A stretch of 64,000 bases of DNA, taken from Alistipes sp. (GTDB lineage: Bacteria > Bacteroidota > Bacteroidia > Bacteroidales > Rikenellaceae). Positions 1 through 64,000 of the stretch are shown here, piece after piece; positions within the stretch are counted from its first letter, which is position 1, and each line of letters opens with the position of its first letter. The stretch is from contig JAZOPR010000014.1 in NCBI GenBank assembly GCA_045655685.1, forward strand, positions 75,471-139,470, given 5' to 3'. The notes beneath the pieces were generated by a model that was not told where the DNA came from, did not search any database, and saw nothing but the letters and a program-made list of their open reading frames with translations. Position numbers and translations under genes: made by a program.

Positions 1-96
1 ACGACGCGAGTCGAGAGCCAGCGCACTGACCTCAACCGCCGTCGAGCCAACCACACGACACTCGATGCCTTCGATTATATCTTTAACTTGTTTCAT
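1..96 (-). CDS. murE: MurE (UDP-MurNAc-L-Ala-D-Glu:meso-DAP ligase), first 32 codons only; the gene continues beyond the window start
   Basis: Hand translation from the minus-strand ATG at 96 gives MKQVKDIIEGIECRVVGSTAVEVSALALDSRR, a typical MurE N-terminus. It lies directly downstream of ftsI, as in dcw clusters. Confidence 0.7.
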   Translation of the reverse strand, partial: MKQVKDIIEGIECRVVGSTAVEVSALALDSRR

Positions 97-107
97 TCTA
101 TCTTGTG

Positions 108-2345
108 TTATTTAAGTACCAATTGCACATAGTCGCCACGTCGAATCGTCGTGCCCGCCGCCACGCTCTGGCTCGTCACTCGTCCGTGACCCGTAACCCC
201 GACACGCAGACCTCGACTCTCCAACAGGTAGATCGCGTCCTTCAAACCCATACCGACCACACGGGGCATCTTGCCCGCATCGGCTTTGATCTGGCTGAAC
301 TCGGCACGCTGCGTCGAATCATCGACCTCGGCAAGCGACCAGCCACGACGCTCGTCGGTCGTGAACGACATATCGAGCTTCGAAGCCACCTCGCGCATCT
401 GCTCGGTGCGACCGCCCTTGACCTGCGTGGGGCGCTTGGTTGCCGCCACCTGCTCGATCGGATTGCGCCACTCGCTCTCCATCGTGTAGAGGCTGTAAAT
501 GATGTCGCGCACCACGGGACCCGAAACGCCCGCACCATAGTAGGCACCTCGCGAGGCGTTGTTGCGCACGGCCACCATAACCGTATATTTCGGAGCGTCG
601 GTGGGGAAATAGGCAACCATACTACCGAGGTAGTCGTTGGTCTTCGAGCCGACCACCACAGCCGTACCCGTCTTTGCCGCCACGCGGAACAGAGCCGTGT
701 CGCGCACAAAAAATGCTCGTGCCGTACCCGTCAGCGCCACCTCCTCCAAGCACTCCTGCACCTTGGCCAGCGATCCCGACGAGCAGATTCGCTCGTTGAG
801 CACCTCGGTTTCGAACTTTTGGATCACACGACCATCTTTGCGCAACTCGCGGATCAATCGCGGCGCAACCATACGACCATCGTTTGCCACGGCGTTGTAG
901 AGCGTTGCCGTCTGAATCGGCGTGATCTCATTCTCGTAACCATAGGCTATCTGGCACAAACGGTTGTTATAGAACCAAATATCACGTATCGAATCAGCCT
1001 CGCGGGTCTTGTCGGTGGGATAGTCGTTGAACAGCGGTCGCTGCTCGCCAAACTCCGACAGGCCCAACGGACGATCCATATGCAACTTGCGCAAGAAGGC
1101 TACGTAGTTCTCGGGGTGATCATTATAGGCCTGATGAATAGCGTTGGCAAAGAAGATATTCGACGAGTGAGCCATCGCTGTCTTCATCGTAATCGTGTCG
1201 CAGAAAGCGTGGTCGTCGCGGATACCCTTGGCCTTGGGATTGGGACCGATCTGCAATCGTTCATCCTTTACCGTCTTGGTCACCTTACCCTCCTTGATCG
1301 GGATACGGACACTGATATCCATACCCTTGTCCTCAACCAGCGCCAACAACGACGCCAGCTTGAAGGTCGAGCCGGGGCACATACGCTTGAAGGCATTGTC
1401 GTCGATCTCGGCATAGACGCCCGGCGAGCTCTCCGAGAGATTCGACAGCGCCAGAATCTCGCCCGTCTCGACATCCATCACGATTGCCGTACCCCAAATA
1501 GCTCGGTTGGCAACCATATTTTTGCGCAGAGCCACGTCCGAGATCTCCTGAATACGGCGATCGAGCGTGGTGACGATATCCACACCGTCGATCTTCGGGC
1601 GGTCGTCCTTGGCACCATCGGTCGCCACGTTCGAGGTGAAACGGTGGGCAATGCGCTGGCGCGACTGCTGTCCGTCCTCGCCTCGCAGCATCGAGTCGAA
1701 GACGTGCTCGATACCAAACGGTGTCTTGATTCGGTCGTTCTGGAACTTACCCACCGTTCGTTTGGCGATGTCGCCCAGCGGGTAGATACGCATCAGGCTA
1801 TCTTCGAGCGTGTAGGTCAGACCGATATCCCAATTCAGAATGGTGAATTGTTTGATCTGGCTCCACTCCTTGTAGTCGATCCAGCGGGGCAGCAGTTCGA
1901 TCGACTTATAGCGGCGACGATTCTTGTCGTCGAAACGCTTATGTTTGTGATAGAGTGCGAATTTCTGCTTGAAGTACGACTTTGGGTAGCCCTCCTTGGC
2001 GAAATAGCCGCCCAGCAGACCCGCCAGCGAGTCCGAGAGTTTGTTGTAACGCTCGACCGAGTCGAGAGCCTCCGAGCCGAAGTCGAACGACACTTGATAG
2101 AGCGGCAAAACCGTTGCCAGCGGCTCGCCGTCACGCATCAGAATGTCGCCACGACGCGCTTTGAGGGTCTGGGTCGTGAGGATACGATTCGAGATCGCCT
2201 CGGCATACTCGGCCGTCGAGCGGGAGAAATACTGTATGTAGACCAAACGCGCGATGATCGCCACCACCATCACGAAAAAGGCTACGTAGAGCCACAGCGC
2301 ACGGCGACGTATCTGGCGTTTAATGGTATATTTCTGTTCGGGCAT
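108..2345 (-). CDS. ftsI: Class B penicillin-binding protein / peptidoglycan D,D-transpeptidase FtsI with a C-terminal PASTA-like domain
   Basis: 745-aa ORF with an N-terminal TM anchor (LWLYVAFFVMVVAIIARLVY). Carries the STFK, SSN and KTGT transpeptidase motifs and a C-terminal MPRVVGMGLKDAIYLLESRGLRV segment. Sits in dcw context. Confidence 0.9.
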   Translation of the reverse strand: MPEQKYTIKRQIRRRALWLYVAFFVMVVAIIARLVYIQYFSRSTAEYAEAISNRILTTQTLKARRGDILMRDGEPLATVLPLYQVSFDFGSEALDSVERYNKLSDSLAGLLGGYFAKEGYPKSYFKQKFALYHKHKRFDDKNRRRYKSIELLPRWIDYKEWSQIKQFTILNWDIGLTYTLEDSLMRIYPLGDIAKRTVGKFQNDRIKTPFGIEHVFDSMLRGEDGQQSRQRIAHRFTSNVATDGAKDDRPKIDGVDIVTTLDRRIQEISDVALRKNMVANRAIWGTAIVMDVETGEILALSNLSESSPGVYAEIDDNAFKRMCPGSTFKLASLLALVEDKGMDISVRIPIKEGKVTKTVKDERLQIGPNPKAKGIRDDHAFCDTITMKTAMAHSSNIFFANAIHQAYNDHPENYVAFLRKLHMDRPLGLSEFGEQRPLFNDYPTDKTREADSIRDIWFYNNRLCQIAYGYENEITPIQTATLYNAVANDGRMVAPRLIRELRKDGRVIQKFETEVLNERICSSGSLAKVQECLEEVALTGTARAFFVRDTALFRVAAKTGTAVVVGSKTNDYLGSMVAYFPTDAPKYTVMVAVRNNASRGAYYGAGVSGPVVRDIIYSLYTMESEWRNPIEQVAATKRPTQVKGGRTEQMREVASKLDMSFTTDERRGWSLAEVDDSTQRAEFSQIKADAGKMPRVVGMGLKDAIYLLESRGLRVGVTGHGRVTSQSVAAGTTIRRGDYVQLVLK

Positions 2346-2348
2346 AAC

Positions 2349-2885
2349 TTAGTCGTTATCAATAATATAGGTTTGAGTCGGAAGCTCTTCGAGGTTCAAT
2401 CCGCGAGCCTTCGACTGTTCGATGATCGCACCGCGCGAGGTGGCGCGATACAATTGTTCGGACTGGCGTACCGACTGCTCCTGCAACACACGCAGCTCAT
2501 CTTGCAGACGCGAACGCTTGATGTCCAAACGCAGTGCCGTGAAGAGAATGAAGATACTCAGGAAGAACATTCCCGCCACAAACATCAGATAGGGGTAGAT
2601 GTGTCGCGTCTCCTCGTTGGTCAGGATCTCGCCCGTGAAAACCGCCTTGAAGGTCTTGTTCCACCAGCTGTTCTGGCGACGCTCCTCGCGTTCGCGCTCC
2701 TCCTGCTCGGCCGCCTCCTGCTCCAAACGCAGACGCTCGTCCTCGGCCAGATCCTCCTCGGCCGCGCCACTCATCACACGCACCACCTGCTCGCGAATCA
2801 TACGTTCGCGCTCGGCCTTGGCCGCTGCACGCTCGCGCTCCTCACGAAACGAGGGATCGATCTCGATATCTTCGTCGTATCTCAT
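2349..2885 (-). CDS. FtsL-like bitopic cell-division protein with a long charged N-terminal extension
   Basis: 178 aa with a single TM helix (IYPYLMFVAGMFFLSIFILFTAL) followed by a coiled-coil-like segment. It occupies the position between rsmH and ftsI. The N-terminal 90 aa are E/R/A-rich. Confidence 0.6.
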   Translation of the reverse strand: MRYDEDIEIDPSFREERERAAAKAERERMIREQVVRVMSGAAEEDLAEDERLRLEQEAAEQEEREREERRQNSWWNKTFKAVFTGEILTNEETRHIYPYLMFVAGMFFLSIFILFTALRLDIKRSRLQDELRVLQEQSVRQSEQLYRATSRGAIIEQSKARGLNLEELPTQTYIIDND

Positions 2886-2904
2886 TGTGTACTAATCCGT
2901 TTTG

Positions 2905-3816
2905 TTAAAGTTTTTCGGCTGCACGCAGTCGCGCACTACGCGAACGGGGGTTGCGCTCGATCTCCTCGGCCGAGGGTGCCACGGCCTTGCGCGTAACGAG
3001 TTGCCACGGGGTGGTCGAGCGACCGAAGAAATCCTTTTCGGCCTGTGCCGAGAAGGTTCCGTTGCGCATAAAGTTCTTCACCAGACGATCTTCGAGCGAG
3101 TGGTACGAGATGACCGATAGGCGACCGCCCGGACGCAACATCTTCAAACTCTGCTCCAAAGCCATCTTCAAAGCCTCCATCTCGCCATTGACCTCGATAC
3201 GCAGTGCCTGGAAGAGCTTGGTCAGGAACTTACTCTCGTCCTTGCGGGGGGTGCAGGGCGCAACCGCCTCGACCAGCTGAGCCGTAGTCAGGATCGGAGC
3301 CGTGGCACGTGCTCGCACGATGCAGTTGGCCGCCTTGTAGGGGGTATCGATCTCGCCCCACTCGCCAAAGATGCGGGTGAGGGTCTCGGCATCGGCCTCA
3401 TTGACGATGTCGGCTGCCGAGCGACCATTGCGGTAGTTCATACGCATATCGAGCGGAGCCTCGCCACGGAACGAGAAACCGCGCTCGGTGCAGTCGAAGT
3501 GGTGCGACGACACGCCCAGATCGGCCAGAATGCCATCGACCTGCTCCACGCCACGGTAGCGCAGCGCACCGCGCAGAAAGCGGAAGTTGCTCTCGACGAA
3601 GTGGAAACGGGGATCGTCGGGGCAGTTGGCCTTGGCGTCGGGGTCCTGGTCGAAGCTGAACAGACGACCACGCTCCGAGAGCTGCGAGAGGATATGACGC
3701 GAGTGACCTCCGCCACCGAAGGTCAGATCGACGTAGGTGCCATCGGGGTCGATCGCAAGCAAATCGACCGACTCAGAGAGCAATACGGGGGTATGATATG
3801 TTGTTGTTTCGTTCAT
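2905..3816 (-). CDS. rsmH: 16S rRNA (cytosine1402-N4)-methyltransferase RsmH/MraW
   Basis: Contains YHTPVLL, DLTFGGGGHS and ISYHSLEDR motifs. I prefer the start at MNETTTYHTPVLL (3816) over the ORF-track start at 3888. Confidence 0.9.
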   Translation of the reverse strand: MNETTTYHTPVLLSESVDLLAIDPDGTYVDLTFGGGGHSRHILSQLSERGRLFSFDQDPDAKANCPDDPRFHFVESNFRFLRGALRYRGVEQVDGILADLGVSSHHFDCTERGFSFRGEAPLDMRMNYRNGRSAADIVNEADAETLTRIFGEWGEIDTPYKAANCIVRARATAPILTTAQLVEAVAPCTPRKDESKFLTKLFQALRIEVNGEMEALKMALEQSLKMLRPGGRLSVISYHSLEDRLVKNFMRNGTFSAQAEKDFFGRSTTPWQLVTRKAVAPSAEEIERNPRSRSARLRAAEKL

Positions 3817-3873
3817 TTTTGCATATTTGGGCGTAAAGTTACTCAAAAAAAGAGGATTTTCGCGCATATTTTC

Positions 3874-3881
3874 TATCTTTG
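3874..3881 (+). promoter_or_regulatory. Bacteroides-type -7 promoter box TATCTTTG upstream of the acyltransferase gene
   Basis: Exact match to the TAnnTTTG consensus, 22 nt upstream of the ATG at 3903. Confidence 0.5.
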
Positions 3882-3902
3882 TATCCATAAAAAGTATTTT
3901 TT

Positions 3903-4709
3903 ATGGATAGAATCGACGTCGGACAGATCTTGGAGAGCAAGGCTCCCCGTCTGAATCGCTACATTCCACGTTGCGTAATCAATTGGTTACGTGGGCTTAT
4001 TCACGAGGACTTCCTCAATGACGCCATCGAAAACTTTGGCGATAAATCACCTCTCGAATTCATTCGCGGTGCATTCGACCTGCTCGATATTCAACGCTCG
4101 GTCGAGGGCTTCGAGAATATCGATCCCAATGGTCGCTACATCTTCGCCTCGAACCACCCCTTCGGCGGTATGGACGGAATGATGGTCGCCGAGGCTATCG
4201 GCTCGCGTCTGGGCGATGTGCGCGTGGTGATCAACGACCTGCTGATGTATATGGAACCTCTGCGCCCGATCTGGCTGCCCGTCAATAAGCACGGACGCCA
4301 AAATTCGGCTTACGCCCGCCGTATGCACGAGGCATTCGAAGGACCGCTGCCGATCCTGACCTTCCCCGCGGGTCTGTGCTCGCGCCGAACGAAGGGTGTG
4401 GTGGCCGATTTGGAGTGGCGAAAGAACTTCATCAAGCAGGCTCATTCGACTGATCGTCAGGTTGTTCCCGTGTTTGTCGAGGGACAGCTGTCGAACCGTT
4501 TCTACAACATCGCAAACCTCCGCAAAAAGCTCGGCATAAAGTTCAATATCGAGATGATTCTGCTGGTCGATGAGATGGTGCGACAGAAGGGTCAAACCTT
4601 CACACTGCGCTTCGGAAAACCGATCTCGCGCGAGGAACTCACGGCCGTCGGATCGTATGACGAGCAGGTGGTATTTGTACGTAAAAAAGTCTACGAAATG
4701 CAAAAATAG
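3903..4709 (+). CDS. PlsC-type O-acyltransferase (GlsA/OlsA-like lyso-lipoamino-acid acyltransferase)
   Basis: 268 aa with an acyltransferase box NHPFGGMDG. It is paired with a downstream hemolysin-like GNAT gene, the arrangement described for glycine-lipid synthesis (glsA/glsB) in Bacteroides. Confidence 0.65.
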   Translation: MDRIDVGQILESKAPRLNRYIPRCVINWLRGLIHEDFLNDAIENFGDKSPLEFIRGAFDLLDIQRSVEGFENIDPNGRYIFASNHPFGGMDGMMVAEAIGSRLGDVRVVINDLLMYMEPLRPIWLPVNKHGRQNSAYARRMHEAFEGPLPILTFPAGLCSRRTKGVVADLEWRKNFIKQAHSTDRQVVPVFVEGQLSNRFYNIANLRKKLGIKFNIEMILLVDEMVRQKGQTFTLRFGKPISREELTAVGSYDEQVVFVRKKVYEMQK

Positions 4710-4742
4710 GTCAAAAAGTAGCTGTTTATCAACTAAAATTGC

Positions 4743-4750
4743 TATCTTTG
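4743..4750 (+). promoter_or_regulatory. -7 promoter box TATCTTTG
   Basis: Exact TAnnTTTG match, 28 nt upstream of the ATG at 4778. This argues against the ORF-track start at 4739. Confidence 0.45.
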
Positions 4751-4777
4751 TCCAAATGCCCTATTTTTATGTGTGAA

Positions 4778-5677
4778 ATGAAACCTATTATCGAGGCTGT
4801 TCCGCGCGAGGAGCTCGAACGCGAATTGACTGCCGATAAGAAGATTAGAGATACAAACAAGGCTCACAACGAGATCTATGTCATTACGGCTACCGACTCG
4901 CCCGCAGTGATGCGCGAGATCGGTCGTCTGCGCGAAGTGTCGTTCCGCGAGGCGGGTGGCGGCACAGGCGAGGAGGTCGATATCGATGCCGACGACCTGG
5001 CCGAAAACGGCTATCAGCAGCTGATCGTCTGGGACCCCGCCGCACGCGAAATTGTAGGCGGCTACCGCTTTATCATCTGCCGTTCGTCGCGCCCCGAGCA
5101 CCTCTCGACCGAGCACTACTTCCGTTTCTCGGACAAGTTCCGCGAGGAGTTCCTGCCGTGGACCATCGAGCTGGGTCGCTCGTTCGTGCAACCGCGCTAC
5201 CAATCGCGCGATAACAACAAGAGTATCTTTGCGTTAGACAACCTTTGGGACGGTCTGGGTGCGCTCACCGTGCTCAATCCCGAGATACGATATTTCTTCG
5301 GCAAGGTGACGATGTACACCGATTTCAACGTCGAGGCCCGCAATATGATCATCTACTTTATGCACCGCTACTTCCCCGATCACGACGAGCTGATGGAGGG
5401 TATCGACCCCGTCGAGATGGAGATCGACTATGAGAAGTACGACGCGATGTTCACGGGCGACAACTACAACGAAGACCACCGCACGTTGTGCCAGCAGGTG
5501 CGCGAGCGTGGCGAGAACATTCCGCCGCTGATCAACTCATATATGGGCATCTCGCCCTCGATGCGCACCTTCGCAACGGTGCACAACAACGATTTCGGTG
5601 CGGTCGAGGAGACGGGTATCCTGATCACCATCGCCGACATCTACCCCGCTAAGGGCGATCGACATATGAAGTTCTAA
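4778..5677 (+). CDS. Hemolysin-like GNAT-fold N-acyltransferase (GlsB/OlsB-like)
   Basis: About 299 aa from MKPIIEAVPREELE. It matches the family pattern of OlsB-like N-acyltransferases and is adjacent to a PlsC-type acyltransferase. Confidence 0.65.
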   Translation: MKPIIEAVPREELERELTADKKIRDTNKAHNEIYVITATDSPAVMREIGRLREVSFREAGGGTGEEVDIDADDLAENGYQQLIVWDPAAREIVGGYRFIICRSSRPEHLSTEHYFRFSDKFREEFLPWTIELGRSFVQPRYQSRDNNKSIFALDNLWDGLGALTVLNPEIRYFFGKVTMYTDFNVEARNMIIYFMHRYFPDHDELMEGIDPVEMEIDYEKYDAMFTGDNYNEDHRTLCQQVRERGENIPPLINSYMGISPSMRTFATVHNNDFGAVEETGILITIADIYPAKGDRHMKF

Positions 5678-5774
5678 CCCGTTAGAGGGCTCGGTTTGCA
5701 GCTATTAATTTTCGCAAAATCGGTGAGTTAGCGAAAAAAGTTGCCGAAAATTTTGCGGAAATGAAAATAGTCGC

Positions 5775-5782
5775 TATCTTTG
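5775..5782 (+). promoter_or_regulatory. -7 promoter box TATCTTTG for tRNA-Leu
   Basis: Exact TAnnTTTG match, 33 nt upstream of the tRNA 5' end. Confidence 0.5.
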
Positions 5783-5814
5783 TGCCCTCGAAAAGAGAGT
5801 TCTTTTGATGTAAT

Positions 5815-5901
5815 GCCCAGGTGGTGAAATTGGTAGACACGCTACTTTGAGGGGGTAGTGAGCATTAGCTCGTGCAAGTTCGAGTCTTGTCCTGGGCACC
5901 A
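5815..5901 (+). tRNA. tRNA-Leu (anticodon GAG), long variable arm, CCA encoded
   Basis: Acceptor stem GCCCAGG/CCTGGGC. D-loop GGTGAAATTGGTAGAC. Anticodon stem-loop CTACT-TTGAGGG-GGTAG. T-arm GTTCGAGTC. 87 nt. Confidence 0.9.
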
Positions 5902-5910
5902 AAAGTTTGA

Positions 5911-5943
5911 AAGGCGCTAAACGAAAGTTTGGCGCCTTTTTTT
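5911..5943 (+). terminator. Rho-independent terminator after tRNA-Leu
   Basis: 12-bp stem AAGGCGCTAAAC/GTTTGGCGCCTT with a GAAA loop, followed by a T-run. Confidence 0.75.
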
Positions 5944-5968
5944 GTTCATAAGTCAAAATAATTTTGTG

Positions 5969-6041
5969 CGATTTCGGAGAAATCGTCATACACGTCGGCG
6001 CCCGCGACTGAAAGTCGCGCCGCCCCCCGCCGACGTGTATG
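5969..6041 (-). repeat. Nested GC-hairpin element, CATAC class, copy 1 (mini-hairpin CGATTTCGGAGAAATCG plus a long hairpin)
   Basis: Arms CATACACGTCGGCG (5987-6000) and CGCCGACGTGTATG (6028-6041) are perfectly complementary. The inner hairpin is CGCGACT-GAA-AGTCGCG. Confidence 0.85.
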
Positions 6042-6043
6042 CT

Positions 6044-6076
6044 CTAATTTTGAATTTTGCTTTTTGAATTTTGAAT
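6044..6076 (+). repeat. 33-nt AT-rich TTGAAT module, copy 1
   Basis: CTAATTTTGAATTTTGCTTTTTGAATTTTGAAT. Near-identical copies occur at 12112-12144 and 16685-16717. Confidence 0.8.
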
Positions 6077-6108
6077 AAAAAATTAAAGCCCCGCAAAAGC
6101 GAGGCTTT
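6074..6108 (-). terminator. Rho-independent terminator of the pyrC-like gene
   Basis: Minus-strand hairpin AAAGCCTCGC-TTTT-GCGGGGCTTT, followed by AATTTTTTATT. Confidence 0.6.
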
Positions 6109-6129
6109 AATTGTGAATATCAACACTTT

Positions 6130-7476
6130 CTACTTTCTGCGAGGGGCAAATTCGAGGCGAGATCCGCGTACCGAACGATCGACACGACCCTCCGCAAACG
6201 CCTTGCGACCACCGACCAGCGTCAGCTCGACCGACGACGAAAAACGCTCACCCTCGAAGGGCGACCAGCCACATTTATATAATACGTTCTCGCGCGTCAC
6301 GGTCTGCTCCTTGTGCGGATCAACCACCACAATATCAGCGTGATAGCCCTCGCGCAAGAATCCACGACCAACAACACCGTAGCGCACCGCAGGCGCGTGG
6401 CACATCTTCTCGACCACCTTCTCAACGGGCAGCACACCTCGCTGCACCAGCTCCAACATCACCACCAGCGAGTGCTGCACCGACGGACCTCCCGACGGAC
6501 ACGACCAATAGGGTTGCGACTTCTCCTCGTCGCTATGGGGGGCGTGGTCGGTGGCCACCAGATCGACCTTGCCGTTGAGCAGACCCTCGCGCAGAGCGTC
6601 GCGATCGGCCGCACTCTTGACCGCAGGATTCCACTTGATACGGTTGCCGCGATGGGCGTAATCCTCGTCGGTGAACCAAAGATGATGAACACAAACTTCG
6701 GCGGTTATATTCTTCTCACTCAAAGGCTTAGAACTGAGTAACGAAAGCTCGCAAGCCGTACTTACGTGCAGCAGATTGAGCTCTGCCGAGTAGCGATCGG
6801 CCAGCTCCACGGCGCGTGCCGACGAGAGATAGCAGGCCTCGGCGTCGCGGATCAGGGGGTGCATTGCGGGGGTCACATTGTCGCCATAGCGAGCGCGGAA
6901 CAGCTCGATCTGGGCGCGGATACGCTGCTCGTCCTCGCAGTGGGTCGCCACCACCACGGGTGACGAATCGAACACGGCCGAGAGCGTGCGCTCGTTATCG
7001 ACCAACATATTGCCCGTCGATGAACCCATAAACATCTTCACGCCACACACCGCACGCGGATCGATGCGACGCACCTCGTCGATATTGTCGTTCGTGGCGC
7101 CCAGATAGAACGAATAGTTGGCCACCGAGCACTCGGCTGCGCGATCGAATTTGCGCTCTAAGTCGCTGAGTGTCACCGTCGGAGGTTTCACATTGGGCAT
7201 ATCCATAAACGATGTGACGCCACCCGCCACAGCCGCTGCCGACTCCGAAGCGATGTCGCCTTTGTAGGTCAAACCCGGCTCGCGGAAATGGACCTGATCG
7301 TCGATCGCGCCCGCCATAACCCACTTGCCCGTGGCATCATAGCGTTCGCCCTCGAATTCGCCCTCGAACGCACCCTCGCCAATGCTGGCAATCAGGCCGT
7401 TACGGACAATGATATAACCCTCGAATGTGCGGCCTTCGTTGATGATCTGACCGCCATAAATAAGAATTGGTGTCAT
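6130..7476 (-). CDS. pyrC: Dihydroorotase-like cyclic amidohydrolase (PyrC family)
   Basis: 448 aa containing VHFREPGLTYKGDIASESAAAVAGGVTSFMDMPN and a VATDHAPH motif. The first metal-binding motif reads DDQVH rather than DxHxH (see findings). Confidence 0.75.
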   Translation of the reverse strand: MTPILIYGGQIINEGRTFEGYIIVRNGLIASIGEGAFEGEFEGERYDATGKWVMAGAIDDQVHFREPGLTYKGDIASESAAAVAGGVTSFMDMPNVKPPTVTLSDLERKFDRAAECSVANYSFYLGATNDNIDEVRRIDPRAVCGVKMFMGSSTGNMLVDNERTLSAVFDSSPVVVATHCEDEQRIRAQIELFRARYGDNVTPAMHPLIRDAEACYLSSARAVELADRYSAELNLLHVSTACELSLLSSKPLSEKNITAEVCVHHLWFTDEDYAHRGNRIKWNPAVKSAADRDALREGLLNGKVDLVATDHAPHSDEEKSQPYWSCPSGGPSVQHSLVVMLELVQRGVLPVEKVVEKMCHAPAVRYGVVGRGFLREGYHADIVVVDPHKEQTVTRENVLYKCGWSPFEGERFSSSVELTLVGGRKAFAEGRVDRSVRGSRLEFAPRRK

Positions 7477-7505
7477 ACGTGATTAGTTTTTCACCACAAA
7501 TTTAG

Positions 7506-7513
7506 TAATTTTG
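7506..7513 (+). promoter_or_regulatory. -7 promoter box TAATTTTG
   Basis: Exact TAnnTTTG match, 18 nt upstream of the ATG at 7531. Confidence 0.5.
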
Positions 7514-7530
7514 TCGCAAATTAATCAACT

Positions 7531-9096
7531 ATGCCGCAAACAATCACCATTCAACTCTCGCCCCGCGAGGCCGCCGACCCCGAAATCTACACCTCGTTGG
7601 CAGCCCGTCGTATGGGTATCCGTCGCTCGGAGGTCGCTCTGGCGCGTGTCGTGAAGCGTTCGATCGACGCCCGCCAACGCAACGTGAAGGTCAATCTCTC
7701 GATCGAAATCTATGTCGATCGTGAGCCCAAACCCGCCCCCGTACACTTCGACTACCCCGATGTGAGCGGTCGCACCGAGGTGGTGATTGTCGGTTCGGGT
7801 CCTGCGGGATTGTTCGCGGCACTGCGACTTATCGAGCTGGGTTACAAGCCGATAGTGTTGGAGCGCGGACGCGACGTGTCGGCACGCAAACGCGACATCG
7901 CGCAGATCAACCGCAACGGCGAGATCGATCCCGACTCGAATTACGCCTTTGGTGAGGGCGGCGCAGGAACATTCTCGGACGGCAAGTTGTTCACCCGCTC
8001 GAAGAAACGTGGCGACTACAACAAAGCACTGCAAACGCTTGTCTATCACGGTGCTGTGCCCGACATTCTGTTCGAGGCGCACCCCCATATCGGCACCGAC
8101 CGCCTGCCCCGCATTATGACCAACGTGCGACAGACGATCCTCAACGCCGGTGGCGAATTTCTGTTCGACAGCCGAGTTACGGGACTGATTATCAAGGGTG
8201 ATCGTGTCGAGGGCGTCGTGTGTGGCGACCGCCGAATCGATGCCGCAGCCGTGGTGATGGCTACGGGACACTCGGCACGCGACATCTACCGAATGCTCGA
8301 CGCCTCGGGCGTGCGCTTGGAGGCCAAGGCCTTCGCAATGGGCGTGCGAATCGAGCACCCGCAGGCGCTGATCGACTCGATCCAATACCACTGCCGTGAG
8401 CGAGGTGAGTATCTCCCCGCAGCAAGTTATTCGCTTGTTTGTCAGCAGTTTGGGCGTGGAGTCTATTCGTTCTGTATGTGCCCTGGCGGATTCATCGTGC
8501 CCGCAATGACCGAGCAGTGGCAGTCGGTTGTGAACGGAATGTCGCCCTCGGGTCGCAACTCAGTTTTTGCCAATTCGGGACTTGTCACCGAGGTGCGTGT
8601 GGAGGACTATGCCCACCTGAGCGAAGAGTTTGGCGTGCTGGCTGGTTTGGAGTATCAGGAGCGCCTCGAACGCCTCGCGCGCGAAAATGGTGGCGACAAG
8701 CAAATCGCTCCTGCTCAGCGAGTTGCCGACTTTGTAGCGGGTCGTCGTTCGGGTTCGATCCCACACACATCGTACATTCCGGGCACGGTCGCTTCGGAGC
8801 TTTCGGCGTGGTTGCCGCCATTTATGGGCGAGGCCCTGAGAGCCGGAATAGGCCACTTCGGTCGCCGAATGAAGGGTTTTGTGACCAACGATGCGGTGGT
8901 TCTCGGTGTCGAGTCGCGCACCTCGTCGCCCGTGCGTATTCCGCGCGATAGCGACACGCTGATGCACCCCGAAACTCTCGGTCTGTTCCCTGCGGGTGAG
9001 GGTGCGGGCTATGCCGGCGGCATCATTTCGGCAGCCCTCGACGGCGAACGAATTGCCGATAAAGTGGCCGAATATGTGGCTCGCGGCAGACGCTAA
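7531..9096 (+). CDS. FAD-dependent oxidoreductase (COG2509-type FAD-dependent protein)
   Basis: 521 aa with the dinucleotide-binding motif VVIVGSGPAGLFAALRL and a C-terminal LFPAGEGAGYAGGIISAALDG segment typical of this family. Confidence 0.7.
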   Translation: MPQTITIQLSPREAADPEIYTSLAARRMGIRRSEVALARVVKRSIDARQRNVKVNLSIEIYVDREPKPAPVHFDYPDVSGRTEVVIVGSGPAGLFAALRLIELGYKPIVLERGRDVSARKRDIAQINRNGEIDPDSNYAFGEGGAGTFSDGKLFTRSKKRGDYNKALQTLVYHGAVPDILFEAHPHIGTDRLPRIMTNVRQTILNAGGEFLFDSRVTGLIIKGDRVEGVVCGDRRIDAAAVVMATGHSARDIYRMLDASGVRLEAKAFAMGVRIEHPQALIDSIQYHCRERGEYLPAASYSLVCQQFGRGVYSFCMCPGGFIVPAMTEQWQSVVNGMSPSGRNSVFANSGLVTEVRVEDYAHLSEEFGVLAGLEYQERLERLARENGGDKQIAPAQRVADFVAGRRSGSIPHTSYIPGTVASELSAWLPPFMGEALRAGIGHFGRRMKGFVTNDAVVLGVESRTSSPVRIPRDSDTLMHPETLGLFPAGEGAGYAGGIISAALDGERIADKVAEYVARGRR

Positions 9097-9193
9097 ACGG
9101 CTAAAAATGGCCCGTTTGGCACGAAATGCTAAAAAAATTTACTATTTTTTGAAAAATTTTTAAGAAATATTTGCACGGACCGAAAATTCACCT

Positions 9194-9201
9194 TACCTTT
9201 G
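9194..9201 (+). promoter_or_regulatory. -7 promoter box TACCTTTG with upstream TTTGCA; no protein-coding gene lies downstream on this strand
   Basis: Exact TAnnTTTG match. A TTTG lies about 20 nt upstream (ATATTTGCACGG). Confidence 0.4.
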
Positions 9202-9207
9202 CAGCGA

Positions 9208-9349
9208 AGTTTTAAGGTTCATTTAGGTTAGTAGTTTTAGGTTGGTAGAGGACGTCGGCAGGGCGCGGTCGTGATGCTGCGAAGCATAGGAGATCGCTTG
9301 GGTTAAAGCACAGTGCTTTAATCGACCACCCTCCGAATCCTCGTTTTTT
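9208..9349 (+). ncRNA. Candidate small RNA of about 140 nt, unclassified
   Basis: Preceded by a consensus -7 box. Contains a GNRA-capped hairpin ATGCT-GCGA-AGCAT, the palindrome TTAAAGCAC-A-GTGCTTTAA, and the direct repeat TTAGGTTAGTAG/TTAGGTTGGTAG. Ends in CCTCGTTTTTT. There is no credible ORF. Confidence 0.25.
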
Positions 9350-9465
9350 AGAAATTAAACGCGTGTCGGTGCACAGACCGCGACAATATATATAAATGTT
9401 CGAAGTTGCTCTCTGATCCTCTGGATTGGGGAGTTTGTTTTTTATGTAGGTAGGCCCCCTCTCGC

Positions 9466-9496
9466 TAAACAAAAAGCCTCGCTTTGCGAGGCTTTT
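9466..9496 (-). terminator. Rho-independent terminator of rsmG (bidirectional shape)
   Basis: Hairpin GCCTCG-CTTTG-CGAGGC flanked by an A-run and a T-run. Confidence 0.7.
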
Positions 9497-9529
9497 AATC
9501 GTAGATACGAAAGGTTAATCCTCGTCGCT

Positions 9530-10150
9530 CTATCGCTTGGTATAGACCACCTTCTTGGTGTCGAAGAACTCCTCGTCGTAGAGGTCCGAAATCGAATAGA
9601 GATCCCAGCGCTTGCCCGTAAGTGCCAGCTCCTCGGCCAGATCGCCACCCTTCAAGTAGAGTATTCCGTTGGGCAACGTGCCGCGCTGACCGTGCTCGAT
9701 CTTGTGCCAGATCCAGCCCGTGAAGGTCTTCATATCGGTCACAGCGCGGCTCACAACGTAGTCGAATCGCTGGGGCAGGCTCTCCACGCGCGCATTGACG
9801 GGCGTTACATTGGTAAGACCCAACGCCGCGCAGACCTCGCGCACCACCGTGATCTTCTTGCCGATCGAGTCGGCTGCCGTGAATTGCACCTCGGGAAACA
9901 GAATCGCCAGCGGCACGGTCGGGAAACCGCCACCGCAACCCACGTCCAACACACGTGCACCCGCCTCGAATTGGCACACCTTGGCGATGGCCAACGAGTG
10001 CAGCACGTGGCGCAGATAGAGGCTGTCGATGTCCTTGCGCGAGATCACATTGATGCGTGCGTTCCACTCGGTGTACAACGGCAACAACTGCTCGAATTGC
10101 TCGCGCTGACGCTCGGTCAGGTCGGGAAAGTATTTGAGAATCAACTCCAT
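9530..10150 (-). CDS. rsmG: 16S rRNA (guanine527-N7)-methyltransferase RsmG/GidB
   Basis: 206 aa with the SAM motif VLDVGCGGGFP and the family-typical N-terminus LTERQREQFEQLLPLYTEWNARINV. Confidence 0.9.
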   Translation of the reverse strand: MELILKYFPDLTERQREQFEQLLPLYTEWNARINVISRKDIDSLYLRHVLHSLAIAKVCQFEAGARVLDVGCGGGFPTVPLAILFPEVQFTAADSIGKKITVVREVCAALGLTNVTPVNARVESLPQRFDYVVSRAVTDMKTFTGWIWHKIEHGQRGTLPNGILYLKGGDLAEELALTGKRWDLYSISDLYDEEFFDTKKVVYTKR

Positions 10151-10168
10151 ATCTTGTAACTCTTTTCT

Positions 10169-10741
10169 TTACATTTTATCTTCGACGATGAATCGGCACA
10201 ACTGCTCGCGGGCGCGATGAATCTGGGTCTTGACCGTGCCCAACGGCAACGAGAGCTTCTCGGCAATCTCCTCGTAGGAGTACTCCAAAAAGAAACGATA
10301 CTCGATCAGCAGTCGGTAGCGAGGCGTCATACGATCCAGGTGGTGCTCGATGCGTCCGCGCTGTTGCAGACTGATGACGCTCTCCTCGGGCGTCGGCACG
10401 GTCGAGGCGGGTGTGACGGTCGAGTGCGACGGCAGGGCGTCGATCGACAGGTCATCGTGGCGCTTACGCACGTAGTCGATCAGCGTGTTGCGGGCGATGG
10501 TGTAGGCCCACTGACCGAAGGTATATCCGCGGTCGTAGCGTGCCAGATTAATGAACACCTTGATGAAGGTCTCCTGCAACAGGTCGTCGACATCGCTCGA
10601 ATTGCCCAGACGCTGAACATAGAGGCGACGAATCGACTCGCCATAGCGGTTGAACAGATACTCGAAGGCGGCCTTGTCGCCCCCAAGCACCCAATCGACC
10701 AACTGCGCGTCGTCGGCAACTATGTAGTCGGCTATCTCCAT
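10169..10741 (-). CDS. ECF-type RNA polymerase sigma-70 family factor
   Basis: 190 aa. Region 2 reads DDLLQETFIKVF and WAYTIARNTLIDYVRK. Region 4 reads YSYEEIAEKLSLPLGTVKTQIHRAREQL. Confidence 0.85.
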   Translation of the reverse strand: MEIADYIVADDAQLVDWVLGGDKAAFEYLFNRYGESIRRLYVQRLGNSSDVDDLLQETFIKVFINLARYDRGYTFGQWAYTIARNTLIDYVRKRHDDLSIDALPSHSTVTPASTVPTPEESVISLQQRGRIEHHLDRMTPRYRLLIEYRFFLEYSYEEIAEKLSLPLGTVKTQIHRAREQLCRFIVEDKM

Positions 10742-11886
10742 ACGGTGTCGTCCTTATAGAGGCGGCGCGAGATGGCGAGTGCCACTTCGACCCACACGCC
10801 AAACAGGTCGTAGAGGAAATAGGTTGCCATTATGTGTTTCTCGCCCAAGCGTTTACGTACGGCATTGACCGACGAATAGACCAGCACATATCGCAGTGCG
10901 ACGATCACCGCCGTAGCGATTTTCAGTTCGACGGGCAGTGCGATGAGAGCCGCCGCCGAGGCCAGGAAGAAGAGCACACGGCTGCCACCCTCCCACTCGA
11001 TAGCGTTGCGTGCCGCGAGGGGGTAGAAACGGTAGGTGTGGCCGAAATATTTGCGGGCACCGAGCCACCACGACGCACCGCCCCACACCTTCTGGCGCAC
11101 CGTAGCGCGCGGCGAGATGATGACCGAAACGGTGGCCTCATCGGCCAGCTCCTGCAAGAACAGATCGTCCTCGCCCATATTCATATTCAGGTGGTTGAAC
11201 CCCTTGACTTTCAGGTACAATTCGCGGTTCAGACCCAACGTATTTCGCACTCCGCGATAGGGTTTTCCGCTGACTGCGGCCGAGAGCCACATCATCGATT
11301 CGACCATACGCTGGGTGCGCATCAGGCGACCCACGAAGCCACTTCGCAACTCCACACCGCAGTAGCCCAGCACCACATCGCCACGCGTGAAACCCTTGGC
11401 CATCAGGCGAATCCAACGCTCCGAGGTGACGATCGTGTCGCTCGTCGAGAGCAGAATGTGGTCGTAGCTTGCGGCGCGGATACCGAAGTTCAGCGCCTGT
11501 TTGTTCGAGATCGGGAAGCGGGTGTTCTGCTTGATGTTGGTGATTTTCAAGCGGTTGTATTTCACTCGCATCTGGGTGAGCATAATCGAGAAATCCTCGT
11601 TGTTGCCCACATAGACCAGCACCACCTCATAATTTTCGTAATCCTGCGTCAGGTAGATCGGCAGACGTTTTTCGAGAAAGTCGGCATCTTCCTGCGTCAC
11701 GATGACCACCGACACGGGCGGTTCTTCGGTCAGACGCTCGGGTAGCGAGTTGTTCGAGTAGCGCGGCACACGGCGGTAACGCACTGAGTAAAAGTAGATT
11801 TGCACCGCCAACAGCGCAATGATGACAGCCATCAGGGCAATGCCTTGCCAGCCGTAAGCGGCACATATTTGTTCAAAAAGATTCAT
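10732..11886 (-). CDS. Family 2 glycosyltransferase, membrane-bound
   Basis: 384 aa with an N-terminal TM helix, a VSVVIVTQEDADFLEKRL start to the GT-A fold, a GEDDLF motif and C-terminal TM helices. Its 3' end overlaps the sigma gene start by 10 nt. Confidence 0.7.
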   Translation of the reverse strand: MNLFEQICAAYGWQGIALMAVIIALLAVQIYFYSVRYRRVPRYSNNSLPERLTEEPPVSVVIVTQEDADFLEKRLPIYLTQDYENYEVVLVYVGNNEDFSIMLTQMRVKYNRLKITNIKQNTRFPISNKQALNFGIRAASYDHILLSTSDTIVTSERWIRLMAKGFTRGDVVLGYCGVELRSGFVGRLMRTQRMVESMMWLSAAVSGKPYRGVRNTLGLNRELYLKVKGFNHLNMNMGEDDLFLQELADEATVSVIISPRATVRQKVWGGASWWLGARKYFGHTYRFYPLAARNAIEWEGGSRVLFFLASAAALIALPVELKIATAVIVALRYVLVYSSVNAVRKRLGEKHIMATYFLYDLFGVWVEVALAISRRLYKDDTVWR

Positions 11887-11996
11887 TGTCGAAATTTAAA
11901 CTGCAATTATTCGGACAAAGATACGATTTTTAATTCACAATGCACAATTAAAAATTCACACCGAGGGCGGGTTTTGTTGTTTTATATCTAAAATCT

Positions 11997-12068
11997 GCGA
12001 TTTCGTAGAAATCGTCATACACTTCGGCGCCCGCGACTGAAAGTCGCGCCCCCCCGCCGACGTGTATG
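11997..12068 (-). repeat. Nested GC-hairpin element, CATAC class, copy 2
   Basis: GCGATTTCGTAGAAATCGTC followed by CATACACTTCGGCG...CGCCGACGTGTATG, with one arm mismatch. Same inner hairpin CGCGACTGAAAGTCGCG. Confidence 0.85.
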
Positions 12069-12111
12069 CTCTAATGTTGATAAACAAAAAAAGCCCCGCA
12101 GTTGCGAGACT

Positions 12112-12144
12112 CTAATTTTGAATTTTGCTTTTTGAATCTTGAAT
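12112..12144 (+). repeat. 33-nt AT-rich TTGAAT module, copy 2
   Basis: CTAATTTTGAATTTTGCTTTTTGAATCTTGAAT. Confidence 0.8.
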
Positions 12145-12145
12145 T

Positions 12146-12176
12146 TCATCATCGGCGGGCACACTCGCGGGCTGGG
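12146..12176 (+). repeat. Truncated 5' half of a CACACTCGCGG-class hairpin element
   Basis: CATCATCGGCGGGCACACTCGCGGGCTGGG matches the left half of the full copy at 12871-12931. The right arm is absent. Confidence 0.7.
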
Positions 12177-12204
12177 TATGAATAACTCGATAGACATACG
12201 TGTT

Positions 12205-12765
12205 TTACTCGCCAAATCGGAAACCGAGCGAGATGGTTATGCCACTGCCCGTCTGTGCCACTAAATTTTGGTTCATATAGGAGATTGCGGCGTGGTAGCG
12301 ACCAAACTCGACTCCGAGTATCGGCTCCAAATAGCCACTCACATCGATTTTGCCGTCACGATAGCGTTGCTGCTCCATTACCTCGAACGCTGCGCCCAAA
12401 CGCAAACCAACATAGGGCTGCACCTTGCTGTTGCGACCAAACAATCCGCGAATCTCGCCAAAAACGGGCACCGCAAGTTCGTGGCGACCCTGCTTGCCAA
12501 TGCCCCAAATCAGACCCGTACCAGCACCAACATAGAGGCACTCGCGGTGCAGATAACCCTGCGAAGTGACGGCGTGTAGGCACGCATCGCCGCTACTGCT
12601 AAACTCATCGACCGTCACTTGGATGTCCAGATAGCTACGGTAGCCACTCGCATAGATCGGTTTTTCATCTTGCAGATACTGCTCGATGTAGCCCTGCGCC
12701 GCGAGTGGCGAGAGCGCCGCCGTGCCAAAAACGAAGGCGACCAACAGAAGTAAAACTCGTTTCAT
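12205..12765 (-). CDS. Outer-membrane beta-barrel (porin-family) protein with signal peptide
   Basis: 186 aa with signal peptide MKRVLLLLVAFVFGTAALSPLAAQG, alternating hydrophobic beta-strand patterns, and a C-terminal SLGFRFGE. Confidence 0.6.
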   Translation of the reverse strand: MKRVLLLLVAFVFGTAALSPLAAQGYIEQYLQDEKPIYASGYRSYLDIQVTVDEFSSSGDACLHAVTSQGYLHRECLYVGAGTGLIWGIGKQGRHELAVPVFGEIRGLFGRNSKVQPYVGLRLGAAFEVMEQQRYRDGKIDVSGYLEPILGVEFGRYHAAISYMNQNLVAQTGSGITISLGFRFGE

Positions 12766-12882
12766 AAGCGGATCTCTTGAAAGTTTGTTTTTATGACTAT
12801 AACGCTCAGCGTTTCAATTTATTATGCAGTGAGATAATTTTTCGTTTTTTTAATTCAGAGCAAAGATCATCATCGGTGTTCG

Positions 12883-12953
12883 CACACTCGCGGGCTGGGG
12901 CGGTCGCCCGAAGGGCGAGCCCGCGAGTGTGTGGCGGTTTCATCGAAATCGCC
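12883..12953 (+). repeat. Nested GC-hairpin element, CACACTCGCGG class, with a degenerate mini-hairpin
   Basis: Arms CACACTCGCGGGCT and AGCCCGCGAGTGTG are perfect. The G-run GGGGCGG and inner hairpin TCGCCC-GAA-GGGCGA are present, followed by GGTTTCATCGAAATCGCC. Confidence 0.85.
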
Positions 12954-13042
12954 AACGAATAGGATTATCTACTTTTTTATTTTTATTAATTCTTTTTAAG
13001 CAAAGAAAAAATCTTGAATCTTGAATTGCGAATCGCCAACCC

Positions 13043-14581
13043 CTATCGTCCCCAGCTCTCGCGGTCGAGGCTGCGGTAGGTGATTGCCTCGGCGATGTGC
13101 GAGGGCGCGATCTGCTCCTCACCCGCCAGGTCGGCAATGGTGCGGGCAACCTTGATAATGCGGTCGTAGGCGCGCGCCGAGAGTTTCAGTCGCTCCATCG
13201 CGCGCTCCAACAGTGTGCGTGCCGCCGAGTCGAGCGGGCAGTACTCGCGCACCATTCGGCTGTTCATCATCGCGTTGGTATGCACACCCTCAATGCCCTC
13301 AAAACGAGCAGTTTGGATCTCTCGGGCGCGGATCACTCGCTCGCGGATCGTGGCGCTCGACTCCTCCACGCGGTCGCTCGAAAGCTCCTCCAACGCCACG
13401 GGCGTCACCTCGATATGGAGGTCGATACGGTCCATCAGCGGACCCGAAATGCGATTCATATAGCGGAACACGGCGCCCGCCGCGCAGGTGCACTCTTTGG
13501 TGGGGTGATTGTAGTAGCCGCAGGGGCAGGGATTCATCGACGCAATGAGCGAAAAATTGGCTGGATACTCGACGCTATATTTTGCGCGCGATACGGTAAT
13601 CGTTTTATCTTCAAGCGGTTGGCGCAACACTTCGAGCATATTGCGACCAAATTCGGGAAGCTCATCGAGGAACAAAATTCCGTTGTGGGCCAGCGAAACT
13701 TCACCCGGCTGTGGCGACGTGCCGCCACCGATCAGTGCCACCTGCGAGGTGAGGTGGTGGGGTGCGCGGAACGGACGGCGAGCCAGCAGCCCGCGTTCGC
13801 TACCCAGCTTGCCCGCAACAGAGTGAATCTTAGTGGTTTCGAGCGCCTCGCTGAGCGTCATCGGCGGCATAATCGAGGGCATTCGACGTGCCAACATCGT
13901 CTTGCCCGAGCCCGGAGCGCCGATCATCACCACGTTGTGACCACCCGCCGCCGCGATCTCCAAAGCGCGCTTGGCCTGTGCCTGACCCTTCACGTCGGCA
14001 AAGTCCTCTCCAAAGCGATTCGATTCATTATCAAATACTTGTGTTGTGTCGAGATGTGTCGGTTCGATCTGCTCCTCACCCGTCAGAAAGGCCACAACCT
14101 GCGCCAGCGACTGCACGCCAATCACCTCGGTGCCTTCGACCACAGCCGCCTCGCGAGCGTTCTCCTCGGGCAGGATCACACCACGCAGACCCTCCTGCGC
14201 CGCACGCACCGTGAGTGGCAGTGCGCCCTTGATCGGGCGGAGTGTGCCGTCGAGCGATAACTCGCCGAGAATCATATATTTATCAACAAGTTCGCTCTCG
14301 ATCTGACCCGATGCCGCCAGCAACGCCACCGCAATCGGCAGGTCGAACAACGAGCCCTCTTTACGCAGGTCGGCAGGCGCCAGATTGATCACAATCTTGC
14401 GGCCACTCATACGGAATCCGCTGTTCTCGAATGCCGCGCGGATACGCTCCTGCGACTCCTTCACAGCGTTGTCGGGCAGACCCACAAGGTACATTCCGAT
14501 ACCGCGCGTGATGTCCGCCTCGACGGTCACCATCACAGCGTCGATACCTACAACCGTACCTGCGTATGTCTTTACGAACAT
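13043..14581 (-). CDS. comM: YifB/ComM family Mg-chelatase-like AAA+ ATPase
   Basis: 512 aa with an N-terminal Lon-protease-like domain, Walker A GAPGSGKTMLARR, the ILFLDELPEF Walker B region, and a C-terminal ChlI-like helix bundle. Confidence 0.9.
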   Translation of the reverse strand: MFVKTYAGTVVGIDAVMVTVEADITRGIGMYLVGLPDNAVKESQERIRAAFENSGFRMSGRKIVINLAPADLRKEGSLFDLPIAVALLAASGQIESELVDKYMILGELSLDGTLRPIKGALPLTVRAAQEGLRGVILPEENAREAAVVEGTEVIGVQSLAQVVAFLTGEEQIEPTHLDTTQVFDNESNRFGEDFADVKGQAQAKRALEIAAAGGHNVVMIGAPGSGKTMLARRMPSIMPPMTLSEALETTKIHSVAGKLGSERGLLARRPFRAPHHLTSQVALIGGGTSPQPGEVSLAHNGILFLDELPEFGRNMLEVLRQPLEDKTITVSRAKYSVEYPANFSLIASMNPCPCGYYNHPTKECTCAAGAVFRYMNRISGPLMDRIDLHIEVTPVALEELSSDRVEESSATIRERVIRAREIQTARFEGIEGVHTNAMMNSRMVREYCPLDSAARTLLERAMERLKLSARAYDRIIKVARTIADLAGEEQIAPSHIAEAITYRSLDRESWGR

Positions 14582-14597
14582 ATTGATTTATTGCATT

Positions 14598-16247
14598 TTA
14601 GAATGGAGCATCGTCCATATTGGGAGCCTTCGGCTGTGCGCCGCCGATCGTGCCGCCCGTCATCGGAGCACCCGCAGGTGGCAGGTCAAATTCGCCACCA
14701 ATGCCCGACGCCAAACCGCCCGCCAGCGTGCCTCCGCCAAAGCCCGAACCATCAGCCAAACCGCCGCCCGCACCCGAGCCGCCAAAGCCACTTGATGCGC
14801 CCATTGCGCTATCGGTGTAGCTGAACGTTTCGTTGGCCGTGTCGGCATCGTAGTCGAGGAAGCGAGCCTGCTCCTTGCGGAAGCGCAGATTGACCGTGCC
14901 GACCGAGCCGTTACGGTGCTTGGCCAGAATGAACTCGGCCATACCTGCGGTCGATTGACCATTCTCGTCCTCGGTCATACCGTAGTACTCGGGACGATGG
15001 ATAAATGCCACGATATCAGCGTCCTGCTCGATTGCACCCGACTCACGAAGGTCGCTCAGCTGAGGGCGTTTGTTACCGCCACGAAGCTCCGTCTGACGGC
15101 TCAACTGCGACAGCGCAATGATCGGCACGTTCAGCTCCTTGGCGATCGCCTTCAACGTACGCGAGATGGTTGCAACCTCCTGCTCACGATTGCCGCCCTG
15201 ACCCGACTGACCCGTGGTCATCAGCTGCAAGTAGTCGATCACGATCAACTGAATGTTGTTGTGTATCTTCAAACGGCGCGCCTTCGAGCGGAACTCATAG
15301 ACCGACAACGCCGGAGTGTCATCAATGTAGAGCGGAGCCGAACCGAGCGGCTTGGTCGAAACCTCCAAATGGCGCCACTGATCGGGCGTCAGCTTACCAC
15401 TCTTGACCGCAGTGCCGTCCAGTCCCGACTCGGCGATAATCAATCGCTTCATCAGCTGTTCGGCGCTCATTTCGAGCGAGAAGAAGGCTACGGGACGCTC
15501 GTGATCGACCGTGATGTTGCGTGCCATCGTCAGCACAAATGCGGTCTTACCCATCGCGGGTCGCGCCGCCAGAATCACCAGATCCGAGGGCTGCCAACCG
15601 AGCGTTTCGCGGTCGATACCCACGAATCCCGACGGCACACCACTGAACGAATCCTTGTTCTTGCCGGCCTCTTCGATCGACTTCAAAGTCTTGGCTAACA
15701 CACTCTTAGAGTCCTGCACCGAGCGCTTGACGTGACCCTCGGCCACGCGGAAGATCTCCTGCTCGGCAAAACCGATCAACTCGGTCACGTCCTTCGACTC
15801 GTCGTAGGCCTTACGCTGGATCTCGGTCGATGAGCGGATCAACTCGCGCTGGACATATTTCTGCGCGATGATCTTGGCGTGGAACTCGACGTGAGCCGCC
15901 GAACCCACCTTCTGGGTCAGCTGGGCAAGGAACGGAGCACCACCCACCTCTTTGAGCGTGCCTTCGGATTTCAGACGCTCGGTAACGGTGTAGAGGTCAA
16001 TGGGTTTCAACTCGTGCGAGAGGTCCTCGATAGCCTTATAGACCGTACGGTGAACGGGGTTGTAGAAGGCCTCGGGAGTGATGAACTCCTGCACGGTTAC
16101 GATACTATCCTTGTCGAGCATCAGCGCACCGAGCACCGCCTCTTCAAGCTCGACAGCCTGAGGGGGCACAGTTCCGGTGATCTCGGTCAAAGCCTCAAAC
16201 GCCTCGCGGTTCTTCTCCGCGGAGGATTTATACTCTTTTTTAGCCAT
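14598..16247 (-). CDS. dnaB: Replicative DNA helicase DnaB with a Gly-rich C-terminal extension of about 75 aa
   Basis: Contains PPQAVELEEAVLGALM at the N-terminal domain, Walker A ARPAMGKTAF, VIDYLQLM and SQLSR. I prefer the start at MAKKEYKS (16247) over 16298. Confidence 0.9.
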   Translation of the reverse strand: MAKKEYKSSAEKNREAFEALTEITGTVPPQAVELEEAVLGALMLDKDSIVTVQEFITPEAFYNPVHRTVYKAIEDLSHELKPIDLYTVTERLKSEGTLKEVGGAPFLAQLTQKVGSAAHVEFHAKIIAQKYVQRELIRSSTEIQRKAYDESKDVTELIGFAEQEIFRVAEGHVKRSVQDSKSVLAKTLKSIEEAGKNKDSFSGVPSGFVGIDRETLGWQPSDLVILAARPAMGKTAFVLTMARNITVDHERPVAFFSLEMSAEQLMKRLIIAESGLDGTAVKSGKLTPDQWRHLEVSTKPLGSAPLYIDDTPALSVYEFRSKARRLKIHNNIQLIVIDYLQLMTTGQSGQGGNREQEVATISRTLKAIAKELNVPIIALSQLSRQTELRGGNKRPQLSDLRESGAIEQDADIVAFIHRPEYYGMTEDENGQSTAGMAEFILAKHRNGSVGTVNLRFRKEQARFLDYDADTANETFSYTDSAMGASSGFGGSGAGGGLADGSGFGGGTLAGGLASGIGGEFDLPPAGAPMTGGTIGGAQPKAPNMDDAPF

Positions 16248-16351
16248 AATTTTCGAAGTGTTGGGGTGTAAAGGTATGAAAAACGCGGCGAAATTCAAAA
16301 TTCAAGATGCGAAATTACCAAATTATTTACTCGGCTCTCGACAAAATCACA

Positions 16352-16396
16352 CACTCGTGGGCTGGGGGGATCGACCTTTGGTCGAGCCCACGAGTG
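16352..16396 (+). repeat. Nested GC-hairpin element, CACTCGTGG class
   Basis: Arms CACTCGTGGGCT and AGCCCACGAGTG are perfect. G-run GGGGGG. Inner hairpin TCGACC-TTTG-GTCGA. Confidence 0.8.
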
Positions 16397-16400
16397 CGCA

Positions 16401-16515
16401 CGCCATAGGGGCGGGTTTTACTGTTTTCGGTTGTAGCAGATTGGAATCTGTTTGCAAAATCCCAAATCTTCTCGCAACTCACCCCCCAATAACAACCATA
16501 TGGGCGGGTTTTGTT
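16401..16515 (+). repeat. 115-bp element, copy 1, bounded by GGGCGGGTTTT modules
   Basis: Differs from the reverse complement of 30485-30600 by two substitutions and one 1-nt indel, aligned by hand. Confidence 0.85.
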
Positions 16516-16537
16516 GTTTTTTCGCTTCGACTTAATC

Positions 16538-16610
16538 CAAGTTCGGTGGCTGGGGGGGCGTGCGACAAAAGTCGCACGAGCCACCGAACTTGACGATTTC
16601 TCCGAAATCG
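16538..16610 (+). repeat. Nested GC-hairpin element, CAAGTTCGG class, plus mini-hairpin CGATTTCTCCGAAATCG
   Basis: Arms CAAGTTCGGTGGCT and AGCCACCGAACTTG are perfect. Inner hairpin GTGCGAC-AAAA-GTCGCAC. Confidence 0.85.
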
Positions 16611-16684
16611 ATTTACTCTCGCTGACCCGCCGATGATGACGAAATTCCGAGAATTTCGATTTATTGTTTTTATTAAAGCAAAGG

Positions 16685-16717
16685 CTAATTTTGAATTTAG
16701 CTTTTTGAATTGTGAAT
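16685..16717 (+). repeat. 33-nt AT-rich TTGAAT module, copy 3
   Basis: CTAATTTTGAATTTAGCTTTTTGAATTGTGAAT. Confidence 0.8.
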
Positions 16718-16718
16718 T

Positions 16719-16738
16719 TTATTTGCCTATCTTTGCAA
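16719..16738 (+). repeat. 20-bp direct repeat, left copy, containing -33 TTTG and the -7 box TATCTTTG (16728-16735)
   Basis: TTATTTGCCTATCTTTGCAA is identical to 17841-17860. It lies 16 nt upstream of the acyltransferase ATG at 16754. Confidence 0.85.
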
Positions 16739-16753
16739 ATCAATCAATTATTT

Positions 16754-17821
16754 ATGAGCAGTGTGGAGTTGAAATCGGGTTCTATTTCTTCGCTTTATGT
16801 GCTGAAAGCGATTTGTGCATTTTTGGTAGTTGTTATCCACTTCCCAATGAAATATGGATACTACTTTTTTCCGATAGTGCGAATTGCGGTACCCTGTTTC
16901 TTTATGATTTCGGGATATTTTCTCTACAACGATAATCGAGAGAAGATGCTCTCTAACCTCAAACGTGCATTTTGTAAAACGTTGCAGGTAACGATATGGG
17001 CATACGTATTTTATCTACTTGTTGCAATCTTTAATTCTGTTACATTTGGATCATCATTGAATATTGTATCTCAAACGTGGTTGTACTATATAATTGCAGG
17101 TCCGCTAATTGGTAGCAGTAGCCATTTGTGGTATCTTATTGCATATCTCGAAGCATTATTAGTGGTGCTTATCTGCACAAAATCCAACACAATCAAGATA
17201 TTATGGTGGCTTATCCCGATAGGTCTTATTGCGAACTTATTGCTCGGTAAATATGGATTTTTATTGCCTCCTTTTGATTTTTCATCTGTAGGCATTCCGA
17301 ACTATATAATGGCCCGAAACGTCTTTACAATCGGCATTCCTGCATTTGCTTCTGGACTATTGTTACGTAAAAATATCGCCCAAATTAATGAAAGGGTTAA
17401 TAATAAAAAAGCTTGGATCACAGCCATTTCTTTCTTAATACTAGCAGTTGTCGAATTTGTAATTTTACATGTGAAATTTGAAAATAAATATATGGCTGAT
17501 ATATCCCTTTTCACAATGCCGCTTGCGATTAGTTTTATTCTGCTCTGTCTAAAATACCCCGATTTTGGAAACAAATCATACATAACAACAATAGGACATC
17601 GATACTCCTCGGACATATATATTTACCACATGTTTGGCGGTAATTACTTAGTTGGCTTCATTGGAGTTGTAATATACAAAATTACAGGAGTTGAGAGTTT
17701 GGCACTATACAATGCTCCGACGGTATTCTTAACCACTTTGGTTTTTGTGATTGTATTGCAGAAATCTTTGGCCTGGGTGAAATCAAAGATTACTCAAAAA
17801 AAGCAACCTGTAACAAACTAA
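16754..17821 (+). CDS. Acyltransferase family 3 (integral-membrane O-acyltransferase), low-GC
   Basis: About 355 aa from MSSVELKSG with roughly 10 predicted hydrophobic helices. The N-terminal LYVLKAICAFLVVVIHFP and RIAVPCFFMISGYF motifs are typical of the family. The sampled line 16741-16800 has 21/60 GC. Confidence 0.75.
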   Translation: MSSVELKSGSISSLYVLKAICAFLVVVIHFPMKYGYYFFPIVRIAVPCFFMISGYFLYNDNREKMLSNLKRAFCKTLQVTIWAYVFYLLVAIFNSVTFGSSLNIVSQTWLYYIIAGPLIGSSSHLWYLIAYLEALLVVLICTKSNTIKILWWLIPIGLIANLLLGKYGFLLPPFDFSSVGIPNYIMARNVFTIGIPAFASGLLLRKNIAQINERVNNKKAWITAISFLILAVVEFVILHVKFENKYMADISLFTMPLAISFILLCLKYPDFGNKSYITTIGHRYSSDIYIYHMFGGNYLVGFIGVVIYKITGVESLALYNAPTVFLTTLVFVIVLQKSLAWVKSKITQKKQPVTN

Positions 17822-17840
17822 TTTTATTTCTTCGAAAAAC

Positions 17841-17860
17841 TTATTTGCCTATCTTTGCAA
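17841..17860 (+). repeat. 20-bp direct repeat, right copy, containing the -7 box TATCTTTG (17850-17857) for the moxR operon
   Basis: TTATTTGCCTATCTTTGCAA is identical to 16719-16738. Confidence 0.85.
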
Positions 17861-17963
17861 TAATTTTGGGTCGCGCGCGTTTATCTTATTTAGGGGTGCC
17901 AACCCAACCGAAACCCTCAGGAAATTATTCCGATAAAAAACGATAAAAATATAAATAAAACCT

Positions 17964-18962
17964 ATGAGCGAAGTAATTAACATCAAGGAACTTAATGAGC
18001 GTATCGAGCGCGAAAGCCTCTTTGTCGATACGCTGAACGCCGAAATGAGCAAGGTCATCGTCGGTCAAAAACATCTGATCGACACCCTGATGATCGGTCT
18101 GCTGTCGAACGGTCATATCCTCTTGGAGGGTGTCCCCGGTTTGGCTAAGACATTGGCTATCACCACGCTGGCTAAGGCTGTCGATGCACGTTTCAGCCGT
18201 ATCCAGTTTACGCCCGACCTGCTGCCCGCCGACCTGATCGGTACGCTGATCTACTCGCAGAAGAACGAGGATTTCGCCGTGCGTCGCGGTCCGATCTTCG
18301 CCAACTTCGTGCTGGCCGATGAGATCAACCGTTCGCCGGCAAAGGTGCAGTCGGCACTGCTCGAAGCGATGCAGGAGCGTCAGGTGACCATCGGTGACGA
18401 GACCTATGCTCTGCCCCAGCCCTTCCTTGTGATGGCAACGCAAAACCCTCTGGAACAGGAGGGTACCTATCCTCTGCCCGAGGCGCAGGTGGACCGTTTT
18501 ATGCTCAAAGCCAAGATCTCGTACCCCAACAAGCAGGAGGAGCGCGACATCGTGCGTATGAATCTGTCGGGTGCGGGTATGCCCGAGCCGAGCAAGGTGA
18601 TCACGCCCGAGGATATCGTCAAGGCGCGCAAGGTGGTTGAGGACGTCTATATGGACGAGAAGATCGAGAAGTATATCATCGACATCATCTTCGCAACGCG
18701 CGAGCCTCAGGAGTACAACTTGCAGAAGTTGCAGTCGATGATCGGCTACGGTGCCTCGCCCCGTGCGAGCATCTCGCTGGCGAAGGCTGCACGCAGCTAC
18801 GCATTCATCAAGCGTCGCGGCTATGTGATCCCCGAGGATGTACGTGCGGTGTGCCACGATGTGCTGCGCCACCGTATCGGTCTGACCTACGAGGCTGAGG
18901 CCGAGAATGTTACAACCGAAGAGATCATTACCGATATTCTGAATAACGTCGTAGTACCCTAA
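17964..18962 (+). CDS. MoxR-family AAA+ ATPase
   Basis: 332 aa with Walker A LLEGVPGLAKT, Walker B LADEINR, and a VMATQNPLEQEGTYPLPEAQVDRF segment. Confidence 0.9.
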   Translation: MSEVINIKELNERIERESLFVDTLNAEMSKVIVGQKHLIDTLMIGLLSNGHILLEGVPGLAKTLAITTLAKAVDARFSRIQFTPDLLPADLIGTLIYSQKNEDFAVRRGPIFANFVLADEINRSPAKVQSALLEAMQERQVTIGDETYALPQPFLVMATQNPLEQEGTYPLPEAQVDRFMLKAKISYPNKQEERDIVRMNLSGAGMPEPSKVITPEDIVKARKVVEDVYMDEKIEKYIIDIIFATREPQEYNLQKLQSMIGYGASPRASISLAKAARSYAFIKRRGYVIPEDVRAVCHDVLRHRIGLTYEAEAENVTTEEIITDILNNVVVP

Positions 18963-18967
18963 TCGAG

Positions 18968-19849
18968 ATGAGCGTCGAAAACGACATTTTGAAACGCGTT
19001 CGCAAGATCGAGATCAAGACCCGAGGGTTGAGTAACGAGATCTTTGCGGGCAAGTATCACACGGCCTTCCGCGGTCGCGGTATGTCGTTCAGCGAGGTGC
19101 GCGAGTACCGCCTGGGCGACGACGTGCGCGACATCGATTGGAACGTCACGGCACGTTCGCGCAAGCCCCACATCAAGGTCTATGAGGAGGAGCGCGAGCT
19201 GACGATGATGCTTCTGGTCGATGTGAGTGGGTCGCGTATGTTCGGTTCGAACGAGCTGTTGAAGAAGAATGTGATCACCGAGATTGCGGCGGTGCTGGCC
19301 TTTTCGGCTGCGCAGAACAACGATAAGGTGGGTTGCATCTTTTTCAGCGATCGCATCGAGAAGTTCATTCCCCCGAAGAAGGGTCGCCAGCATATCCTGA
19401 TGATTATCCGCGAGTTGATCGGGTTCAAGCCCGAGGGTCGAGGTACGTCGCTCTCGGAGCCGTTGCGATTCCTCGCGGCGGTGAGCAAGAAGCGCACTAC
19501 GTCGTTCCTGCTGTCGGATTTTATGGATTCGGAGGCCGATGCAGTGGCGTTCGAGGAGGCGTTGAAGATCACGGGTGGCCGTCACGATCTGGTGGGTATC
19601 CGCGTCTATGACCAGCGCGAGCAGGAGATGCCCGATGTGGGTATCGTGGAGTTGGAGGACGCCGAGACGGGCGAAAAGGTGTGGATCGACACCTCGTCGC
19701 GCCGTGTGCGCGAGGCCTATGCCAACGATTGGGCGCGCCGCAACCAGCGTATCGAAACGGTGCTCAAACAGAATCGTGTCGATACGGCTACGGTGGCTAC
19801 CGACGAGGACTACGTCAAGGCGTTGATCAAACTTTTCAAACAGAGATAA
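18968..19849 (+). CDS. DUF58 domain protein (MoxR partner, VWA-like fold)
   Basis: 293 aa containing FSEVREYRLGDDVRDIDWNVTAR, the DUF58 signature. It lies directly downstream of moxR. Confidence 0.85.
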   Translation: MSVENDILKRVRKIEIKTRGLSNEIFAGKYHTAFRGRGMSFSEVREYRLGDDVRDIDWNVTARSRKPHIKVYEEERELTMMLLVDVSGSRMFGSNELLKKNVITEIAAVLAFSAAQNNDKVGCIFFSDRIEKFIPPKKGRQHILMIIRELIGFKPEGRGTSLSEPLRFLAAVSKKRTTSFLLSDFMDSEADAVAFEEALKITGGRHDLVGIRVYDQREQEMPDVGIVELEDAETGEKVWIDTSSRRVREAYANDWARRNQRIETVLKQNRVDTATVATDEDYVKALIKLFKQR

Positions 19850-19859
19850 ACGACCGAAA

Positions 19860-20849
19860 ATGAATAGATTGCGAAATATATTAACGCTCGTGGCGGCACT
19901 GTTCTGCCTCGCTGCATCGGCTCAGAGCACCCGCCCCGAGGTGCGTGCGTCGCTCACGCCCGACTCGGTGTTGCTGGGTGACGAGGTGCTGCTGACCATC
20001 GACGTGCAGAAGGATCAGGTGCAGGTCATCGGCTTCCCCACGTTCGACACGGGCGAGAATGGCGAGTTGGAGCTGATCGAGGAGCTGCCGCTCGACACCA
20101 TCGAGCGCGATGGTCGCCGTCAGCACCTGCGCAAACGCTACCGTCTGGCCGCTTATGGCGAGGGTACGTTGGCGCTGGGTCGCACGCCGCTGGCCTACCT
20201 CGACAAGAATATCAACGACACGATTTACAGCGTCGATTCGCTGGTGTTGTACATCGAGCCGATCGAGATCGACACCACCACGATGACAATCAACGACATC
20301 AAACGTCCGAAGGATATGCCGCTGCGTTGGGGCGAGTTCTCGGGCTATCTGTGGCGCGGGGCGGTGGCCGTGTTGCTGCTGGTTGCGCTCATTGCGTTGA
20401 TTATCTGGCTCATACACAAGTACAACATCACGATGCCCAACCCCTTCCGACCCAAGGAGGTCGTGCCGCCGCACGTCGAGGCAATCAAGGCCCTCGAAGC
20501 GCTGCACCACCAGAAGTTGTGGCAGAATGGTCGATTCAAGGATTACTACTCGGCACTGACCGACATCCTGCGTCGCTACATCGCCGACCGCTACGAGTTT
20601 GGTGCGATGGAGATGACCACCGACGAGATCATCGTGGCTCTGCGCGAGCAGGAGATGCCCGACAAGTCGCGTCGCAACCTCATCGAGATCCTCCGCACAG
20701 CCGACCTGGTGAAGTTTGCCCGCGTGATTCCCGACGAGCAGTATCACGAGCAGGCCTACCTCGATGCCTACTATTTTGTCGAGGAGACCAAGGCTGTTGA
20801 GGTGATCGAGGCCGAGAGCGACGAAACCCGTAAAGAGATTGATGACTAA
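19860..20849 (+). CDS. Bat-operon membrane protein (BatD-N-like exported domain plus TM plus DUF4381-like cytoplasmic domain)
   Basis: 329 aa with signal peptide LTLVAALFCLAASAQS, a central TM helix AVAVLLLVALIALIIWLI, and a C-terminal YYSALTDILRRYIADRYEFGAMEMTTDE pattern seen in DUF4381 proteins. Confidence 0.5.
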   Translation: MNRLRNILTLVAALFCLAASAQSTRPEVRASLTPDSVLLGDEVLLTIDVQKDQVQVIGFPTFDTGENGELELIEELPLDTIERDGRRQHLRKRYRLAAYGEGTLALGRTPLAYLDKNINDTIYSVDSLVLYIEPIEIDTTTMTINDIKRPKDMPLRWGEFSGYLWRGAVAVLLLVALIALIIWLIHKYNITMPNPFRPKEVVPPHVEAIKALEALHHQKLWQNGRFKDYYSALTDILRRYIADRYEFGAMEMTTDEIIVALREQEMPDKSRRNLIEILRTADLVKFARVIPDEQYHEQAYLDAYYFVEETKAVEVIEAESDETRKEIDD

Positions 20850-21787
20850 TGAAACGAATTGTATATTTGACCTTTACGCTCGCCGTGGCGTTGTTCGTAG
20901 CTACCGATGCGCAGGCTCAGAAGTGGCCCGAGCGCAGTCGTGTGCGTCGTGGCAACCGCGCCTATGAGCGTCTGGACTACGACCGTGCCGAGGAGCGTTA
21001 CCGCGAGGCGCAGGAGCTGAGTGACACCTGCTTCGAGGCCACATTCAACCTCGGCGATGCGCTCTACAAGCAACAGCGTTTCGACGAGGCGGAGAAGGTT
21101 TTTGCGGCGTTGGCGGCCGACTCGACCCGCTCGGCACTCGACCGCGCACACTCCTACTACAACCTCGGCAACTCGCTTTTTCAGCAGAAAAAGTATCAGG
21201 AGGCGCTCTCGGCCTACAAGCGTTCGTTGCGTCTGAATCCTGCCGATCTGGAAACCAAGTACAACTACGCCTACACCAAGAAGTACATTGAGGATAACAA
21301 TCAGGGCGGTGGTGGCGGTGGCAACAACAACCAAAACCAGCAGAATCAGAATCAGGATCAGAACCAGCAGGGCGGCGGTCAGAACGATCAGCAGAACGAT
21401 CAGAACAAGGATCAAAACCAAGACAATCAGAATAATAACGATCAGAACGACCAGAACGACAAGGGCGACCAGAATCGTGACGGCCAGAACGACGACCAGC
21501 AGGACAAGAACGACCCCAACAAGGGTGACGACCAGCAGAACGAGGGCGAAAACGACGACCAGCAGGGCGAAAATGATCCCCAAGACGGCCAGAACGATCC
21601 CAACGAGGGCGACAATCAGGGCGACAACGAGCCTCAGCAGGGCGATGGCGAGCCGCAACCTTCGGGTCTGTCGCAGAACGATGCCGAGCGAATGTTGGAC
21701 GCCATTCAGGGCGAGGAGGATAAGACCCGCGACAAGGTGAATGCCAAGGTCGGTCAGGGTGTGGTTCGATCGGGTAAGAATTGGTAA
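20849..21787 (+). CDS. TPR-repeat Bat-operon protein (BatC-like) with a Q/N/D-rich disordered region of about 125 aa
   Basis: 312 aa with a signal peptide and TPR-like helices (YNLGNSLFQQKKYQEALSAYKRSLRLNPADLETKYNYAY), followed by the low-complexity stretch NNQNQQNQNQDQNQQGGGQNDQQ... Confidence 0.65.
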   Translation: MKRIVYLTFTLAVALFVATDAQAQKWPERSRVRRGNRAYERLDYDRAEERYREAQELSDTCFEATFNLGDALYKQQRFDEAEKVFAALAADSTRSALDRAHSYYNLGNSLFQQKKYQEALSAYKRSLRLNPADLETKYNYAYTKKYIEDNNQGGGGGGNNNQNQQNQNQDQNQQGGGQNDQQNDQNKDQNQDNQNNNDQNDQNDKGDQNRDGQNDDQQDKNDPNKGDDQQNEGENDDQQGENDPQDGQNDPNEGDNQGDNEPQQGDGEPQPSGLSQNDAERMLDAIQGEEDKTRDKVNAKVGQGVVRSGKNW

Positions 21788-21793
21788 ACGCGT

Positions 21794-22783
21794 ATGACAC
21801 ATTTTGCACAACCTCATATCTTGTGGCTACTGCTTGCGCTGGTGCCGATGGTGGGTGGTTACATCTATCGTCAGCGTCGCGGCGGCGCCACAATCCGCAT
21901 CTCGACAATCGGTGCAATGAGCCGGGCGCCACGCACCGTGCGCTATTGGTTGCGACACCTGCCCTTCGCGCTGCGAACGGTGGCTGTGGCGTTGATTATC
22001 ATCGCTTTGGCTCGCCCGCAGGACGTCGAACACCATAGCCAGACAACCTCCGAGGGTATCGACATTATGTTGGCAATCGACGTGTCGGGCTCGATGCTCG
22101 CACGCGACTTTAAGCCCGACCGAATCACTGCCGCACGCGAGGTGGCGGGTAACTTCATCGTCGATCGTCGTGGCGACCGTATGGGTATCGTGGTCTTCGC
22201 GGGTGAGGCCTATACGCAGGCTCCGCTGACCACCGACCAGCCTACGCTGCTGACGATGCTCGGCCAGATCGAGAGCGGTCTGATCGAGGACGGCACGGCG
22301 ATCGGCACGGGTCTGGCGACGGCACTCAACCGCCTGCGCGAGAGCGAGGCCAAGAGTAAGGTGGTGATTCTGCTGACCGACGGTGTGAACAACCGCACGA
22401 CGATCGCTCCGCTGACCGCTGCCGAGATCGCTAAGAAGCTGGGTGTCAAGGTCTATACCATTGGTGTGGGCACGCGCGGCACGGCTCCCTATCCCGTTCA
22501 GGATATGTGGGGCGACATCACCTACCAGCAGATGCCGGTCGAGATCGACGAGGAGGTGCTGACCCAGATTGCCGAGATGACCGGTGGCGAATACTTCCGC
22601 GCAACGAACAAAAGCGCGCTGGCCGAGGTCTACGATCGTATCAACCAATTGGAAAAGAGCGAGGTCGAGGTGACCGAATTCACCACCTACAACGAACTCT
22701 TCCTCCGCTATCTGTTGGTGGCGCTGGCGGCTCTCGTGCTCGAATTCCTGCTCTCGCAGCTGTGGCTCAAACGAATACCCTAA
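21794..22783 (+). CDS. batA: VWA-domain aerotolerance protein BatA-like
   Basis: 329 aa with two N-terminal TM helices, the MIDAS motif DVSGSM, VILLTDGVNN, and a C-terminal TM helix. Confidence 0.8.
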   Translation: MTHFAQPHILWLLLALVPMVGGYIYRQRRGGATIRISTIGAMSRAPRTVRYWLRHLPFALRTVAVALIIIALARPQDVEHHSQTTSEGIDIMLAIDVSGSMLARDFKPDRITAAREVAGNFIVDRRGDRMGIVVFAGEAYTQAPLTTDQPTLLTMLGQIESGLIEDGTAIGTGLATALNRLRESEAKSKVVILLTDGVNNRTTIAPLTAAEIAKKLGVKVYTIGVGTRGTAPYPVQDMWGDITYQQMPVEIDEEVLTQIAEMTGGEYFRATNKSALAEVYDRINQLEKSEVEVTEFTTYNELFLRYLLVALAALVLEFLLSQLWLKRIP

Positions 22784-22821
22784 ACGTGTTGTCGGACAAC
22801 TCCTAAACCATTGAACTTTTT

Positions 22822-23847
22822 ATGTTTAGATTTGCAAATCCACATATCTTATACCTTCTGCTGATAGTGCCCGTGGCGGTGGTGCTGTTCATCTTTGCGC
22901 AGGTGCGTCGCCGTCGTCGCTTGGAGCGTTTCGCCTCGTCGTCGCTGCTAGCTCAGCTCACCCCGAGTGCCTCGCCCGCGCGCGTGCGTACCAAATTTAT
23001 ACTCTACTCGCTGGCAGTTGTTTTCCTTGTGCTTGCGGCGGCACGTCCGCAGGTCGGATCGAAACTCCGCGAGGAGCACCAGAAGGGTATCGAAATGATG
23101 TTGGTGGTCGATGTGTCGAACTCGATGCTGGCCGAAGATTTCGAGCCTAACCGCCTGGATCGCACCAAGTTCGCTATCGACCGCGTGGTCGAGAGTATGA
23201 AGCAGGACCGCATTGGCGTGGTGGCTTTTGCGGGCGAGGCGCAGGTGCAGTTGCCCATCACCTCGGACTACCGTATGGCGCGTGCCTTTGCGCGCAAGCT
23301 CTCGCCGCAGATAGTGCGTACGCAGGGTACCGACCTCGGTGCGGCAATCAAGCTGGCGTCGATGTCGTTCTCGTCGCAGAGCGAGGGCAGCCGCGTGATG
23401 ATCCTCATCACCGATGGCGAAAACCACGAATCGGACGCCTTGGAGGCGGCTCAGGCTGCGGCCGAGAAGGGCATTGCCATCTACACGATCGGCATCGGAA
23501 CGCCCGAGGGTGCGCCCATTATGATCGGTGGCGACTACCTGACCGACGAAAATGGCGATATGGTCGTGTCGAAGCTCGACGAGAAGACGTTGCAGGAGAT
23601 CGCCTCGGCAACGGGCGGAGCCTATGTTCGCGCCACCAAGCAGTCGATCGGTTTGAAGGAGATCGTCGATCGACTCAAAGAGCTGGACGAGAGCGACTTG
23701 GCAACCACACGCTTCGAGGCTTTCGACGAGCAGTATCAATATCCGCTGGTGGTGGCTTTGTTGTTGCTCCTTGTCGAGTGGTTGATTCTCGATCGTCGCA
23801 ATCCGTTGCTGGCGCGTTTCAACATCTTCGGGCAGAAACAGGAGTAG
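22822..23847 (+). CDS. batB: VWA-domain aerotolerance protein BatB-like
   Basis: 341 aa with N-terminal TM helices, the MIDAS motif DVSNSM, MILITDGENH, and a C-terminal TM helix. Confidence 0.8.
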   Translation: MFRFANPHILYLLLIVPVAVVLFIFAQVRRRRRLERFASSSLLAQLTPSASPARVRTKFILYSLAVVFLVLAAARPQVGSKLREEHQKGIEMMLVVDVSNSMLAEDFEPNRLDRTKFAIDRVVESMKQDRIGVVAFAGEAQVQLPITSDYRMARAFARKLSPQIVRTQGTDLGAAIKLASMSFSSQSEGSRVMILITDGENHESDALEAAQAAAEKGIAIYTIGIGTPEGAPIMIGGDYLTDENGDMVVSKLDEKTLQEIASATGGAYVRATKQSIGLKEIVDRLKELDESDLATTRFEAFDEQYQYPLVVALLLLLVEWLILDRRNPLLARFNIFGQKQE

Positions 23848-23885
23848 CAAGATCATCGTAACGTGCCGTAACTCGCTCATTAGCA

Positions 23886-24347
23886 GTGGAATCATTTGTT
23901 CAATTTTTCGTAGATTGGGGCTACGTGGGCCTTTTCGTGTCGGCCTTCGTGGCGGGCAGCATCGTGCCTTTCAGTTCGGAGGCGGTGATGGTGGTGCTCA
24001 TCGAAATGGGACTCGACGAGTGGGGCTGCCTGGCCGCCGCAACGGCCGGAAATACCCTCGGCGGTATGACCTGCTATTGGATTGGACGGGCGGGCAAACG
24101 CGAGTGGATCACCCGCTATCTGCGTGTGGGTGAGGAGAAATTGGCGCGTGCCGAACGCTTTCTGGCGGGTCGTGGCGCGATGATGGGATTCTTTGCGTTC
24201 CTGCCCTACGTGGGCGAGGCGATCGCGGTGGTCTTGGGACTGATGCGCAGCAATATGTTGCTGACTTTCACGTCGATGACTCTCGGCAAAGCTCTCCGCT
24301 ACGCCGCAATCTTAGGTCTGTTCGAAGGCATCGTGGCGCTGTTCTGA
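23886..24347 (+). CDS. YqaA/DedA-related small membrane protein (GTG start)
   Basis: 153 aa with four hydrophobic segments. The N-terminus WGYVGLFVSAFVAGSIVPFSSEAV is typical of the YqaA family. Confidence 0.6.
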   Translation: MESFVQFFVDWGYVGLFVSAFVAGSIVPFSSEAVMVVLIEMGLDEWGCLAAATAGNTLGGMTCYWIGRAGKREWITRYLRVGEEKLARAERFLAGRGAMMGFFAFLPYVGEAIAVVLGLMRSNMLLTFTSMTLGKALRYAAILGLFEGIVALF

Positions 24348-24406
24348 TTCACAATTTACCCCGACTCCGGGTGAGATTATGCCTTTCGATTAGTATCAAC
24401 TTTATC

Positions 24407-24472
24407 CAAGTTCGGCGGCTGGGGGGTCGGCCTTCGGCCGAGCCGCCGAACTTGACGATTTCTCCGAAATCG
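24407..24472 (+). repeat. Nested GC-hairpin element, CAAGTTCGG class, plus mini-hairpin CGATTTCTCCGAAATCG
   Basis: Arms CAAGTTCGGCGGCT and AGCCGCCGAACTTG are perfect. G-run GGGGGG. Inner hairpin TCGGCC-TTCG-GCCGA. Confidence 0.85.
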
Positions 24473-24633
24473 CCCGCCATCTGAACGGTTTTGCCTTTTC
24501 TGTCGCTTAAATCACGCAATTAAGATTTCGGCTTATATTGAATCCTTAATTTCGAATTTCACGCCCGTTTTCTGCCAACGAAAATTGTTGATAATTGTCG
24601 GCTCGGATTTGCAAAAAGAGAACTTTTTATGCG

Positions 24634-24641
24634 TACCTTTG
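24634..24641 (+). promoter_or_regulatory. -7 promoter box TACCTTTG only 8 nt upstream of the helicase ATG (leaderless-type arrangement)
   Basis: Exact TAnnTTTG match. The ATG is at 24649. Confidence 0.45.
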
Positions 24642-24648
24642 TGGTGTT

Positions 24649-27144
24649 ATGGAATCGAAGATACTCGCAGGATTGAATCCTGCCCAGAGGGCGGCTGTGG
24701 TCAACTACACCTCGCCCTCGCTCATCATAGCGGGTGCAGGCTCGGGCAAAACGCGCGTGCTGACATCGCGCATCGCATATATGATCGAACAGGGTGTGGC
24801 ACCCCATTCGATCCTCGCCCTCACGTTCACCAACAAAGCCGCCGCCGAGATGCGCGAACGTATCGAGCAGATGGTCGAGGGCGGCAAGAGTCGCTACATA
24901 CGTATGGGTACGTTCCACTCGGTTTTCTCGCGCATTTTGCACAACGAGGCCGAGCGAATCGGCTTTCCGCAGACCTTCACGATCTACGAGCCGTCGGATT
25001 GCCGCAACCTCGTGAAGACCATTATCAAGGAGTTGGGGCTGAGCGACGATAACTACAAACCTCAGCAGGTTTGCTCACGTATCTCGCTGGCTAAGAATAA
25101 GTTGATCACACCTGCGGCCTATGCTGCCAATGCGGCTTTTGCGGCTGAGGATCGCCAGCGCAAGCAACCTCAATTTGGCGAGATCTACGATATCTACTGC
25201 CGTCGTTGCAAGCAAAATGGCGCGATGGATTTCGACGATCTGTTGTTGCAGATCAACATCTTGTTCCGCGATTGTCCCGACGTGCTGGCGCGCTATCAGG
25301 AACAGTTCAAGTATATCTTAGTCGATGAGTATCAGGACACTAACTATGCTCAGTACATCATCATTCGCCGTCTGGCGCAGTACAATCCGAACGTCTGCGT
25401 GGTGGGCGACGATGCGCAGAGTATCTACTCATTCCGAGGCGCAAATGTCGAGAACATTTTGAACTTCAAGCGCGACTTCCCGATGGCTCAGGTCTTCAAG
25501 TTGGAGCAGAACTATCGCTCGACGCAAACTATTGTAAATGCGGCAAATAGCGTCATCGAGCGCAACTCGAACCGATTGGATAAAGAGTGTTTTTCGGCGG
25601 GCGATGTGGGCGATAAAATCCGTGTCATCAAGTCCTACACCGACCGCGAGGAGGCCGAACTGATGGCCGACGATCTGCGTCGCACGGTGCTCGACGAGGG
25701 TGACGAGTGGAGCGAGGCGGCGGTCCTGTATCGCACTAATGCTCAGTCACTTGTGGTCGAGGAGGCGATGCGTCGTCGCGGTATCCCCTACCGAATCTAT
25801 AAGGGCAATTCGTTCTACGATCATAAGGAGATCAAGGACCTGTTGGCGTATATTCGTCTGGTTGTCAATCCGTTAGACGACGAGGCTTTCCGCCGCATCG
25901 TGAACTACCCCGCGCGTGGCATTGGCGATGCGACCGTGGCAAAGATCGCGGCGCTGGCCGCTTCGGAGGGCAAAAGTATGTGGGAGGCGGTCGATTCGTT
26001 GCTCGCACAGCCCGAAATAGACCCCGCTAATCGACTGATTGCCAAGAAGGTGAGCGAATTTGTGCAGTTGATCCGCGAGCTGTCGCTGGCACGCACCGAG
26101 AAGAGCCTCTACGAGCTGGGTTTGGAGATTGCGACCCGTTCGGGCATCATCGGCGTGTTCCGTATGTCGCCGTCGCCCGAATCGACCAGCGCGCTGGACA
26201 ACATCGAGGAGCTGTTGAATACGATGCAACTATTTAAGGAACAGCGCGATGCGCAACTTCGCAACGGCGAATTGGACGAGGGCGAAGGCGAGGCCACAAT
26301 CGACGAATGGTTGCAGAACATAATGCTGCTGACTGATATGGATAAGGACGATCCCGACGACCGAAACAAGGTGACGCTGATGACCGTTCACGCGGCTAAG
26401 GGATTGGAATTCAAGTATGTATATATCGTCGGAATGGAGGACGACCTCTTCCCGTCGCAACGTGCCGTCGAGTCGATGGAGGGTATCGAGGAGGAGCGTC
26501 GATTGTTCTACGTGGCACTGACGCGCGCCAAGCGCAAGGCGGTGCTGTCGTTCTCCGAAACGCGCTTCAAGTGGGGCTCGATGGAGTTCTGTCGCCCGAG
26601 CCGTTTCCTGGGCGAAATCGACCGCCGATACCTTGATGTGGCGTTCGATCTGGAAGAGGAACGTCAGGTCGATCGTAGCGAGCAACCCTCTGCTATTGAG
26701 CAACTTCGACAGCGTTTCGACTACCGTTACAAGAACGGCGCACAGCCTTCGTCGGGTCAGCAGGGTGGCTACGAGCGTCGTGGCGAGCGACCCAATTTTG
26801 GCGGTCAGCGGGGAGCGTACGAGCGTCGTTCGGATCGTGGCGAGCGAGCAAATTATGGTGGCGAACAGCGTCCGCGACCCTCGATGGTTGTCGAGCCCGC
26901 ACGCCCCTCGAATCTGCGCCGAATTTCGGGTTCGGGTGCGGTGGCCGGAGCCCCTGCGGGTGGCGGTAGCGCGACGAACATCTGTGCCGGAATGCGTGTC
27001 GAGCACGCCAAATTTGGTACGGGTGTGGTGCTCGGTGTCGAGCCCGCATCGCAGGATATGATAATCTCGGTGCGCTTCGACGACCCGCAGATCGGCAAGA
27101 AGAGTCTGTTGGCTAAGTTCGCCAAACTCAAAGTGTTAGCATAA
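24649..27144 (+). CDS. UvrD/PcrA/Rep-family ATP-dependent DNA helicase with a low-complexity linker and a C-terminal Tudor-like domain
   Basis: Starts MESKILAGLNPAQRAAV. Contains Walker A AGAGSGKTRVLT, DEYQDTN, VVGDDAQSIYSFRGA, QNYRST and TVHAAKGLEF. The C-terminal segment is GMRVEHAKFGTGVVLGVE. Confidence 0.9.
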   Translation: MESKILAGLNPAQRAAVVNYTSPSLIIAGAGSGKTRVLTSRIAYMIEQGVAPHSILALTFTNKAAAEMRERIEQMVEGGKSRYIRMGTFHSVFSRILHNEAERIGFPQTFTIYEPSDCRNLVKTIIKELGLSDDNYKPQQVCSRISLAKNKLITPAAYAANAAFAAEDRQRKQPQFGEIYDIYCRRCKQNGAMDFDDLLLQINILFRDCPDVLARYQEQFKYILVDEYQDTNYAQYIIIRRLAQYNPNVCVVGDDAQSIYSFRGANVENILNFKRDFPMAQVFKLEQNYRSTQTIVNAANSVIERNSNRLDKECFSAGDVGDKIRVIKSYTDREEAELMADDLRRTVLDEGDEWSEAAVLYRTNAQSLVVEEAMRRRGIPYRIYKGNSFYDHKEIKDLLAYIRLVVNPLDDEAFRRIVNYPARGIGDATVAKIAALAASEGKSMWEAVDSLLAQPEIDPANRLIAKKVSEFVQLIRELSLARTEKSLYELGLEIATRSGIIGVFRMSPSPESTSALDNIEELLNTMQLFKEQRDAQLRNGELDEGEGEATIDEWLQNIMLLTDMDKDDPDDRNKVTLMTVHAAKGLEFKYVYIVGMEDDLFPSQRAVESMEGIEEERRLFYVALTRAKRKAVLSFSETRFKWGSMEFCRPSRFLGEIDRRYLDVAFDLEEERQVDRSEQPSAIEQLRQRFDYRYKNGAQPSSGQQGGYERRGERPNFGGQRGAYERRSDRGERANYGGEQRPRPSMVVEPARPSNLRRISGSGAVAGAPAGGGSATNICAGMRVEHAKFGTGVVLGVEPASQDMIISVRFDDPQIGKKSLLAKFAKLKVLA

Positions 27145-27163
27145 CTCAAAACCTCATAAAACG

Positions 27164-27802
27164 ATGACACTCAAAGAGCGATACGTAGGTGTTCTCGGGT
27201 GGTTTGCCGAAAATATGCCCGAGGTCGAAACCGAGCTCCACTACGAGAATCCCTACCAGCTGTTGGTGGCGGTGATTCTCTCGGCGCAGTGCACCGACAA
27301 GCGTGTCAATCTGACCACGCCCGCGCTGTTCGATCGTTTTCCGACTCCGCAGGCGATGGCTGAGGCGACGGCCGAGGAGATCTACACCTACATTCGCAGC
27401 ATCTCGTACCCCAACAACAAGGCCAAAAATCTTGCGGCAATGGCTCGTATGCTGGCGGGCGAATTTGGGGGTGTGGTGCCCGACGATATTGACCAGCTGC
27501 AACGTCTGCCGGGTGTGGGTCGCAAGACCGCAAATGTCGTTGGTGCAGTCATTTACAACAAATTTGTGATGCCGGTCGATACCCACGTTTTTCGTGTTGC
27601 GGCGCGTATTGGACTCTCGTGGCGCGCCCGTACACCGCTCCAAACCGAGCAACAATTGACCGCCCATATCCCCGCCGAACTGCTACCGAAGGCGCACCAT
27701 TGGCTGATTCTGCACGGTCGCTACGTCTGCACGGCGCGCAAGCCGAAGTGTGCCGAGTGCGGTCTGCGGAAGTGGTGCCGTTCGGTCGATCGTTGCGAGT
27801 AG
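27164..27802 (+). CDS. nth: Endonuclease III (DNA-(apurinic/apyrimidinic site) lyase)
   Basis: 212 aa with the HhH motif LQRLPGVGRKTANVV, the catalytic D in VDTHVFRV, and a Cx6Cx2Cx5C 4Fe-4S cluster (CTARKPKCAECGLRKWC). Confidence 0.9.
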   Translation: MTLKERYVGVLGWFAENMPEVETELHYENPYQLLVAVILSAQCTDKRVNLTTPALFDRFPTPQAMAEATAEEIYTYIRSISYPNNKAKNLAAMARMLAGEFGGVVPDDIDQLQRLPGVGRKTANVVGAVIYNKFVMPVDTHVFRVAARIGLSWRARTPLQTEQQLTAHIPAELLPKAHHWLILHGRYVCTARKPKCAECGLRKWCRSVDRCE

Positions 27803-27866
27803 AATTGGCGAGCGGGGGGGCAGCCCTACACGACCCGAAACGAGGTCGCTAAAAATCAAATTAAAT

Positions 27867-27883
27867 ATTGTAATCGTTACAAT
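27867..27883. promoter_or_regulatory. Perfect palindrome ATTGTAA-TCG-TTACAAT with a third half-site ATTGTAAT at 27889-27896 (candidate operator)
   Basis: Read directly from the intergenic region between nth and the flippase gene. Confidence 0.3.
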
Positions 27884-27974
27884 TTCCTATTGTAATTTTC
27901 GGGAGGTTGTGACGCCTCGTGCGCGCGCTCGAAGGCAAGTTCCGGGGCGTAAGTTTTGGAAGAGCCAATTATTT

Positions 27975-27995
27975 TTATAACTTTGTAAGTTATAA
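27975..27995 (+). promoter_or_regulatory. -7 box TAACTTTG (27978-27985) embedded in the perfect 9-3-9 palindrome TTATAACTT-TGT-AAGTTATAA
   Basis: Exact TAnnTTTG match, 22 nt upstream of the ATG at 28007. The palindrome was verified base by base. Confidence 0.45.
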
Positions 27996-28006
27996 ATAGC
28001 AAAACT

Positions 28007-29476
28007 ATGCTCGAAAAACTTGCCAAACAAACCGCCATCTACGGCATCAGCACCATCATCGGTCGCTTCCTGAGCTACCTGCTGACGCCCTATTACACCC
28101 GCGTCTTCGGGCAGGCGGAGTATGGCATAATCACTGATATATACGCACTTATACCCTTTGCGCTGGTCGTGCTGACGATGGGTATGGAGTCGGGTTACTT
28201 CCGTTTTGCGGCGAAGGCCGATGCGGCAGGAGGCGACGTGCGTGCCGCCAAAAAACGCTTATTCTCAACCGTTTGGGGCATTACGTCGCTGGCGGCGGTC
28301 GCATTCTTCGCAGCGGTGGCGGCACTGCGCGAACCCATCGCGAGGGCAATGGGCGAGGCATACGTCGCACACCCCGAATATGTGGTTCTGGTGGGTGCGA
28401 TTGTGATGTTCGACGTGGCGAGCTGTATCCCCTTCTCGCGCCTCCGAGAGCAGGGTCGCGCGGGTCGTTTCGTGACGCTCAAAATGGTTAACATCGTGTT
28501 ACAGACGGGTTTAGCATTTGCATTTGGTGCGATGGGACTGTTTGCTACGGAGTTCGGTGTGGGTTGGGCTTTTGTGGCCAATTTGGCGGCGAGTGTGATC
28601 ACTTTCGCCTCGATACTGCCCACCACTGAGCGCACCGTGCCGAAGGTCGATTGGCTGCTGCTGGCGACCGTGTTCAGCTACTCGCTGCCGCTGCTGGTGA
28701 GTGGCGTGGCGGGCACGGCAAACGAATTTATCGACCGCCAGATGATCAAGTACCTCGTGCCCGAAAACGCTATGGCTCAGCTCGGTATCTATGGCGCAAT
28801 CACCAAAATTGCGGTGGTGATGATGCTCTTCACGCAGATGTATCGCCTGGCGGCCGAGCCATTTTTCCTGGCCAATTATCGCAAGGACGACTTCAAGTCG
28901 ATGAACGCCGCCGCGCTGAAATACTATATGATCGCGTCGATGTTGATCTTCCTCGGCATCGCACTTTTCAAGGACCTTTTCGCGTTGATCGTGGGGCGCG
29001 ACTTCCGTCAGGGAATCTTCATCCTGCCAGTGGTGCTCGGCGCCAACGTGCTCAGCGGTGTGTGGCTCAACCTCTCGTTCTGGTACAAACGCGAGGAGCG
29101 CACGTGGTTGGCTATCGCGGTGACGTTTGTGGGCCTGATTTTCACGGTGTTATGCAACGTGGCGCTGGTGCCCAAGTATGGCTACTACGGTGCGGCGTGG
29201 GCACGTCTGGCGAGCGAGGCGGCGATGGTTGCGGTGAGCTATTGGCTCAATCGCAGGTACTATCCCACGCCCTACCCGATGGCACGAATCGTGGAGTATG
29301 TAGCTGTGGCTCTGGCAGTTTATGCGCTGAGTGTGGCGGGTGAGCGAACGATCGGTGCGGTGGGTGCGCAGTATGCCCTCAATGCACTGCTGGTCGGCTC
29401 GTATGCGCTCTACGTGGTGCGCCGCGAGAAGATTGATGTGGCGGCAATGGTGCGCTCGATTTTACGACGTGGTTAG
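28007..29476 (+). CDS. MOP-superfamily polysaccharide/oligosaccharide flippase (Wzx/MurJ-like)
   Basis: 489 aa with about 12-14 hydrophobic helices. The N-terminus AIYGISTIIGRFLSYLLTPYYTRVF is typical of polysaccharide biosynthesis proteins. Confidence 0.7.
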   Translation: MLEKLAKQTAIYGISTIIGRFLSYLLTPYYTRVFGQAEYGIITDIYALIPFALVVLTMGMESGYFRFAAKADAAGGDVRAAKKRLFSTVWGITSLAAVAFFAAVAALREPIARAMGEAYVAHPEYVVLVGAIVMFDVASCIPFSRLREQGRAGRFVTLKMVNIVLQTGLAFAFGAMGLFATEFGVGWAFVANLAASVITFASILPTTERTVPKVDWLLLATVFSYSLPLLVSGVAGTANEFIDRQMIKYLVPENAMAQLGIYGAITKIAVVMMLFTQMYRLAAEPFFLANYRKDDFKSMNAAALKYYMIASMLIFLGIALFKDLFALIVGRDFRQGIFILPVVLGANVLSGVWLNLSFWYKREERTWLAIAVTFVGLIFTVLCNVALVPKYGYYGAAWARLASEAAMVAVSYWLNRRYYPTPYPMARIVEYVAVALAVYALSVAGERTIGAVGAQYALNALLVGSYALYVVRREKIDVAAMVRSILRRG

Positions 29477-29493
29477 AAAAATTTTTTGGAACT

Positions 29494-29673
29494 ATGACGA
29501 CAAAAGCGAAGATAAAACTTGCAGTCTATGCACTGAGCCTCGTGCTCTTCACCCTGGGCGTTGCGGCGCTGCGCTGGGAGGGTCGCGAGCGCACCGTAGG
29601 TCTTGCGGTGAGCTTTGCGGGATTGATCGCCGTGGCTGTGATTCAAACGATACGAAACAAGAAAAAACAATAG
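29494..29673 (+). CDS. Small two-helix membrane protein (59 aa, below the ORF-track cutoff)
   Basis: Hand translation gives [59 protein letters not shown]. It fills the gap between the flippase gene and dut, with host-like GC. Confidence 0.45.
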
Positions 29674-29680
29674 ACAGACT

Positions 29681-30118
29681 ATGTTGAAAGTGAAAGTTAT
29701 CAACCGTTCGCGCTTCGATCTGCCGCGCTATGCTACGCCTCTTTCGGCGGGTATGGACGTGCGTGCCAACATCGACGAGGCGGTGGTTTTGCGCCCGTTG
29801 GAGCGCGCAATGATCCCCACGGGACTCTCGATCGAGCTGCCCGAGGGTTACGAAATGCAGATCCGTCCGCGTAGCGGCCTGGCGGCAAAGCACGGCATCA
29901 CGGTGCTCAACTCGCCCGGCACGATCGACGCCGACTATCGTGGCGAGATTCGTGTTATTCTGGTCAATCTGAGCAACGAGGAGTTCCGCATCGAGGCGGG
30001 CGAGCGCATCGCTCAGATGGTCGTGGCACGCCACGAGCAGGTGGAGTGGGAGCTGACCGAGGAGCTTGCGGAGAGCGAGCGAGGCGAGGGTGGCTTTGGC
30101 TCGACAGGAAAGAAGTAA
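29681..30118 (+). CDS. dut: dUTP diphosphatase
   Basis: 145 aa containing [34 protein letters not shown] and a C-terminal GGFGSTG. Confidence 0.95.
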
Positions 30119-30139
30119 ACGATTGAAAACGACTGAGAT

Positions 30140-30343
30140 ATGAAAGCACGAATCATCATTTTCGCGGGATTGTTCATCGTGATGGCAATCTACTGCTTGA
30201 TGACCCTTATCGACGAATTGCAGGCCGCCGAGTTGCGTTGGTTGTGGATCGTGATCTACGCCGCGATGTTGGGCGTGTGCGTTGCTCGCAGCGTGCAGCT
30301 GACCCGCGACCTGATCCGTCTGATGAAGGAGGAGGAGAAGTAA
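30140..30343 (+). CDS. Small two-helix membrane protein (67 aa)
   Basis: MKARIIIFAGLFIVMAIYCLM...LWIVIYAAMLGVCVA, with a charged C-terminus. It lies 21 nt after dut. Confidence 0.45.
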   Translation: MKARIIIFAGLFIVMAIYCLMTLIDELQAAELRWLWIVIYAAMLGVCVARSVQLTRDLIRLMKEEEK

Positions 30344-30388
30344 ATTCAAGATTCAAGATTAATTGGGTTTTGGATTGAGGATATTAAA

Positions 30389-30462
30389 GGCAGTTTCTGC
30401 GGAAACTGCCCAAGTTCAGCGGCTCGGCCAAAGGCCGCCCCCCGCACCCGCCGAACTTGGAT
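30389..30462 (-). repeat. Nested GC-hairpin element, CAAGTTC class, with mini-hairpin GGCAGTTTCTGCGGAAACTGCC; inverted twin of 63640-63713
   Basis: A 49-nt stretch is identical to the reverse complement of the 63.6-kb copy, followed by 2 mismatches over the next 25 nt. Confidence 0.85.
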
Positions 30463-30484
30463 TGAGTGGATAGCAAACTAAAAA

Positions 30485-30600
30485 GCAAAACCCGCCCATA
30501 TGGTTGTTATTGGGGGGGAGAGTTGCGAGAAGATTTGGGATTTTGCAAACAGATTCCAATCTGCTACAACCGAAAACAGTAAAACCCGCCCATATGGCGG
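30485..30600 (-). repeat. 115-bp element, copy 2, inverted relative to 16401-16515
   Basis: The hand alignment of its reverse complement to 16401-16515 shows near identity. Confidence 0.85.
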
Positions 30601-30617
30601 GTGGCGATACGCACACG

Positions 30618-30664
30618 CACCTTCGGGGGCTGGGGCGGTCGCCGAAGGCGAGCCCCCGAAGGTG
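30618..30664 (+). repeat. Nested GC-hairpin element, CACCTTCG class
   Basis: Arms CACCTTCGGGGGCT and AGCCCCCGAAGGTG are perfect. G-run GGGGCGG. Inner hairpin TCGCC-GAAG-GCGA. Confidence 0.85.
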
Positions 30665-30736
30665 TGTCAAAATCTTTGATTTTGCCAATTTGTTGGGCTG
30701 AGCTTGAAAACATAAAAACAAAAAAACTGACTGAAA

Positions 30737-31879
30737 ATGCGATTTTCGGAGGTCATAGGACACAACCAAATCAAGGAACGATTGCGCCGAGCGGTCGATC
30801 AGGGACGTGTGAGCCACGCTCAACTCTTCACGGGTGAGTGCGGTGGCGGAGCGTTTGCGCTGGCATTGGCCTACGCTCAATATGTCAATTGCAGCAACCG
30901 CCACGACGGTGATTCGTGTGGCGAGTGCCCTTCGTGCCGCAAGATGGCCGAGCTGGTTCACCCCGATCTTCACTTCGTGTTTCCGGTCAATAAGCAGGGC
31001 AAAAAGTCGGGCGAGAAGATGATCAGTGGCGACTTCCTCAAACCGTGGCGCGAGATGATCGCAGCGACGGGAGCCTACTTCGACGAGGCGATGTGGAACG
31101 ATAAACTCGACCTGGGCAAGACGCTCAAACCGCTCATTTCGGTACACGATGCGGGCGAGATCATTCGCACGTTGTCGTACAAGAGCTACGAGGGTGAGTA
31201 TAAGATCGTGCTGGTGTGGCTGCCCGAGCTGATGAACAACGAGGCGGCAAACACACTGCTCAAAATCCTCGAAGAACCGTGGGACAAGACCCTCTTCCTG
31301 ATGGTCAGCAGCCAGCCCCAGCGACTGTTGTCGACCATCATCTCGCGTACGCAGGAGGTGGCCGTGCCGCGTATCGACAGCGAGGACCTGACCGCACAAC
31401 TCGTGGCTGAGAGTGGTTTGGAGCGCGAGCGTGCCGAGCAGTTGGCACGTCTGGCGTGTGGCGATCTGATCGAGGCACGTCGTTTGGTGCAAGGTGGCGA
31501 CCAGATGTCGGCGGCATCGTTCGAGATGTTCTGCACGTTGATGCGCCTGAGTTACAGCAACAAACACCTCGAACTGCTCGATTGGGCCGAGGCGTTTGCG
31601 ACGCTGACCCGCGACCGCCAGATCGCATTCTTTGGCGACTCGCTCCGACTGCTGCGCGAGAGCTATATGCTCAACGCAGGTATGGCCGAGATCAGCTACT
31701 TGTGGGCCGAGGAGGCGGCCTTCTGTTCGAAGTTCGCGCCGTTTGTGGGCAACCACAACATCGAGGCCCTCGTGGCCGAGATCGAAACCGCCCGCGGACA
31801 GATTGTTCAGAATGGCAATCCGCTGATCGTGGCGACACATTTTGCATTGGCAATCAGTAAATTAATTGTAAAACTATAA
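30737..31879 (+). CDS. holB: DNA polymerase III subunit delta-prime
   Basis: 380 aa containing HAQLFTGECGGGAFALALAYAQYVNC, the zinc module CGECPSC, HPDLHFVFP and IISRTQ (the SRC-like motif). Confidence 0.85.
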   Translation: MRFSEVIGHNQIKERLRRAVDQGRVSHAQLFTGECGGGAFALALAYAQYVNCSNRHDGDSCGECPSCRKMAELVHPDLHFVFPVNKQGKKSGEKMISGDFLKPWREMIAATGAYFDEAMWNDKLDLGKTLKPLISVHDAGEIIRTLSYKSYEGEYKIVLVWLPELMNNEAANTLLKILEEPWDKTLFLMVSSQPQRLLSTIISRTQEVAVPRIDSEDLTAQLVAESGLERERAEQLARLACGDLIEARRLVQGGDQMSAASFEMFCTLMRLSYSNKHLELLDWAEAFATLTRDRQIAFFGDSLRLLRESYMLNAGMAEISYLWAEEAAFCSKFAPFVGNHNIEALVAEIETARGQIVQNGNPLIVATHFALAISKLIVKL

Positions 31880-31906
31880 ACAAAAAACTTAAAACTTCAA
31901 CCGAAT

Positions 31907-32425
31907 ATGGCACGTGTAACTTTAATTACCGGCGGCAATCTGGGCGACGTGAAATCGCGCCTGCGCACCGCACAACGAATGATCAACGACAAGGTGGGTA
32001 TCGTACTTCGCTGCTCGCACCGTTATAAGAGCCGTCCGTGGGGTTTCTCGTCGGACGATGAGTTCTCGAATCAGGTTTTGGAGGTCGATACCGATCTGTC
32101 GGCTGACGAGGTTCTGGACGCAGTTCAGGCCATCGAGCGCGAGTTGGGTCGCGACCGCGAGGAGGAGACTCGCCTCAAAGCCGAAACGGGTGCTCACTAC
32201 TCGTCGCGTATGATCGATATCGACATTCTGTTCTATGACGATCTGGTGATCGAGTCTCCCCGACTGACCATTCCTCATCCGCTGATCGAGGAGCGCGATT
32301 TCGTGCTGGCTCCGCTGTGCGAACTGATGAAGGGCCGCAAGCACCCCGTGTCGGGCAAGACGATGGAGGAGCTGCGCGCGGAGCTGCTCTCGAAACACGA
32401 AAGTGAAGTAATTGGAAATGAATAA
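31907..32425 (+). CDS. folK: 2-amino-4-hydroxy-6-hydroxymethyldihydropteridine diphosphokinase (HPPK)
   Basis: 172 aa containing ITGGNLGD, RPWG, IDIDILFYDD and LTIPHPLIEERDFVLAPLCEL. Confidence 0.9.
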   Translation: MARVTLITGGNLGDVKSRLRTAQRMINDKVGIVLRCSHRYKSRPWGFSSDDEFSNQVLEVDTDLSADEVLDAVQAIERELGRDREEETRLKAETGAHYSSRMIDIDILFYDDLVIESPRLTIPHPLIEERDFVLAPLCELMKGRKHPVSGKTMEELRAELLSKHESEVIGNE

Positions 32426-33011
32426 ATGGTTTAGAATCATAACTTTGGCGGCTTTGGCGGTCGCCACAACGGGTTGTTTCAAGAAGGTGACAATGGATTG
32501 TCGCTACAACCTCCGACCCTACTATCAGGCCGAGTCGGGCGGTGTTGCGGTGCAGGGCGAGGGCGTGATTGCCTATGCCTTTGCGGCCGACACCACGCTG
32601 TGGACCGTGGCCTCGTATGAGGACGCGCTGAATGGTGTGCTGACCTCGAAAACGTCGGGCGAGAAGCGTTCGGACGCAATGGCGCGTGCCGAGCAGCAGG
32701 GTGAGTCGGTGGTGTTGCAGCTGACGGCTACGCCCGCAACCATCGTGGTGGTCGATACCGCGAACCGACTCTTTGCGTGGCGTATGACCGAGGTGGTGGA
32801 GAATCTGCCCGACCTCTATGTGAGCGTCACGTTCCGTCCGTGGTCGGCCAAGAAACGCTATGTCGAGGGTCCGTGGCGAATGAACAACGAGGCATATGTT
32901 GCGCCCGAGGTGCCCGAAACGCCCGATCCCGAAACGCCTGATCCCGACGAGGGTGACGAGGTCGACGGCTCGACCGAGGGGCAATACACTCCCGCCGATC
33001 CGATTGACTAA
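32412..33011 (+). CDS. Lipoprotein of unknown function with an acidic Pro-rich C-terminus
   Basis: 199 aa with the lipobox LAVATTGC. The tail reads PEVPETPDPETPDPDEGDEVDG. Overlaps the end of folK by 14 nt. Confidence 0.55.
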   Translation: MEMNKWFRIITLAALAVATTGCFKKVTMDCRYNLRPYYQAESGGVAVQGEGVIAYAFAADTTLWTVASYEDALNGVLTSKTSGEKRSDAMARAEQQGESVVLQLTATPATIVVVDTANRLFAWRMTEVVENLPDLYVSVTFRPWSAKKRYVEGPWRMNNEAYVAPEVPETPDPETPDPDEGDEVDGSTEGQYTPADPID

Positions 33012-33046
33012 CAACGAATGTAAGTAGTTAAGTATAAACTCGAAAG

Positions 33047-35098
33047 ATGACTCTTCTGAAAAAGACACTAACGCTCCGCACGGCGGCGAAAACGGCCATT
33101 TTGATGCTGTTTCTCTCGTCGATGCTGGTGCGCTGTGCCAACACCACAACCCCGCAGGGCGGTCCGCGCGACACGATTCCGCCCGTGCTGATGGTCGCTA
33201 CGCCCGAGAACCATACGACCAAGTTCGCCGCAAAGCGTATCTTCGTCGAGTTCAACGAGTATGTGCAGCTCAAAGACCAACATAAGGAGTTCTTCACTTC
33301 GCCCCGAATGAAGACCAAACCGACGCTCTCGATTCGTGGTCGCGGCGTGTTGATCGACATCAAGGATACCCTGCTCGACGATCAGACCTACGTGCTCAAT
33401 TTCGGTGCGTCGTTGCGCGACAACAACGAGGGTAACCCCCTGCACTCGTTCTCGTATGTCTTCTCGACGGGCGAGGAGATCGACTCGATGTGGATGTCGG
33501 GTTACACGGCCGACGCCCAGAAGTCGGATAGTGTGGCGAAGAGTTACATCTATTTCTATCGTGCCGATTCGCTGGCACTCGATACGTTGGTGCGTACCTC
33601 GGAGTTCGACTCGACGATGTTGCGCCGCTCGCCTGACGCCATTGCCCGTGCCGAAACCAACGGTATCTTCCTGGCTAAGAACCTCAAACCCACCGCCTAT
33701 CGCATCTATGCGTTCCAGGATAAGAACGACAACCAGATGTACGACCCCGGCACCGATCTGGTGGGTTTTGTCGAGGAGGAGCAGAACCCCGCCCAGATGC
33801 AGGAGTTTGCAATTTGGTACGACTCGCTGCGCCGCTACGTGACGGGCGAGCCGCAGCTCTATATGCGAATGTTTATGGACGGCACCTTCAAGCGACAGAT
33901 GCTGACCGCCTTCGAGCGACCCAAGAGCAACCAGGCGGTGCTGCGTTTCGGTGCGCCACGCCCGCAGATCGACAGCATTATTTTGGATAGTATCGCCGCC
34001 GAGCAGGTGATCTGGGAGTACCAGACCGAGGGTCGCGACACGATGTCGTTGTGGCTCAATGTTGCGCCCGAGCAGCTGCCCGACACCATTCGCGGTCGAA
34101 TCGTCTATATGAAGCACGACACCACCAACACCCTCAATATCACCACCGAACAGCTCCTGCTGCCGTGGCGCAAGATCGAAACCAAGGAGGAGGAGCGTGC
34201 CCGCGAACGCGAGGAGCGCGAACGCAAAAAGGCCGAGGAGGCAGGCGTGGAGTACACTCCGTCCCCCGCCAAGAATCCCTTCTCGTACCGCTTCACCACC
34301 TCGGGCGACATCAACCCCGAGCGTGGTTTGGAGTTTGAGTTCGAGTATCCGTTGGTGAAGTTGGACACCGCGTCGATAGCGCTCGCCGAGATCGACAACA
34401 AGCAGCAGACACGCAATGTGCCGATTACCCTGACGCGCGACACGACCAATATGCGTCGCTGGCGATTGATGACCAAGTGGGGCGACGGACTGAAATATAA
34501 ATTGGTGATTCCCGACTCGACCTTTGTCGATGTTGCGGGCTATGCCAACGACTCGATCGGCAAGGAGCTGACCACGATGGCGGCCGACAAGTATGCCAAA
34601 GTGATTGTCAATCTGCGTGGCAAGAGCGACTCGGCCACCTACATTCTGCAACTGACGGGCTCGGACGGCAAGAAGGTGATCGACCAGATTCGCAATGCCC
34701 GCACGGGTAAGCATACGTTCAGCTATGTGCCTGAGGGTGAATACAATGTGCGTATCGTTGAGGACGTGAACGGCAACGGTCGCTGGGATAGTGGCAACCT
34801 GATCGAGAGCCGTCAGCCCGAGCGTGTCGAGATCTATCACAACGAGCGCGACGAGGAGCTGATCGCCACCAAGATGAATTGGGACGTGGAGATCGTGGCC
34901 GATATGAATCGAATGTTTGCCCCCGTGACGATGCAGTCGTTGATTCGCCAGCTCGATGCCCGCGAGAGCGTTCGCTTGGTCAAGTTCTACGAGGAGCAGC
35001 GCAAGAAACGCGAAGAGGAGAAGCGTCGCAAAGAGGAGGGCACACGCAACAATTCGAGCAATCCGTTTGGCGGTTTCGGCTCAAACTTTAATTTCTAA
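33047..35098 (+). CDS. Ig-like (SbsA-type) domain-containing exported protein
   Basis: 683 aa with a signal peptide. The N-terminal DTIPPVLMVATPENHTTKFAAKRIFVEFNEYVQL is typical of Bacteroidota SbsA_Ig proteins. There are two K/R/E-rich helices, and the protein ends in NPFGGFGSNFNF. Confidence 0.6.
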   Translation: MTLLKKTLTLRTAAKTAILMLFLSSMLVRCANTTTPQGGPRDTIPPVLMVATPENHTTKFAAKRIFVEFNEYVQLKDQHKEFFTSPRMKTKPTLSIRGRGVLIDIKDTLLDDQTYVLNFGASLRDNNEGNPLHSFSYVFSTGEEIDSMWMSGYTADAQKSDSVAKSYIYFYRADSLALDTLVRTSEFDSTMLRRSPDAIARAETNGIFLAKNLKPTAYRIYAFQDKNDNQMYDPGTDLVGFVEEEQNPAQMQEFAIWYDSLRRYVTGEPQLYMRMFMDGTFKRQMLTAFERPKSNQAVLRFGAPRPQIDSIILDSIAAEQVIWEYQTEGRDTMSLWLNVAPEQLPDTIRGRIVYMKHDTTNTLNITTEQLLLPWRKIETKEEERAREREERERKKAEEAGVEYTPSPAKNPFSYRFTTSGDINPERGLEFEFEYPLVKLDTASIALAEIDNKQQTRNVPITLTRDTTNMRRWRLMTKWGDGLKYKLVIPDSTFVDVAGYANDSIGKELTTMAADKYAKVIVNLRGKSDSATYILQLTGSDGKKVIDQIRNARTGKHTFSYVPEGEYNVRIVEDVNGNGRWDSGNLIESRQPERVEIYHNERDEELIATKMNWDVEIVADMNRMFAPVTMQSLIRQLDARESVRLVKFYEEQRKKREEEKRRKEEGTRNNSSNPFGGFGSNFNF

Positions 35099-35102
35099 AC
35101 AG

Positions 35103-35972
35103 ATGAAACAGAGGATCATAACCATACTCACGACACTCGCGGCAGTGATGGGCTTTACGCTCACTGCCCACGCGCAGCACGTCTTTGGCGTCAAGGGCGG
35201 CTGGGGCGCATCGACGGCACGTTTCTACCCCAAGCAGGAGATGCGAATGATGTGGGGCGGATATACGGGCGGCGTCACGTGGCGTCACTACACCGCCGAG
35301 CGATTTGTCGGTGCGGTGGGTGCCGACATCGAATTTATGAAGCGCGGCTACTCGTATTACCCCTATTTCTCGTCCGAAAACCCCGAAACGAAGGCTCTGC
35401 GCTACACGCGCCACATCAACTCGGTGCTGGTGCCAATCGTTTGGCAACCACACTTTTACCTGGCCGATTTCCGCCTGCGAGTCTATATCGACCTGGCGGT
35501 GACGTTCGCCTACAACATCTCATCGACCTACGTCAATGAGTTGCAGGGCACGGCGGGCGTCTACAACTTCAAGCTGGTGCGCGACAATCGCTGGAACTAT
35601 GGTCTGGCGGGCGGTGGTGGCGTGGCCTACCTGGCGGGACGCAACGAATTTTCGATCGGTGCTCGCTACTATTTCGGCTATGGCGACATCCTGCGCAACA
35701 CCAACAAATATGCGGGCAACGCCACCGACGGCCCCGAAAACCCCTTTGCGACCACACCGCGTCGTTCGCCCATCGACAACATCTACCTGACCATCGGTTA
35801 CGGCTATCGAGTGGGCAAGGCGAGCGAGTTTGCGGCCTTCGAACGTATGCGCGAGAGTCGCGCGCGTCGTGCCGAGAAACGTCGTGCCGATGCCGAGCGT
35901 AAGGCCGCCAAAGAGGCCGCTGCGGCTGCGTCACCCCAGCGTGCCGCGCTGCAAACGGCAAAGACTAAATAG
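35103..35972 (+). CDS. Outer-membrane beta-barrel (PorT/OmpA-beta-like) protein with a charged C-terminal tail
   Basis: The start at MKQRIITILTTLAAVMGFTLTAHAQ gives a signal peptide, whereas the ORF-track start at 34956 overlaps the upstream gene. Shows beta-strand periodicity. The last 50 aa are R/K/E/A-rich. Confidence 0.6.
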   Translation: MKQRIITILTTLAAVMGFTLTAHAQHVFGVKGGWGASTARFYPKQEMRMMWGGYTGGVTWRHYTAERFVGAVGADIEFMKRGYSYYPYFSSENPETKALRYTRHINSVLVPIVWQPHFYLADFRLRVYIDLAVTFAYNISSTYVNELQGTAGVYNFKLVRDNRWNYGLAGGGGVAYLAGRNEFSIGARYYFGYGDILRNTNKYAGNATDGPENPFATTPRRSPIDNIYLTIGYGYRVGKASEFAAFERMRESRARRAEKRRADAERKAAKEAAAAASPQRAALQTAKTK

Positions 35973-35999
35973 TTGATTAACAAGCATAAAACACAATAA

Positions 36000-36341
36000 A
36001 TGGAAAGCACAAGACAAGCTAAAATGGCACGTCAGATTCAGAAGGACGTAGCCGAGATTCTGCTCAAAGAGGGCGCCTCGTTGGTGCGTGGCGTGATGGC
36101 GTCGGTGACCACCGTGCGCGTGTCGCCCGACCTGAACTATGCCAAGATCTATTTCAGCATCTTCCCCTTCGAGAAGAGCGCCGAGGTGATGCGCACGCTC
36201 GAAGAGAACAATTGGATGATCCGTCGCGCGTTGGGTCAGCGTATCCGCAACCAGGTGAAGAGCGTGCCCGAATTGCAGTTCTTCCTGGACGATTCGTTGG
36301 AGTATATCGCCAATATCGACACCCTGCTGAAAGAGGAGTAA
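36000..36341 (+). CDS. rbfA: Ribosome-binding factor A
   Basis: 113 aa containing VTTVRVSPDLNYAKIYFS and VPELQFFLDDS. Confidence 0.9.
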   Translation: MESTRQAKMARQIQKDVAEILLKEGASLVRGVMASVTTVRVSPDLNYAKIYFSIFPFEKSAEVMRTLEENNWMIRRALGQRIRNQVKSVPELQFFLDDSLEYIANIDTLLKEE

Positions 36342-36382
36342 TTGTCGCTCAATCAGCCATTTAACCCACTCAGAACGAAGCA

Positions 36383-37603
36383 ATGCTCTCGCTGCTGTTT
36401 GCCCGCCGTTATCTGTTCTCGGCCAAGTCGCACTCGGTGATCAATGTGATCTCCGCGGTGAGCGTCGTGGCTGTCGGTGTGCCCGTGGCGGCGATGATCA
36501 TTCTGATGTCGGTTTTCAACGGTTTTACGGCGCTGGTCGATGGTATGCAGTCGGCCTTCGATGCCGATTTGGAGGTGCGACCGCGCGAGGGTAAAACCTT
36601 CACGATCGAGGCTCTGCCGACCGATTCGTTGCGCTCGATAGCGGGCGTGCGAGGAGTGTCGTTTGCGCTGGAACAGAGCGCATTGGCCGAGTACGGAGGT
36701 CGCCAGGTGGTGGTCACGGTACGTGGTGTCGATCTCGATTACGGCGACGTGCTGCCGATGGACGAGTATGTCCGCACGGGCGATTTCGAACTGCGTCTGG
36801 GCGAGATCGAGCAGGCCTGCGTCGGCTCGGGCGTGGCCTACCAGCTCGGCGTGCGTACATTCCTCGACACCCCTCTGAACCTCTATTCGCCCCGCCGTGG
36901 CGAGATCTCGACCCTGCTGCCGTTCGACGCTTATAGCCACCGTCGCACGTGGCCCTCGGGCGTTTTTACGATCAGTGGCGATGTCGATAACGCATATATT
37001 CTGACCACAATCGAGCTGGCGCAATCGCTCTTCGACTACGACGGTCGAGCAACGCAACTGCTCATCGACGTGCGTAACGAAGAGTCGCTCGAACGTACCC
37101 GTGACGAGGTGCAACGAATTGTGGGTGAGGAGTTTCGGGTCGTGACTCGATTGGAACAGCAGGCCGCCCTGTACCGCATTATGAAGTACGAGAAATGGGG
37201 TATTTTCTTCATCTCGCTGCTGGTGCTGATCATCGCCTCGTTCTCGATCGTCGGCTCGCTGGCAATGCTCATCATCGACAAACGCGACAACATCGCAACG
37301 CTGCGAGCCATCGGTGCCCGTACCGAATTCGTTCGCTCGATCTTCACGGGCGAGGGCGCATTGATCGGAACCCTCGGTGCCGCGCTCGGATTGGTGATCG
37401 GCGTGGGCGTATGCTGGGCGCAACAGCAGTTCGGACTGATCGAAATGCCCGGCACGACGTTCGTGGTGAGATACTATCCCGTCGAGATGAAACTAACTGA
37501 TATATTGTTGATTATAGCGGCAATGGCGGTCGTGACGACGGCAATCACACAGCTGACCGTGCGCACGATGATCCGCCCCGCCGAAACCAAAATAGAGAAA
37601 TGA
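36383..37603 (+). CDS. FtsX-like ABC transporter permease (LolC/LolE-like)
   Basis: 406 aa. The N-terminus RRYLFSAKSHSVINVISAVSVVAVGV, a large periplasmic loop and three C-terminal TM helices give a MacB/FtsX topology. Confidence 0.8.
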   Translation: MLSLLFARRYLFSAKSHSVINVISAVSVVAVGVPVAAMIILMSVFNGFTALVDGMQSAFDADLEVRPREGKTFTIEALPTDSLRSIAGVRGVSFALEQSALAEYGGRQVVVTVRGVDLDYGDVLPMDEYVRTGDFELRLGEIEQACVGSGVAYQLGVRTFLDTPLNLYSPRRGEISTLLPFDAYSHRRTWPSGVFTISGDVDNAYILTTIELAQSLFDYDGRATQLLIDVRNEESLERTRDEVQRIVGEEFRVVTRLEQQAALYRIMKYEKWGIFFISLLVLIIASFSIVGSLAMLIIDKRDNIATLRAIGARTEFVRSIFTGEGALIGTLGAALGLVIGVGVCWAQQQFGLIEMPGTTFVVRYYPVEMKLTDILLIIAAMAVVTTAITQLTVRTMIRPAETKIEK

Positions 37604-38475
37604 AACAGATGAAAACAGTGATACGAAGCCTCGTGCTGGTTGGGTTGGTGGCCCTCGTTTCGGCCTGCAACAAACCGCGCGTGATCCCCGATGATCGCCT
37701 AGCCGAGATCTTCTACGATGTATATCTCACCAACGCCTATGTCGATCGCCACGACATCACGCTCGATAGTATGATGCTCTATGAGCCGATCTTCGAGAAG
37801 TATGGTTATACGGTTGAGGATCTGCACCTTACGATCAACAGTTTTTCGAAGCGAAAGAGCGCCCGACTGTCCGATGCCGTGGAGCTTGCGATCCAGCGCC
37901 TCGAACGCGAGTCGGACCTTCTGAATGCACAGGTGGCCGACCTCGACACGATCAACGCCATTGCTCGCCGTGCCAGCGCGCGCCGCATCTATTTCGACAC
38001 GACGATCCGTTTGCGCTCGGTGGCCGACACCGCCAAGATGAAACGCCGTATCCCCATTCCCCGCGCAGGCGAGTATCTTGTTGAGTATTACTACCGTATC
38101 GACTCGACCGACAAGAATCCGAGCCACCGCACGGTGGGTTATCTGGTCGATTCGACCGAGCGCCGCTCGAAGTTCTACACGCTGCGCTACCGCCGCCAGA
38201 CGCGCGACAAATATATCCATACGTTTATGGCCGATTCGACGGCCCGCGAGTTGGTTTTGGAGCTCTGCAACCTGAACGATAAGCCCTCGCGCCCGCACTT
38301 TACGATTGATTCACTGTCGGTTAAGTTCTATCCGTCACGCGCCGAGGCACTCGACTCGCTGACGGCCCGCAACTTCGGATTCCGTCTGCTGGTCGAGGAC
38401 TTCTACACCCCCGAACCGCCCGCCACGGCCGCCGACAGCGCGCTCTACTTCGCCCTCCCTCCCCGAATCGAGTAA
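37600..38475 (+). CDS. Lipoprotein with a DUF4296-like N-terminal domain and a C-terminal extension
   Basis: 291 aa with the lipobox LVALVSAC, followed by IPDDRLAEIFYDVYLTNAYV, typical of DUF4296. Overlaps the upstream permease stop (ATGA). Confidence 0.55.
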   Translation: MKQMKTVIRSLVLVGLVALVSACNKPRVIPDDRLAEIFYDVYLTNAYVDRHDITLDSMMLYEPIFEKYGYTVEDLHLTINSFSKRKSARLSDAVELAIQRLERESDLLNAQVADLDTINAIARRASARRIYFDTTIRLRSVADTAKMKRRIPIPRAGEYLVEYYYRIDSTDKNPSHRTVGYLVDSTERRSKFYTLRYRRQTRDKYIHTFMADSTARELVLELCNLNDKPSRPHFTIDSLSVKFYPSRAEALDSLTARNFGFRLLVEDFYTPEPPATAADSALYFALPPRIE

Positions 38476-38511
38476 GGGTACATATATTAATATTGGTGAA
38501 AATCTAAGATT

Positions 38512-40884
38512 ATGTCGAAAACATACACCTATCCCGATCCTAATGACAGAATTACCGCGACCCTGATTGGTCAGTTTCAGCACAATGATGACTATTGGGC
38601 TCGAAGTGAGCAGGCAGTTTTTCGCAATATCCATCACACGATATCGCAAATCAATCTGACCAACTACTCGTTGCTCGATGTGGGTTGTGGCGAAGGTCGA
38701 TTGTTTGTTGATTTCGTCAACGGAGCCTCCAAAATCGTCGGTCTGGAGCCCGATGCGGAGCGCTTTGCGGTTGCCCAAAAGTATGTTAATGATCATAATT
38801 TCAATGATAAGATCCTGTTGCTGAATTCGTCATTGGAGAACAGTCACCTTCACGACGAATTCGACATCGTTCTGTCGAGCCATATCATTCAACATATTCC
38901 GACCTGGTCGCTCCGATCGCACCTCGAGCAACTATGCCGACATACCCGCGATAACGGTCTGCTGATCATCAATACGAACATCTCGCACGAAGAGGACGAA
39001 TACTTTGTCAAGGATACGTTAGAGGGCGATCAGTTTGCCGAAACCAAAATCACCAAAGAGGAGTTCGACCAATTGACCCACAGTGGCGCTGGCTCGTTGC
39101 CGATACATATGTTCAATGGCGAGAAGTTGAAGGAGGAAGTTGAAGCGTATGGTTTCCAACTCTTGTCAAAAAGGCTTTTCCACGTTGATAAAGAGATGCA
39201 GGAGCAGTATGGCGACAAAGCCGACGCAGAGGTTAATGATAACCCCGAACTTGCTGCCAAATATGGTCGTGATGTCTGTTTTATCTTCCAGAAACAGCGC
39301 CTAATCAAAACCATACGCAAGGGTGCTCTGGCTGAATTTTGCGCGTTCAATATCAATATTAATGGCCAATCGGACAAGCTGAAAACATTATTGAACGGTC
39401 TGAGAAGTAGCGTTGCAGATATTTTTGTTACTTCGCCATTTTGCACCACGATGGATTCAGACAAAGCCCAAACGTGTGTTTGTGGCGACGTCGCAGATGA
39501 ATTTTGCAAAACCGGACAGCGAATCAATAGCAGTTTCAGATACCCAATCGGTACGACCTATTTCAACTTCTTCAGCAAGAAGATAATCCCGTTGAAAGTC
39601 TCGATCACTTTCTTCCCGTTCAGAAATGTCGGCATTGTCTGTTTCAATGTGATAATCAATGACTTGCCTATTGATGAAGTCATCGTACTGAAACAATTTT
39701 TCAACGGTTGCGCCAACCTCGAATCGACCGGACAAACCACAACTGAGCTTGCGCGATACTTTCAACCGTCAGATACAAACGCAGCCGCCGAGAAGATCGC
39801 GGGCAAACCCTTCTGGGATCTATGCAACTATCTGATCCGATGCATAACGAATCAGGCAAAAGCCCAAATTGCCAAAGATTTTTCGTGGCAGACACAGGGC
39901 AAATATTTGATCGAAGAGAACGATTCGCTCGAAACCGTTATTGACAATTTCGACCAGCTACATACGAGTCGCGGCTTTATTTATCCCACATTAGAGATCA
40001 AGGAGACCGACCTCGAATTCAATAAACAGGATGCATTTACGTGGTCGTTGCACAACTGTCGCTCGCTCTATGGTTTGCTCGTTGGTGATGAGGGTTATAA
40101 ATATGTACCACGCAGTCTGGCGCAGAAACGACTGTCGCAATATCAGTGGGGAACACGCAAGTTTGTCAGTATCTTCGCCTATGGCAACAACACTATTCTG
40201 CTCAATTTCAAGAGTAGCTCGAAGATCGGCAAGGAGTATATCGAGTATGAAAGAATGTGGTCGAAGAACTACTATTCGGCCGATCGCAATAAGTACTTCG
40301 AGATGTGTCCTTGCATTGCGGGCATTGATCACGGACTGTATCGAATAATCGAGCGCAATATTGTTATCTTCTACGAGAATAACTACATTACTCAGGTAGA
40401 TCAATCGACCGCAATCAATATCAACAAGAAGCGTAATAAGATTATTCTCTTCCTGCAAAAGACCGAATCCTCAAAAGATGAGATTAACGATTTGTTCTAT
40501 ATTATCTCACAGGCGTCGGGTACAGGCAATATCATCGACGCAACAAAACAACGCCTTGCGCTTCGATCTGAGGAGAAGAATCTGATCAATCAACGCCAGA
40601 ACAATATTACGATTTTCATTCTGACTGTAACATCGACCCTCCTGGGCTTCATCGCCATCAGCCAGGGATCCTACTTCTTTGATTTCATTGATGGTTGGAT
40701 CGAGAAGGATCCTGGAACACTTCTCATCCGTGCTATGATGATAATTTTTACTGCCTTTGTACTATTCATCGTCATTAGCAGTTGCAAGGTGCGTAATGCT
40801 AAACGTGCTTGGTACAGGTTGTTGCATTCGAAGCCTTGCCTATATATAGCATCTTGTTATCGTAAACTTGTAGACAAGAAATAA
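38512..40884 (+). CDS. Low-GC 790-aa fusion protein: class I SAM-dependent methyltransferase domain (about aa 1-265), an unknown middle domain, and a C-terminal two-TM CorA/DUF155-like module
   Basis: SAM motif I LLDVGCGEGRL, post-I IVGLEPD, FDIVLSSHIIQHIP. Middle-region motif ITFFPFRNVGIVCFNV. C-terminal sequence NNITIFILTVTSTLLGFIAISQGSYFF, a loop, then LLIRAMMIIFTAFVLFIVISS and a basic tail KVRNAKRAW. Sampled lines have 28/60 and 20/60 GC, against 37/60 in the upstream gene. Confidence 0.8.
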   Translation: MSKTYTYPDPNDRITATLIGQFQHNDDYWARSEQAVFRNIHHTISQINLTNYSLLDVGCGEGRLFVDFVNGASKIVGLEPDAERFAVAQKYVNDHNFNDKILLLNSSLENSHLHDEFDIVLSSHIIQHIPTWSLRSHLEQLCRHTRDNGLLIINTNISHEEDEYFVKDTLEGDQFAETKITKEEFDQLTHSGAGSLPIHMFNGEKLKEEVEAYGFQLLSKRLFHVDKEMQEQYGDKADAEVNDNPELAAKYGRDVCFIFQKQRLIKTIRKGALAEFCAFNININGQSDKLKTLLNGLRSSVADIFVTSPFCTTMDSDKAQTCVCGDVADEFCKTGQRINSSFRYPIGTTYFNFFSKKIIPLKVSITFFPFRNVGIVCFNVIINDLPIDEVIVLKQFFNGCANLESTGQTTTELARYFQPSDTNAAAEKIAGKPFWDLCNYLIRCITNQAKAQIAKDFSWQTQGKYLIEENDSLETVIDNFDQLHTSRGFIYPTLEIKETDLEFNKQDAFTWSLHNCRSLYGLLVGDEGYKYVPRSLAQKRLSQYQWGTRKFVSIFAYGNNTILLNFKSSSKIGKEYIEYERMWSKNYYSADRNKYFEMCPCIAGIDHGLYRIIERNIVIFYENNYITQVDQSTAININKKRNKIILFLQKTESSKDEINDLFYIISQASGTGNIIDATKQRLALRSEEKNLINQRQNNITIFILTVTSTLLGFIAISQGSYFFDFIDGWIEKDPGTLLIRAMMIIFTAFVLFIVISSCKVRNAKRAWYRLLHSKPCLYIASCYRKLVDKK

Positions 40885-40896
40885 TCCTGCTTATAC

Positions 40897-40935
40897 AAAA
40901 AAATCCCCGAAACGTGGTTGTTTCGGGGATTTTTT
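40897..40935. terminator. Bidirectional rho-independent terminator shared by the fusion gene (+) and tRNA-Thr (-)
   Basis: AAAAAAATCCCCGAAAC-GTGGTT-GTTTCGGGGATTTTTT, with a stem of at least 11 bp and an A-run and T-run on either side. Confidence 0.8.
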
Positions 40936-40936
40936 G

Positions 40937-41009
40937 AGCCGCAAACGAGACTTGAACTCGTGACCTCTTCATTACGAGTGAAACGCTCTACCAACTGAGC
41001 TATTGCGGC
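40937..41009 (-). tRNA. tRNA-Thr (anticodon CGT), CCA not encoded
   Basis: The reverse complement reads GCCGCAATAGCTCAGTTGGTAGAGCGTTTCACTCGTAATGAAGAGGTCACGAGTTCAAGTCTCGTTTGCGGCT. It has a 7-bp acceptor stem, anticodon loop CTCGTAA and T-loop GTTCAAG. Confidence 0.9.
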
Positions 41010-41417
41010 ATCACTTCAAAGGTCTTGATCCTTTTGCGGTGCAAATATCCGAAAAAAATTTCGAATATTCCAACTTTCAAACCAAATTATATCATTTTAT
41101 CGCAAATTTTGTCTGAGCCTCGCCCGCAACCAGCCCCGTCGCACACCTCGCCTCGCACCTCGTATCCACTCTCGCCGCACGCCTCGCAACCCACCGCACC
41201 AAGTATGCATAAGCATACGATGCGGGTAGTTTTGTTCATAAAATATTACAGATATATGATATTATTCTCATTGCCGAATCGCCCGTTAATTCGCAACATC
41301 CGATGGTAAAGTTACGAATTTCGAATCGCAATTCCAACCTCTCGGGGCGATTCTGACGCAAAAGAGTGAACAATCTCCGATTTTTATTCGTATCTTCGCA
41401 TAAAATTACTTTCGCCT

Positions 41418-42842
41418 ATGATCACCTTTATCATCTGTTTCGCTCTGTTGGTGGTGGCATATTTCGTCTATGGCCGCTACCTCGAACGGCTCGTTGGAGC
41501 CGAGGCGGGTAAGCCCGTGCCCTCGCAAACCCACTTCGACGGCGTCGATTATATGCCCCTGCCGAAGTGGAAAACATTCCTCATTCAGCTGCTCAACATC
41601 GCAGGTCTGGGCCCGATCTTCGGCGCGGTGCTCGGAGCGCTCTACGGTCCCGTGGCCTTCATCTGGATCACGGCGGGAGGTATTCTGTTCGGCGCGATGC
41701 ACGACTTTTTGGGCGGTTGGATCTCGCTCGAAAACGACGGTCAGAGCCTGCCCGAGATCATCGGTAAGTACCTCGGCTCGGGCGTCAAGCAGGTGATGCG
41801 TGTGTTCACGGTCTGCCTGATGGTGCTGGTGGGTGCGGTGTTTCTGCTCGGCCCGGCGGGTCTGCTGGCGGGTATGACACCCTCGATCCCGTTGCAGTGG
41901 TGGATTGCTATCATTCTGATTTACTATATTTTGGCTACGTTGCTGCCCGTCGATAAGATCATCGGACGTATCTATCCGTTGTTTGGTGCGGCGTTGATGT
42001 TTATGGCGCTCGGACTGTTGGGCGTGCTGATTTTTGGTGACTACACGATCCCCGAACTGACCTCGCTGCACAACTTCAAGGCCGACGCCGAGGACTTCCC
42101 CATTGTGCCGACGCTCTTCATCACCATTGCGTGCGGTGCGATCTCGGGTTTCCACGCTACGCAGTCGCCGATGATGGCGCGTTGCCTGACCGACCAGAAG
42201 CAGTGCCGACCCGTATTCTTCGGTGCGATGATCTCGGAGAGCCTGATTGCGCTGATTTGGGCGGCTATTGCGATGGCCTTCTTTGGTGGTGTTGAGGCGC
42301 TGGGCACGGCGCTGGCGGAGCACGGCAACAACGCTTCGTGGGCGGTTAAGCTGATTGCCGACACGACGCTCGGTCGCGTGGGTGGTATCCTGGCGGTGCT
42401 GGGTGTGATTGCCGCACCGATCACCAGTGGCGACACGGCGTTCCGCAGCGCGCGACTGATCGTGGCCGACTTCCTCAAAGTCGAGCAGAAGAGCCTCGCG
42501 AAACGTCTGGCGATCTCGATTCCGCTGTTCGTGGTTGGATTCATCATCACGTTGGTCGATTTCGACGTGGTGTGGCGCTACTTCGCGTGGTTCAACCAGA
42601 CGCTGGCGGTATTCACGCTTTGGGCGGTGACGGTCTACCTCATCGGCCGCAAGAAGAACTATTGGGTTTCGCTCCTGCCCGCCACGGTAATGACCTTTGT
42701 GTGTGGCACTTATCTCTTCCTCGGAAAGGAGATGTTCCACCTCGACCATACGCTGAGTTACGTGCTTGGCGGAGCGATAACGCTCGTAACAGTAATCGTA
42801 TTTATCATCTGGAAACGACGCAATGATCAAACCACAGCTTAG
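41418..42842 (+). CDS. cstA: Carbon starvation protein CstA family transporter
   Basis: 474 aa, polytopic. The N-terminal segments YGRYLERL...DGVDYMPLPKWKTFLIQLLNIAGLGPIFGAVLGALYGPVAFIWI are CstA hallmarks. Confidence 0.85.
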   Translation: MITFIICFALLVVAYFVYGRYLERLVGAEAGKPVPSQTHFDGVDYMPLPKWKTFLIQLLNIAGLGPIFGAVLGALYGPVAFIWITAGGILFGAMHDFLGGWISLENDGQSLPEIIGKYLGSGVKQVMRVFTVCLMVLVGAVFLLGPAGLLAGMTPSIPLQWWIAIILIYYILATLLPVDKIIGRIYPLFGAALMFMALGLLGVLIFGDYTIPELTSLHNFKADAEDFPIVPTLFITIACGAISGFHATQSPMMARCLTDQKQCRPVFFGAMISESLIALIWAAIAMAFFGGVEALGTALAEHGNNASWAVKLIADTTLGRVGGILAVLGVIAAPITSGDTAFRSARLIVADFLKVEQKSLAKRLAISIPLFVVGFIITLVDFDVVWRYFAWFNQTLAVFTLWAVTVYLIGRKKNYWVSLLPATVMTFVCGTYLFLGKEMFHLDHTLSYVLGGAITLVTVIVFIIWKRRNDQTTA

Positions 42843-43521
42843 ACCTACGGCCGACCAGACCTTCCGTTTGGTAGCCGATCCCGCCGACCGAAAATGGGAC
42901 TTTGTTGAGATTCTGGCGCGCTCGCGCCGTGAGGAGCAGCAGGGCAACATCGAGGCTGCCTGCAACACCCGCTATCACGCCGTACAGCGCCTCGAAGAGC
43001 TCCTGCCCGACTCGGGCGAGGTGATCTTCGAGTGGGAGGACGACAACTCGCAGGCGGCATTGGAGGTTGTCTATTGTTCGGCCATCGACCACTTCCTGAT
43101 TGGCGATTGGGAGATGGCAGCGGCGATATTCGAGATGTTGCTCGAACTCGATCCCGAGGATCATCTCGAAGCGACTACTCGCCTGGCTTACACCTACATA
43201 GCAATGGAGGAGTACGATTCGTATGACGATATCGCCGACGACCTGAACGACAAATCGGTCGACAGGGCGATACTCTCGATGTGGAGTGCGTTTCGCCGTA
43301 CGGGCACTCTGCCTGTGGGCGAGGTGCGTAATTTCGGCAAGCGATTCGCGGCCTACTACAACGAGTTCTGTGCCGACGAGCACCCCATTGACGAGGGTTA
43401 CTTGGCTGATATCGAGAGTGAACGCCCCTCGGTGGCGGCTCAGGCGCGCGAGTTGTGGTTGCAGACCGAGCACCTCTGGGCGCAGTTCGGAGGCTTCATC
43501 GAGGCGCTGCGAAAGGCTTAA
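42823..43521 (+). CDS. Hypothetical helical-repeat (TPR-like) acidic protein
   Basis: 232 aa with host-like GC. Overlaps the cstA stop by 20 nt. No family motif recognised by eye. Confidence 0.45.
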   Translation: MIKPQLRPTADQTFRLVADPADRKWDFVEILARSRREEQQGNIEAACNTRYHAVQRLEELLPDSGEVIFEWEDDNSQAALEVVYCSAIDHFLIGDWEMAAAIFEMLLELDPEDHLEATTRLAYTYIAMEEYDSYDDIADDLNDKSVDRAILSMWSAFRRTGTLPVGEVRNFGKRFAAYYNEFCADEHPIDEGYLADIESERPSVAAQARELWLQTEHLWAQFGGFIEALRKA

Positions 43522-43716
43522 GACGATAATTGAACTCAGTCAGATTTGGCAAAGTGCAGTTTTCGTCAACAAATCGCATCTTTGCGAGCGTGGGGCGACT
43601 TTTAGACCGTCAATGACAAGGGCGAAGAGAGCAAAAGTCAAATAACAAAAGAACAATACGATGCCACATTAGATGAAATACTAAAAAAAGATAAAAGTGG
43701 TTTGAATAAAAGAACA

Positions 43717-44208
43717 ATGAGAAAGGTTTATCAAACATTAAAGTACATTATACCACTGCTTTTAATAGGTTATTTCTTCGTTGACCGTTATACCAATCCT
43801 TATCAACGTATCTATCGATATATTGAGCGGCATTGTAGTTTTGGCGTTGTGGACACCTGCTACATTGATATGGAAAAAGCACTTGGAGTAAAGTATGATC
43901 TTATCTACCATTTTACGGGCAATTTGCACCCCTATCCTGAGTTAATTGCCCAAGACCTTCGTTTGCCATATTCGGGGCGAGGTCTTGGAGATAATGAGGA
44001 ACGAATTATCTTGGTTCGAGATGACAAAGTGGTGTATGAGAGGACCTTCGAGCCACCTTACTATTATGGGTGGGGATTTGGATGGGATGCAATCGAGAAT
44101 TTCCCATTCCGAGAGAAAATATTTACTGTAACCATACAATACGGCAAGTTCGACAAAGAGAAACAAATGTATGAATATCGATACGTATTATTACCAAAAC
44201 GTCCGTGA
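43717..44208 (+). CDS. Low-GC hypothetical membrane-anchored protein
   Basis: 163 aa from the ATG at 43717; the ORF-track start at 43702 is a TTG. N-terminal TM helix YIIPLLLIGYFFV. Y/W-rich. The sampled line 43741-43800 has 20/60 GC. Its stop overlaps the GTG of the next gene (GTGA). Confidence 0.5.
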   Translation: MRKVYQTLKYIIPLLLIGYFFVDRYTNPYQRIYRYIERHCSFGVVDTCYIDMEKALGVKYDLIYHFTGNLHPYPELIAQDLRLPYSGRGLGDNEERIILVRDDKVVYERTFEPPYYYGWGFGWDAIENFPFREKIFTVTIQYGKFDKEKQMYEYRYVLLPKRP

Positions 44209-45164
44209 ATACCCGCCGTTTCAATAGCTATGCGGCCTACTTTCGCAGGCTGATGGGCGGTCGAGTGCAGAAGCTCTCGATCAATGCCTCGTTGGGGTGC
44301 CCCAACCGCGATGGGCGGATCTCGACGGGCGGCTGCACGTTCTGCACCAACGAGGCCTTCACTCCATCCTACTGCGACCCCGCGAAGAGCATCACGCAGC
44401 AGATCGAGGAGGGTATCGAGTTCCACACTCGCCGCTACCGCACGGCCGAGGGTTATCTGGCCTATTTTCAGTCATTTTCAAATACTTATGCGCCCCTCGA
44501 ACGCCTGCGCGAACTCTACTCGGAGGCTCTGTCGCACCCGCAGGTGAAGGGTATCATTGTCGGTACGCGCCCCGATTGCGTCGATGCGGAGAAGCTCGAT
44601 CTGCTGGCCGAGATCGCGCGCGAGCACTACGTTGCGGTCGAATATGGCATCGAGTCGTGCTACGACGCAACCCTCGCACGAATCAACCGTGGTCACGACT
44701 TCGAGTGCGCCCGCCGAGCGGTGGAGATGACCGCCGAGCGAGGTCTGCACTGCGGTGCGCATTTCATTCTCGGACTGCCCGAGGAGAGCGACCAAATGCT
44801 TATTGATCAGTGCGATACGATCAACTCACTGCCGCTCACGACCGTCAAATTCCATCAGTTGCAACTCTTTCGCGGTACGGCTATGGCCGCCGAATACGAC
44901 CGCGCGCCCGAGCGTTTCCGCACGTGGTCGATCGAGGAGTATCTGGATCTGTTCATCGAGATTCTGCGCCGTCTGCGCCCTGATCTGGTCGTGGAGCGTT
45001 TTGCGGGCGAGGCACCTCCGCGCTACCACCACACCGAGGGCTGGGGGCTCATTCGCAACGAACAACTGCTGGCGATGCTCGATGCCCGCCTCGAAGCGCT
45101 CGATGCACGCCAGGGCGACCTCTACAAACCCGCAAAAAGCCAAAATTTGGGCGTAAATTTGTAA
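44205..45164 (+). CDS. TIGR01212-family radical SAM protein
   Basis: 319 aa containing KLSINASLGCPNRDGRISTGGCTFC, the cluster motif of this family, then YFQSFSNTY and GIESCYD. Confidence 0.85.
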   Translation: MNTRRFNSYAAYFRRLMGGRVQKLSINASLGCPNRDGRISTGGCTFCTNEAFTPSYCDPAKSITQQIEEGIEFHTRRYRTAEGYLAYFQSFSNTYAPLERLRELYSEALSHPQVKGIIVGTRPDCVDAEKLDLLAEIAREHYVAVEYGIESCYDATLARINRGHDFECARRAVEMTAERGLHCGAHFILGLPEESDQMLIDQCDTINSLPLTTVKFHQLQLFRGTAMAAEYDRAPERFRTWSIEEYLDLFIEILRRLRPDLVVERFAGEAPPRYHHTEGWGLIRNEQLLAMLDARLEALDARQGDLYKPAKSQNLGVNL

Positions 45165-45205
45165 AAAAAGCGGCTCGGCGCGATACATCGAAACGGAATT
45201 TTTAA

Positions 45206-45213
45206 TAGTTTTG
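45206..45213 (+). promoter_or_regulatory. -7 promoter box TAGTTTTG
   Basis: Exact TAnnTTTG match, 43 nt upstream of the ATG at 45256. It overlaps the ORF-track TTG start at 45211 and argues against it. Confidence 0.45.
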
Positions 45214-45255
45214 TATTTTAGAATAAGTCTAAACATCGAAAAACCATACACAATT

Positions 45256-46140
45256 ATGGCAGAAACAACCTCACAGAAGATTTTGCGCGGACTCAAAGAG
45301 TACGGCATTATGACGCTCGGTATGTGGATCTACGCCTTCGCGTGGTCGAGCATTATCCTTCCCGCACGTTGTACGGGTGGTGGCGCCAGCGGTCTTGCAA
45401 TGATGATCTACTACGCATCGGGCGGTAATGTCGAGCTGGGTACGATGGTCGGTCTGATCAATGCCGTGCTGATTGTAGTTGCCTCATTCATAGTCGGTTG
45501 GAAGTTCAGCACCAAGACTATTTTCTCGATCATTATGCTCTCGTTCGCAATGAACGTGCTGCAAACCCACCTGCCCGCCGACATTATGCAGCTGGGCAAC
45601 GAACGTCTGCTGTCGTCGATTCTGGGCGGTATTCTGTCGGGTATCGGTGTTTCGCTCTGTCTGTTGCAGGGCGGTACGTCGGGCGGTACGGACATCGTTG
45701 CGCTGATCGTCAATAAGTATCGCACCATCAGCTACGGTCGAATTCTGTTCATCACCGACTTTATCATCATCGGTTCGTCGCTGTTGGTAACTCGTGATAT
45801 TCAGATGGTTATCTTCGGTTACGTTGTGGTTGCGGCTTGCGGTTACACCGCCGATGCAGTGCTTGCGGGTGATAAGAAATCGTCGCAGCTGATGATTATG
45901 TCGAAGAATCACGACGCCATTGCCGACGCTATTGTCAACGATCTGCACCGCGGTTGTACGGTGATGGACGGTACGGGCTGGTTCACCAAGGAGCCGACCA
46001 AGGTGGTGATGGTACTCTGCCGCAAGAGCGAAACAAGCACCATTCTGCGTACGGTGAAACGTGTTGATCCTGACGCCTTTATCTCGAATGCGAGCGTTAC
46101 GGGTGTCTATGGTCGCGGCTTCGAGGAGATCAAACGCTAA
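45256..46140 (+). CDS. YitT-family membrane protein with a C-terminal DUF2179 domain
   Basis: About 294 aa from MAETTSQKILRGLKEYGIMTLG. Has five TM helices, then a GCTVMDGTGWF...VDPDAFISNASVTGVYGRGF soluble domain. Confidence 0.8.
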   Translation: MAETTSQKILRGLKEYGIMTLGMWIYAFAWSSIILPARCTGGGASGLAMMIYYASGGNVELGTMVGLINAVLIVVASFIVGWKFSTKTIFSIIMLSFAMNVLQTHLPADIMQLGNERLLSSILGGILSGIGVSLCLLQGGTSGGTDIVALIVNKYRTISYGRILFITDFIIIGSSLLVTRDIQMVIFGYVVVAACGYTADAVLAGDKKSSQLMIMSKNHDAIADAIVNDLHRGCTVMDGTGWFTKEPTKVVMVLCRKSETSTILRTVKRVDPDAFISNASVTGVYGRGFEEIKR

Positions 46141-46174
46141 CGGCGCGACTCCCTCACCGAATAGAACGATTTAG

Positions 46175-46206
46175 GAGCGGTTTGGGGTCACCTGAACCGC
46201 TCTTTT
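46175..46206 (+). terminator. Rho-independent terminator after the yitT-like gene
   Basis: 8-bp stem GAGCGGTT/AACCGCTC with a 12-nt loop, followed by TTTT. It lies inside the ORF-track N-terminal extension of priA. Confidence 0.55.
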
Positions 46207-46262
46207 CATTGCAAATTTATTGGTTAAACTCTGCCTTCAGCGGCACCCGAATTTCGACAAAA

Positions 46263-48521
46263 GTGACTCTCTATGCACATATCGTGTTGCCCCTGGCGCA
46301 ACCTTCGTTCACCTTCTCGGCAGAGGGTGAGCTGGCGGAGCATTTGCGTGAGGGTCAGGCAGTTGTGGTGCAGTTGGGTCCGCGAAAAATCTATACGGGC
46401 ATCGTGTGGAGCATCAGCTCGGAGCGCCCGCAGTTCCGCACCAAACCGATCCAGCGAATCCTCTATCCCGAGCCTCTGCTGTCGGCCGAGCAACGCCGTC
46501 TGTGGGAGTGGATTGCCGACTATTATATGTGTACGGTGGGCGAGGTGATGCGCGCCGCGCTGCCGTCGAAGATGAAACCGAGCGGAATGTCCGACGAGGA
46601 GTTTGCCGAGGACGAATTTCGTGTGGCGACCGAGCGGGCGGTGTCGCTGGCTGTGGCTCTGCGCTCGCAAGAGGCTCTGAATGAGCAGTTTGAACGATTG
46701 ACGCGCCGTGCACCGAAGCAGTATGCCGCACTGTTGGAGATTGCCGAACGACTCACCGATTCGGGTTTCGAGGGCGAGGTACGCACACGCACGTTGCGGG
46801 CCGATGCCGCCGCACTCAAAGCGTTGGCTGACAAGGGGTTGATTGAGTTTCACGAGCGCGAACGCGAGGCCGGATTTGGCTCCGATGAGGCGTGCGCGGC
46901 GTTGCCGACCCTGTCCGAGGCGCAGACCGAGGCTCTGCATTCGATCGAGGAGCAACACGGCTCCAAACGCTGTGTGCTGCTGCACGGAGTGACGGGCTCG
47001 GGTAAAACGGAGATATATATTCACTTGATTGATAAGGCGTTACGCGAGGGCGGCGACGTTGTGATGTTGGTGCCCGAGATTGCACTGACCGAGCAGTTGA
47101 TTTCGCGCTTGCGTCGCTATTTTGGCGACCGCGTGGTGGCCTACCACTCGAAGCTGACCGACACCCGCCGAACGGATATCTACCTGCGTCTGTTGCGTTC
47201 GGCGGCGGGTCGATTGATTGTCGGCACGCGCTCGGCGTTGCTGTTGCCGCTGTCGCACCCGAGGCTGGTGGTGATCGACGAGGAGCACGACGCGAGCTAC
47301 AAACAGAACGATCCCGCACCGCGCTACAATGCCCGCGATACGGCGGTTGTGGCGGCCTCGATGTACGATGCGCGGGTGGTGATGGGTAGTGCGACGCCCT
47401 CGATCGAGAGCTTTATGAATGCACATCGAGGCAAGTATGGATATGCTTCATTGACAGAGCGTTATGGCGGTGCGCAGATGCCCCGAATCATCATTTCGGA
47501 TACGCTGCGAGCGGCCAAACGTGGCGAGCGTCACGCCCATTTCAACAAGGCTCTGCTGGATCGTGTGAGCGAGGTTTTGGAGCGTGGCGAGCAGGCGATG
47601 TTGTTCCAGAATCGACGCGGTTTTTCGCCCTATGTCGAGTGTACCGACTGCGGTCGCGTGGTTGAGTGCCCGCACTGCAATGTGTCGCTCACGTATCATC
47701 GCCCGAATACGCTGCGTTGCCACTATTGTGGTCATTCTCAGCCACTTCCCGAACATTGTCCGTCGTGCAAGGTGGCCGATGTGACGTTGCGTGGTTTCGG
47801 CACGGAGAAGGTCGAGGAGGAGTTGGCACAGATCTTCCCGAAGGCTCGTATCGACCGCCTCGATCGCGATAGTGCCTCGTCGCAACGTGCTTTCAATGAG
47901 ATAATTAGACGTTTCGAAAGCGGATCGACCGACCTGCTTGTCGGAACGCAGATGATAACCAAGGGATTCGATTTCTCGCGCGTGAGCCTGGTCGGAATTC
48001 TCAATGCCGACAACCTGCTCAACTATCCCGATTTCCGATCGTCGGAGCGCGCGTTCCAGCTCATCACGCAGGTGGCAGGACGTGCCGGACGTCGCGAAAA
48101 AATGGGCGAGGTCATTGTGCAGACTTCGCAACCGCTGCACCCCGTGATCCGTCAGGCTGCCGAGGGTGACTACCTCTCGATGGTCAATACTCAACTGCGT
48201 GAGCGTGAGGCGTTTCACTATCCGCCATACGCCCACTTGATCAGCGTCACGATGCGTCACCGCGACCCGCAGTTGTTGCGTGCGGCGGCCCGTCAGCTGG
48301 GTGTTTCGTTGCGCGAGGTGTTCGGTCGTCGTGTGCTCGGCCCGCAGTCGCCCCCCGTTGATCGAATCAATGGGGTCTATATCCTCGCTTTTCTGCTGAA
48401 AATCGAAACGTCGCTCTCGTTCACGCGCGCCCGAATGCTGCTCCGCGAGCAGATCGACGCAATCCGCCAACAGAAGGATTGGAGCACGATCAATATTTAC
48501 TGCGATGTTGATCCTCAATAA
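46263..48521 (+). CDS. priA: Primosomal replication-restart helicase PriA (probable GTG start)
   Basis: Starts VTLYAHIVLPLAQP. Contains Walker A GVTGSGKTE, VIDEEHD, and the Cys-rich zinc region CTDCGRVVECPHCNVSLTYH...CHYCGHS...CPSCK. Confidence 0.9.
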   Translation: MTLYAHIVLPLAQPSFTFSAEGELAEHLREGQAVVVQLGPRKIYTGIVWSISSERPQFRTKPIQRILYPEPLLSAEQRRLWEWIADYYMCTVGEVMRAALPSKMKPSGMSDEEFAEDEFRVATERAVSLAVALRSQEALNEQFERLTRRAPKQYAALLEIAERLTDSGFEGEVRTRTLRADAAALKALADKGLIEFHEREREAGFGSDEACAALPTLSEAQTEALHSIEEQHGSKRCVLLHGVTGSGKTEIYIHLIDKALREGGDVVMLVPEIALTEQLISRLRRYFGDRVVAYHSKLTDTRRTDIYLRLLRSAAGRLIVGTRSALLLPLSHPRLVVIDEEHDASYKQNDPAPRYNARDTAVVAASMYDARVVMGSATPSIESFMNAHRGKYGYASLTERYGGAQMPRIIISDTLRAAKRGERHAHFNKALLDRVSEVLERGEQAMLFQNRRGFSPYVECTDCGRVVECPHCNVSLTYHRPNTLRCHYCGHSQPLPEHCPSCKVADVTLRGFGTEKVEEELAQIFPKARIDRLDRDSASSQRAFNEIIRRFESGSTDLLVGTQMITKGFDFSRVSLVGILNADNLLNYPDFRSSERAFQLITQVAGRAGRREKMGEVIVQTSQPLHPVIRQAAEGDYLSMVNTQLREREAFHYPPYAHLISVTMRHRDPQLLRAAARQLGVSLREVFGRRVLGPQSPPVDRINGVYILAFLLKIETSLSFTRARMLLREQIDAIRQQKDWSTINIYCDVDPQ

Positions 48522-49236
48522 GTTACGTCGTGCGCTGGGCGACCTCCATGCACTCATTTTCCCACCCGTATGCCCCGTTTGCAACGCCACAATGCGCGAG
48601 GGTGAGCAGGTGGTTTGCAACCGTTGTCGCGTCGCGATGCCAATGACCGGCTACATCGGCCACCTGGACAACGCAATGGAGCGACGACTGTGGGGATTGG
48701 TGCCCTTTGTGCAGGCGTCGGCGCTGTTTTTCTACATCGAAGGAAGTCCCTATCGTCGTGTGATTCACGCATTTAAGTATGGTTCGAAGTGGCGTCTTGC
48801 CCGCGATATGGGCGAGTGGCTGGGTGGTGAAATGGCTCGCTCGCGGGCGTTCGAGTCGGTCGATGTGATTGTGCCCGTGCCGCTGCATCCGTTGCGCCGA
48901 ATGTGGCGCGGTTACAACCAATCGGAGCTGCTTGCCGAGGGCATTGGGCGGGTGCTTGGGCGCGAGGTCGATTGCCGTTCGCTGTGTCGCACGCGCTACA
49001 CAACCTCGCAGACCCACCGCACCAAAAACGAACGCTGGGACAATGTTCACGGGCGATTCGAGGTGCGCCGTGGGGCACAGTTTGCGGGTCGTCACGTGTT
49101 GTTGGTCGATGACGTATTCACCACAGGAGCAACCATTTGTGCCTGCGCTGAGGCGATTCTGAGTGTGGCTCCCGACTGTCGAATCAGCATTGTGACCTTG
49201 GCCGTTTCGCAGCGAGAGGTGGCGGATCTGTTTTAG
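48505..49236 (+). CDS. comF: ComF-family phosphoribosyltransferase-fold protein
   Basis: 243 aa with the N-terminal zinc finger CPVCN...CNRC and the PRT motif VLLVDDVFTTGAT. Overlaps the priA stop by 17 nt. Confidence 0.8.
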   Translation: MLILNKLRRALGDLHALIFPPVCPVCNATMREGEQVVCNRCRVAMPMTGYIGHLDNAMERRLWGLVPFVQASALFFYIEGSPYRRVIHAFKYGSKWRLARDMGEWLGGEMARSRAFESVDVIVPVPLHPLRRMWRGYNQSELLAEGIGRVLGREVDCRSLCRTRYTTSQTHRTKNERWDNVHGRFEVRRGAQFAGRHVLLVDDVFTTGATICACAEAILSVAPDCRISIVTLAVSQREVADLF

Positions 49237-49259
49237 AGAAATTTTTGCTTTCAAGATGT

Positions 49260-49335
49260 GCGATTTCTGCAAGAAATCGTCATACGCGGCGGCGCCCGCG
49301 ACTGAAAGTCGCGCCGCCCCCCGCCGCCGCGTATG
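49260..49335 (-). repeat. Nested GC-hairpin element, CATAC class, copy 3
   Basis: GCGATTTCTGCAAGAAATCGTC followed by arms CATACGCGGCGGCG and CGCCGCCGCGTATG, which are perfect. Two base pairs differ from copy 1, with changes on both arms. Confidence 0.85.
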
Positions 49336-49378
49336 CTCTCGTTCGACAGCCGAATATTTGCCTAAATTGCAACAAAAA

Positions 49379-49409
49379 GCCACGCCCAAACCGAGCGTGG
49401 CGCATTTTT
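49379..49409. terminator. Bidirectional terminator between the convergent comF and recO genes
   Basis: Stem GCCACGC/GCGTGGC with a 9-nt loop. An A-run lies upstream and GCATTTTT downstream. Confidence 0.6.
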
Positions 49410-49427
49410 GAATTTTGATTACCGACC

Positions 49428-50153
49428 TTAAAACACCTCTCTCAGGATCTCGATCGAGCGCACGCGGTGGATTGCGTCGAGGTGGTAACCGAAGTAGATC
49501 AGCATCGAATTGAGGAACTCGACACGCGAGGTGCGGTTCAGTCCGATCGTCGCAAGCTGGCTCACATCGCACTCGACAAAGCGGTTGAACAATCGCGCAT
49601 TTGCCTGATTCATAGCCACTCCGTGCAATGGCGGTGTGGTGACATAGATGCCCTCGCGTATATCGAACCAGCTCCCCTCGCGGTACTCGTTGCCGGGGAA
49701 GAATCCCAAAAATCGGCTCAATCCGACCATAAACCACAGGTGAAAATTGGCCACGCCCTCCTCCAATGCGTCGAGCGCCTCGACCGAGTGCCAGACGAAA
49801 TCGAACAGGGGCGAATTGGGTTCCGACTCCTTGATCAGGCGGTAGATCACCTCGGCCATAAACATCGCGATGGTCGATTTGCGCACGTCGAAGGGCATCG
49901 ATTGCAACGGAAAGTCGAGCACCGCCTCGCGAAAGCGATGCATCTCGGTGCGTGGCGACTCCAAACCCTCGATCGAGAGCGGAAACATCGGCTGCAACAG
50001 AGCCATCTTGTTGCTGCGGCTCTTGCCCGACCCCACGCCTCCGACCATATAGGTCTGGCGGCCGAGCGTGTCGGTCAGCAGGTATGCCACGACCGATTTC
50101 TCGCCGTAGCGCACCGTGTGGAGCACGATTCCGCGCGTCTTGTAGCTCTTCAT
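49428..50153 (-). CDS. recO: DNA repair protein RecO
   Basis: 241 aa with an OB-fold N-terminus, MKSYKTRGIVLHTVRYGEKSVVAYLLT, and family-typical length. Confidence 0.85.
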   Translation of the reverse strand: MKSYKTRGIVLHTVRYGEKSVVAYLLTDTLGRQTYMVGGVGSGKSRSNKMALLQPMFPLSIEGLESPRTEMHRFREAVLDFPLQSMPFDVRKSTIAMFMAEVIYRLIKESEPNSPLFDFVWHSVEALDALEEGVANFHLWFMVGLSRFLGFFPGNEYREGSWFDIREGIYVTTPPLHGVAMNQANARLFNRFVECDVSQLATIGLNRTSRVEFLNSMLIYFGYHLDAIHRVRSIEILREVF

Positions 50154-50173
50154 TGCAGGTTGTGGGTGGGAGG

Positions 50174-51004
50174 TTATCGCTTAATGCAACGCATTACAGC
50201 CCAGCCATTTCGGAAGCGGGCGCCGTCCATCTCGATGCCAAATTCGGCAGCTCGCAGACGCACATCCTCGACGTCGCGCTCCAAAATTCCGCTCATATAC
50301 AGCTCGCCGCCCTCGCGCAGAGTTGCCGCATAGCGGGGCATATCGGCGATGAGGATATTGCGGTTGATGTTGGCCAGAATGAAGTCGTACTGCTTGCCCT
50401 CGATGGCCGATGCGTCGCCCAAAATCGGCACAATACGATCCGAAACGCCATTCTGCGCGATGTTCTCGATACAGTTTTCGTAGGCCCAATCGTCGATATC
50501 GACCGCATCGACACGCTCGGCGCCGAACTTCGCCGCGATGATCGCCAGCACGCCCGTGCCGCTACCCATATCGAGTCCCACTTTGCCCGTGTAGTCGCGA
50601 CCGATCATCTCGCGGCTCATCAGGTATGTCGTGGCGTGGTGTCCCGTGCCGAACGACATCTTGGGCATAATGACCACTTCGAGCATATAGTCGGGCTGTG
50701 CGGGGTGGAACGGCGCGCGAATCATAATCTTACCCTCGACATCGACGGGAGTGAAGTTGCTCTCCCACAGCGCGTTCCAATTCTGCGTTTCGATCTCGAT
50801 GTAGCGTGCGCCCTCGATACCGTAGTCGGCCAGCAGCGCATCAACTTGCGCCATACAATCGACCAGGCGGTCGCGTTGGATATATGCTTTGAGCGATGCG
50901 CCCTCGTTTTCGAAACTCTCGAAGGGCCACTCGGCCAGCTCGGCAACCAGAATTTCCGACTGCTCGGCCGACGTGCAAGGAATATTGAGTTCTACGTAGT
51001 CCAT
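50174..51004 (-). CDS. prmA: Ribosomal protein L11 methyltransferase
   Basis: 276 aa containing MSFGTGHHATT, LDMGSGTGVLAI and ILANI. Confidence 0.9.
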   Translation of the reverse strand: MDYVELNIPCTSAEQSEILVAELAEWPFESFENEGASLKAYIQRDRLVDCMAQVDALLADYGIEGARYIEIETQNWNALWESNFTPVDVEGKIMIRAPFHPAQPDYMLEVVIMPKMSFGTGHHATTYLMSREMIGRDYTGKVGLDMGSGTGVLAIIAAKFGAERVDAVDIDDWAYENCIENIAQNGVSDRIVPILGDASAIEGKQYDFILANINRNILIADMPRYAATLREGGELYMSGILERDVEDVRLRAAEFGIEMDGARFRNGWAVMRCIKR

Positions 51005-51081
51005 ATATTTGATAAATTTTTCGTATCTTCGCAGTTGTCAGAGCCGTTTTTGGCTTTCCGACCCTCAAAGTTACGAGTTTT

Positions 51082-51993
51082 ATGGCAGATTACAGCAGAA
51101 ATTGGCAGGAAATTTTGCGTCGCTACCGCGTCTATGTCGCCGTCGAGAAGCGCTTGTCCGAAAATACGGTCGAGGCCTATATGCGCGATGCCGAGCGATT
51201 GGCCCAATTCTGCTCGTCGCTCCCGCAACCGATCGGTCCCACGCGCGTTACAACGCAGACAATCAACGAGTTTATGGCACAGCTGTTCGATCGCGGACTC
51301 GAATCCCGTTCGCAGGCGCGTGTGCTCAGTTCGTTGCGCAGTCTGTTTGGATTTATGATGCTCACCGACCAGATCGACGAGTCGCCCATCGACGCTATCG
51401 AATCGCCCAAAATTGGTCGTCATCTGCCTGATGTACTGTCGGTTAGCGAGGTCGATTCGATCATCGAGGCCATCGACCCCACCACCGAACTCGGCATTCG
51501 CAACCGAGCTATCATCGAGATGTTGTACAGTTGCGGACTGCGTGTGACGGAGCTGGTCGAACTGCGTTTCGAGGACATCGATTTCGACGAAAATCTGGTG
51601 CGCGTGACGGGCAAGGGCGACAAGCAACGCTTTGTGCCTCTGGGAGATATGGCTCGACAACGCTTGGAGGCCTACCTGAGCTATCGCAAGCAGGTCGAGG
51701 CTGCGGACCGTAAGAGTGCCAGCACCATTTTTCTCAATCGACGAGGCTCGAAACTCACTCGCGTGATGATCTTCACGATGATCCGTCAGGCGGTCGCAGC
51801 GGCCGGTATCGACAAGACGGTCAGCCCCCACTCGTTCCGCCATAGCTTTGCTACTCATCTACTTATGGGCGGTGCGGACATTCGACAAGTGCAGGTTCTG
51901 CTCGGTCATAGCGACATCACGACGACCGAAATCTATACCCACCTCGACTACGACCACCTGCGCCGTGCGGTCGAGGATCACCTCCAAATCTGA
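51082..51993 (+). CDS. xerD: Tyrosine recombinase XerD
   Basis: 303 aa with an N-terminal SAM-like core-binding domain (LSENTVEAYMRDAERL), R..HxxR (HSFRHSFATHLL), and LLGHSDITTTEIYTH carrying the catalytic Tyr. Confidence 0.85.
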   Translation: MADYSRNWQEILRRYRVYVAVEKRLSENTVEAYMRDAERLAQFCSSLPQPIGPTRVTTQTINEFMAQLFDRGLESRSQARVLSSLRSLFGFMMLTDQIDESPIDAIESPKIGRHLPDVLSVSEVDSIIEAIDPTTELGIRNRAIIEMLYSCGLRVTELVELRFEDIDFDENLVRVTGKGDKQRFVPLGDMARQRLEAYLSYRKQVEAADRKSASTIFLNRRGSKLTRVMIFTMIRQAVAAAGIDKTVSPHSFRHSFATHLLMGGADIRQVQVLLGHSDITTTEIYTHLDYDHLRRAVEDHLQI

Positions 51994-52001
51994 CCACGGC
52001 G

Positions 52002-53486
52002 ATGAACCCTCTGCCTGCGCGACCACCGATGCTTGTTCTGCTTGTCGCTTTTGCGGCGGGCGTGGCAATCGGGGTGTGGGCGCGAGTGCCGTTGTGGTGT
52101 GCAATCATTTGTGTAATAGCGTTTTATCTGCTTTCGCTGAGGCGCTCTCGGGCGGCCGATGTGGCTCTGCTTGCGGCATTTGCGATGGCGGGAGTGGCGG
52201 CTGCACGGAGCGAATATCGACACTCGTCGCCACCGATTGGCGAGCCCGTCGAGATGTTGCTGACCGTTGATGAAAATCCGACCGATCGCGGCTCGTGGTT
52301 GCAGGCGTCGGCAAAGTTGAATTGGTATCGTACCGATGCCGACAGCGCCTGGCACCGAGCCGACCGAAGGGTTCTGCTGGCGAGCGATACCGCGACGCAA
52401 CTCTCAGCAGGTGAACGCATTGCGATTGTCGGTCGGGTGCGCCCGCTGGCCGATAGTGCCAATAGTTACGTGCGGTTGATGCAGGCTCGCGGGTACGTTG
52501 GGCGAACGTCGATTTACGCCACGACGCCGCTGGTTCGGGTGGGTGATGCGGGGTCGATCACGCGCCTTTCGCGCAGGTTGCAACGGTGGGCTGTGGAGCG
52601 TCTGCGGGCGAGCCGGCTGACCGGCGACAGGCTTGCACTTTGCACCGCGATAGCAACGGGAAAACGCACCACGATGAGCGCACAACTGCGTGAACACTAC
52701 ACACTTAGCGGCTCGGCACATCTGCTTGCGGTGTCGGGTCTGCACGTGGCGATTGTGCTGGTCGTAGCGAATATTTTGTTGCGTTGGCTGACCCTTTTCC
52801 GACGTGGAAACCAACTCCTGAATTTGGCTGTCGTGGCGGTCGTTTGGGGCTATGTGGCGATGACGGGTTTGGCGATCAGTGCGGTGCGTGCGGCGCTGAT
52901 GTTCAGCGCGTTACAATTTGCAATGGCGAGCGGATCGAGCTACCGTTCGGCTAACATTTTGGCTACGGTTGCGATGGTGATGCTGGCGGTGCGCCCGTCG
53001 CTCATCGTTGATGTCAGTTTTCAACTCTCGGTTGTCGCCGTTGCGGCCATAATCTATTGGGCTGTACCGCTTTGCGCGCATCTGCGCACTCGAAATAGGA
53101 TACTCAACCTGCTGACCTCGACCGTGGTGATTGGCGTGGTCTGCACGCTGGCAACCGCACCGCTCGTAGCGCACTGGTTTGGTCGTGTGGCGGTGGTGGG
53201 CGTGGTGCTCAATCCGCTGGTTGTAGTGCTGGGTTATCTACTTGTCACTCTGTCGATTGCGACCATATTTGTGCCGACCTCCTGGGGCTTTGTGGCACGT
53301 GCGGCGGGGGTGATTGCCGAGGCCGAAAACCGATCGGTGGCGGTGGCTGCCCAACTCGATTGGGCGCACTTCACGCTGAGCCTCGATTGGTGGAGCGTGG
53401 TGATAATTTATGCCCTTGCGATCGCGATTACCGAGCTTGCACGGCGCAATCCCCGAAAAAAATCGTTATCTTTGCCCTACGTATGA
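52002..53486 (+). CDS. comEC: ComEC/Rec2-family membrane protein (no metallo-beta-lactamase domain)
   Basis: 494 aa with an N-terminal DUF4131-like region and a competence domain containing LSGSAHLLAVSGLHVAIV. Polytopic. Confidence 0.8.
   Translation: MNPLPARPPMLVLLVAFAAGVAIGVWARVPLWCAIICVIAFYLLSLRRSRAADVALLAAFAMAGVAAARSEYRHSSPPIGEPVEMLLTVDENPTDRGSWLQASAKLNWYRTDADSAWHRADRRVLLASDTATQLSAGERIAIVGRVRPLADSANSYVRLMQARGYVGRTSIYATTPLVRVGDAGSITRLSRRLQRWAVERLRASRLTGDRLALCTAIATGKRTTMSAQLREHYTLSGSAHLLAVSGLHVAIVLVVANILLRWLTLFRRGNQLLNLAVVAVVWGYVAMTGLAISAVRAALMFSALQFAMASGSSYRSANILATVAMVMLAVRPSLIVDVSFQLSVVAVAAIIYWAVPLCAHLRTRNRILNLLTSTVVIGVVCTLATAPLVAHWFGRVAVVGVVLNPLVVVLGYLLVTLSIATIFVPTSWGFVARAAGVIAEAENRSVAVAAQLDWAHFTLSLDWWSVVIIYALAIAITELARRNPRKKSLSLPYV
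53467..53474 (+). promoter_or_regulatory. -7 promoter box TATCTTTG inside the comEC 3' end, 9 nt upstream of the next ATG (leaderless-type arrangement)
   Basis: Exact TAnnTTTG match. The ATG is at 53483. Confidence 0.4.
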
Positions 53487-54670
53487 CATTCGACGAGCTT
53501 GACATATTGCTGCGCGAGGAGGTGCAGGCGGCAATCGAGGCCAACATCGAGCGTGATCCGCTCCGTGTGGCGCTCGATCGGTCGGTTGTGTCGGCGTCGG
53601 CGGTGGCCTCGGCGGTGAAATATCTGCAACGTGCGCGACGCAAATTGCCGTCGTATTATGAGGCGCGATGCATCGTTCCGCAGCGCGCTTTCGAACAGTC
53701 GTCGAGCGAGGATACGGCAGCGCATAAACGTGGCGAAGGTGCTCATTGTCTTGATCTTACGTGCGGATTGGGTGTTGATGCCTACTACCTTTCGAAGCGT
53801 TTCGCAAGGGTCACGACCGTCGAGCGCGATGAGGTGCTGGCGGCCATTGCGCGCGAGAATTTCCGACGTCTGGGTGCGACCAACATCGAGGTGGTGTGCG
53901 GCTCGGCCGAGGAGGTTGTGGCGGCGGCCGAGGAGGGTACGTTCGACCAGATCTATGCCGATCCCGACCGTCGTGCGGCCGATGGACGACGACAGGTGTT
54001 GTTGGAGTGCTGCTCACCCGATGTAGCGATGTTAATGCCTAAATTACAACAACTTGCGCCGCGCGTGGTGATCAAAAACTCGCCCTTGTTCGATGTTGCC
54101 GAGGCCGAACGACTGTTTGGCGAGAGGTGTCGAGTGGAGGTGGTTTCGCTGGCGGGCGAATGTAAGGAGGTGATTGCCGAGTGGGATAAATCGTACACGC
54201 ATAACACGCTGACAGCCACCGCAATAGGCCTTGGTGAATTCAGTTGCCCGAGCGATGCACGTGTGGCCCCGACCTTTGCCACCGATCCTCGTTCGGCGCG
54301 CTATCTGCTCTCGCCCGACGTGGCTCTGCGCAAGGCACGACTGAGCGCAACCTACTTTGCTCAGGTGGCTCCCGACGCACGGGCCTGCACGGCTGACGGC
54401 TTCTACCTTGCGGATCAACTGCCCGAGGGTACATCGTTAGCGCGTGTGTATGAGATAGTTACGGCTCAGCCTTTTGCCCCCAAGCAACTCAAACGCGAAT
54501 TGGCACGCCGTTCGATACGTCGATTGACGGCACTCAAACGCGACCTTGCCCTCTCATCGACTGAGATCTGCCGACGCTTGGGCGTCAGCGAGGGTGGCGA
54601 GCTGTTGATGGCCTTCACCGAGTGTGGCGGCGAGGTGTGGGCAATTGAAGTGAAAGAACTCACAAAGTGA
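53483..54670 (+). CDS. Class I SAM-dependent methyltransferase with a THUMP-like C-terminal domain
   Basis: About 395 aa from MTFDELDILLREEV. SAM motif CLDLTCGLGVDAYYL, then VTTVERDE and IYADPDRR. The ATGA overlaps the comEC stop. Confidence 0.7.
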   Translation: MTFDELDILLREEVQAAIEANIERDPLRVALDRSVVSASAVASAVKYLQRARRKLPSYYEARCIVPQRAFEQSSSEDTAAHKRGEGAHCLDLTCGLGVDAYYLSKRFARVTTVERDEVLAAIARENFRRLGATNIEVVCGSAEEVVAAAEEGTFDQIYADPDRRAADGRRQVLLECCSPDVAMLMPKLQQLAPRVVIKNSPLFDVAEAERLFGERCRVEVVSLAGECKEVIAEWDKSYTHNTLTATAIGLGEFSCPSDARVAPTFATDPRSARYLLSPDVALRKARLSATYFAQVAPDARACTADGFYLADQLPEGTSLARVYEIVTAQPFAPKQLKRELARRSIRRLTALKRDLALSSTEICRRLGVSEGGELLMAFTECGGEVWAIEVKELTK

Positions 54671-55971
54671 TGATAAAGAGGATTATACGTTTCTTGACGG
54701 AGGACTTTTTCCACCTGCGCGAGGAGGAGGTCGAGAACCGCTTTCTGCGTTGGTCGCTGCGTCAATACAAGCTGCTCTACTACACCGCACGTGGCGTGGT
54801 GGAGCACGACACGCTGACCCGTTCGGCGTCGCTCACATTCTACACGCTGATGGCTCTTGTGCCGCTGGCGGCGATCATTTTTGCGGTGATGAAGGGCTTC
54901 GGAATGGCCGAAAACCTCACCAACGAGCTCCACGCCGCGCTGCCGCAGTTCCCCGAATTTATCAACTACATCGTCGGTTTCGCCAACAACGCCCTCGCAC
55001 GTACGCGCGGTGGCCTGCTCGCAACGCTCAGTGTGCTGATGTTGTTTTGGGCGGTGATGAGGGTCTTTGCGTCGATCGAGTCGGCGTTCAACAACATCTG
55101 GGAGGTCAAACGCTCGCGCGGTTTCGCTCGTCAGTTTAGCGACTATATCGCTGTGGTTGTGATAGTTCCCGTGCTGTGGCTCTCGTCGAGTGCCGTCATT
55201 CACAACCTCCACGAATGGTTCGGAATCAACGACTCGACCTTCTATCACATTTGGACAAATGTGGTGTCGGTGGTGCTCATCTGGGGTATGTTCACCTTCG
55301 TCTATATCGTGCTGCCCAACACCAAAGTACGCTTTACGAGCGCCCTCACGGCTGCGCTGGTCTGCGGTTCGGTCTTTCTGCTCTTTCAGTGGGCCTACAT
55401 CGCGCTGCAATCGTCGATGAGCGCCTATAACGCCATCTATGGTAGTTTTGCCGCGCTGCCACTGTTTCTCATCTGGTTGCAGACGAGCTGGCAGATTGTG
55501 CTTTTCGGCGGCGAGCTTGCGTTCGCTTATCAGAATATCAAGAAGTTCGAGCAGGAGCGCGAATCACTCCATATCAGCCACGAAAATCGCCGTAAGGTGA
55601 TGTTAGCCACGATGTTAGTCATCACGCGCTCGTTCACCTCGGAGCAGGGTCCGCTCTCTTCCGACCAGATCAGTCAGCGCCTGAACCTGCCTCTGCGAAT
55701 CGTGCGTGACGTGATTTTCGAGTTGGAGCAGGCGGGTTTGATCCACCAGGTCAAGTGGGACGAAAACGACAAAGTTGCCTACTTTGCGCCCGCCAAAGAT
55801 GTGCACAACATCACCATCTATGACGTGATCACGACCGTCGAACAGCACGGCGAGGAGAGTGTCGATATCCTCGAAAGCGAGGAGGTGCGTGCCGTGTCCA
55901 CACAGCTCGATGCGATCATCGACGAGGCGATGCACTCGCCTAAGAATCTGCCATTTACCGAAATCAAATAA
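54670..55971 (+). CDS. YihY/BrkB-family membrane protein with a C-terminal winged-helix (Rrf2-like) extension
   Basis: The core has six TM helices (SLTFYTLMALVPLAAIIF..., YGSFAALPLFLIWLQTSWQIVLFGGELAF). The following roughly 130 aa include LSSDQISQRLNLPLRIVRDVIFELEQAGLI. Confidence 0.75.
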   Translation: MIKRIIRFLTEDFFHLREEEVENRFLRWSLRQYKLLYYTARGVVEHDTLTRSASLTFYTLMALVPLAAIIFAVMKGFGMAENLTNELHAALPQFPEFINYIVGFANNALARTRGGLLATLSVLMLFWAVMRVFASIESAFNNIWEVKRSRGFARQFSDYIAVVVIVPVLWLSSSAVIHNLHEWFGINDSTFYHIWTNVVSVVLIWGMFTFVYIVLPNTKVRFTSALTAALVCGSVFLLFQWAYIALQSSMSAYNAIYGSFAALPLFLIWLQTSWQIVLFGGELAFAYQNIKKFEQERESLHISHENRRKVMLATMLVITRSFTSEQGPLSSDQISQRLNLPLRIVRDVIFELEQAGLIHQVKWDENDKVAYFAPAKDVHNITIYDVITTVEQHGEESVDILESEEVRAVSTQLDAIIDEAMHSPKNLPFTEIK

Positions 55972-55981
55972 CTTAAATCAT

Positions 55982-56521
55982 ATGGGAAATTTCAAGGAAG
56001 ATATTGCGCGCGTCAAGGCGTTCGTTTTCGATGTCGACGGCGTGTTCACCGATGGCGGAATTATGCCGCTGCCCGACGGTGATTTCATTCGCAAATACAA
56101 CGCTAAGGACGGCTATGCGCTGGTCTATGCCAACCGTATGGGCTACAAGGTCTGCATCATTACGGGCGGTCGCGGCGAGCTGTTGCGTCGTCGTTTTGCC
56201 TACTACAAAGTGACCCGATTCATCGACGGTTGTACCGACAAAATCGCTGAGTTAAAGCGATTTATGGCTGACGAGGAGCTGGATCCGTCGGAGGTGATAT
56301 TTATGGGCGACGACATTCCCGACTTGGAGTGTATGCGTGCCGTGGGTATCCCCGTGGCGCCTGCTGACGCCTGCTCGGAGATCATCGAGGCGGCTCGCTA
56401 CGTATCGGAGTTTGGCGGTGGTCGCGGCTGTGTGCGCGACATCATCGAGCAGACCCTCCGCGCGCAGGACAAGTGGGCCAAGAACTGCGAAGGCGTTGCC
56501 GGCGATGTGACTTCGGCGTAA
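55982..56521 (+). CDS. kdsC: KDO 8-phosphate phosphatase (HAD superfamily)
   Basis: 179 aa from MGNFKEDIARVKAFVFDVDGVFTDGG, which carries the DxDG motif. Also has IITGG and FMGDDIPD. Confidence 0.85.
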   Translation: MGNFKEDIARVKAFVFDVDGVFTDGGIMPLPDGDFIRKYNAKDGYALVYANRMGYKVCIITGGRGELLRRRFAYYKVTRFIDGCTDKIAELKRFMADEELDPSEVIFMGDDIPDLECMRAVGIPVAPADACSEIIEAARYVSEFGGGRGCVRDIIEQTLRAQDKWAKNCEGVAGDVTSA

Positions 56522-56569
56522 GCGCACATAAGTAAAAGCCAAAAAAGGCGATTCCCAATGGAAATTGTC

Positions 56570-56618
56570 CACCTTCGTGGGCTCGCCATTCGGGCGACCG
56601 CCCCAGCTCACGAAGGTG
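56570..56618 (-). repeat. Nested GC-hairpin element, CACCTTCG class, inverted orientation
   Basis: Arms CACCTTCGTGGGCT and AGCTCACGAAGGTG have one mismatch. The C-run lies on the 3' side, followed by the inverted module GCCCGCCATATGGC. Confidence 0.8.
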
Positions 56619-56642
56619 CCCGCCATATGGCTTCAAATAAAA

Positions 56643-56679
56643 ATCCGCACTCCTTATCGGGGGTGCGGATTGTTGTTTT
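56643..56679 (+). terminator. Rho-independent terminator of kdsC
   Basis: Stem ATCCGCAC/GTGCGGAT with a 12-nt loop, followed by TGTTGTTTT. Confidence 0.6.
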
Positions 56680-56938
56680 ACGGAACGGGATCATAACCAC
56701 TGCCGCCCCAGGGGTGACAACGGCATATACGTTTGATTGTCAGCCAACTGCCTTTGATCGGGCCATATTTGCGCAGGGCCTCGATGGCATATTGCGAGCA
56801 GGTGGGCGTATAGCGGCACGAGGGTGGCGTCAGTGGCGAGATGCACCTCTGATAGAATCGCACCAGGAGCAGCAACGGAGCCGCACAGACGCGCTTAAAG
56901 ATTGCTGACGATTTCGCCCAAAATTCGCTCGACGCCAT
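56678..56938 (-). CDS. yidD: Membrane protein insertion efficiency factor YidD
   Basis: 86 aa containing [31 protein letters not shown]. Overlaps the rnpA 3' end by 44 nt. Confidence 0.85.
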
Positions 56939-57275
56939 TGTTGATCGTTTTGTAGCTATGGATTTTCTTTGTGCTGTAAACCAGCGCGATATGCACTTTT
57001 CGACTGCCGGCTGCGGCGATCAATGCCGACTTGCCCAGACGGTACGACTCCTTGGCACGACGACGCACAAAGTGGCGCTTATTGGCACGTTTCAGGAATC
57101 GCTTGGGCACCGAAAACAACACCTCGACACCAGCCGTTTCGCCCTCGGCGCACTCGTCCACCAGCCAGATGTAGCGGAACGGATAGACGAACCCGCTGCG
57201 ACCCTCCTCGAAGAGTCGGCGAATCATTTTGAGCGAACGGAGTCGCTCGGCGCGGGTCAGGGTCTGTTCGGCCAT
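56895..57275 (-). CDS. rnpA: Ribonuclease P protein component
   Basis: About 126 aa from [12 protein letters not shown]. Basic, with [22 protein letters not shown] (the RNR-like motif). The rnpA-yidD order is conserved. Confidence 0.8.
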
Positions 57276-57352
57276 CGGCGGTTTTCGAAAAAAAGTCGGA
57301 GGTGGAAGTGCCACCACCGACTCATTGGTTAAATATCTCTACCTGAGGAGCT

Positions 57353-58357
57353 TTACTCAGCTTTGACCGTTGTGGTCTTCTTCGTTGTGCTCTTCGTGGT
57401 GGTTGTCTTTTTTGCGGCGGTTGCCTTGGTTGCTGCCTTTGCGGGAGCCTTCTTCGAAGCCTCCTTCTTGGTTGCGGTGCCCTTCTTTGCGGGGGCAGTA
57501 GCAGCGGCAGTTGCGCTCTTGCGAACACGGGTCTTCTTGGCCAGCTTCGCCTGCTGGGTGCGGATAAACTCCTCGTTGTTCTGGTCGTCGTGCAACTCAA
57601 CCGGTGCAACCTCCTCACCTGCGGCTAACTTGTTCAGATATATGTCGATAGCCTTGGTCATCGAGGGTGCTGCGGGGGTGGGTGCCATCACGTTGATGGT
57701 GATGCCTGCGGCAACGGCTGCACGAGCCGTAGCGTCGCCGAAGGTTGCCACGCGGGGCATCGGCTTATCCTCGTAGGCGTTCTTGAACGCCGCAACGTCC
57801 GAAGGCGAGTAGAGAGCCACCATATCGTACTCCGCGAGGGGCAGTTTCGACACGTCGGTCTGCACGGTCTTAGCCAGGATCACCTGATCGACATTGAGTT
57901 TCAGACGCTCCAAAGCCTCGGGCAATTCGGGCTTGTGGGGCTCACTCAATGCGAGCATATATTTCTCCTCTTTGTGCTTGATAATCAGTTCCAAGAAGTT
58001 GGTGAACGAGCCGTCAGCGAAGAAAATCTTACGCTTACGATAGACGATATACTTTTGCAGATAGAGTGCCACGGCCTCGGTCTGGCAGATATACTTCATT
58101 GTTTCGGGCACGGTGATTCGCGACTCCTCGCAGATGCGGAAGAAGCTATCGACCGTTGTACGGCTTGTGAAGATAACTGCGGTATGTGTCAGGATTTCGA
58201 CGCGCTGACCCATAAACTCTTTGAGGCTCACGCCTTGAACGCGGTTAAATGGGTTATAGTCGATGTCGACTTTGTGTTTGCGTACGATTTCGAAGAACGG
58301 TGATTTTTCAATAATAGCCGGTTGGGGCTGCGAAACCAAAATTTTCTTAATGCTCAT
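57353..58357 (-). CDS. Uroporphyrinogen-III synthase (HemD)-fold protein with a K/A/T-rich histone-H1-like C-terminal tail
   Basis: 334 aa. The first roughly 255 aa (KILVSQPQP...VIFTSRTTVDSFF) fit the HemD fold family. The last roughly 75 aa are AKK/TKK repeats. Confidence 0.7.
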   Translation of the reverse strand: MSIKKILVSQPQPAIIEKSPFFEIVRKHKVDIDYNPFNRVQGVSLKEFMGQRVEILTHTAVIFTSRTTVDSFFRICEESRITVPETMKYICQTEAVALYLQKYIVYRKRKIFFADGSFTNFLELIIKHKEEKYMLALSEPHKPELPEALERLKLNVDQVILAKTVQTDVSKLPLAEYDMVALYSPSDVAAFKNAYEDKPMPRVATFGDATARAAVAAGITINVMAPTPAAPSMTKAIDIYLNKLAAGEEVAPVELHDDQNNEEFIRTQQAKLAKKTRVRKSATAAATAPAKKGTATKKEASKKAPAKAATKATAAKKTTTTKSTTKKTTTVKAE

Positions 58358-58363
58358 CTCTAC

Positions 58364-59284
58364 TTAAAACTCTCTTATAGCCGTCAGAACTATCAGACTG
58401 ACAGGGAATAATTCGACGGTGCAAAGGTACAAAATCCAATGCAAAACAGAAATTTTTTTCGACACAAACAGGACAAAAGTTTCGTACAAAAAGACAAAAA
58501 ATATCGTAACTAACTCAGCTACAATGAGATATAAAAACACTTTTGATCGCCCAATTTCGCTCAAAGCATAGAGTAAAATCGTTGGAACAGAGCAAATTGT
58601 GAAGATTGCGAAGCAAATTTTGCGCAAACGCATCACTGCCAAGGTCACATCCGAGCACATCGCAACGCCTCCAATGATCCACAACATAGCCACTTGCATA
58701 GCGGTGATGACGATCGTCGCCAACAGCACCGAGGGTACCGCCACGGCATAGATCCACTGCGGTGCGACCACGCCACTTGCCAATGCGGGAGCAAGATCGG
58801 CGCCCTTGACCACCATAATTGCCACCATCAGCAGTCCCACGCCCACCGTGGTCGAGAAGAAACGACCATAGACGCTGCCCTGACCCGTCGTGATGATCTC
58901 GTCGGCGATCGCCTTGCGGTTGGTGAAGAGCTGCACGATGTCGCTACGGAAGCGATAGACGAGCAACACGTAGGCTACGAGCAACAGAATCACACACGAT
59001 TGGAACGCTCCCGCCGAGGTGAAGGGGCTGTTTGCGGGGGTGCGGTCGTGCAGACGCGGTGCGACGCTCTCGGTCAGCGTGCCATAGATCGCTGCCGCCT
59101 CGGCCGTCGCCACCGAGTCGCTCGGCACCACGCGATACATCACGCTGTCGGTCTGCACCAGAGCCTCGCCCAGGGCGTCGAAACCCAAAACCGAGGGCTG
59201 GTCGATGCCGCCATTGGCGTGCGCCCCAATTGTGTGCAGCTCCCTCGCGTGCGCGTTATTATATATGGTATCGTGTTGAGTCAC
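58364..59284 (-). CDS. DUF4271-like polytopic membrane protein
   Basis: 306 aa with about 6-7 TM helices in the C-terminal two-thirds. It sits upstream of the HemD-like gene, as is common in Bacteroidota. Confidence 0.55.
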   Translation of the reverse strand: MTQHDTIYNNAHARELHTIGAHANGGIDQPSVLGFDALGEALVQTDSVMYRVVPSDSVATAEAAAIYGTLTESVAPRLHDRTPANSPFTSAGAFQSCVILLLVAYVLLVYRFRSDIVQLFTNRKAIADEIITTGQGSVYGRFFSTTVGVGLLMVAIMVVKGADLAPALASGVVAPQWIYAVAVPSVLLATIVITAMQVAMLWIIGGVAMCSDVTLAVMRLRKICFAIFTICSVPTILLYALSEIGRSKVFLYLIVAELVTIFFVFLYETFVLFVSKKISVLHWILYLCTVELFPVSLIVLTAIREF

Positions 59285-59288
59285 TGTG

Positions 59289-60461
59289 TTATTCGAAAAT
59301 TCGTTTGAGGGTTATGCGGATTGTTGTGCCCTTGCCGATTTCCGAGTCGATCACCGCAATGCGACCCTTGTGGTACTCCTCGATGATGCGGCGGCTGAGC
59401 GACAGACCCAGACCCCAACCGCGTGTTTTGGTCGTGAAGCCGGGTTCGAAGATTCGCTTCCAATTGTTGCGGGCGATACCCTTGCCCGTGTCGCGCACAT
59501 CGACAAAGACGCTCTCCGAGTTCGACGAGATCGTGACGTTGATCGCGCCCTGACCTTGCAGTGCATCGAGCGAATTTTTGAGCAGATTCTCGACCACCCA
59601 CTCGAACAGTGCCGAGTTGATCATCGCCTGCACGGGTGCGGTCGCCAAGCCGTTGTAATCGAGCGTCACGTTGCGCGGGATACGGGTGCGGAAGTACATC
59701 ACACAGCCTCCCACAACCTCATTCACGTTGGCCGCAGCGAGAATGGTCTCCGAGCCGATTTTCGAGAAACGATCGACGATCTTCATCAGGTGCGTGAGGT
59801 CCTTATTCATCTCATCGACAGCCGTTTGGTCGACCTCCTGCGTACGTAGATACTCGATCCAGCCCAGCAGCGACGAGGTGGGTGTTCCGAGCTGGTGGGC
59901 GGTCTCCTTGGCCAGACCGATCCAGACGCGGTTCTGCTCGTCCTGCTTCGACGAACTGAACGCAATGTAGCCGAACAGAATGAAGATCACCACCACCAGC
60001 AACTGCACCAGCGGGAAGTAGTACAACGTGCGCAACAGACGCGACTCGCCGTAGAAGATATAGATGTTATCCTGCGAATTCCAGCGGTTGCGGATCACGA
60101 TCGGGCTATTTTTTTCGGTCAGCTGATCGATCTTTTCGCGCAGCAGGTCGGGGTGGTTGATGACCGACTGCGGGATCAGGTGCGATTCGAGCACACGCAG
60201 ATTGTTGTCGGTGATAATCAGGGGGATATTGTTGCGGCCCGAGATGATCTCCGACATCAGCGGATCCTCGGTCAGGAACATACTCGAACTGCCACTGCGC
60301 TCCATTGCCATCGCCCATATCTGCACATCGTGCTGCTCTTTCTCGCGGAGCGACTGCGCCATACGCGAGGTGAAAAACAACGACGCACAGGCCAATACAA
60401 GACCCAATACGATGACAACCATTCGGTTGCGGAACGTGAGCAGGCGGGTAAGGCGTTTCAT
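59289..60461 (-). CDS. Sensor histidine kinase (orphan; no response regulator in the window)
   Basis: 390 aa with two TM helices flanking a periplasmic loop. H-box ETAHQLGTPTSSL, N-box LLKNSLDA, G-boxes DTGKGI and GWGLGLSL. Confidence 0.85.
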   Translation of the reverse strand: MKRLTRLLTFRNRMVVIVLGLVLACASLFFTSRMAQSLREKEQHDVQIWAMAMERSGSSSMFLTEDPLMSEIISGRNNIPLIITDNNLRVLESHLIPQSVINHPDLLREKIDQLTEKNSPIVIRNRWNSQDNIYIFYGESRLLRTLYYFPLVQLLVVVIFILFGYIAFSSSKQDEQNRVWIGLAKETAHQLGTPTSSLLGWIEYLRTQEVDQTAVDEMNKDLTHLMKIVDRFSKIGSETILAAANVNEVVGGCVMYFRTRIPRNVTLDYNGLATAPVQAMINSALFEWVVENLLKNSLDALQGQGAINVTISSNSESVFVDVRDTGKGIARNNWKRIFEPGFTTKTRGWGLGLSLSRRIIEEYHKGRIAVIDSEIGKGTTIRITLKRIFE

Positions 60462-60494
60462 CTCTCTGTCGGGTTTGGGGGTGAGTTTCGGGGT

Positions 60495-62198
60495 TTATTC
60501 GTCGCGTTTGTGCTGGCGGGCGGTATCCTGCTCACGCAAAATACGGTTGTACTCTGCGCTGTTGCCGAGCAGTTCGACTGCCGCAGCCGCATCTTTGTCG
60601 TCTTGCAGGTTGTATTGCGCCACGCCCTCCGAGTAACGGTAGCGCAGAATGATCTGAGTGTTGATTGCATCGAATAGCTCCTCGCGGTGACGGCGCAGGT
60701 TGCTCTCCATATCGCCTTCGAGCGCGCGCTCCAAACGACGAATATCGGCCAGCACGGTCGAGTCGTGACGCTCCTGCTCGGCCGCACGACGCACCACATC
60801 GGCATACTGACTGCTCTGCGAGCGATACGAGGTCTTGCGGTCGCGCATCATCTCGACAAACTGCTCGAAATCTGAGTCCGAGATCGAGAATGTCGCGGGA
60901 TTCAGCTTTTGCAGACGCTCATCGTGCGCCTTTGCGTAGTCGTCGGCAAAGTCCTCGATGTGACCCTCGGCATAGAGCGTCATCACAAATCGCGTTGCAT
61001 ACTCCGCCTCGCGCTCCACGTCGGGCATCACACCACCGCCGTCATAGACCTTACGTCCGCCACGAGTCGCAAACTCGCGGATCAGCGAGTCGGGCACATA
61101 ATCGACCGAGCCGTCATCGTTGCGATGGGCGTAGTCGATAGCCTGAATACAGCGTCCGCTGGGCATATAGTATTTTGCGGTGGTCACCTTCAAGTAGTCG
61201 CCATAGCCCACCGAGCGGGTCGATTGCACCAGACCCTTGCCGAACGTGCGGCGACCCATCAGCACCGCGCGATCCATATCCTGCAACGCGCCCGCCACGA
61301 TCTCGGCCGCCGAAGCCGAGCCGCTATTGGTCAGCACGACAATCGGTAGTTGGGTGTCAATCGGCTCTTTGTCAGTGCGATACGTGTGGCTCATCTCCTC
61401 GGTGCGACCCTTCATTTCGAGCACCTTCGTGCCCTTGGGCAGGAACATCGACAGAATCTCGATCGCCTCCTGCACGATGCCGCCGCCATTGCCGCGATAG
61501 TCGAGCACCAGACCACGCAGGCGACCCGTCTCGCGCATCTTCATCAGCTCGCGGCGCAGATCGGCAGCACAGTCCTCGTTGAAGTCGCCGTGCGCGATGT
61601 AACCGATCGAGTCGTTCAACCAACCCGCATAGGTCACGCCCGAAATTGCAATTCGCTCGCGACGCAGCGAGAGCGTCATCACGCTGTCATCGACCAGTCG
61701 AGCCACCTTCAAACGGATCTCGGTGCCGGGGTCGCCTTTCAGGCGGTTGCTCACCTGCTCGGTGGTCATTCCCTTGGCCGATTCGCCGTCGATCTCGATG
61801 ATGCGGTCGCCGATTTTGATGCCTGCGCGATCGGCCGGACGACCCTTGTAGGGCTCGGCAAAACGCACATAATCACCCTTTTGGCGAATCAACGATCCCA
61901 CACCGCCATACTTGCCCGTGGTCATCATCTCGAACTCTTCGACCTCCTTCTCGGGCATATAGGCCGTGTAAGGGTCGAGTGTCGAGGTCATACCCTCGGC
62001 AGCATTTTTCATCAGTTCATTGGGGTCGGTCGGATCGACATAGAGCACGTGCAGTTCGCGCATCATATTGATCAGTACCTCGATGTTGCGACCTAGCGCA
62101 AAGTCGTTACGCGCCGAGGCCGTCAGCACCACCGCCACAGCCACGACCGCCACCGCCGCCGCAATGCGACGCACGATATGTTTAGAGTTCTTCGCCAT
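60495..62198 (-). CDS. S41-family C-terminal processing peptidase with a PDZ domain
   Basis: 567 aa with a signal anchor, a PDZ domain (GIKIGDRIIEIDG), the catalytic-serine region LTNSGSASAAEI, and a Lys region TFGKGLVQ. Confidence 0.85.
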   Translation of the reverse strand: MAKNSKHIVRRIAAAVAVVAVAVVLTASARNDFALGRNIEVLINMMRELHVLYVDPTDPNELMKNAAEGMTSTLDPYTAYMPEKEVEEFEMMTTGKYGGVGSLIRQKGDYVRFAEPYKGRPADRAGIKIGDRIIEIDGESAKGMTTEQVSNRLKGDPGTEIRLKVARLVDDSVMTLSLRRERIAISGVTYAGWLNDSIGYIAHGDFNEDCAADLRRELMKMRETGRLRGLVLDYRGNGGGIVQEAIEILSMFLPKGTKVLEMKGRTEEMSHTYRTDKEPIDTQLPIVVLTNSGSASAAEIVAGALQDMDRAVLMGRRTFGKGLVQSTRSVGYGDYLKVTTAKYYMPSGRCIQAIDYAHRNDDGSVDYVPDSLIREFATRGGRKVYDGGGVMPDVEREAEYATRFVMTLYAEGHIEDFADDYAKAHDERLQKLNPATFSISDSDFEQFVEMMRDRKTSYRSQSSQYADVVRRAAEQERHDSTVLADIRRLERALEGDMESNLRRHREELFDAINTQIILRYRYSEGVAQYNLQDDKDAAAAVELLGNSAEYNRILREQDTARQHKRDE

Positions 62199-62673
62199 TC
62201 TCTTTTCTCATATAAATTTCCGAGCGATAGATGACCTGCACCACCGCCGCGCGATGACCGCGGATCACCGTTCGATCGCCCTCCGACCACACCTCCAATT
62301 CGTCCTCCCACAGCAGTCGCGCACGACGCGACGGCGACGAGGCACGATACAGCAGCACACCCTCGCGCTCGCCCGTCAGTTCGAACTCGCAAGCCGTCAT
62401 CGCAGCGTCGACTCCCGCGCGGTTCTGCTCCAACGAGATGGGCAGCGAGCGGGTCATATATCCGAAGGCGGGGTAGGCCAACGCCAACAAAATCAGTACC
62501 GGCAACAACCATTTCGATCGCTCGTCGGCGCGCAACATCGCAATGTAATCCTCCACCGACATCGGTGTGCTCTCGAAGTAGTACGACAGCGCATAGAGCG
62601 CCACGATCAAAACGATCAGCAGCACGAAATATTTTACGGCTCGAATCAGATAACGGTCAGTTCTCATAATCAT
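62182..62673 (-). CDS. Hypothetical two-TM membrane protein
   Basis: 163 aa with helices YFVLLIVLIVALYALSYYF and WLLPVLILLALAYPAFGY. Its 3' end overlaps the peptidase start by 17 nt. Confidence 0.45.
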   Translation of the reverse strand: MIMRTDRYLIRAVKYFVLLIVLIVALYALSYYFESTPMSVEDYIAMLRADERSKWLLPVLILLALAYPAFGYMTRSLPISLEQNRAGVDAAMTACEFELTGEREGVLLYRASSPSRRARLLWEDELEVWSEGDRTVIRGHRAAVVQVIYRSEIYMRKENGEEL

Positions 62674-62692
62674 TTTTCTATTTATTCACACG

Positions 62693-62747
62693 CCATTTGG
62701 GCGGGTTTTGCTTTTTAATTTGTTTTAATTAATCCAAGTTCGGCGAC
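62693..62747 (+). repeat. Truncated composite element: GGGCGGGTTTTG module plus only the left arm of a CAAGTTCGG hairpin
   Basis: CCATTTGGGCGGGTTTTGCTTTTTAATTTG...AATCCAAGTTCGGCG parallels the junctions at 16496-16550 and the reverse complement of 30451-30500. The element stops 4 nt before the ispH stop codon. Confidence 0.65.
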
Positions 62748-62750
62748 AAA

Positions 62751-63614
62751 CTATAATTCTGAATTCTCAATATAGTCTGCCACACGTTGCATCAACCATT
62801 TCGGGGTTGAGGTCGCACCGCAAATGCCTACGGTCGCCGCCCCTGCGAGCCATTCGGGTTGCAGTTCCGAAGCCTCTTCGATGTTGTAACTCAGCGGGTT
62901 GGCTTTGCGACACACCTCGAACAGCACCTTGCCGTTCGAGCTCTTGCGACCACACACGAAGATCACTCGATCGACCGAACGGGCAAACTCCGAGAGTCGC
63001 TCCTCGCGCCCTGCCACCTGCCCGCAGATCGTATCGACCGCCTCGATCTGCTCGGGATCGGCGGCGCGGCTACGCATCACCTCCAAGATGTGCTCGAACA
63101 GCGCACGGCTCTGCGTGGTCTGCGACAGGAAGTAGATCGGACGCGCGAAATCGACCTCCGCCAGGTCGGCCTCATTCTCGACCACGATGGCACGACCCGC
63201 GACCTGACCCGTCAGTCCGACCACCTCGGCGTGGCCGTGCTTACCAAGTATAACCACCTGACCGCCAACCTCCTGCATCTGCTCGTAGGCGCGTTTGACC
63301 TTGCGTTGCAGAGCCGCCACCACGGGGCACGTAGCGTCGATCACCTCGATACCCAACTGCTCGGCACGAGCGTAGGTCGTCGGGGGCTCGCCGTGAGCTC
63401 GGATGAACAATCGACGACCGCCCAAGTGCTCCATATCCTCGTGCGAAACAGTCCGCAAACCAAGCTCTTCCAATCGTTGCACCTCGACACGATTGTGCAC
63501 GATATCGCCCAGCGAATAGACCGTACCGCCCTCCGCCAGAGCCTCCTCAGCTCGCGAAATGGCACGCACCACGCCGAAACAAAAACCCGAATTATCGTCG
63601 ATCAGTACCTTCAT
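62751..63614 (-). CDS. ispH: 4-hydroxy-3-methylbut-2-enyl diphosphate reductase
   Basis: 287 aa containing MKVLIDDNSGFCFGVVRAI, DATCPVV and GATSTPKW. Confidence 0.95.
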   Translation of the reverse strand: MKVLIDDNSGFCFGVVRAISRAEEALAEGGTVYSLGDIVHNRVEVQRLEELGLRTVSHEDMEHLGGRRLFIRAHGEPPTTYARAEQLGIEVIDATCPVVAALQRKVKRAYEQMQEVGGQVVILGKHGHAEVVGLTGQVAGRAIVVENEADLAEVDFARPIYFLSQTTQSRALFEHILEVMRSRAADPEQIEAVDTICGQVAGREERLSEFARSVDRVIFVCGRKSSNGKVLFEVCRKANPLSYNIEEASELQPEWLAGAATVGICGATSTPKWLMQRVADYIENSEL

Positions 63615-63639
63615 TTTTCTATCGTTTCTCTTTTTTTCG

Positions 63640-63713
63640 ATCCAAGTTCGGCGGCTGCGGGGGTCGGCCTTTGGCCGAGCCGCTGAACTTGGGCAGTTTC
63701 CGCAGAAACTGCC
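63640..63713 (+). repeat. Nested GC-hairpin element, CAAGTTC class, with mini-hairpin GGCAGTTTCCGCAGAAACTGCC; twin of 30389-30462
   Basis: Arms CAAGTTCGGCGGCT and AGCCGCTGAACTTG have one mismatch. Inner hairpin TCGGCC-TTTG-GCCGA. Confidence 0.85.
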
Positions 63714-63766
63714 ATTTATCTTCTCAACTCAAACCCAAAATCTTGAATTTTGAATTAAAACAAAGC

Positions 63767-64000
63767 CTACTCAAACAGCCCGCCAAACTTCTGGTCGAAC
63801 CAAACCATCTGGTCGTCGATGGTCATATAGCTGTTGTCCAGCACCACCGCATCGTCGGCCTTGCGCAGGGGGCTGATGGCACGATTCTGGTCGGCGATGT
63901 CGCGCGAACGCACATTCTCCTCGATCTCCGCGAGCGACACCTGCTCGCCCTTTGCGGTCAGCTCGTCGTAGCGACGCTGGGCACGCACCGCGGGGTCGGC
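63767..64000 (-). CDS. cmk: Cytidylate kinase, C-terminal part only (gene continues beyond the window end)
   Basis: The C-terminal sequence ...RRYDELTAKGEQVSLAEIEENVRSRDIADQNRAISPLRKADDAVVLDNS matches the Cmk family pattern. The reading frame is open to the window edge. Confidence 0.65.
   Translation of the reverse strand, partial: ADPAVRAQRRYDELTAKGEQVSLAEIEENVRSRDIADQNRAISPLRKADDAVVLDNSYMTIDDQMVWFDQKFGGLFE

Follow-up and report, generated by a model that had tools for sequence, protein, structure and literature searches.

The described systems closest to the repeats reported here include the REP/BIME elements of the E. coli type, whose RAYT (TnpA-REP, Quentin subclass 2.2) requires single-stranded DNA with an imperfect, bulged palindrome (PMC8266576). 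Within Bacteroidetes, RAYTs of subclass 2.6 (Bertels group 5) are flanked by "atypical" hairpins, such as GTTC-CAGCGGATT-TAT-AATCCGCTG in B. xylanisolvens; these REPs are 8–10 bp hairpins with 3-nt loops and A/T-rich stem tops, and they lack the GTAG foot. Pseudomonas REPINs are RAYT-mobilized inverted REP doublets whose mobility is believed to require folding as single strands. The CGTC-tagged REPs (Di Nocera 2013), some of them from Bacteroidetes, combine stems of 8–9 bp and loops of 4–5 nt with an unpaired CGTC at the terminus and a CCA tail. In a 64-kb stretch of Alistipes sp. DNA, hereafter the window, we analyzed a two-hairpin intergenic repeat that the initial annotation had likened to REP/BIME elements. 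The resemblance holds for behavior (extragenic, palindromic, either orientation, mosaics, gene 3′-end bias, and strain variation) but membership is not supported: the elements lack a GTAG/GTGG or CGTC foot, and no RAYT was found in the window or in 487 kb of element-bearing loci. The repeats constitute a real family with a shared scaffold, and one that is apparently undescribed: Rfam returned no match, and the literature searches made here found no published description.

The repeat unit is ~70–80 nt in length, has a fixed polarity, and follows the consensus CA-n8-GGCT-GnGGGGG-tCGnCC-nnn-GGnCGA-GCC-n8-TG. A class-specific leader of 2–4 nt (ATC, AGAG, ACG/GCG, or TT) precedes a big hairpin, which comprises an outer stem of 12–14 bp (invariably opening with CA and closing with TG, and topped by GGCT...AGCC), a conserved G-rich bulge of 6–9 nt on the 5′ strand, and a semi-conserved inner hairpin of 5–8 bp with a 3–4 nt loop. 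A mini-hairpin of 6–10 bp lies 0–5 nt downstream; of 54 copies, 51 carry it on the canonical 3′ side and two on the 5′ side, compared with 8.4% for random positions. Outer-arm sequence is hypervariable, with 29 variants among 53 copies, which argues against recognition of a fixed inverted repeat and for recognition of shape. Families with identical arms are small, at most 5–7 copies per arm, indicating no recent burst. The outer helix is 97.2% paired, as opposed to 32–40% in slid controls, and both sides have changed at 10 of 14 pairs; covariation alone does not prove selection on structure, however, since template switching or recombination can keep arms complementary. Mismatch counts of 11 G.T and 6 A.C show no significant asymmetry and do not indicate the folding strand.

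A covariance model (R1) recovered exactly 11 full-length copies from the window, scoring 48–75 bits on the canonical strand and 14–32 bits on the opposite strand, with the best non-element match at 12 bits. Perfect outer stems of at least 12 bp occur in seven window copies, whereas 0.26 were expected from 50 dinucleotide shuffles (maximum, 2). Intergenic DNA, 5.1 kb in all, contains all 11 copies, and the ~59 kb of coding DNA contains none; the density, roughly one per 5–6 kb, also applies to the strain loci. The claim that every larger intergenic gap contains a copy was overstated: 9 of 13 gaps of at least 150 nt have one, the exceptions being 9097–9529, 27803–28006, 41010–41417, and 43522–43701. 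The initial annotation had named an absence of further copies as grounds for rejecting the idea; this is clearly not the case, as more than 50 further copies are present in at least 10 related MAGs. In total, 68 matches represent 62 distinct copies, with conservation of the bulge and core throughout. The source MAGs were Alistipes sp. HGM05558, HGM05551, RGIG9040, T1900044866, T1900045318, and bin.103, together with Rikenellaceae RGIG2949, RGIG4016, RGIG155, and EPI_MAG_00004. Across 1.28 Mb of loci from unrelated Bacteroidota the model matched nothing. The family is absent both from six further Alistipes loci that are syntenic at the comM-like gene (Mg-chelatase family) and from every other Bacteroidota sampled. 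These are lineage-restricted, non-coding, interspersed palindromic repeats of Alistipes-like Rikenellaceae, a clade from animal guts that is uncultured.

The 11 copies that had been listed are all present at their positions and fold as described. Three members of the CATAC class on the (−) strand (E1, E2, and E9) have a 26-nt core in common and, as proposed, are built in the same way on the opposite strand, with a mini-hairpin that is the exact reverse complement. In E1 (5969–6044, 52.9 bits), the big hairpin (5987–6041) has leader GAG, arms CATACACGTCGGCG/CGCCGACGTGTATG, bulge GGGGGGCGG, and inner hairpin CGCGACT-TTC-AGTCGCG; its mini-hairpin occupies 5969–5985 (CGATTTC-TCC-GAAATCG), and two convergent canonical terminators flank the element at 5909–5940 (+) and 6112–6081 (−). 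E2 (11998–12071, 48.2 bits), with one arm mismatch, consists of a big hairpin at 12015–12068 and a mini-hairpin at 11998–12014, distal to the terminator (12113–12090) of the gene at 12205–12765. E9 (49261–49338, 53.3 bits; arms CATACGCGGCGGCG) lies between convergent comF-like and recO genes, with its big hairpin at 49281–49335 and mini-hairpin at 49261–49279. On the (+) strand, E3 (12880–12954, CACAC class, 65.7 bits) pairs a big hairpin at 12883–12931 with a mini-hairpin at 12932–12954 (TGGCGGTTTC-ATC-GAAATCGCCA). E4 (16349–16419, +, CACTCG class, 58.3 bits) occupies the divergent dnaB/acyltransferase gap and has a 12-bp stem (16352–16396); instead of a mini-hairpin it has CGCC-ATAG-GGGCG, a terminator-like hairpin with a T run.

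The CAAGT class includes E5 (16535–16610, +, leader ATC, 62 bits), whose big hairpin (16538–16592) carries the long inner hairpin CGTGCGAC-AAAA-GTCGCACG and whose mini-hairpin spans 16594–16610. A 121-nt composite containing E5 is 89% identical to the non-syntenic locus L010, where the loop is inverted to TTTT. Nearby, an overlooked remnant at 16626–16658 (+) comprises the 3′ arm CCCGCCGATGATGA of a TCATCAT-class hairpin and the mini-hairpin CGAAATTC-CGA-GAATTTCG. E6 (24404–24472, +, 73.8 bits) has its big and mini-hairpins at 24407–24454 and 24456–24472. Two paralogues form a GGCAG subfamily: E7 (30389–30462, −, 65.1 bits), with a big hairpin at 30411–30459 containing one G.T wobble and a mini-hairpin at 30389–30410, and E11 (63640–63713, +, 74.8 bits), with the corresponding parts at 63643–63691 and 63692–63713; their similarity extends ~20 nt further 3′. 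The CACCT class is represented by E8 (30615–30684, +, 62.9 bits; big hairpin 30618–30664) and by E10 (56551–56621, −, 59.1 bits; big hairpin 56570–56618), which has an imperfect stem and adjoins a partial CCCGCCATATGGC hairpin. Mini-hairpins at 30668–30684 (CAAAATC-TTT-GATTTTG) in E8 and 56551–56565 (ATTTCC-ATT-GGGAAT) in E10 add to the earlier description. Two features previously taken for truncated copies were reinterpreted. At 12146–12176 (+), a TCATCATCGGCGGG arm stub is joined to a CACACTCGCGGGCTGGG arm and the start of a G run; TCATCATCGGCGGG is a fifth arm class found intact in other strains, and the fused fragment forms a direct repeat with 12867–12899, the pair flanking a 186-aa outer-membrane-like gene. 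The other, at 62693–62747, is a terminator-like hairpin (62693–62709) and spacer before the 5′ stub of a CAAGT-class element (ATCCAAGTTCGGCG, 62737–62750, +), as is also seen upstream of E5 and E7.

Among ten strains with near-identical flanking genes, element content differs at two shared intergenic sites. The E6 site holds two (−) elements or recombinant forms in other strains, and E7 is present, truncated, or absent. The E8 junction exists as (+) and (−) alleles, the inverted allele bearing two compensated arm changes. A chimeric hairpin (CACCTTCGTGGGCT / AGCCACCGAGAGTG) was observed, and two loci (L003 and L213) are recombinants with crossovers within the shared G run or inner hairpin. No clean filled/empty site pair with exact single-unit boundaries was seen among the strains compared, and the differences between them look like haplotype replacement and recombination. 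Related copies also show exact loop inversions (AAAA vs TTTT, TTC vs GAA, and CTT vs AAG), which is evidence that the hairpins form in DNA. Taken with the chimeras, these inversions suggest that template switching and recombination took place at the DNA level. Regarding genomic setting, the counts are 17 for convergent gene regions, where copies are enriched, 25 for tandem, and 3 for divergent regions. Copies occur in either orientation and cluster in mosaics with other small modules; none of 53 lies inside a gene, which bears out the initial annotation on both orientation and location.

We consider it somewhat probable that the repeats form a new family of REP/BIME-like type, working as folded single-stranded DNA and moved by an enzyme supplied in trans. 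Such elements would operate at the DNA level, as neither terminators nor RNA genes. Folded single strands would be recognized and propagated, with shape, the conserved bulge, and the core mattering and arm sequence not. The likeliest agent would be a structure-specific single-strand DNA enzyme of the HUH/Y1 type (RAYT-like) encoded elsewhere in the genome. Because neither the window nor 487 kb of element-centered Rikenellaceae loci yielded a RAYT, another Y1 gene, or a transposase gene of any other kind, this enzyme is one that we purely infer. Recombination and template switching during replication, whether between hairpins or inside one, would reshuffle dispersed copies through the 15–25 nt core common to all classes, yielding chimeras, inversions, partial copies, and mosaic clusters. 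Copies would persist where they are least harmful, 3′ of genes and not within transcription units, and any effect on the host (for example, on local DNA structure or the RNA 3′ ends of transcribed copies) would be secondary.

A possible but unlikely alternative is that the repeats are relics of an old burst, now inherited vertically and with no present-day mobilizing enzyme. Movement would then occur only via homologous recombination, whether across strains or from copy to copy, and arm complementarity would be kept by quasi-palindrome template-switch "correction" as DNA replicates rather than by selection or a transposase. The lack of a transposase gene in the DNA surveyed, the small identical-arm families, the template switching indicated by exact loop inversions, and the resemblance of strain differences to haplotype swaps and crossovers in the shared core all fit such a history, as do same-site copies of E7 (in L002, L007, L008, and L009) that persist across genomes with flanking genes 84–94% identical. 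However, the bulge, core, and polar mini-hairpin are conserved in at least 10 genomes despite drifting arms, which implies a continuing constraint that relics would not feel. Near-identical units at non-syntenic sites (the E1/E2/E9 core and the E5 composite) also count against relics, and the observed density would be hard to keep without replenishment. Rather less likely is a structured RNA motif, in which a transcribed bulged hairpin and mini-hairpin bind a protein or block 3′ exonucleases and the G-rich internal loop and covarying helices reflect selection on RNA. Conserved unpaired nucleotides beside covarying helices are a classic signature of functional RNA as well, an observation that weighs against the DNA-level reading. 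G.U-compatible wobbles on the canonical strand (e.g., pair 11–63, in 8 copies) and enrichment downstream of genes are consistent with an RNA role, and E. coli REPs stabilize upstream mRNA. Some copies appear in metatranscriptome contigs, from libraries that may contain DNA, but no RNA contig joins E1 to its unique flanks, and the unique spacer beside E1 had zero RNA contig depth in four runs. Further evidence against an RNA motif includes the absence of sense bias relative to the upstream gene in tandem gaps (9 sense, 16 antisense), the position of E1 and E2 past canonical terminators and of E4 and E5 in a divergent promoter gap, the lack of significant asymmetry between G.T and A.C mismatches, the missing Rfam match, and the chimeras and loop inversions, which are DNA events.

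Some BIMEs have been proposed as binding or processing sites of chromosomal proteins, and the regular density, fixed polarity, conserved core, and persistence of certain copies across species would suit host DNA-structure sites (for gyrase, a nucleoid protein, or a recombinase) that were spread and kept because they are useful. We regard this as improbable: presence and orientation vary freely at one site among near-identical strains, no candidate protein was found, and the absence of the family from the other Alistipes and Bacteroidota loci sampled makes a general chromosomal function unlikely. Least credible of all are MITEs derived from a DDE-type IS, gene-specific terminators, and chance GC palindromes. 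The elements are small and intergenic, and their arms could be read as terminal inverted repeats with conserved CA...TG termini; but no copy is flanked by a target-site duplication, the arm spacing of ~20–30 nt is too short, the arm variety is incompatible with a transposase that binds inverted repeats by sequence, and ~0.55 Mb of element-bearing DNA contains no parent IS. A T run is missing after the hairpin in 10 of 11 window copies, and some copies lie past genuine terminators or in a gap between divergent genes. The repeats are not a set of terminators, and the shuffle statistics and the empty control DNA speak against a chance pattern; the initial view of one superfamily with a common scaffold stands. 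The evidence assembled here effectively refutes this last group of readings.

Compared with described systems, the family shares with E. coli-type REP/BIME elements a dense distribution, either orientation, a bias toward gene 3′ ends, clustering with other short motifs into mosaics, and, on the reading proposed here, recognition through shape and bulge in single-stranded DNA (for the E. coli elements, PMC8266576, PMC6006769). It differs in lacking the GTAG/GTGG foot, in that no RAYT was found beside any copy, in having a 6–9 nt G run where E. coli-type REPs have a 1–3 nt bulge, in a two-hairpin unit of fixed polarity that is ~2× longer, and in arms that are far more variable within a genome. 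REPINs are also long hairpin-forming units that persist and form small sequence families, but the outer arms here are not REP hairpins, the conserved part is the center rather than the arms, and no RAYT flanks them. CGTC-tagged REPs are likewise a palindromic family without an associated transposase gene; they have neither a bulge nor a second hairpin, and the only CGTC in our repeats is inside CATAC-class stems. Two hairpins on one strand, strand polarity, and no target duplication are also features of IS200/IS605 ends and of PATEs, their deletion derivatives, and the short 5′ leaders here (ATC, AGAG) recall the IS200/IS605 target/cleavage tetranucleotide. No full-length parent element or tnpA gene was seen here, and the left- and right-end hairpins of IS200/IS605 are alike (~20 nt), whereas the two hairpins of our unit are unlike each other. 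The subclass 2.6 REPs come from the same phylum and are single small hairpins, with no attached big bulged GC hairpin described. Their RAYT link is documented for those REPs only, and it is by hairpin likeness that our repeats are compared with them: they closely resemble our mini-hairpins, such as GCGGATTC-GAG-GAATCCGC and CGATTTC-TCC-GAAATCG.

All 11 full copies of the two-hairpin element described in the initial annotation were found where it had placed them (E1–E11 from left to right, beginning near positions 5969, 11998, 12880, 16349, 16535, 24404, 30389, 30615, 49261, 56551, and 63640). Each has an outer stem of 12–14 bp, perfect in nine copies and with 1–2 mismatches in E2 and E10, around a G-rich segment and a short inner hairpin. 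In the window, which has a G+C content of 55.5%, perfect stems of at least 12 bp with 15–47 nt between the arms occur seven times, versus a mean of 0.26 and a maximum of 2 in dinucleotide shuffles. R1, a covariance model built from 21 copies and run unfiltered across the window, scored the copies at 48–75 bits on the canonical strand (the reading in which the G-rich bulge falls on the 5′ side) and 14–32 bits on the opposite strand; the next match reached 12 bits. The same model gave no matches in 80 loci (1.28 Mb) of other Bacteroidota, including six Alistipes loci with synteny at the comM-like gene. Chance palindromes and gene-specific terminators are excluded by the shuffles, the control DNA, the missing T runs, and the presence of copies past true terminators. 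The claim that the element never enters genes held for all 11 copies, which lie within 5.1 kb of intergenic DNA and account for ~15% of it. The assertion that every larger intergenic gap contains a copy was too broad, being true of only 9 of the 13 gaps of at least 150 nt. Two sequences previously regarded as truncated copies are instead arm fragments, and an additional remnant was located at 16626–16658.

The unit spans 70–80 nt and is ordered, on the canonical strand, as leader, outer stem, G-rich bulge, inner hairpin, and mini-hairpin. The leader (2–4 nt) is specific to the arm class, the classes being named by the start of the outer 5′ arm: ATC accompanies CAAG/CAAT arms and AGAG accompanies CATAC, and the trinucleotide immediately 5′ of the stem differs among copies (ATC, GAG, GCG, ACG, TTT, and others). 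All outer stems begin with CA and end with TG, and they are capped by GGCT...AGCC or, in the CATAC class, GGCG...CGCC. The bulge comprises 6–9 nt and occurs on the 5′ strand only; the inner hairpin has 5–8 bp and a loop of 3–4 nt, and the mini-hairpin begins 0–5 nt after the big hairpin. Among 54 copies with enough flanking sequence, 51 carry a hairpin of at least 6 bp within 5 nt on the 3′ side, whereas 2 carry one of that size on the 5′ side, compared with 8.4% of random positions in the same loci. Because of this asymmetry, the fixed polarity of bulge and mini-hairpin is a defining feature of the element. At least 12 different mini-hairpin stems were observed, such as CGATTTC/GAAATCG, GGCAGTTTC/GAAACTGCC, GGCAAAATC/GATTTTGCC, GCGGATTC/GAATCCGC, CGAAATTC/GAATTTCG, and GCATCGCG/CGCGATGC, with freely variable loops of mostly 3 nt. 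When folded as single-stranded DNA, either strand adopts the same two-hairpin structure (approximately −26 to −30 kcal/mol; z-scores of −5.7 to −7.4).

Alignment of 62 distinct copies to R1 gave the consensus nnn-CA-nnntcggc-GGCT-GnGGgGG-tCgnCc-nnn-GgnCGA-GCC-gcngaann-TG. The outer helix is paired at 97.2% in this alignment, with double-sided changes in 10 of 14 pairs, counts that are biased toward structure given that the sequences are related and were fitted to R1. An independent MAFFT alignment agrees (98% paired, 9/14 pairs double-changed). Sliding the partner by 1–3 columns lowers outer-helix pairing to 32–40%, and no column shuffle equalled the observed covariation score. The 5′ arm exists in 29 variants among 53 copies. 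The centre of the element and the ends of its helix are conserved; the helix body drifts yet remains paired. A strand test of G·T versus A·C mismatches was not significant.

No copy among the 53 examined lies inside a predicted gene. The elements favour the 3′ ends of genes and convergent gaps: a simple gene caller placed 17 copies in convergent, 25 in tandem, and 3 in divergent gaps, and the tandem-gap copies are sense (9) or antisense (16) to the upstream gene. The flanking genes serve housekeeping functions (dnaB, comM-like, uvrD/pcrA, holB, recO, rnpA, ispH, gidB, and an ECF sigma factor), and the window contains no transposase, integrase, or nuclease genes. E1 sits amid two convergent canonical terminators, those of a tRNA and an amidohydrolase gene; E2 is located past the terminator of its upstream gene; and E4 and E5 occupy a divergent gap. 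In 10 of the 11 window copies, a T run is absent after both the big hairpin and the mini-hairpin. Intrinsic (Rho-independent) termination was rejected on the missing T runs, the wrong positions, and an often wrong orientation (antisense in 16 of 25 tandem cases). At the gathering threshold, Rfam retrieved two tRNAs only from the window, and a permissive search of 16300–16720 returned chance-level matches only (E above 1). GC skew tracks gene orientation and gives no replication direction.

Several other small modules adjoin the elements. In the clusters at 16.35–16.66 kb and 30.39–30.69 kb, two elements are accompanied by terminator-like hairpins, heptamer arrays, and a module of 93 nt; element orientation in them lacks regular alternation, with E4/E5 direct and E7/E8 inverted. 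The terminator-like hairpin, CCCGCC-ATAT-GGGCGGG followed by TTTT, adjoins big hairpins on either side and often points in the wrong direction for the neighbouring genes (16403–16419, 16496–16512, 30487–30503 on the minus strand, 30581–30597 on the minus strand, 62693–62709, and a partial site at 56619–56631). A 76-nt segment (ACTGTTTTCGGTTGTAGCAGATTGGAATCTG...CCCCCCAATAACAA) is nearly identical at 16420–16512 (+) and 30580–30487 (−), is flanked by a 17-nt direct repeat, CCATA(G/T)GGGCGGGTTTT, that forms part of the terminator-like hairpin, and is present in the window and L210, a locus of another strain, but missing from L209 and all remaining strains. The segment resembles an independent small insertion into the terminator-like hairpin. 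Tandem heptamer arrays of (A/G)ATTCAA or its complement lie directly at gene ends beside elements (6046–6076, 12114–12146, 13010–13026, 16291–16316, 16687–16720, and 30344–30360), and their unit number varies among strains, for example between L213 and L214. The gene at 12205–12765 encodes a 186-aa protein with a signal peptide, an outer-membrane beta-barrel-like character, and no Pfam match. It is bracketed by direct repeats at 12146–12176 and 12867–12899 that correspond to the element 5′ part (TCATCATCGG...CACACTCGCGGGCTGGG), and it looks as if this segment was inserted into, or duplicated across, an element.

The window genome belongs to an Alistipes-like lineage of pig, bovine, and manure gut metagenomes. 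Approximately 40–47% of the k-mers of the host organism are present in such metagenomes, and the best relative of the window's comM-like (Mg-chelatase family) protein is only 70% identical; an exact-match protein search for the window genome itself gave nothing. Further copies are present in related Alistipes and Rikenellaceae metagenome-assembled genomes (MAGs). The architecture occurs in the close relative Alistipes sp. HGM05558, where flanking DNA is 92–94% identical, as well as in Alistipes sp. HGM05551, RGIG9040, T1900044866, T1900045318, and bin.103 and in Rikenellaceae RGIG2949, RGIG4016, RGIG155, and EPI_MAG_00004 (16 loci in the last). Scanning of viral contigs gave 0 copies, and a CATAC-core scan of the JGI metagenome collection retrieved one contig; a genome-contig search with the pattern TGACGATTTCNNNGAAATCG was too unspecific, its matches arising mostly by chance. 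The density, one copy for every 5.8 kb of the window and ~4 in 20 kb of the strain loci, would extrapolate to several hundred copies per genome. In metagenome (Logan) contigs from runs X1–X5, assemblies break where elements lie, and depth over the elements is 5 to 20 times higher.

We compared 10 syntenic strain loci of 16–20 kb, drawn from contigs of up to 269 kb and chosen via a 67-aa window protein that is encoded identically on many public contigs. The genes are collinear, and two intergenic regions differ. In the first, which separates the 67-aa gene from holB, the window and L217 have a complete E7, whereas six strains have one without the mini-hairpin and one arm, and three have none. 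E8 has two alleles there: a (+) form, in which arms CACCTTCGGGGGCT precede the mini-hairpin CAAAATC-TTT-GATTTTG, and a (−) form whose arms, CACCTTTGCGGGCT, represent two compensated changes and whose downstream sequence differs; the same terminator-like hairpin, CCCGCCCATATGGCGGG, adjoins both. In the second, between a VTT-domain gene and uvrD, the window and L214 have one CAAGT element, where five strains have two (−) elements instead: one of a class with arms TCATCATTGGCGGG(T)...CCCGCCAATGATGA, the other a chimera with arms from different classes (CACCTTCGTGGGCT / AGCCACCGAGAGTG). L003 (from HGM05558) and L213 are recombinants of these two haplotypes, with junctions within the G-run or the shared inner hairpin TCGGCC-nnn-GGCCGA. 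The strain loci gave haplotype differences and no clean single-unit insertion when mapped for empty sites, and Logan contigs break at the repeats. The loci differ in other respects too. After an E6-like element, L212 and L216 (~3820–4450, equivalent to window 24473–24594) carry ~600 nt of extra non-coding DNA with several long A/T-rich hairpins, such as GTTACTTTTGTCAAACAAAAGTAAC and GCTACCTTTTGTGCCGACAAAAGGTAGC. At ~18.2–20.2 kb of L209–L218 (window 38.5–41 kb), a DUF4296 gene is followed by a methyltransferase, peptidase M64, AbiH, or small ORFs plus cstA, which marks a strain-variable island adjoining the tRNA at window 40937–41009.

Loop inversions were also identified. E5 and its L010 counterpart are near-identical except for an exact exchange of AAAA for TTTT in the loop, and the second element of L209 differs from that of L210 by TTC versus GAA and, in the mini-hairpin loop, CTT versus AAG. 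Established work on quasi-palindrome mutagenesis attributes loop inversions of this kind to strand switching inside DNA hairpins. The exact inversions show that element sequences fold in DNA in vivo, and strand switching in hairpins offers a non-selective route to "compensatory" arm changes.

A search for a mobilizing enzyme, using an HUH...Y motif scan together with phmmer and jackhmmer seeded with two RayT-like proteins from unrelated loci, gave no Y1-like ORF, either in the window or across 487 kb of Rikenellaceae loci centred on elements. As these sequences include no whole genome, this absence is weak negative evidence against a RAYT, the transposase type associated with REPs. The motif scan gave only two Y1-like ORFs, in L018 and L181, both unrelated loci. 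The former (positions 6663–7718; Bacteroidia MAG RUG13515) encodes a 351-aa protein with a RayT-like HUH/Y1 core (DHLH...YLADNP) and a long C-terminal extension. Its highly conserved family comprises 4,398 proteins, of which the 120 listed are 72–98% identical, with few named members, from Bacteroidales/Prevotella MAGs. No REP-like hairpins flank the gene, so the protein may be a domesticated Y1 enzyme. The 186-aa gene between element fragments was also considered as a transposase and rejected, its product being outer-membrane-like.

The data establish a repeat family whose units are polar and consist of two hairpins, with a conserved core and arms that vary yet stay paired. Its copies are confined to intergenic DNA, favour 3′ ends, are polymorphic among strains, recombine within the core, and fold in DNA. 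The family is real and, as far as literature and database searches show, undescribed. In the reading we prefer, a structure-specific enzyme of the HUH/Y1 type, working in trans, would spread the units as folded single strands; mosaics would then arise by recombination and template switching, and copies would last where they are harmless. One main rival holds that the copies are enzyme-less relics kept by recombination and templated repair; the recombinant strain haplotypes and loop inversions are compatible with it. The other main rival is a function at the RNA level. The paired outer helix would suit it; metatranscriptome contigs covering E1 all derive from paralogues elsewhere, and the unique spacer beside E1 has zero contig coverage in four metatranscriptomes, although these data are assembled contigs without strand or 3′-end information and are not decisive. 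We consider it improbable that the bulge and inner hairpin, held out by the covarying arms and followed by the mini-hairpin, are the recognition module of an undescribed system, whether a new structure-guided single-stranded DNA mobile element served by a non-RAYT or very divergent HUH enzyme or a very abundant structured nucleic-acid motif that serves the host in a major family of gut bacteria.

Returning to spread as a folded single strand, discovery of an enzyme partner would reveal a structure-specific single-strand DNA recognition system in Bacteroidota and would bear on whether selection or template-switch repair underlies the "compensatory" changes of palindromic repeats. The elements probably drive intergenic recombination, and their content, which varies among near-identical strains, is a strain-typing marker. 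The repeats are also a practical cause of MAG fragmentation in this Rikenellaceae clade, where contigs break at copies. To our knowledge, nearly all understanding of REP-type elements and their domesticated transposases comes from Proteobacteria; for Bacteroidota, the dominant members of gut communities, there is almost none.

The element was compared with several known systems. REPIN organization was rejected, as the element arms are 12–14 nt, hypervariable, devoid of an internal palindrome, and not REP hairpins themselves, and the conserved part is the centre. A MITE derived from a DDE transposon was likewise rejected: there are no flanking direct repeats or target duplications, no parent IS was found in ~0.55 Mb, and the arms, with their many variants, are too variable for a sequence-specific transposase. 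For a possible origin as IS200/IS605-derived PATEs, the observations are mixed: the element has two hairpins and class-specific 5′ leaders, but the hairpins do not resemble one another, and neither a parent IS nor a tnpA gene was seen. Integron attC sites do not fit (no GTTRRRY cores, arrays, or integrase; dispersal among housekeeping genes), nor do the ncRNA arrays of UG27 reverse transcriptases, which are prophage arrays with a different motif. The closest comparison is with REPs, defined as high-copy extragenic palindromes with an unpaired foot, GT[AG]G or CGTC; in the GTAG group, a RAYT gene has cognate REPs on its flanks (PMC3733652, PMC6006769). The REP/BIME resemblance proposed in the initial annotation stands insofar as the element is extragenic, palindromic, present at high copy number, and biased toward 3′ ends, and fails at the foot, in place of which the element conserves a paired CA...TG base and an internal G-rich bulge. 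Classical REPs measure 20–40 nt, roughly half the length of the element, and BIMEs contain REPs whose orientation alternates regularly, with conserved linkers between them; element clusters are mosaics in which orientation does not alternate regularly. In Escherichia coli, TnpA-REP acts only on single-stranded DNA that forms an imperfect palindrome with a bulge (PMC8266576). RAYTs of subclass 2.6, which is specific to Bacteroidetes, have "atypical" small hairpins lacking GTAG on their flanks, and those of Bacteroides xylanisolvens (GTTC-CAGCGGATT-TAT-AATCCGCTG) look much like the mini-hairpins of the element. By analogy, the bulge requirement and the subclass 2.6 hairpins are leads that may keep a RAYT partner in consideration. 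The architecture of the element is unusual: copies are dense, the centre is conserved, the arms are hypervariable yet paired, and a second hairpin is obligatory. The element is of the REP/BIME kind but architecturally new, and it comes from a phylum that has been little studied.

Follow-up and report, generated by a model that had tools for sequence, protein, structure and literature searches.

An uninterrupted open reading frame (ORF) at 38512..40884 (+) of the 64,000-nucleotide stretch of Alistipes sp. DNA analysed here (the window) joins a class I SAM-dependent methyltransferase to a membrane-anchored module of an undescribed protein family. Tentatively, we propose that the two halves are an enzyme and its membrane partner that together handle a small molecule, in an accessory metabolic or detoxification function rather than as a phage-defence effector. 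The ORF list and translation give an ATG start and 790 amino acids before the stop codon. The start call is supported because the same Met begins 10/10 full-length homologues, in which a conserved YxYPDP motif follows. The ORF is not a chance one, because the methyltransferase–module architecture is kept in 11 homologues and dN/dS against orthologues is 0.19 (locus L002) and 0.08 (locus L006). It has been retained under purifying selection across Alistipes lineages diverged to 76% protein identity, evolving around twofold faster than neighbouring genes. A preliminary description of this DNA had proposed a covalent fusion of a SAM-methyltransferase to a membrane module and knew of no characterised protein with that architecture. 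Both statements stand: the same pairing recurs in 15 of 29 judgeable loci, and no description of such an architecture was found in the libraries or literature searched.

Residues 1–265 (38512..39306, +) are, by profile, motifs and fold, an intact class I SAM-dependent methyltransferase, as the preliminary description had it. Within this head, residues 29–219 score above the Pfam gathering thresholds for Methyltransf_23, 25, 11, 12 and 31 and for CMAS (Methyltransf_23, 48.4 bits against a cut-off of 27), and every fused member has a CMAS match. Motif I lies in LLDVGCGEGRL (D56, G58, G60 and G62) and the acidic end of strand 2 in IVGLEPD (E79 and D81); these positions are invariant in the 11 homologues and retained in distant partners, both fused and separate. 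The AlphaFold2 model of the head has a pLDDT of 85–90 over residues 30–260, and Foldseek searches of the PDB with it returned class I methyltransferases (E about 1e-12, probability 1.00). Further head motifs are YTYPDPNDRIT, YWARSE, LEPD, FDIVLSSHIIQHIP and LPIHMF, and signature motifs are common to fused and separately encoded heads. Cyclopropane-fatty-acyl-phospholipid synthase and lipid/terpene methyltransferases act at the membrane surface. The closest solved sequence match of the head is such a synthase (5z9o, E = 2e-7); the likeness extends only over residues 26–154, the SAM-binding core. FPP/terpene and natural-product methyltransferases are further solved relatives by sequence, but the N-terminal YxYPD and SSHxxQHI motifs are specific to the head's own clade. 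The CMAS, UbiG and TehB models recur as weak matches of the heads. The hint of a lipid or hydrophobic substrate is a weak similarity restricted to the SAM-binding core.

The remaining residues, 266–790, belong to an undescribed membrane-anchored protein family with a cytoplasmic alpha/beta-plus-helical domain. The residues after the head had previously been left unassigned, and we likewise found no match for these approximately 525 residues in Pfam, NCBIfam, PADLOC, PHROGs or PDB sequences; profile, PDB-sequence and Foldseek PDB/BFVD searches placed them in no characterised non-membrane family. Although the model is confident, Foldseek gave no PDB or BFVD match at E <= 1e-3. The best match was YwmB (2fpn, E = 0.034, 134 columns), followed by TBP-like/Bet v1-like folds, and the best 50 PDB matches all lay at E >= 0.034. 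The YwmB and TBP-like/Bet v1-like matches are single-domain-sized alpha+beta folds. A module profile built from a 55-sequence alignment (A2) matched 150/150 listed representatives and no PDB sequence at E <= 10. The family numbers 168 representatives among 1.84 billion proteins, most of them standalone proteins of about 410–430 amino acids; mean column identity across the family is 21%, and phmmer E-values of the window protein against standalone members reach 7e-74.

Conservation is concentrated in a cytoplasmic core, residues 487–670 (39970..40521, +), which is recognizable family-wide in A2, in phmmer comparisons and in the model, where its pLDDT is mostly above 90. For the 150 representatives listed, phmmer matches cluster here, around module positions ~250–450. 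E495, D526, E527 and R549 are invariant in A2, and Y520, G521, G528, W546, F551, N565, Y576, Y595, F596, H607, G608, E614, R641 and E657 are nearly so. We define the 'GDEG' family by the order E...YG(L/I)(L/I)xGDEG(W/Y)xxVP...W(G/S)(S/T)RxF...hairpin...N, helices, an Asn-bearing stalk and a C-terminal transmembrane (TM) helix. The signature of the core is LYGLLxGDEGYxYVP...WGTRxF...hairpin...LN...PCIAGIDHG, and the window protein has every invariant and nearly invariant family position. The approximately 525 tail residues of this conserved, selected protein lack a family, a solved fold match and a literature, yet they have a confident model and a clear signature, making them a well-defined unknown. 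Gut anaerobes commonly carry it: Rikenellaceae and other Bacteroidales do, as do relatives from metagenomes of the rumen and the human gut. Present annotations of such genes read only 'class I SAM-dependent methyltransferase' or 'alpha-amylase family glycosyl hydrolase'; the module family merits a database entry of its own, which would end enzyme-only annotation.

Between head and core, model secondary structure and conservation delimit an alpha+beta sub-domain, residues 266–400 (39307..39711, +), that contains a Cys cluster and the RNVGIVCFN hairpin; outside the close clade, only the nearest ~15 relatives conserve it. The Cys cluster (C311/C322/C324/C332; nucleotides 39442–39507, +), which had been noticed from the sequence, is confirmed by the alignment: within the close clade, C311, C322 and C324 never vary and C332 hardly does, and the cluster is present in the nearest ~15 relatives and missing from the common ~410-amino-acid forms. 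The ITFFPFRNVGIVCFNV hairpin is conserved in the close clade at R371, N372, G374, I375, C377 and N379. By eye, it had been likened to DUF155/RMND1 (YagE) proteins, with which it shares a beta-hairpin of the form G-x-x-V/I-x-(F/W)-N and a C-terminal membrane helix further on. No search recovered this resemblance, and we found no support for the identity: the window protein has no PF02582 match at E <= 0.01, DUF155 does not figure among the families that two or more of the 55 relatives match at E <= 1, and the sub-domain holding the hairpin is specific to the clade and missing from most of the module family.

The C-terminus has two hydrophobic helices by hydropathy (~698–719 and ~735–760), in agreement with the TM helices first seen there. 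A stalk helix that continues into TM1 (residues 671–719, 40522..40668, +) is delimited by the model, hydropathy and hhalign, and is followed by TM2 (residues 735–760, 40714..40791, +) and a basic cytoplasmic tail, KVRNAKRAW... (residues 761–790, 40792–40881, +). In the model, a 47-residue helix runs into TM1, and a second long helix and the basic tail come after it. The membrane part is minimal, with essentially no extracytoplasmic loop. TM1 bears a conserved face (N697/N698, L704/T705, S708, L711/G712 and A715), its conservation periodicity peaking at 100 degrees (p < 0.001), whereas TM2 has no such periodicity (index 0.27, p = 0.9); a conserved face on TM1 but none on TM2 suggests an oligomeric bundle or an inner position of TM1. 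TM2 is also poorly conserved and is missing from most of the wider family, the ~410-amino-acid relatives ending after one TM helix.

CorA, ZntB and Mrs2 (PF01544, '2-TM-GxN') form homopentameric funnels in which TM1 lines the pore. The module is like them in that a very long helix leads from the cytoplasmic domain into TM1, whose entry bears a conserved Asn and then (L/I)T, in the register of the CorA EQN...K.(L/F)(T/S), and in a TM1 that is conserved beside a TM2 that is not; in the window clade, the C-terminal TM hairpin and basic tail are shared as well. Comparison by hhalign with a nine-sequence CorA profile gave a probability of 29.5% (P = 5.7e-4) over 93 columns confined to stalk and TM1, whereas a reversed control scored 0.2%, and the register agreed with the CorA stalk and TM1 in three comparisons. 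Pfam CorA matches, again to stalk and TM1 only, were found below the gathering score in 6/55 members (best E = 4.4e-4; P0021 scores 16 bits where the cut-off is 27). In contrast to CorA, the module has no MPEL loop and no Pfam match at gathering score, the window protein having no CorA match at E <= 1. The GxN/GMN motif is absent from the outer end of TM1, where the window reads ...AISQGSYFF without a family-conserved position, whereas all genuine CorAs used for comparison have YGMN. The cytoplasmic domain is not recognizably CorA-like by sequence or Foldseek, CorA, ZntB and Mrs2 all being missing from the best 50 PDB matches of the tail. Also unlike CorA, the family has mostly one TM helix and a dedicated methyltransferase partner. 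The CorA resemblance thus appears weak and confined to stalk and TM1. Of the CorA-like C-terminus proposed earlier, the TM hairpin, the basic tail and the stalk/TM1 likeness stand in this clade, without GxN or a Pfam-level match.

The methyltransferase clade occurs only fused to, or directly upstream of, the module. The upstream side could be judged at 29 metagenome loci: 12 had a same-clade methyltransferase fused to the module and 3 had one as the separate gene directly upstream, as in L020, where it overlaps the module gene by 4 bp; P0044, a standalone module, has a separate 257-amino-acid methyltransferase 32 bp upstream. Module genes have no other recurrent neighbour. About half of them have no methyltransferase nearby, and the module must therefore also work alone; by fusion, 12/150 listed representatives carry the methyltransferase and 138/150 no enzyme. 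In P0176 of Parabacteroides johnsonii, the whole module and TM hairpin are joined to a cytoplasmic-type GH13 domain in a species-wide gene, methyltransferase and GH13 sitting at opposite ends of the module. The search for function is narrowed by this partnership (fused, split or absent), by the GH13 fusion and by a CorA-like stalk and TM1 without GMN.

On the reading that we tentatively prefer, the module, possibly a very distant CorA relative, would oligomerize as CorA does, by way of its stalk and TM1, and its conserved cytoplasmic residues would form a predicted pocket for a small molecule or metal. The methyltransferase would act on the pocket-bound molecule at the inner membrane face, either methylating and passing it on or modifying it in a membrane-localized way; the compound would be small and probably hydrophobic or membrane-associated. 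In another lineage, a GH13 glycosidase would have replaced the methyltransferase on the same module. TehB–TehA, a SAM-dependent methyltransferase and a membrane channel that confer tellurite/selenite resistance, may be the closest functional analogy: it too pairs a class I methyltransferase with a membrane protein for an accessory function. TehA, however, is a 10-TM SLAC1-type channel unrelated to the module, and a metalloid substrate is without support here; the TehB matches of the heads are far below cut-off and are explained by a shared Rossmann core. Low GC, tRNA adjacency, patchy distribution, the roughly twofold faster evolution and three relatives in conflict arrays count against this metabolic pair. 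If the partner does methylate a small molecule, an unrecognized accessory metabolic or detoxification activity would be present in abundant gut bacteria.

The association of two unrelated enzymes with opposite ends of the module would also fit a membrane-tethering, oligomerizing scaffold that holds cytoplasmic enzymes at the inner membrane face and itself lacks both ligand pocket and pore. This best-surviving alternative, which we consider unlikely, accords with the minimal membrane part, the unconserved TM2 and the near absence of an extracytoplasmic loop. However, a passive tether needs neither a conserved face on TM1 nor a core of ~200 residues that stays strongly conserved, its E, DE, R, H and E invariant, in a family whose mean column identity is 21%, and 138/150 listed representatives have no fused enzyme to hold.

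Somewhat lower in our estimation is a CorA-like closed oligomeric pore whose attached enzyme makes or destroys a gating metabolite, so that opening would depolarize or kill the cell and the gene would be a self-contained abortive-infection or conflict effector. This is close to the SAM-gated defence effector first suggested for the gene, for which the background is correct: SAM-AMP activates a CRISPR type III-associated CorA effector (Chi et al. 2023, PMC10600005). The type III locus of that CorA also encodes Cas10 and an enzyme that degrades SAM-AMP, namely NrN, DEDD or SAM-AMP lyase (PMC10600005). Its N-terminal soluble domain is the part expected to bind SAM-AMP. Compared by description (PMC10600005), the two proteins are alike in a large non-CorA cytoplasmic domain with a remotely CorA-like C-terminal region, in a closely linked, sometimes fused enzyme that modifies a small molecule (or the ligand itself), in occurrence in Bacteroidales and in SAM chemistry. 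The stalk/TM1 similarity and the conserved polar stripe (N697/N698, T705, S708 and G712) also favour a pore, as does an accessory, low-GC gene beside a tRNA at a variable junction. Against it, GxN is missing, members mostly have one TM helix and the best 50 Foldseek PDB matches include no CorA. Here, moreover, the partner methyltransferase uses SAM as a cofactor, unlike the NrN/lyase type, which degrades a SAM conjugate.

Genomic context lends a gated effector no support in this clade. The window neighbours of the gene are LolE-like, DUF4296 and CstA genes, and housekeeping neighbours were found in 5/5 Rikenellaceae contexts. Cas10/type III, NrN, DEDD and SAM-AMP lyase genes were absent from the window and from all annotated homologue contexts, and in this clade no CRISPR, CBASS, cyclase or other nucleotide-signalling genes lie nearby, the kinds of neighbour that the preliminary description had asked to look for. 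A partner acting as sensor, cyclase or immunity protein is likewise missing. The sole PADLOC (PADLOC-DB v2) match of the protein, mad2, covers methyltransferase residues 54–163; no PADLOC-DB v2 or PHROG model matches the module, and viral contigs carry no copies of it. Conflict-type islands were seen around three distant relatives: P0175, a distant fused relative, lies mid-array among TIR-dynamin, Macro-TIR, TIR-WD40, TIR and nSTAND1 genes, P0044 adjoins caspase-like genes, and P0025 lies among kinase/FHA/PP2C/FGE-sulfatase genes. Of roughly 35 distinct contexts, 3 have such conflict-type neighbours, none of them from the window clade. Stable retention under purifying selection also argues against an effector, and the species-wide fusion of GH13 to the same module makes a toxin reading odd. 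A conflict-system role, consistent with an accessory, low-GC, tRNA-adjacent gene and with the TIR/STAND, caspase and kinase/FHA arrays of the three relatives, has low probability. The idea in its broadest form, which we hold more doubtful than the single effector, is that the module defines a new class of membrane effectors, gated by a ligand, coupled to an enzyme and remotely descended from CorA: a metabolite would open the oligomeric pore, the methyltransferase or GH13 would make or remove it, and the self-contained unit would travel as a mobile single-gene islet, in some lineages becoming the membrane-killing arm of TIR/STAND/caspase arrays. The CorA–NrN pair of SAM-AMP signalling would be its parallel, here condensed into one unit. 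Were a gated pore correct, the concept of CorA-type effectors would extend beyond CRISPR.

CheR methylates chemoreceptors, and the methyltransferase might similarly modify the module itself, for example at a conserved Glu/Asp, setting the state of a membrane sensor or channel. The obligatorily close pairing of enzyme and module, including fusion, and the invariant acidic residues of the core would suit this improbable arrangement, but the head has no similarity to CheR or protein carboxyl methyltransferases, the weak PRMT matches extend no further than the SAM-binding core, the enzyme is missing from half of the modules and the GH13 fusion fits poorly. A divergent CorA-family divalent-cation transporter with an extra domain, for which the sub-threshold Pfam matches, the hhalign score and acidic residues that could serve as a cation sensor might speak, is very improbable, as GMN is absent, no Pfam CorA match reaches the gathering score and the window protein has none, one-TM members cannot form a CorA-type pore, and a related Alistipes genome encodes a canonical 316-amino-acid CorA with YGMNF.

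In Alistipes genomes, this accessory gene forms a low-GC islet by itself, beside a tRNA at a junction that varies. As first described, this single uninterrupted ORF of 790 codons is poor in GC (0.446, with GC3 0.54) next to its five neighbour genes (GC 0.57–0.59, GC3 0.74–0.78); the mean of the whole window is 0.555. The low GC persists in all lineages and the fusion gene is absent from this junction in other Alistipes. The low-GC tract runs beyond the stop codon to about 41400, a non-coding islet tail (GC 0.44) occupying 40885..41417 up to the CstA start; in L002, the region 3' of the gene has a ~700-bp insertion that the window does not have. A tRNA-Thr(CGT) gene (40936..41009, −; ARAGORN and Rfam), whose 3' end faces that of the ORF, likewise adjoins the orthologues in L002 and L006 and is possibly an old integration site, and in L007 and L066 a tRNA-Ser(CGA) lies ~285 bp from the gene. 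Between ORF and tRNA, starting 15 nt past the stop codon, RNA folding predicts a bidirectional intrinsic-terminator hairpin (40899..40934) with a 16-bp stem between an A-run and a T-run (−26.2 kcal/mol, z = −4.9; 0/200 shuffles were as stable).

The gene at 38512..40884 (+) joins an intact, dedicated methyltransferase to a new membrane-anchored protein family. The window's ORF list and translation give one unbroken ORF with an ATG start, encoding 790 amino acids. Its GC content (0.446; GC3 0.54) lies well below that of its five neighbours (GC 0.57–0.59; GC3 0.74–0.78) and the window mean of 0.555, bearing out the single low-GC ORF of the preliminary description, and the low-GC tract extends beyond it to ~41400. 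The class I SAM-methyltransferase head that was also proposed there is confirmed by Pfam scores above gathering thresholds for residues 29–219 (Methyltransf_23, 48 bits; Methyltransf_25, _11, _12 and _31; CMAS), by a pLDDT of 85–90 for the head in the full-length AlphaFold2 model, and by Foldseek, which matched that model to class I methyltransferases only (E ~1e-12). Among solved structures, the head is closest in sequence to a cyclopropane-fatty-acyl-phospholipid synthase (E = 2e-7) and to methyltransferases of FPP/terpene and natural-product type, with every match confined to the SAM-binding core. A sequencing artefact was rejected as the source of the fusion, which 12 representative clusters and 12 metagenome loci share.

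Beyond residue ~265 there were no matches in Pfam, NCBIfam, PADLOC, PHROGs or PDB sequences, in agreement with the earlier view that the tail has no assignable family. A word-indexed search of residues 266–790 (the module) against 5.8 billion proteins returned 12 clusters only, in which every full-length member bears the methyltransferase head, and the profile of a 55-sequence module-family alignment (A2) found no homologues in the same index beyond these 12 close ones. Searching 1.84 billion cluster representatives exhaustively with phmmer revealed 168 relatives, 82 of them at E <= 1e-10; among the 150 relatives listed, 138 are standalone (median 429 aa) and 12 carry a methyltransferase head. 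Members have no Pfam or NCBIfam annotation of the module, and such public names as they have are generic ('class I SAM-dependent methyltransferase'). In an alignment of close homologues the tail is at least as conserved as the head. Mean column identity in A2 is only 21%; E495, D526, E527 and R549 (numbered as in the full window protein) are invariant, and Y520, G521, G528, W546, F551, N565, Y576, Y595, F596, H607, G608, E614, R641, E657 and N698 nearly so, with a family signature of E(I/L)...(L/I)YG(L/I)(L/I)xGDEG(W/Y)xxVP...W(G/S)(S/T)RxF...hairpin...LN. The Cys cluster and RNVGIVCFN hairpin picked out in the preliminary description are both present and conserved among close homologues, and sit in an extra alpha+beta sub-domain (residues ~266–400) that is common to the nearest ~15 relatives only and absent from the common ~410-aa form. 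The DUF155 resemblance suggested for the hairpin gained no support from the searches, including those of the window protein and the 55 members against Pfam. Separately, five independent human-gut metagenome contigs (L049–L053) carry a standalone module split at the same point into overlapping ORFs of ~320 aa and 161 aa (for example, L049 3650–5013). The split may reflect a fixed frameshift or a pseudogene, or else programmed frameshifting. Downstream, the five loci have a two-component system and an ABC transporter in common.

A model of the module built with A2 was confident (mean pLDDT 85.3, pTM 0.83). From the N terminus, an alpha+beta sub-domain and a set of helices lead to a second alpha/beta region, where the invariant residues lie; a helical bundle comes next, and then a 47-residue helix (residues 671–717) that continues directly into TM1, before TM2, itself a long helix, and a terminal helix. 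Hydropathy of the window protein places TM1 at ~698–719 and TM2 at ~735–760, followed by a basic tail, as anticipated from the sequence. The cytoplasmic core carries a conserved set of charged residues. Foldseek searches with this model against PDB and BFVD viral models gave no match at E <= 1e-3. The best match was YwmB (2fpn; E = 0.034, 134 columns), followed by TBP-like and Bet v1-like alpha+beta domains of low probability; we treat these as resemblances of sub-domain fold only. CorA, ZntB and Mrs2 chains were not among the 50 best matches. The A2 profile found nothing among PDB sequences at E <= 10, and a single-sequence search of the same sequences gave nothing usable. The module has no entry in any library consulted, no solved structural counterpart and no name in the literature searched, in which neither it nor a methyltransferase/CorA-like fusion is mentioned, including Aravind-lab conflict-system papers.

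A weak, local resemblance to CorA is all that ties the module to known biology. Across 55 members, CorA (PF01544) was the only Pfam family matched by more than one (E <= 1), with matches in 6 of the 55, the best at E = 4.4e-4 and all under the gathering score; in the family member P0021, the match covers profile positions 165–242 of 292, from the stalk into TM1. In hhalign comparisons, the family gave 1.3% against a single E. coli CorA sequence, 8% against an 8-sequence profile and 29.5% (P = 5.7e-4, 93 columns) against a 9-sequence profile, the score rising only once plasmid CorAs and the Alistipes CorA were combined in a CorA profile (the comparison CorAs were one from E. coli, six plasmid-borne and one from an Alistipes genome); a reversed-profile control gave 0.2% (P = 0.27). 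The register was identical in all comparisons: the conserved family Asn where TM1 begins pairs with CorA EQN and the family (L/I)T with CorA K.(L/F)(T/S), and the alignment stops at CorA YG-MN. Conservation in TM1 has strong alpha-helical periodicity that peaks at 100 degrees; the index is 6.4 for the close clade (permutation p < 0.001) and 3.7 for the family as a whole (p = 0.004). The conserved positions trace a stripe of N697/N698, L704/T705, S708, L711/G712 and A715. TM2 lacks such periodicity (index 0.27, p = 0.9), and most family members end after a single TM helix. Stalk and TM1 are CorA-like, with one conserved face, and we read this unit as an inner element that packs against helices in the way CorA's does. 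The module shares with CorA a stalk running into TM1 and the Asn/(L/I)T register, whereas the GxN motif of CorA is missing: the window reads AISQGSYFF, and there is no conserved position there family-wide. The CorA likeness put forward for the C terminus in the preliminary description therefore holds for the stalk and TM1 only. By the tests that define CorA membership the protein falls outside that family, and its stalk/TM1 unit may be related to CorA very distantly.

The module has a dedicated partner in the methyltransferase. A metagenome scan with an alignment of standalone modules only (A3) as bait yielded 39 loci, 29 of which could be judged on the upstream side, with partner methyltransferases recognised by a local HMM of the family's own heads; 12 are fusions, 3 have a same-clade methyltransferase directly upstream and 14 are without one. 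At L020, one of the 3 loci with a methyltransferase directly upstream, the two genes overlap by 4 bp, and a methyltransferase of 257 aa is encoded separately, 32 bp upstream of the standalone member P0044. Fused and separate heads have in common the motifs Y.YPD..D.(L/I)T, YW..SE, LD.GCG.GRL, EPD..R, D.VL(S/C)SH..QHI and LP.(H/R).F. The module has no other recurrent neighbour, except between near-identical loci, and a partnership of this kind, with a methyltransferase clade of the module's own, is new. A different enzyme is attached in Parabacteroides johnsonii, in which a 938-aa species-wide protein (P0176/P0112; P0176 belongs to a 234-member cluster) carries no annotation other than alpha-amylase family glycosyl hydrolase. 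In P0176 the whole module (profile positions 5–416 of 420) and a tight TM hairpin fill the first 537 residues, ahead of a GH13 domain closest to cyclomaltodextrinase and maltodextrin glucosidase and lying on the same membrane side as the module.

We rate the protein as a membrane protein that combines a CorA-style stalk/TM part, a cytoplasmic domain of a new kind and an enzyme as partner. The best explanation, which we hold tentatively, is an enzyme and membrane-partner pair: the module would oligomerise via stalk and TM1, its cytoplasmic pocket would bind the small molecule or metal, and the methyltransferase (GH13 in the other lineage) would act on the same molecule at the membrane. TehB/TehA or membrane-surface lipid methyltransferases would offer functional analogies. 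The module family is a clearly bounded unknown of gut bacteria that are abundant. That the module is a passive tether for enzymes, of which two kinds are seen attached, is rather unlikely, set beside its invariant charged residues.

A metabolite-gated CorA-like killing pore, which generalises the SAM-gated defence effector first proposed, would draw on the CorA-like stalk and TM1. In the window's clade no Cas, CBASS, cyclase, nuclease or toxin–antitoxin partners were found; PADLOC recognised only the methyltransferase domain of the fusion protein (mad2), and a viral-contig scan found no module copies. CRISPR-associated CorA is defined by a type III locus and a SAM-AMP-degrading partner (PMC10600005), both of which are absent around the fusion gene. 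Rfam placed no riboswitch near any member, and hence names no ligand. Conflict-type neighbours occur only around three distant relatives outside the window's clade. The fused P0175 (L068 7001–9268) lies mid-way in a co-directional array (L068 1–15000), preceded by TIR-dynamin, Macro-TIR, TIR-WD40 and a 65-aa ORF and followed by TIR, nSTAND1-Sel1, DUF805 and Peptidase_M48/TerB, which has the appearance of a conflict island, so far uncharacterised, in which a family member is embedded. P0044 adjoins two caspase-like proteins with WG repeats, and P0025 lies amid Ser/Thr kinase, FHA, PP2C and FGE-sulfatase genes. PADLOC matches to these neighbours were at domain level only (ThsB-like TIR, SAVED-TIR, DarG-like Macro, caspase, PD-T4-6/mad6 kinase), and such neighbours were not seen again in the other ~35 contexts. 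The evidence does not favour the SAM-gated reading, and the killing pore is unlikely. It is quite improbable that the methyltransferase methylates its own module as a sensor, and a divergent metal transporter is very improbable.

The fusion gene is accessory, an islet whose junction varies between lineages, and not a syntenic core gene with host-like GC, the outcome that the preliminary description named as refuting its proposal. The window is Alistipes-like: it is 91.6% identical in DNA to the metagenome locus L002 over the whole region, low-GC gene included, and collinear with L006 ('uncultured Alistipes sp. HGM05551'), in which the fusion protein is 76% identical. Its neighbours are housekeeping genes (upstream HPPK, Big_5, OMP, RbfA, LolE-like permease and DUF4296; downstream CstA). 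Among species-representative genomes, in a search that rested on methyltransferase motifs only and yielded four Rikenellaceae genomes plus unrelated methyltransferases, the full fusion was confined to Rikenellaceae (Alistipes, Tidjanibacter and two MAGs), and other Rikenellaceae lineages carry it in differing housekeeping contexts. Around DUF4296 orthologues in four other Alistipes lineages (86, 64, 61 and 40% identity) the upstream block is kept, the slot after DUF4296 is filled by other genes or DNA, and no fusion lies within the ~6 kb retrieved per side, which marks the junction as variable. The slot holds, depending on the lineage, CorA plus a menaquinone-biosynthesis gene, PGI, a 1.9-kb insert or an amidohydrolase; the CorA (L069 6969–7919, opposite strand) is a canonical 316-aa protein with YGMNF, and the insert (L071 6858–8773) is unrelated, with 37% GC and no called gene. 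GC of the fusion gene is 5–12 points under its flanks in every locus, even in 76%-identical orthologues, so low GC is a persistent property, and recent horizontal transfer was rejected as its cause. With dN/dS of 0.19 versus L002 (neighbours 0.06–0.10) and 0.08 versus L006, the gene is under purifying selection and evolves somewhat faster.

A strong bidirectional terminator hairpin (40899–40934; z = -4.9) begins 15 nt past the stop codon, followed by tRNA-Thr(CGT) (40936–41009, minus strand), the 3' end of which faces the fusion gene. The same tRNA lies beside the orthologues in L002 and L006; in Tidjanibacter (L007) and L066 the gene and the tRNA-Ser(CGA) 3' end are ~285 bp apart, and the methyltransferase–module pair of L020 has a tRNA 660 bp upstream. 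Between tRNA-Thr and CstA, L002 has a ~700-bp insertion (12746–13446) missing from the window (~41239–41253) and encoding a 197-aa minus-strand gene without a Pfam match, so the junction varies even between 91.6%-identical genomes. On the upstream side, only 36 nt (38476–38511) without a terminator separate the DUF4296 stop from the fusion ORF, which may therefore be co-transcribed with the LolE-like and DUF4296 genes; the sigma-70 promoter scan carries no information for Bacteroidota promoters. The window contains a second single-gene low-GC islet (16400–18000; GC 0.34–0.40), in which an Acyl_transf_3 membrane acyltransferase ORF (16712–17821, +) sits between DnaB (14598–16298, −) and a MoxR-type AAA ATPase (17964–18962). 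A third low-GC patch (43500–44200; GC 0.40) carries a 168-aa ORF (43702–44208, +) with no Pfam match, and the window/L002 alignment is also broken over it, at window positions 43521–44208.
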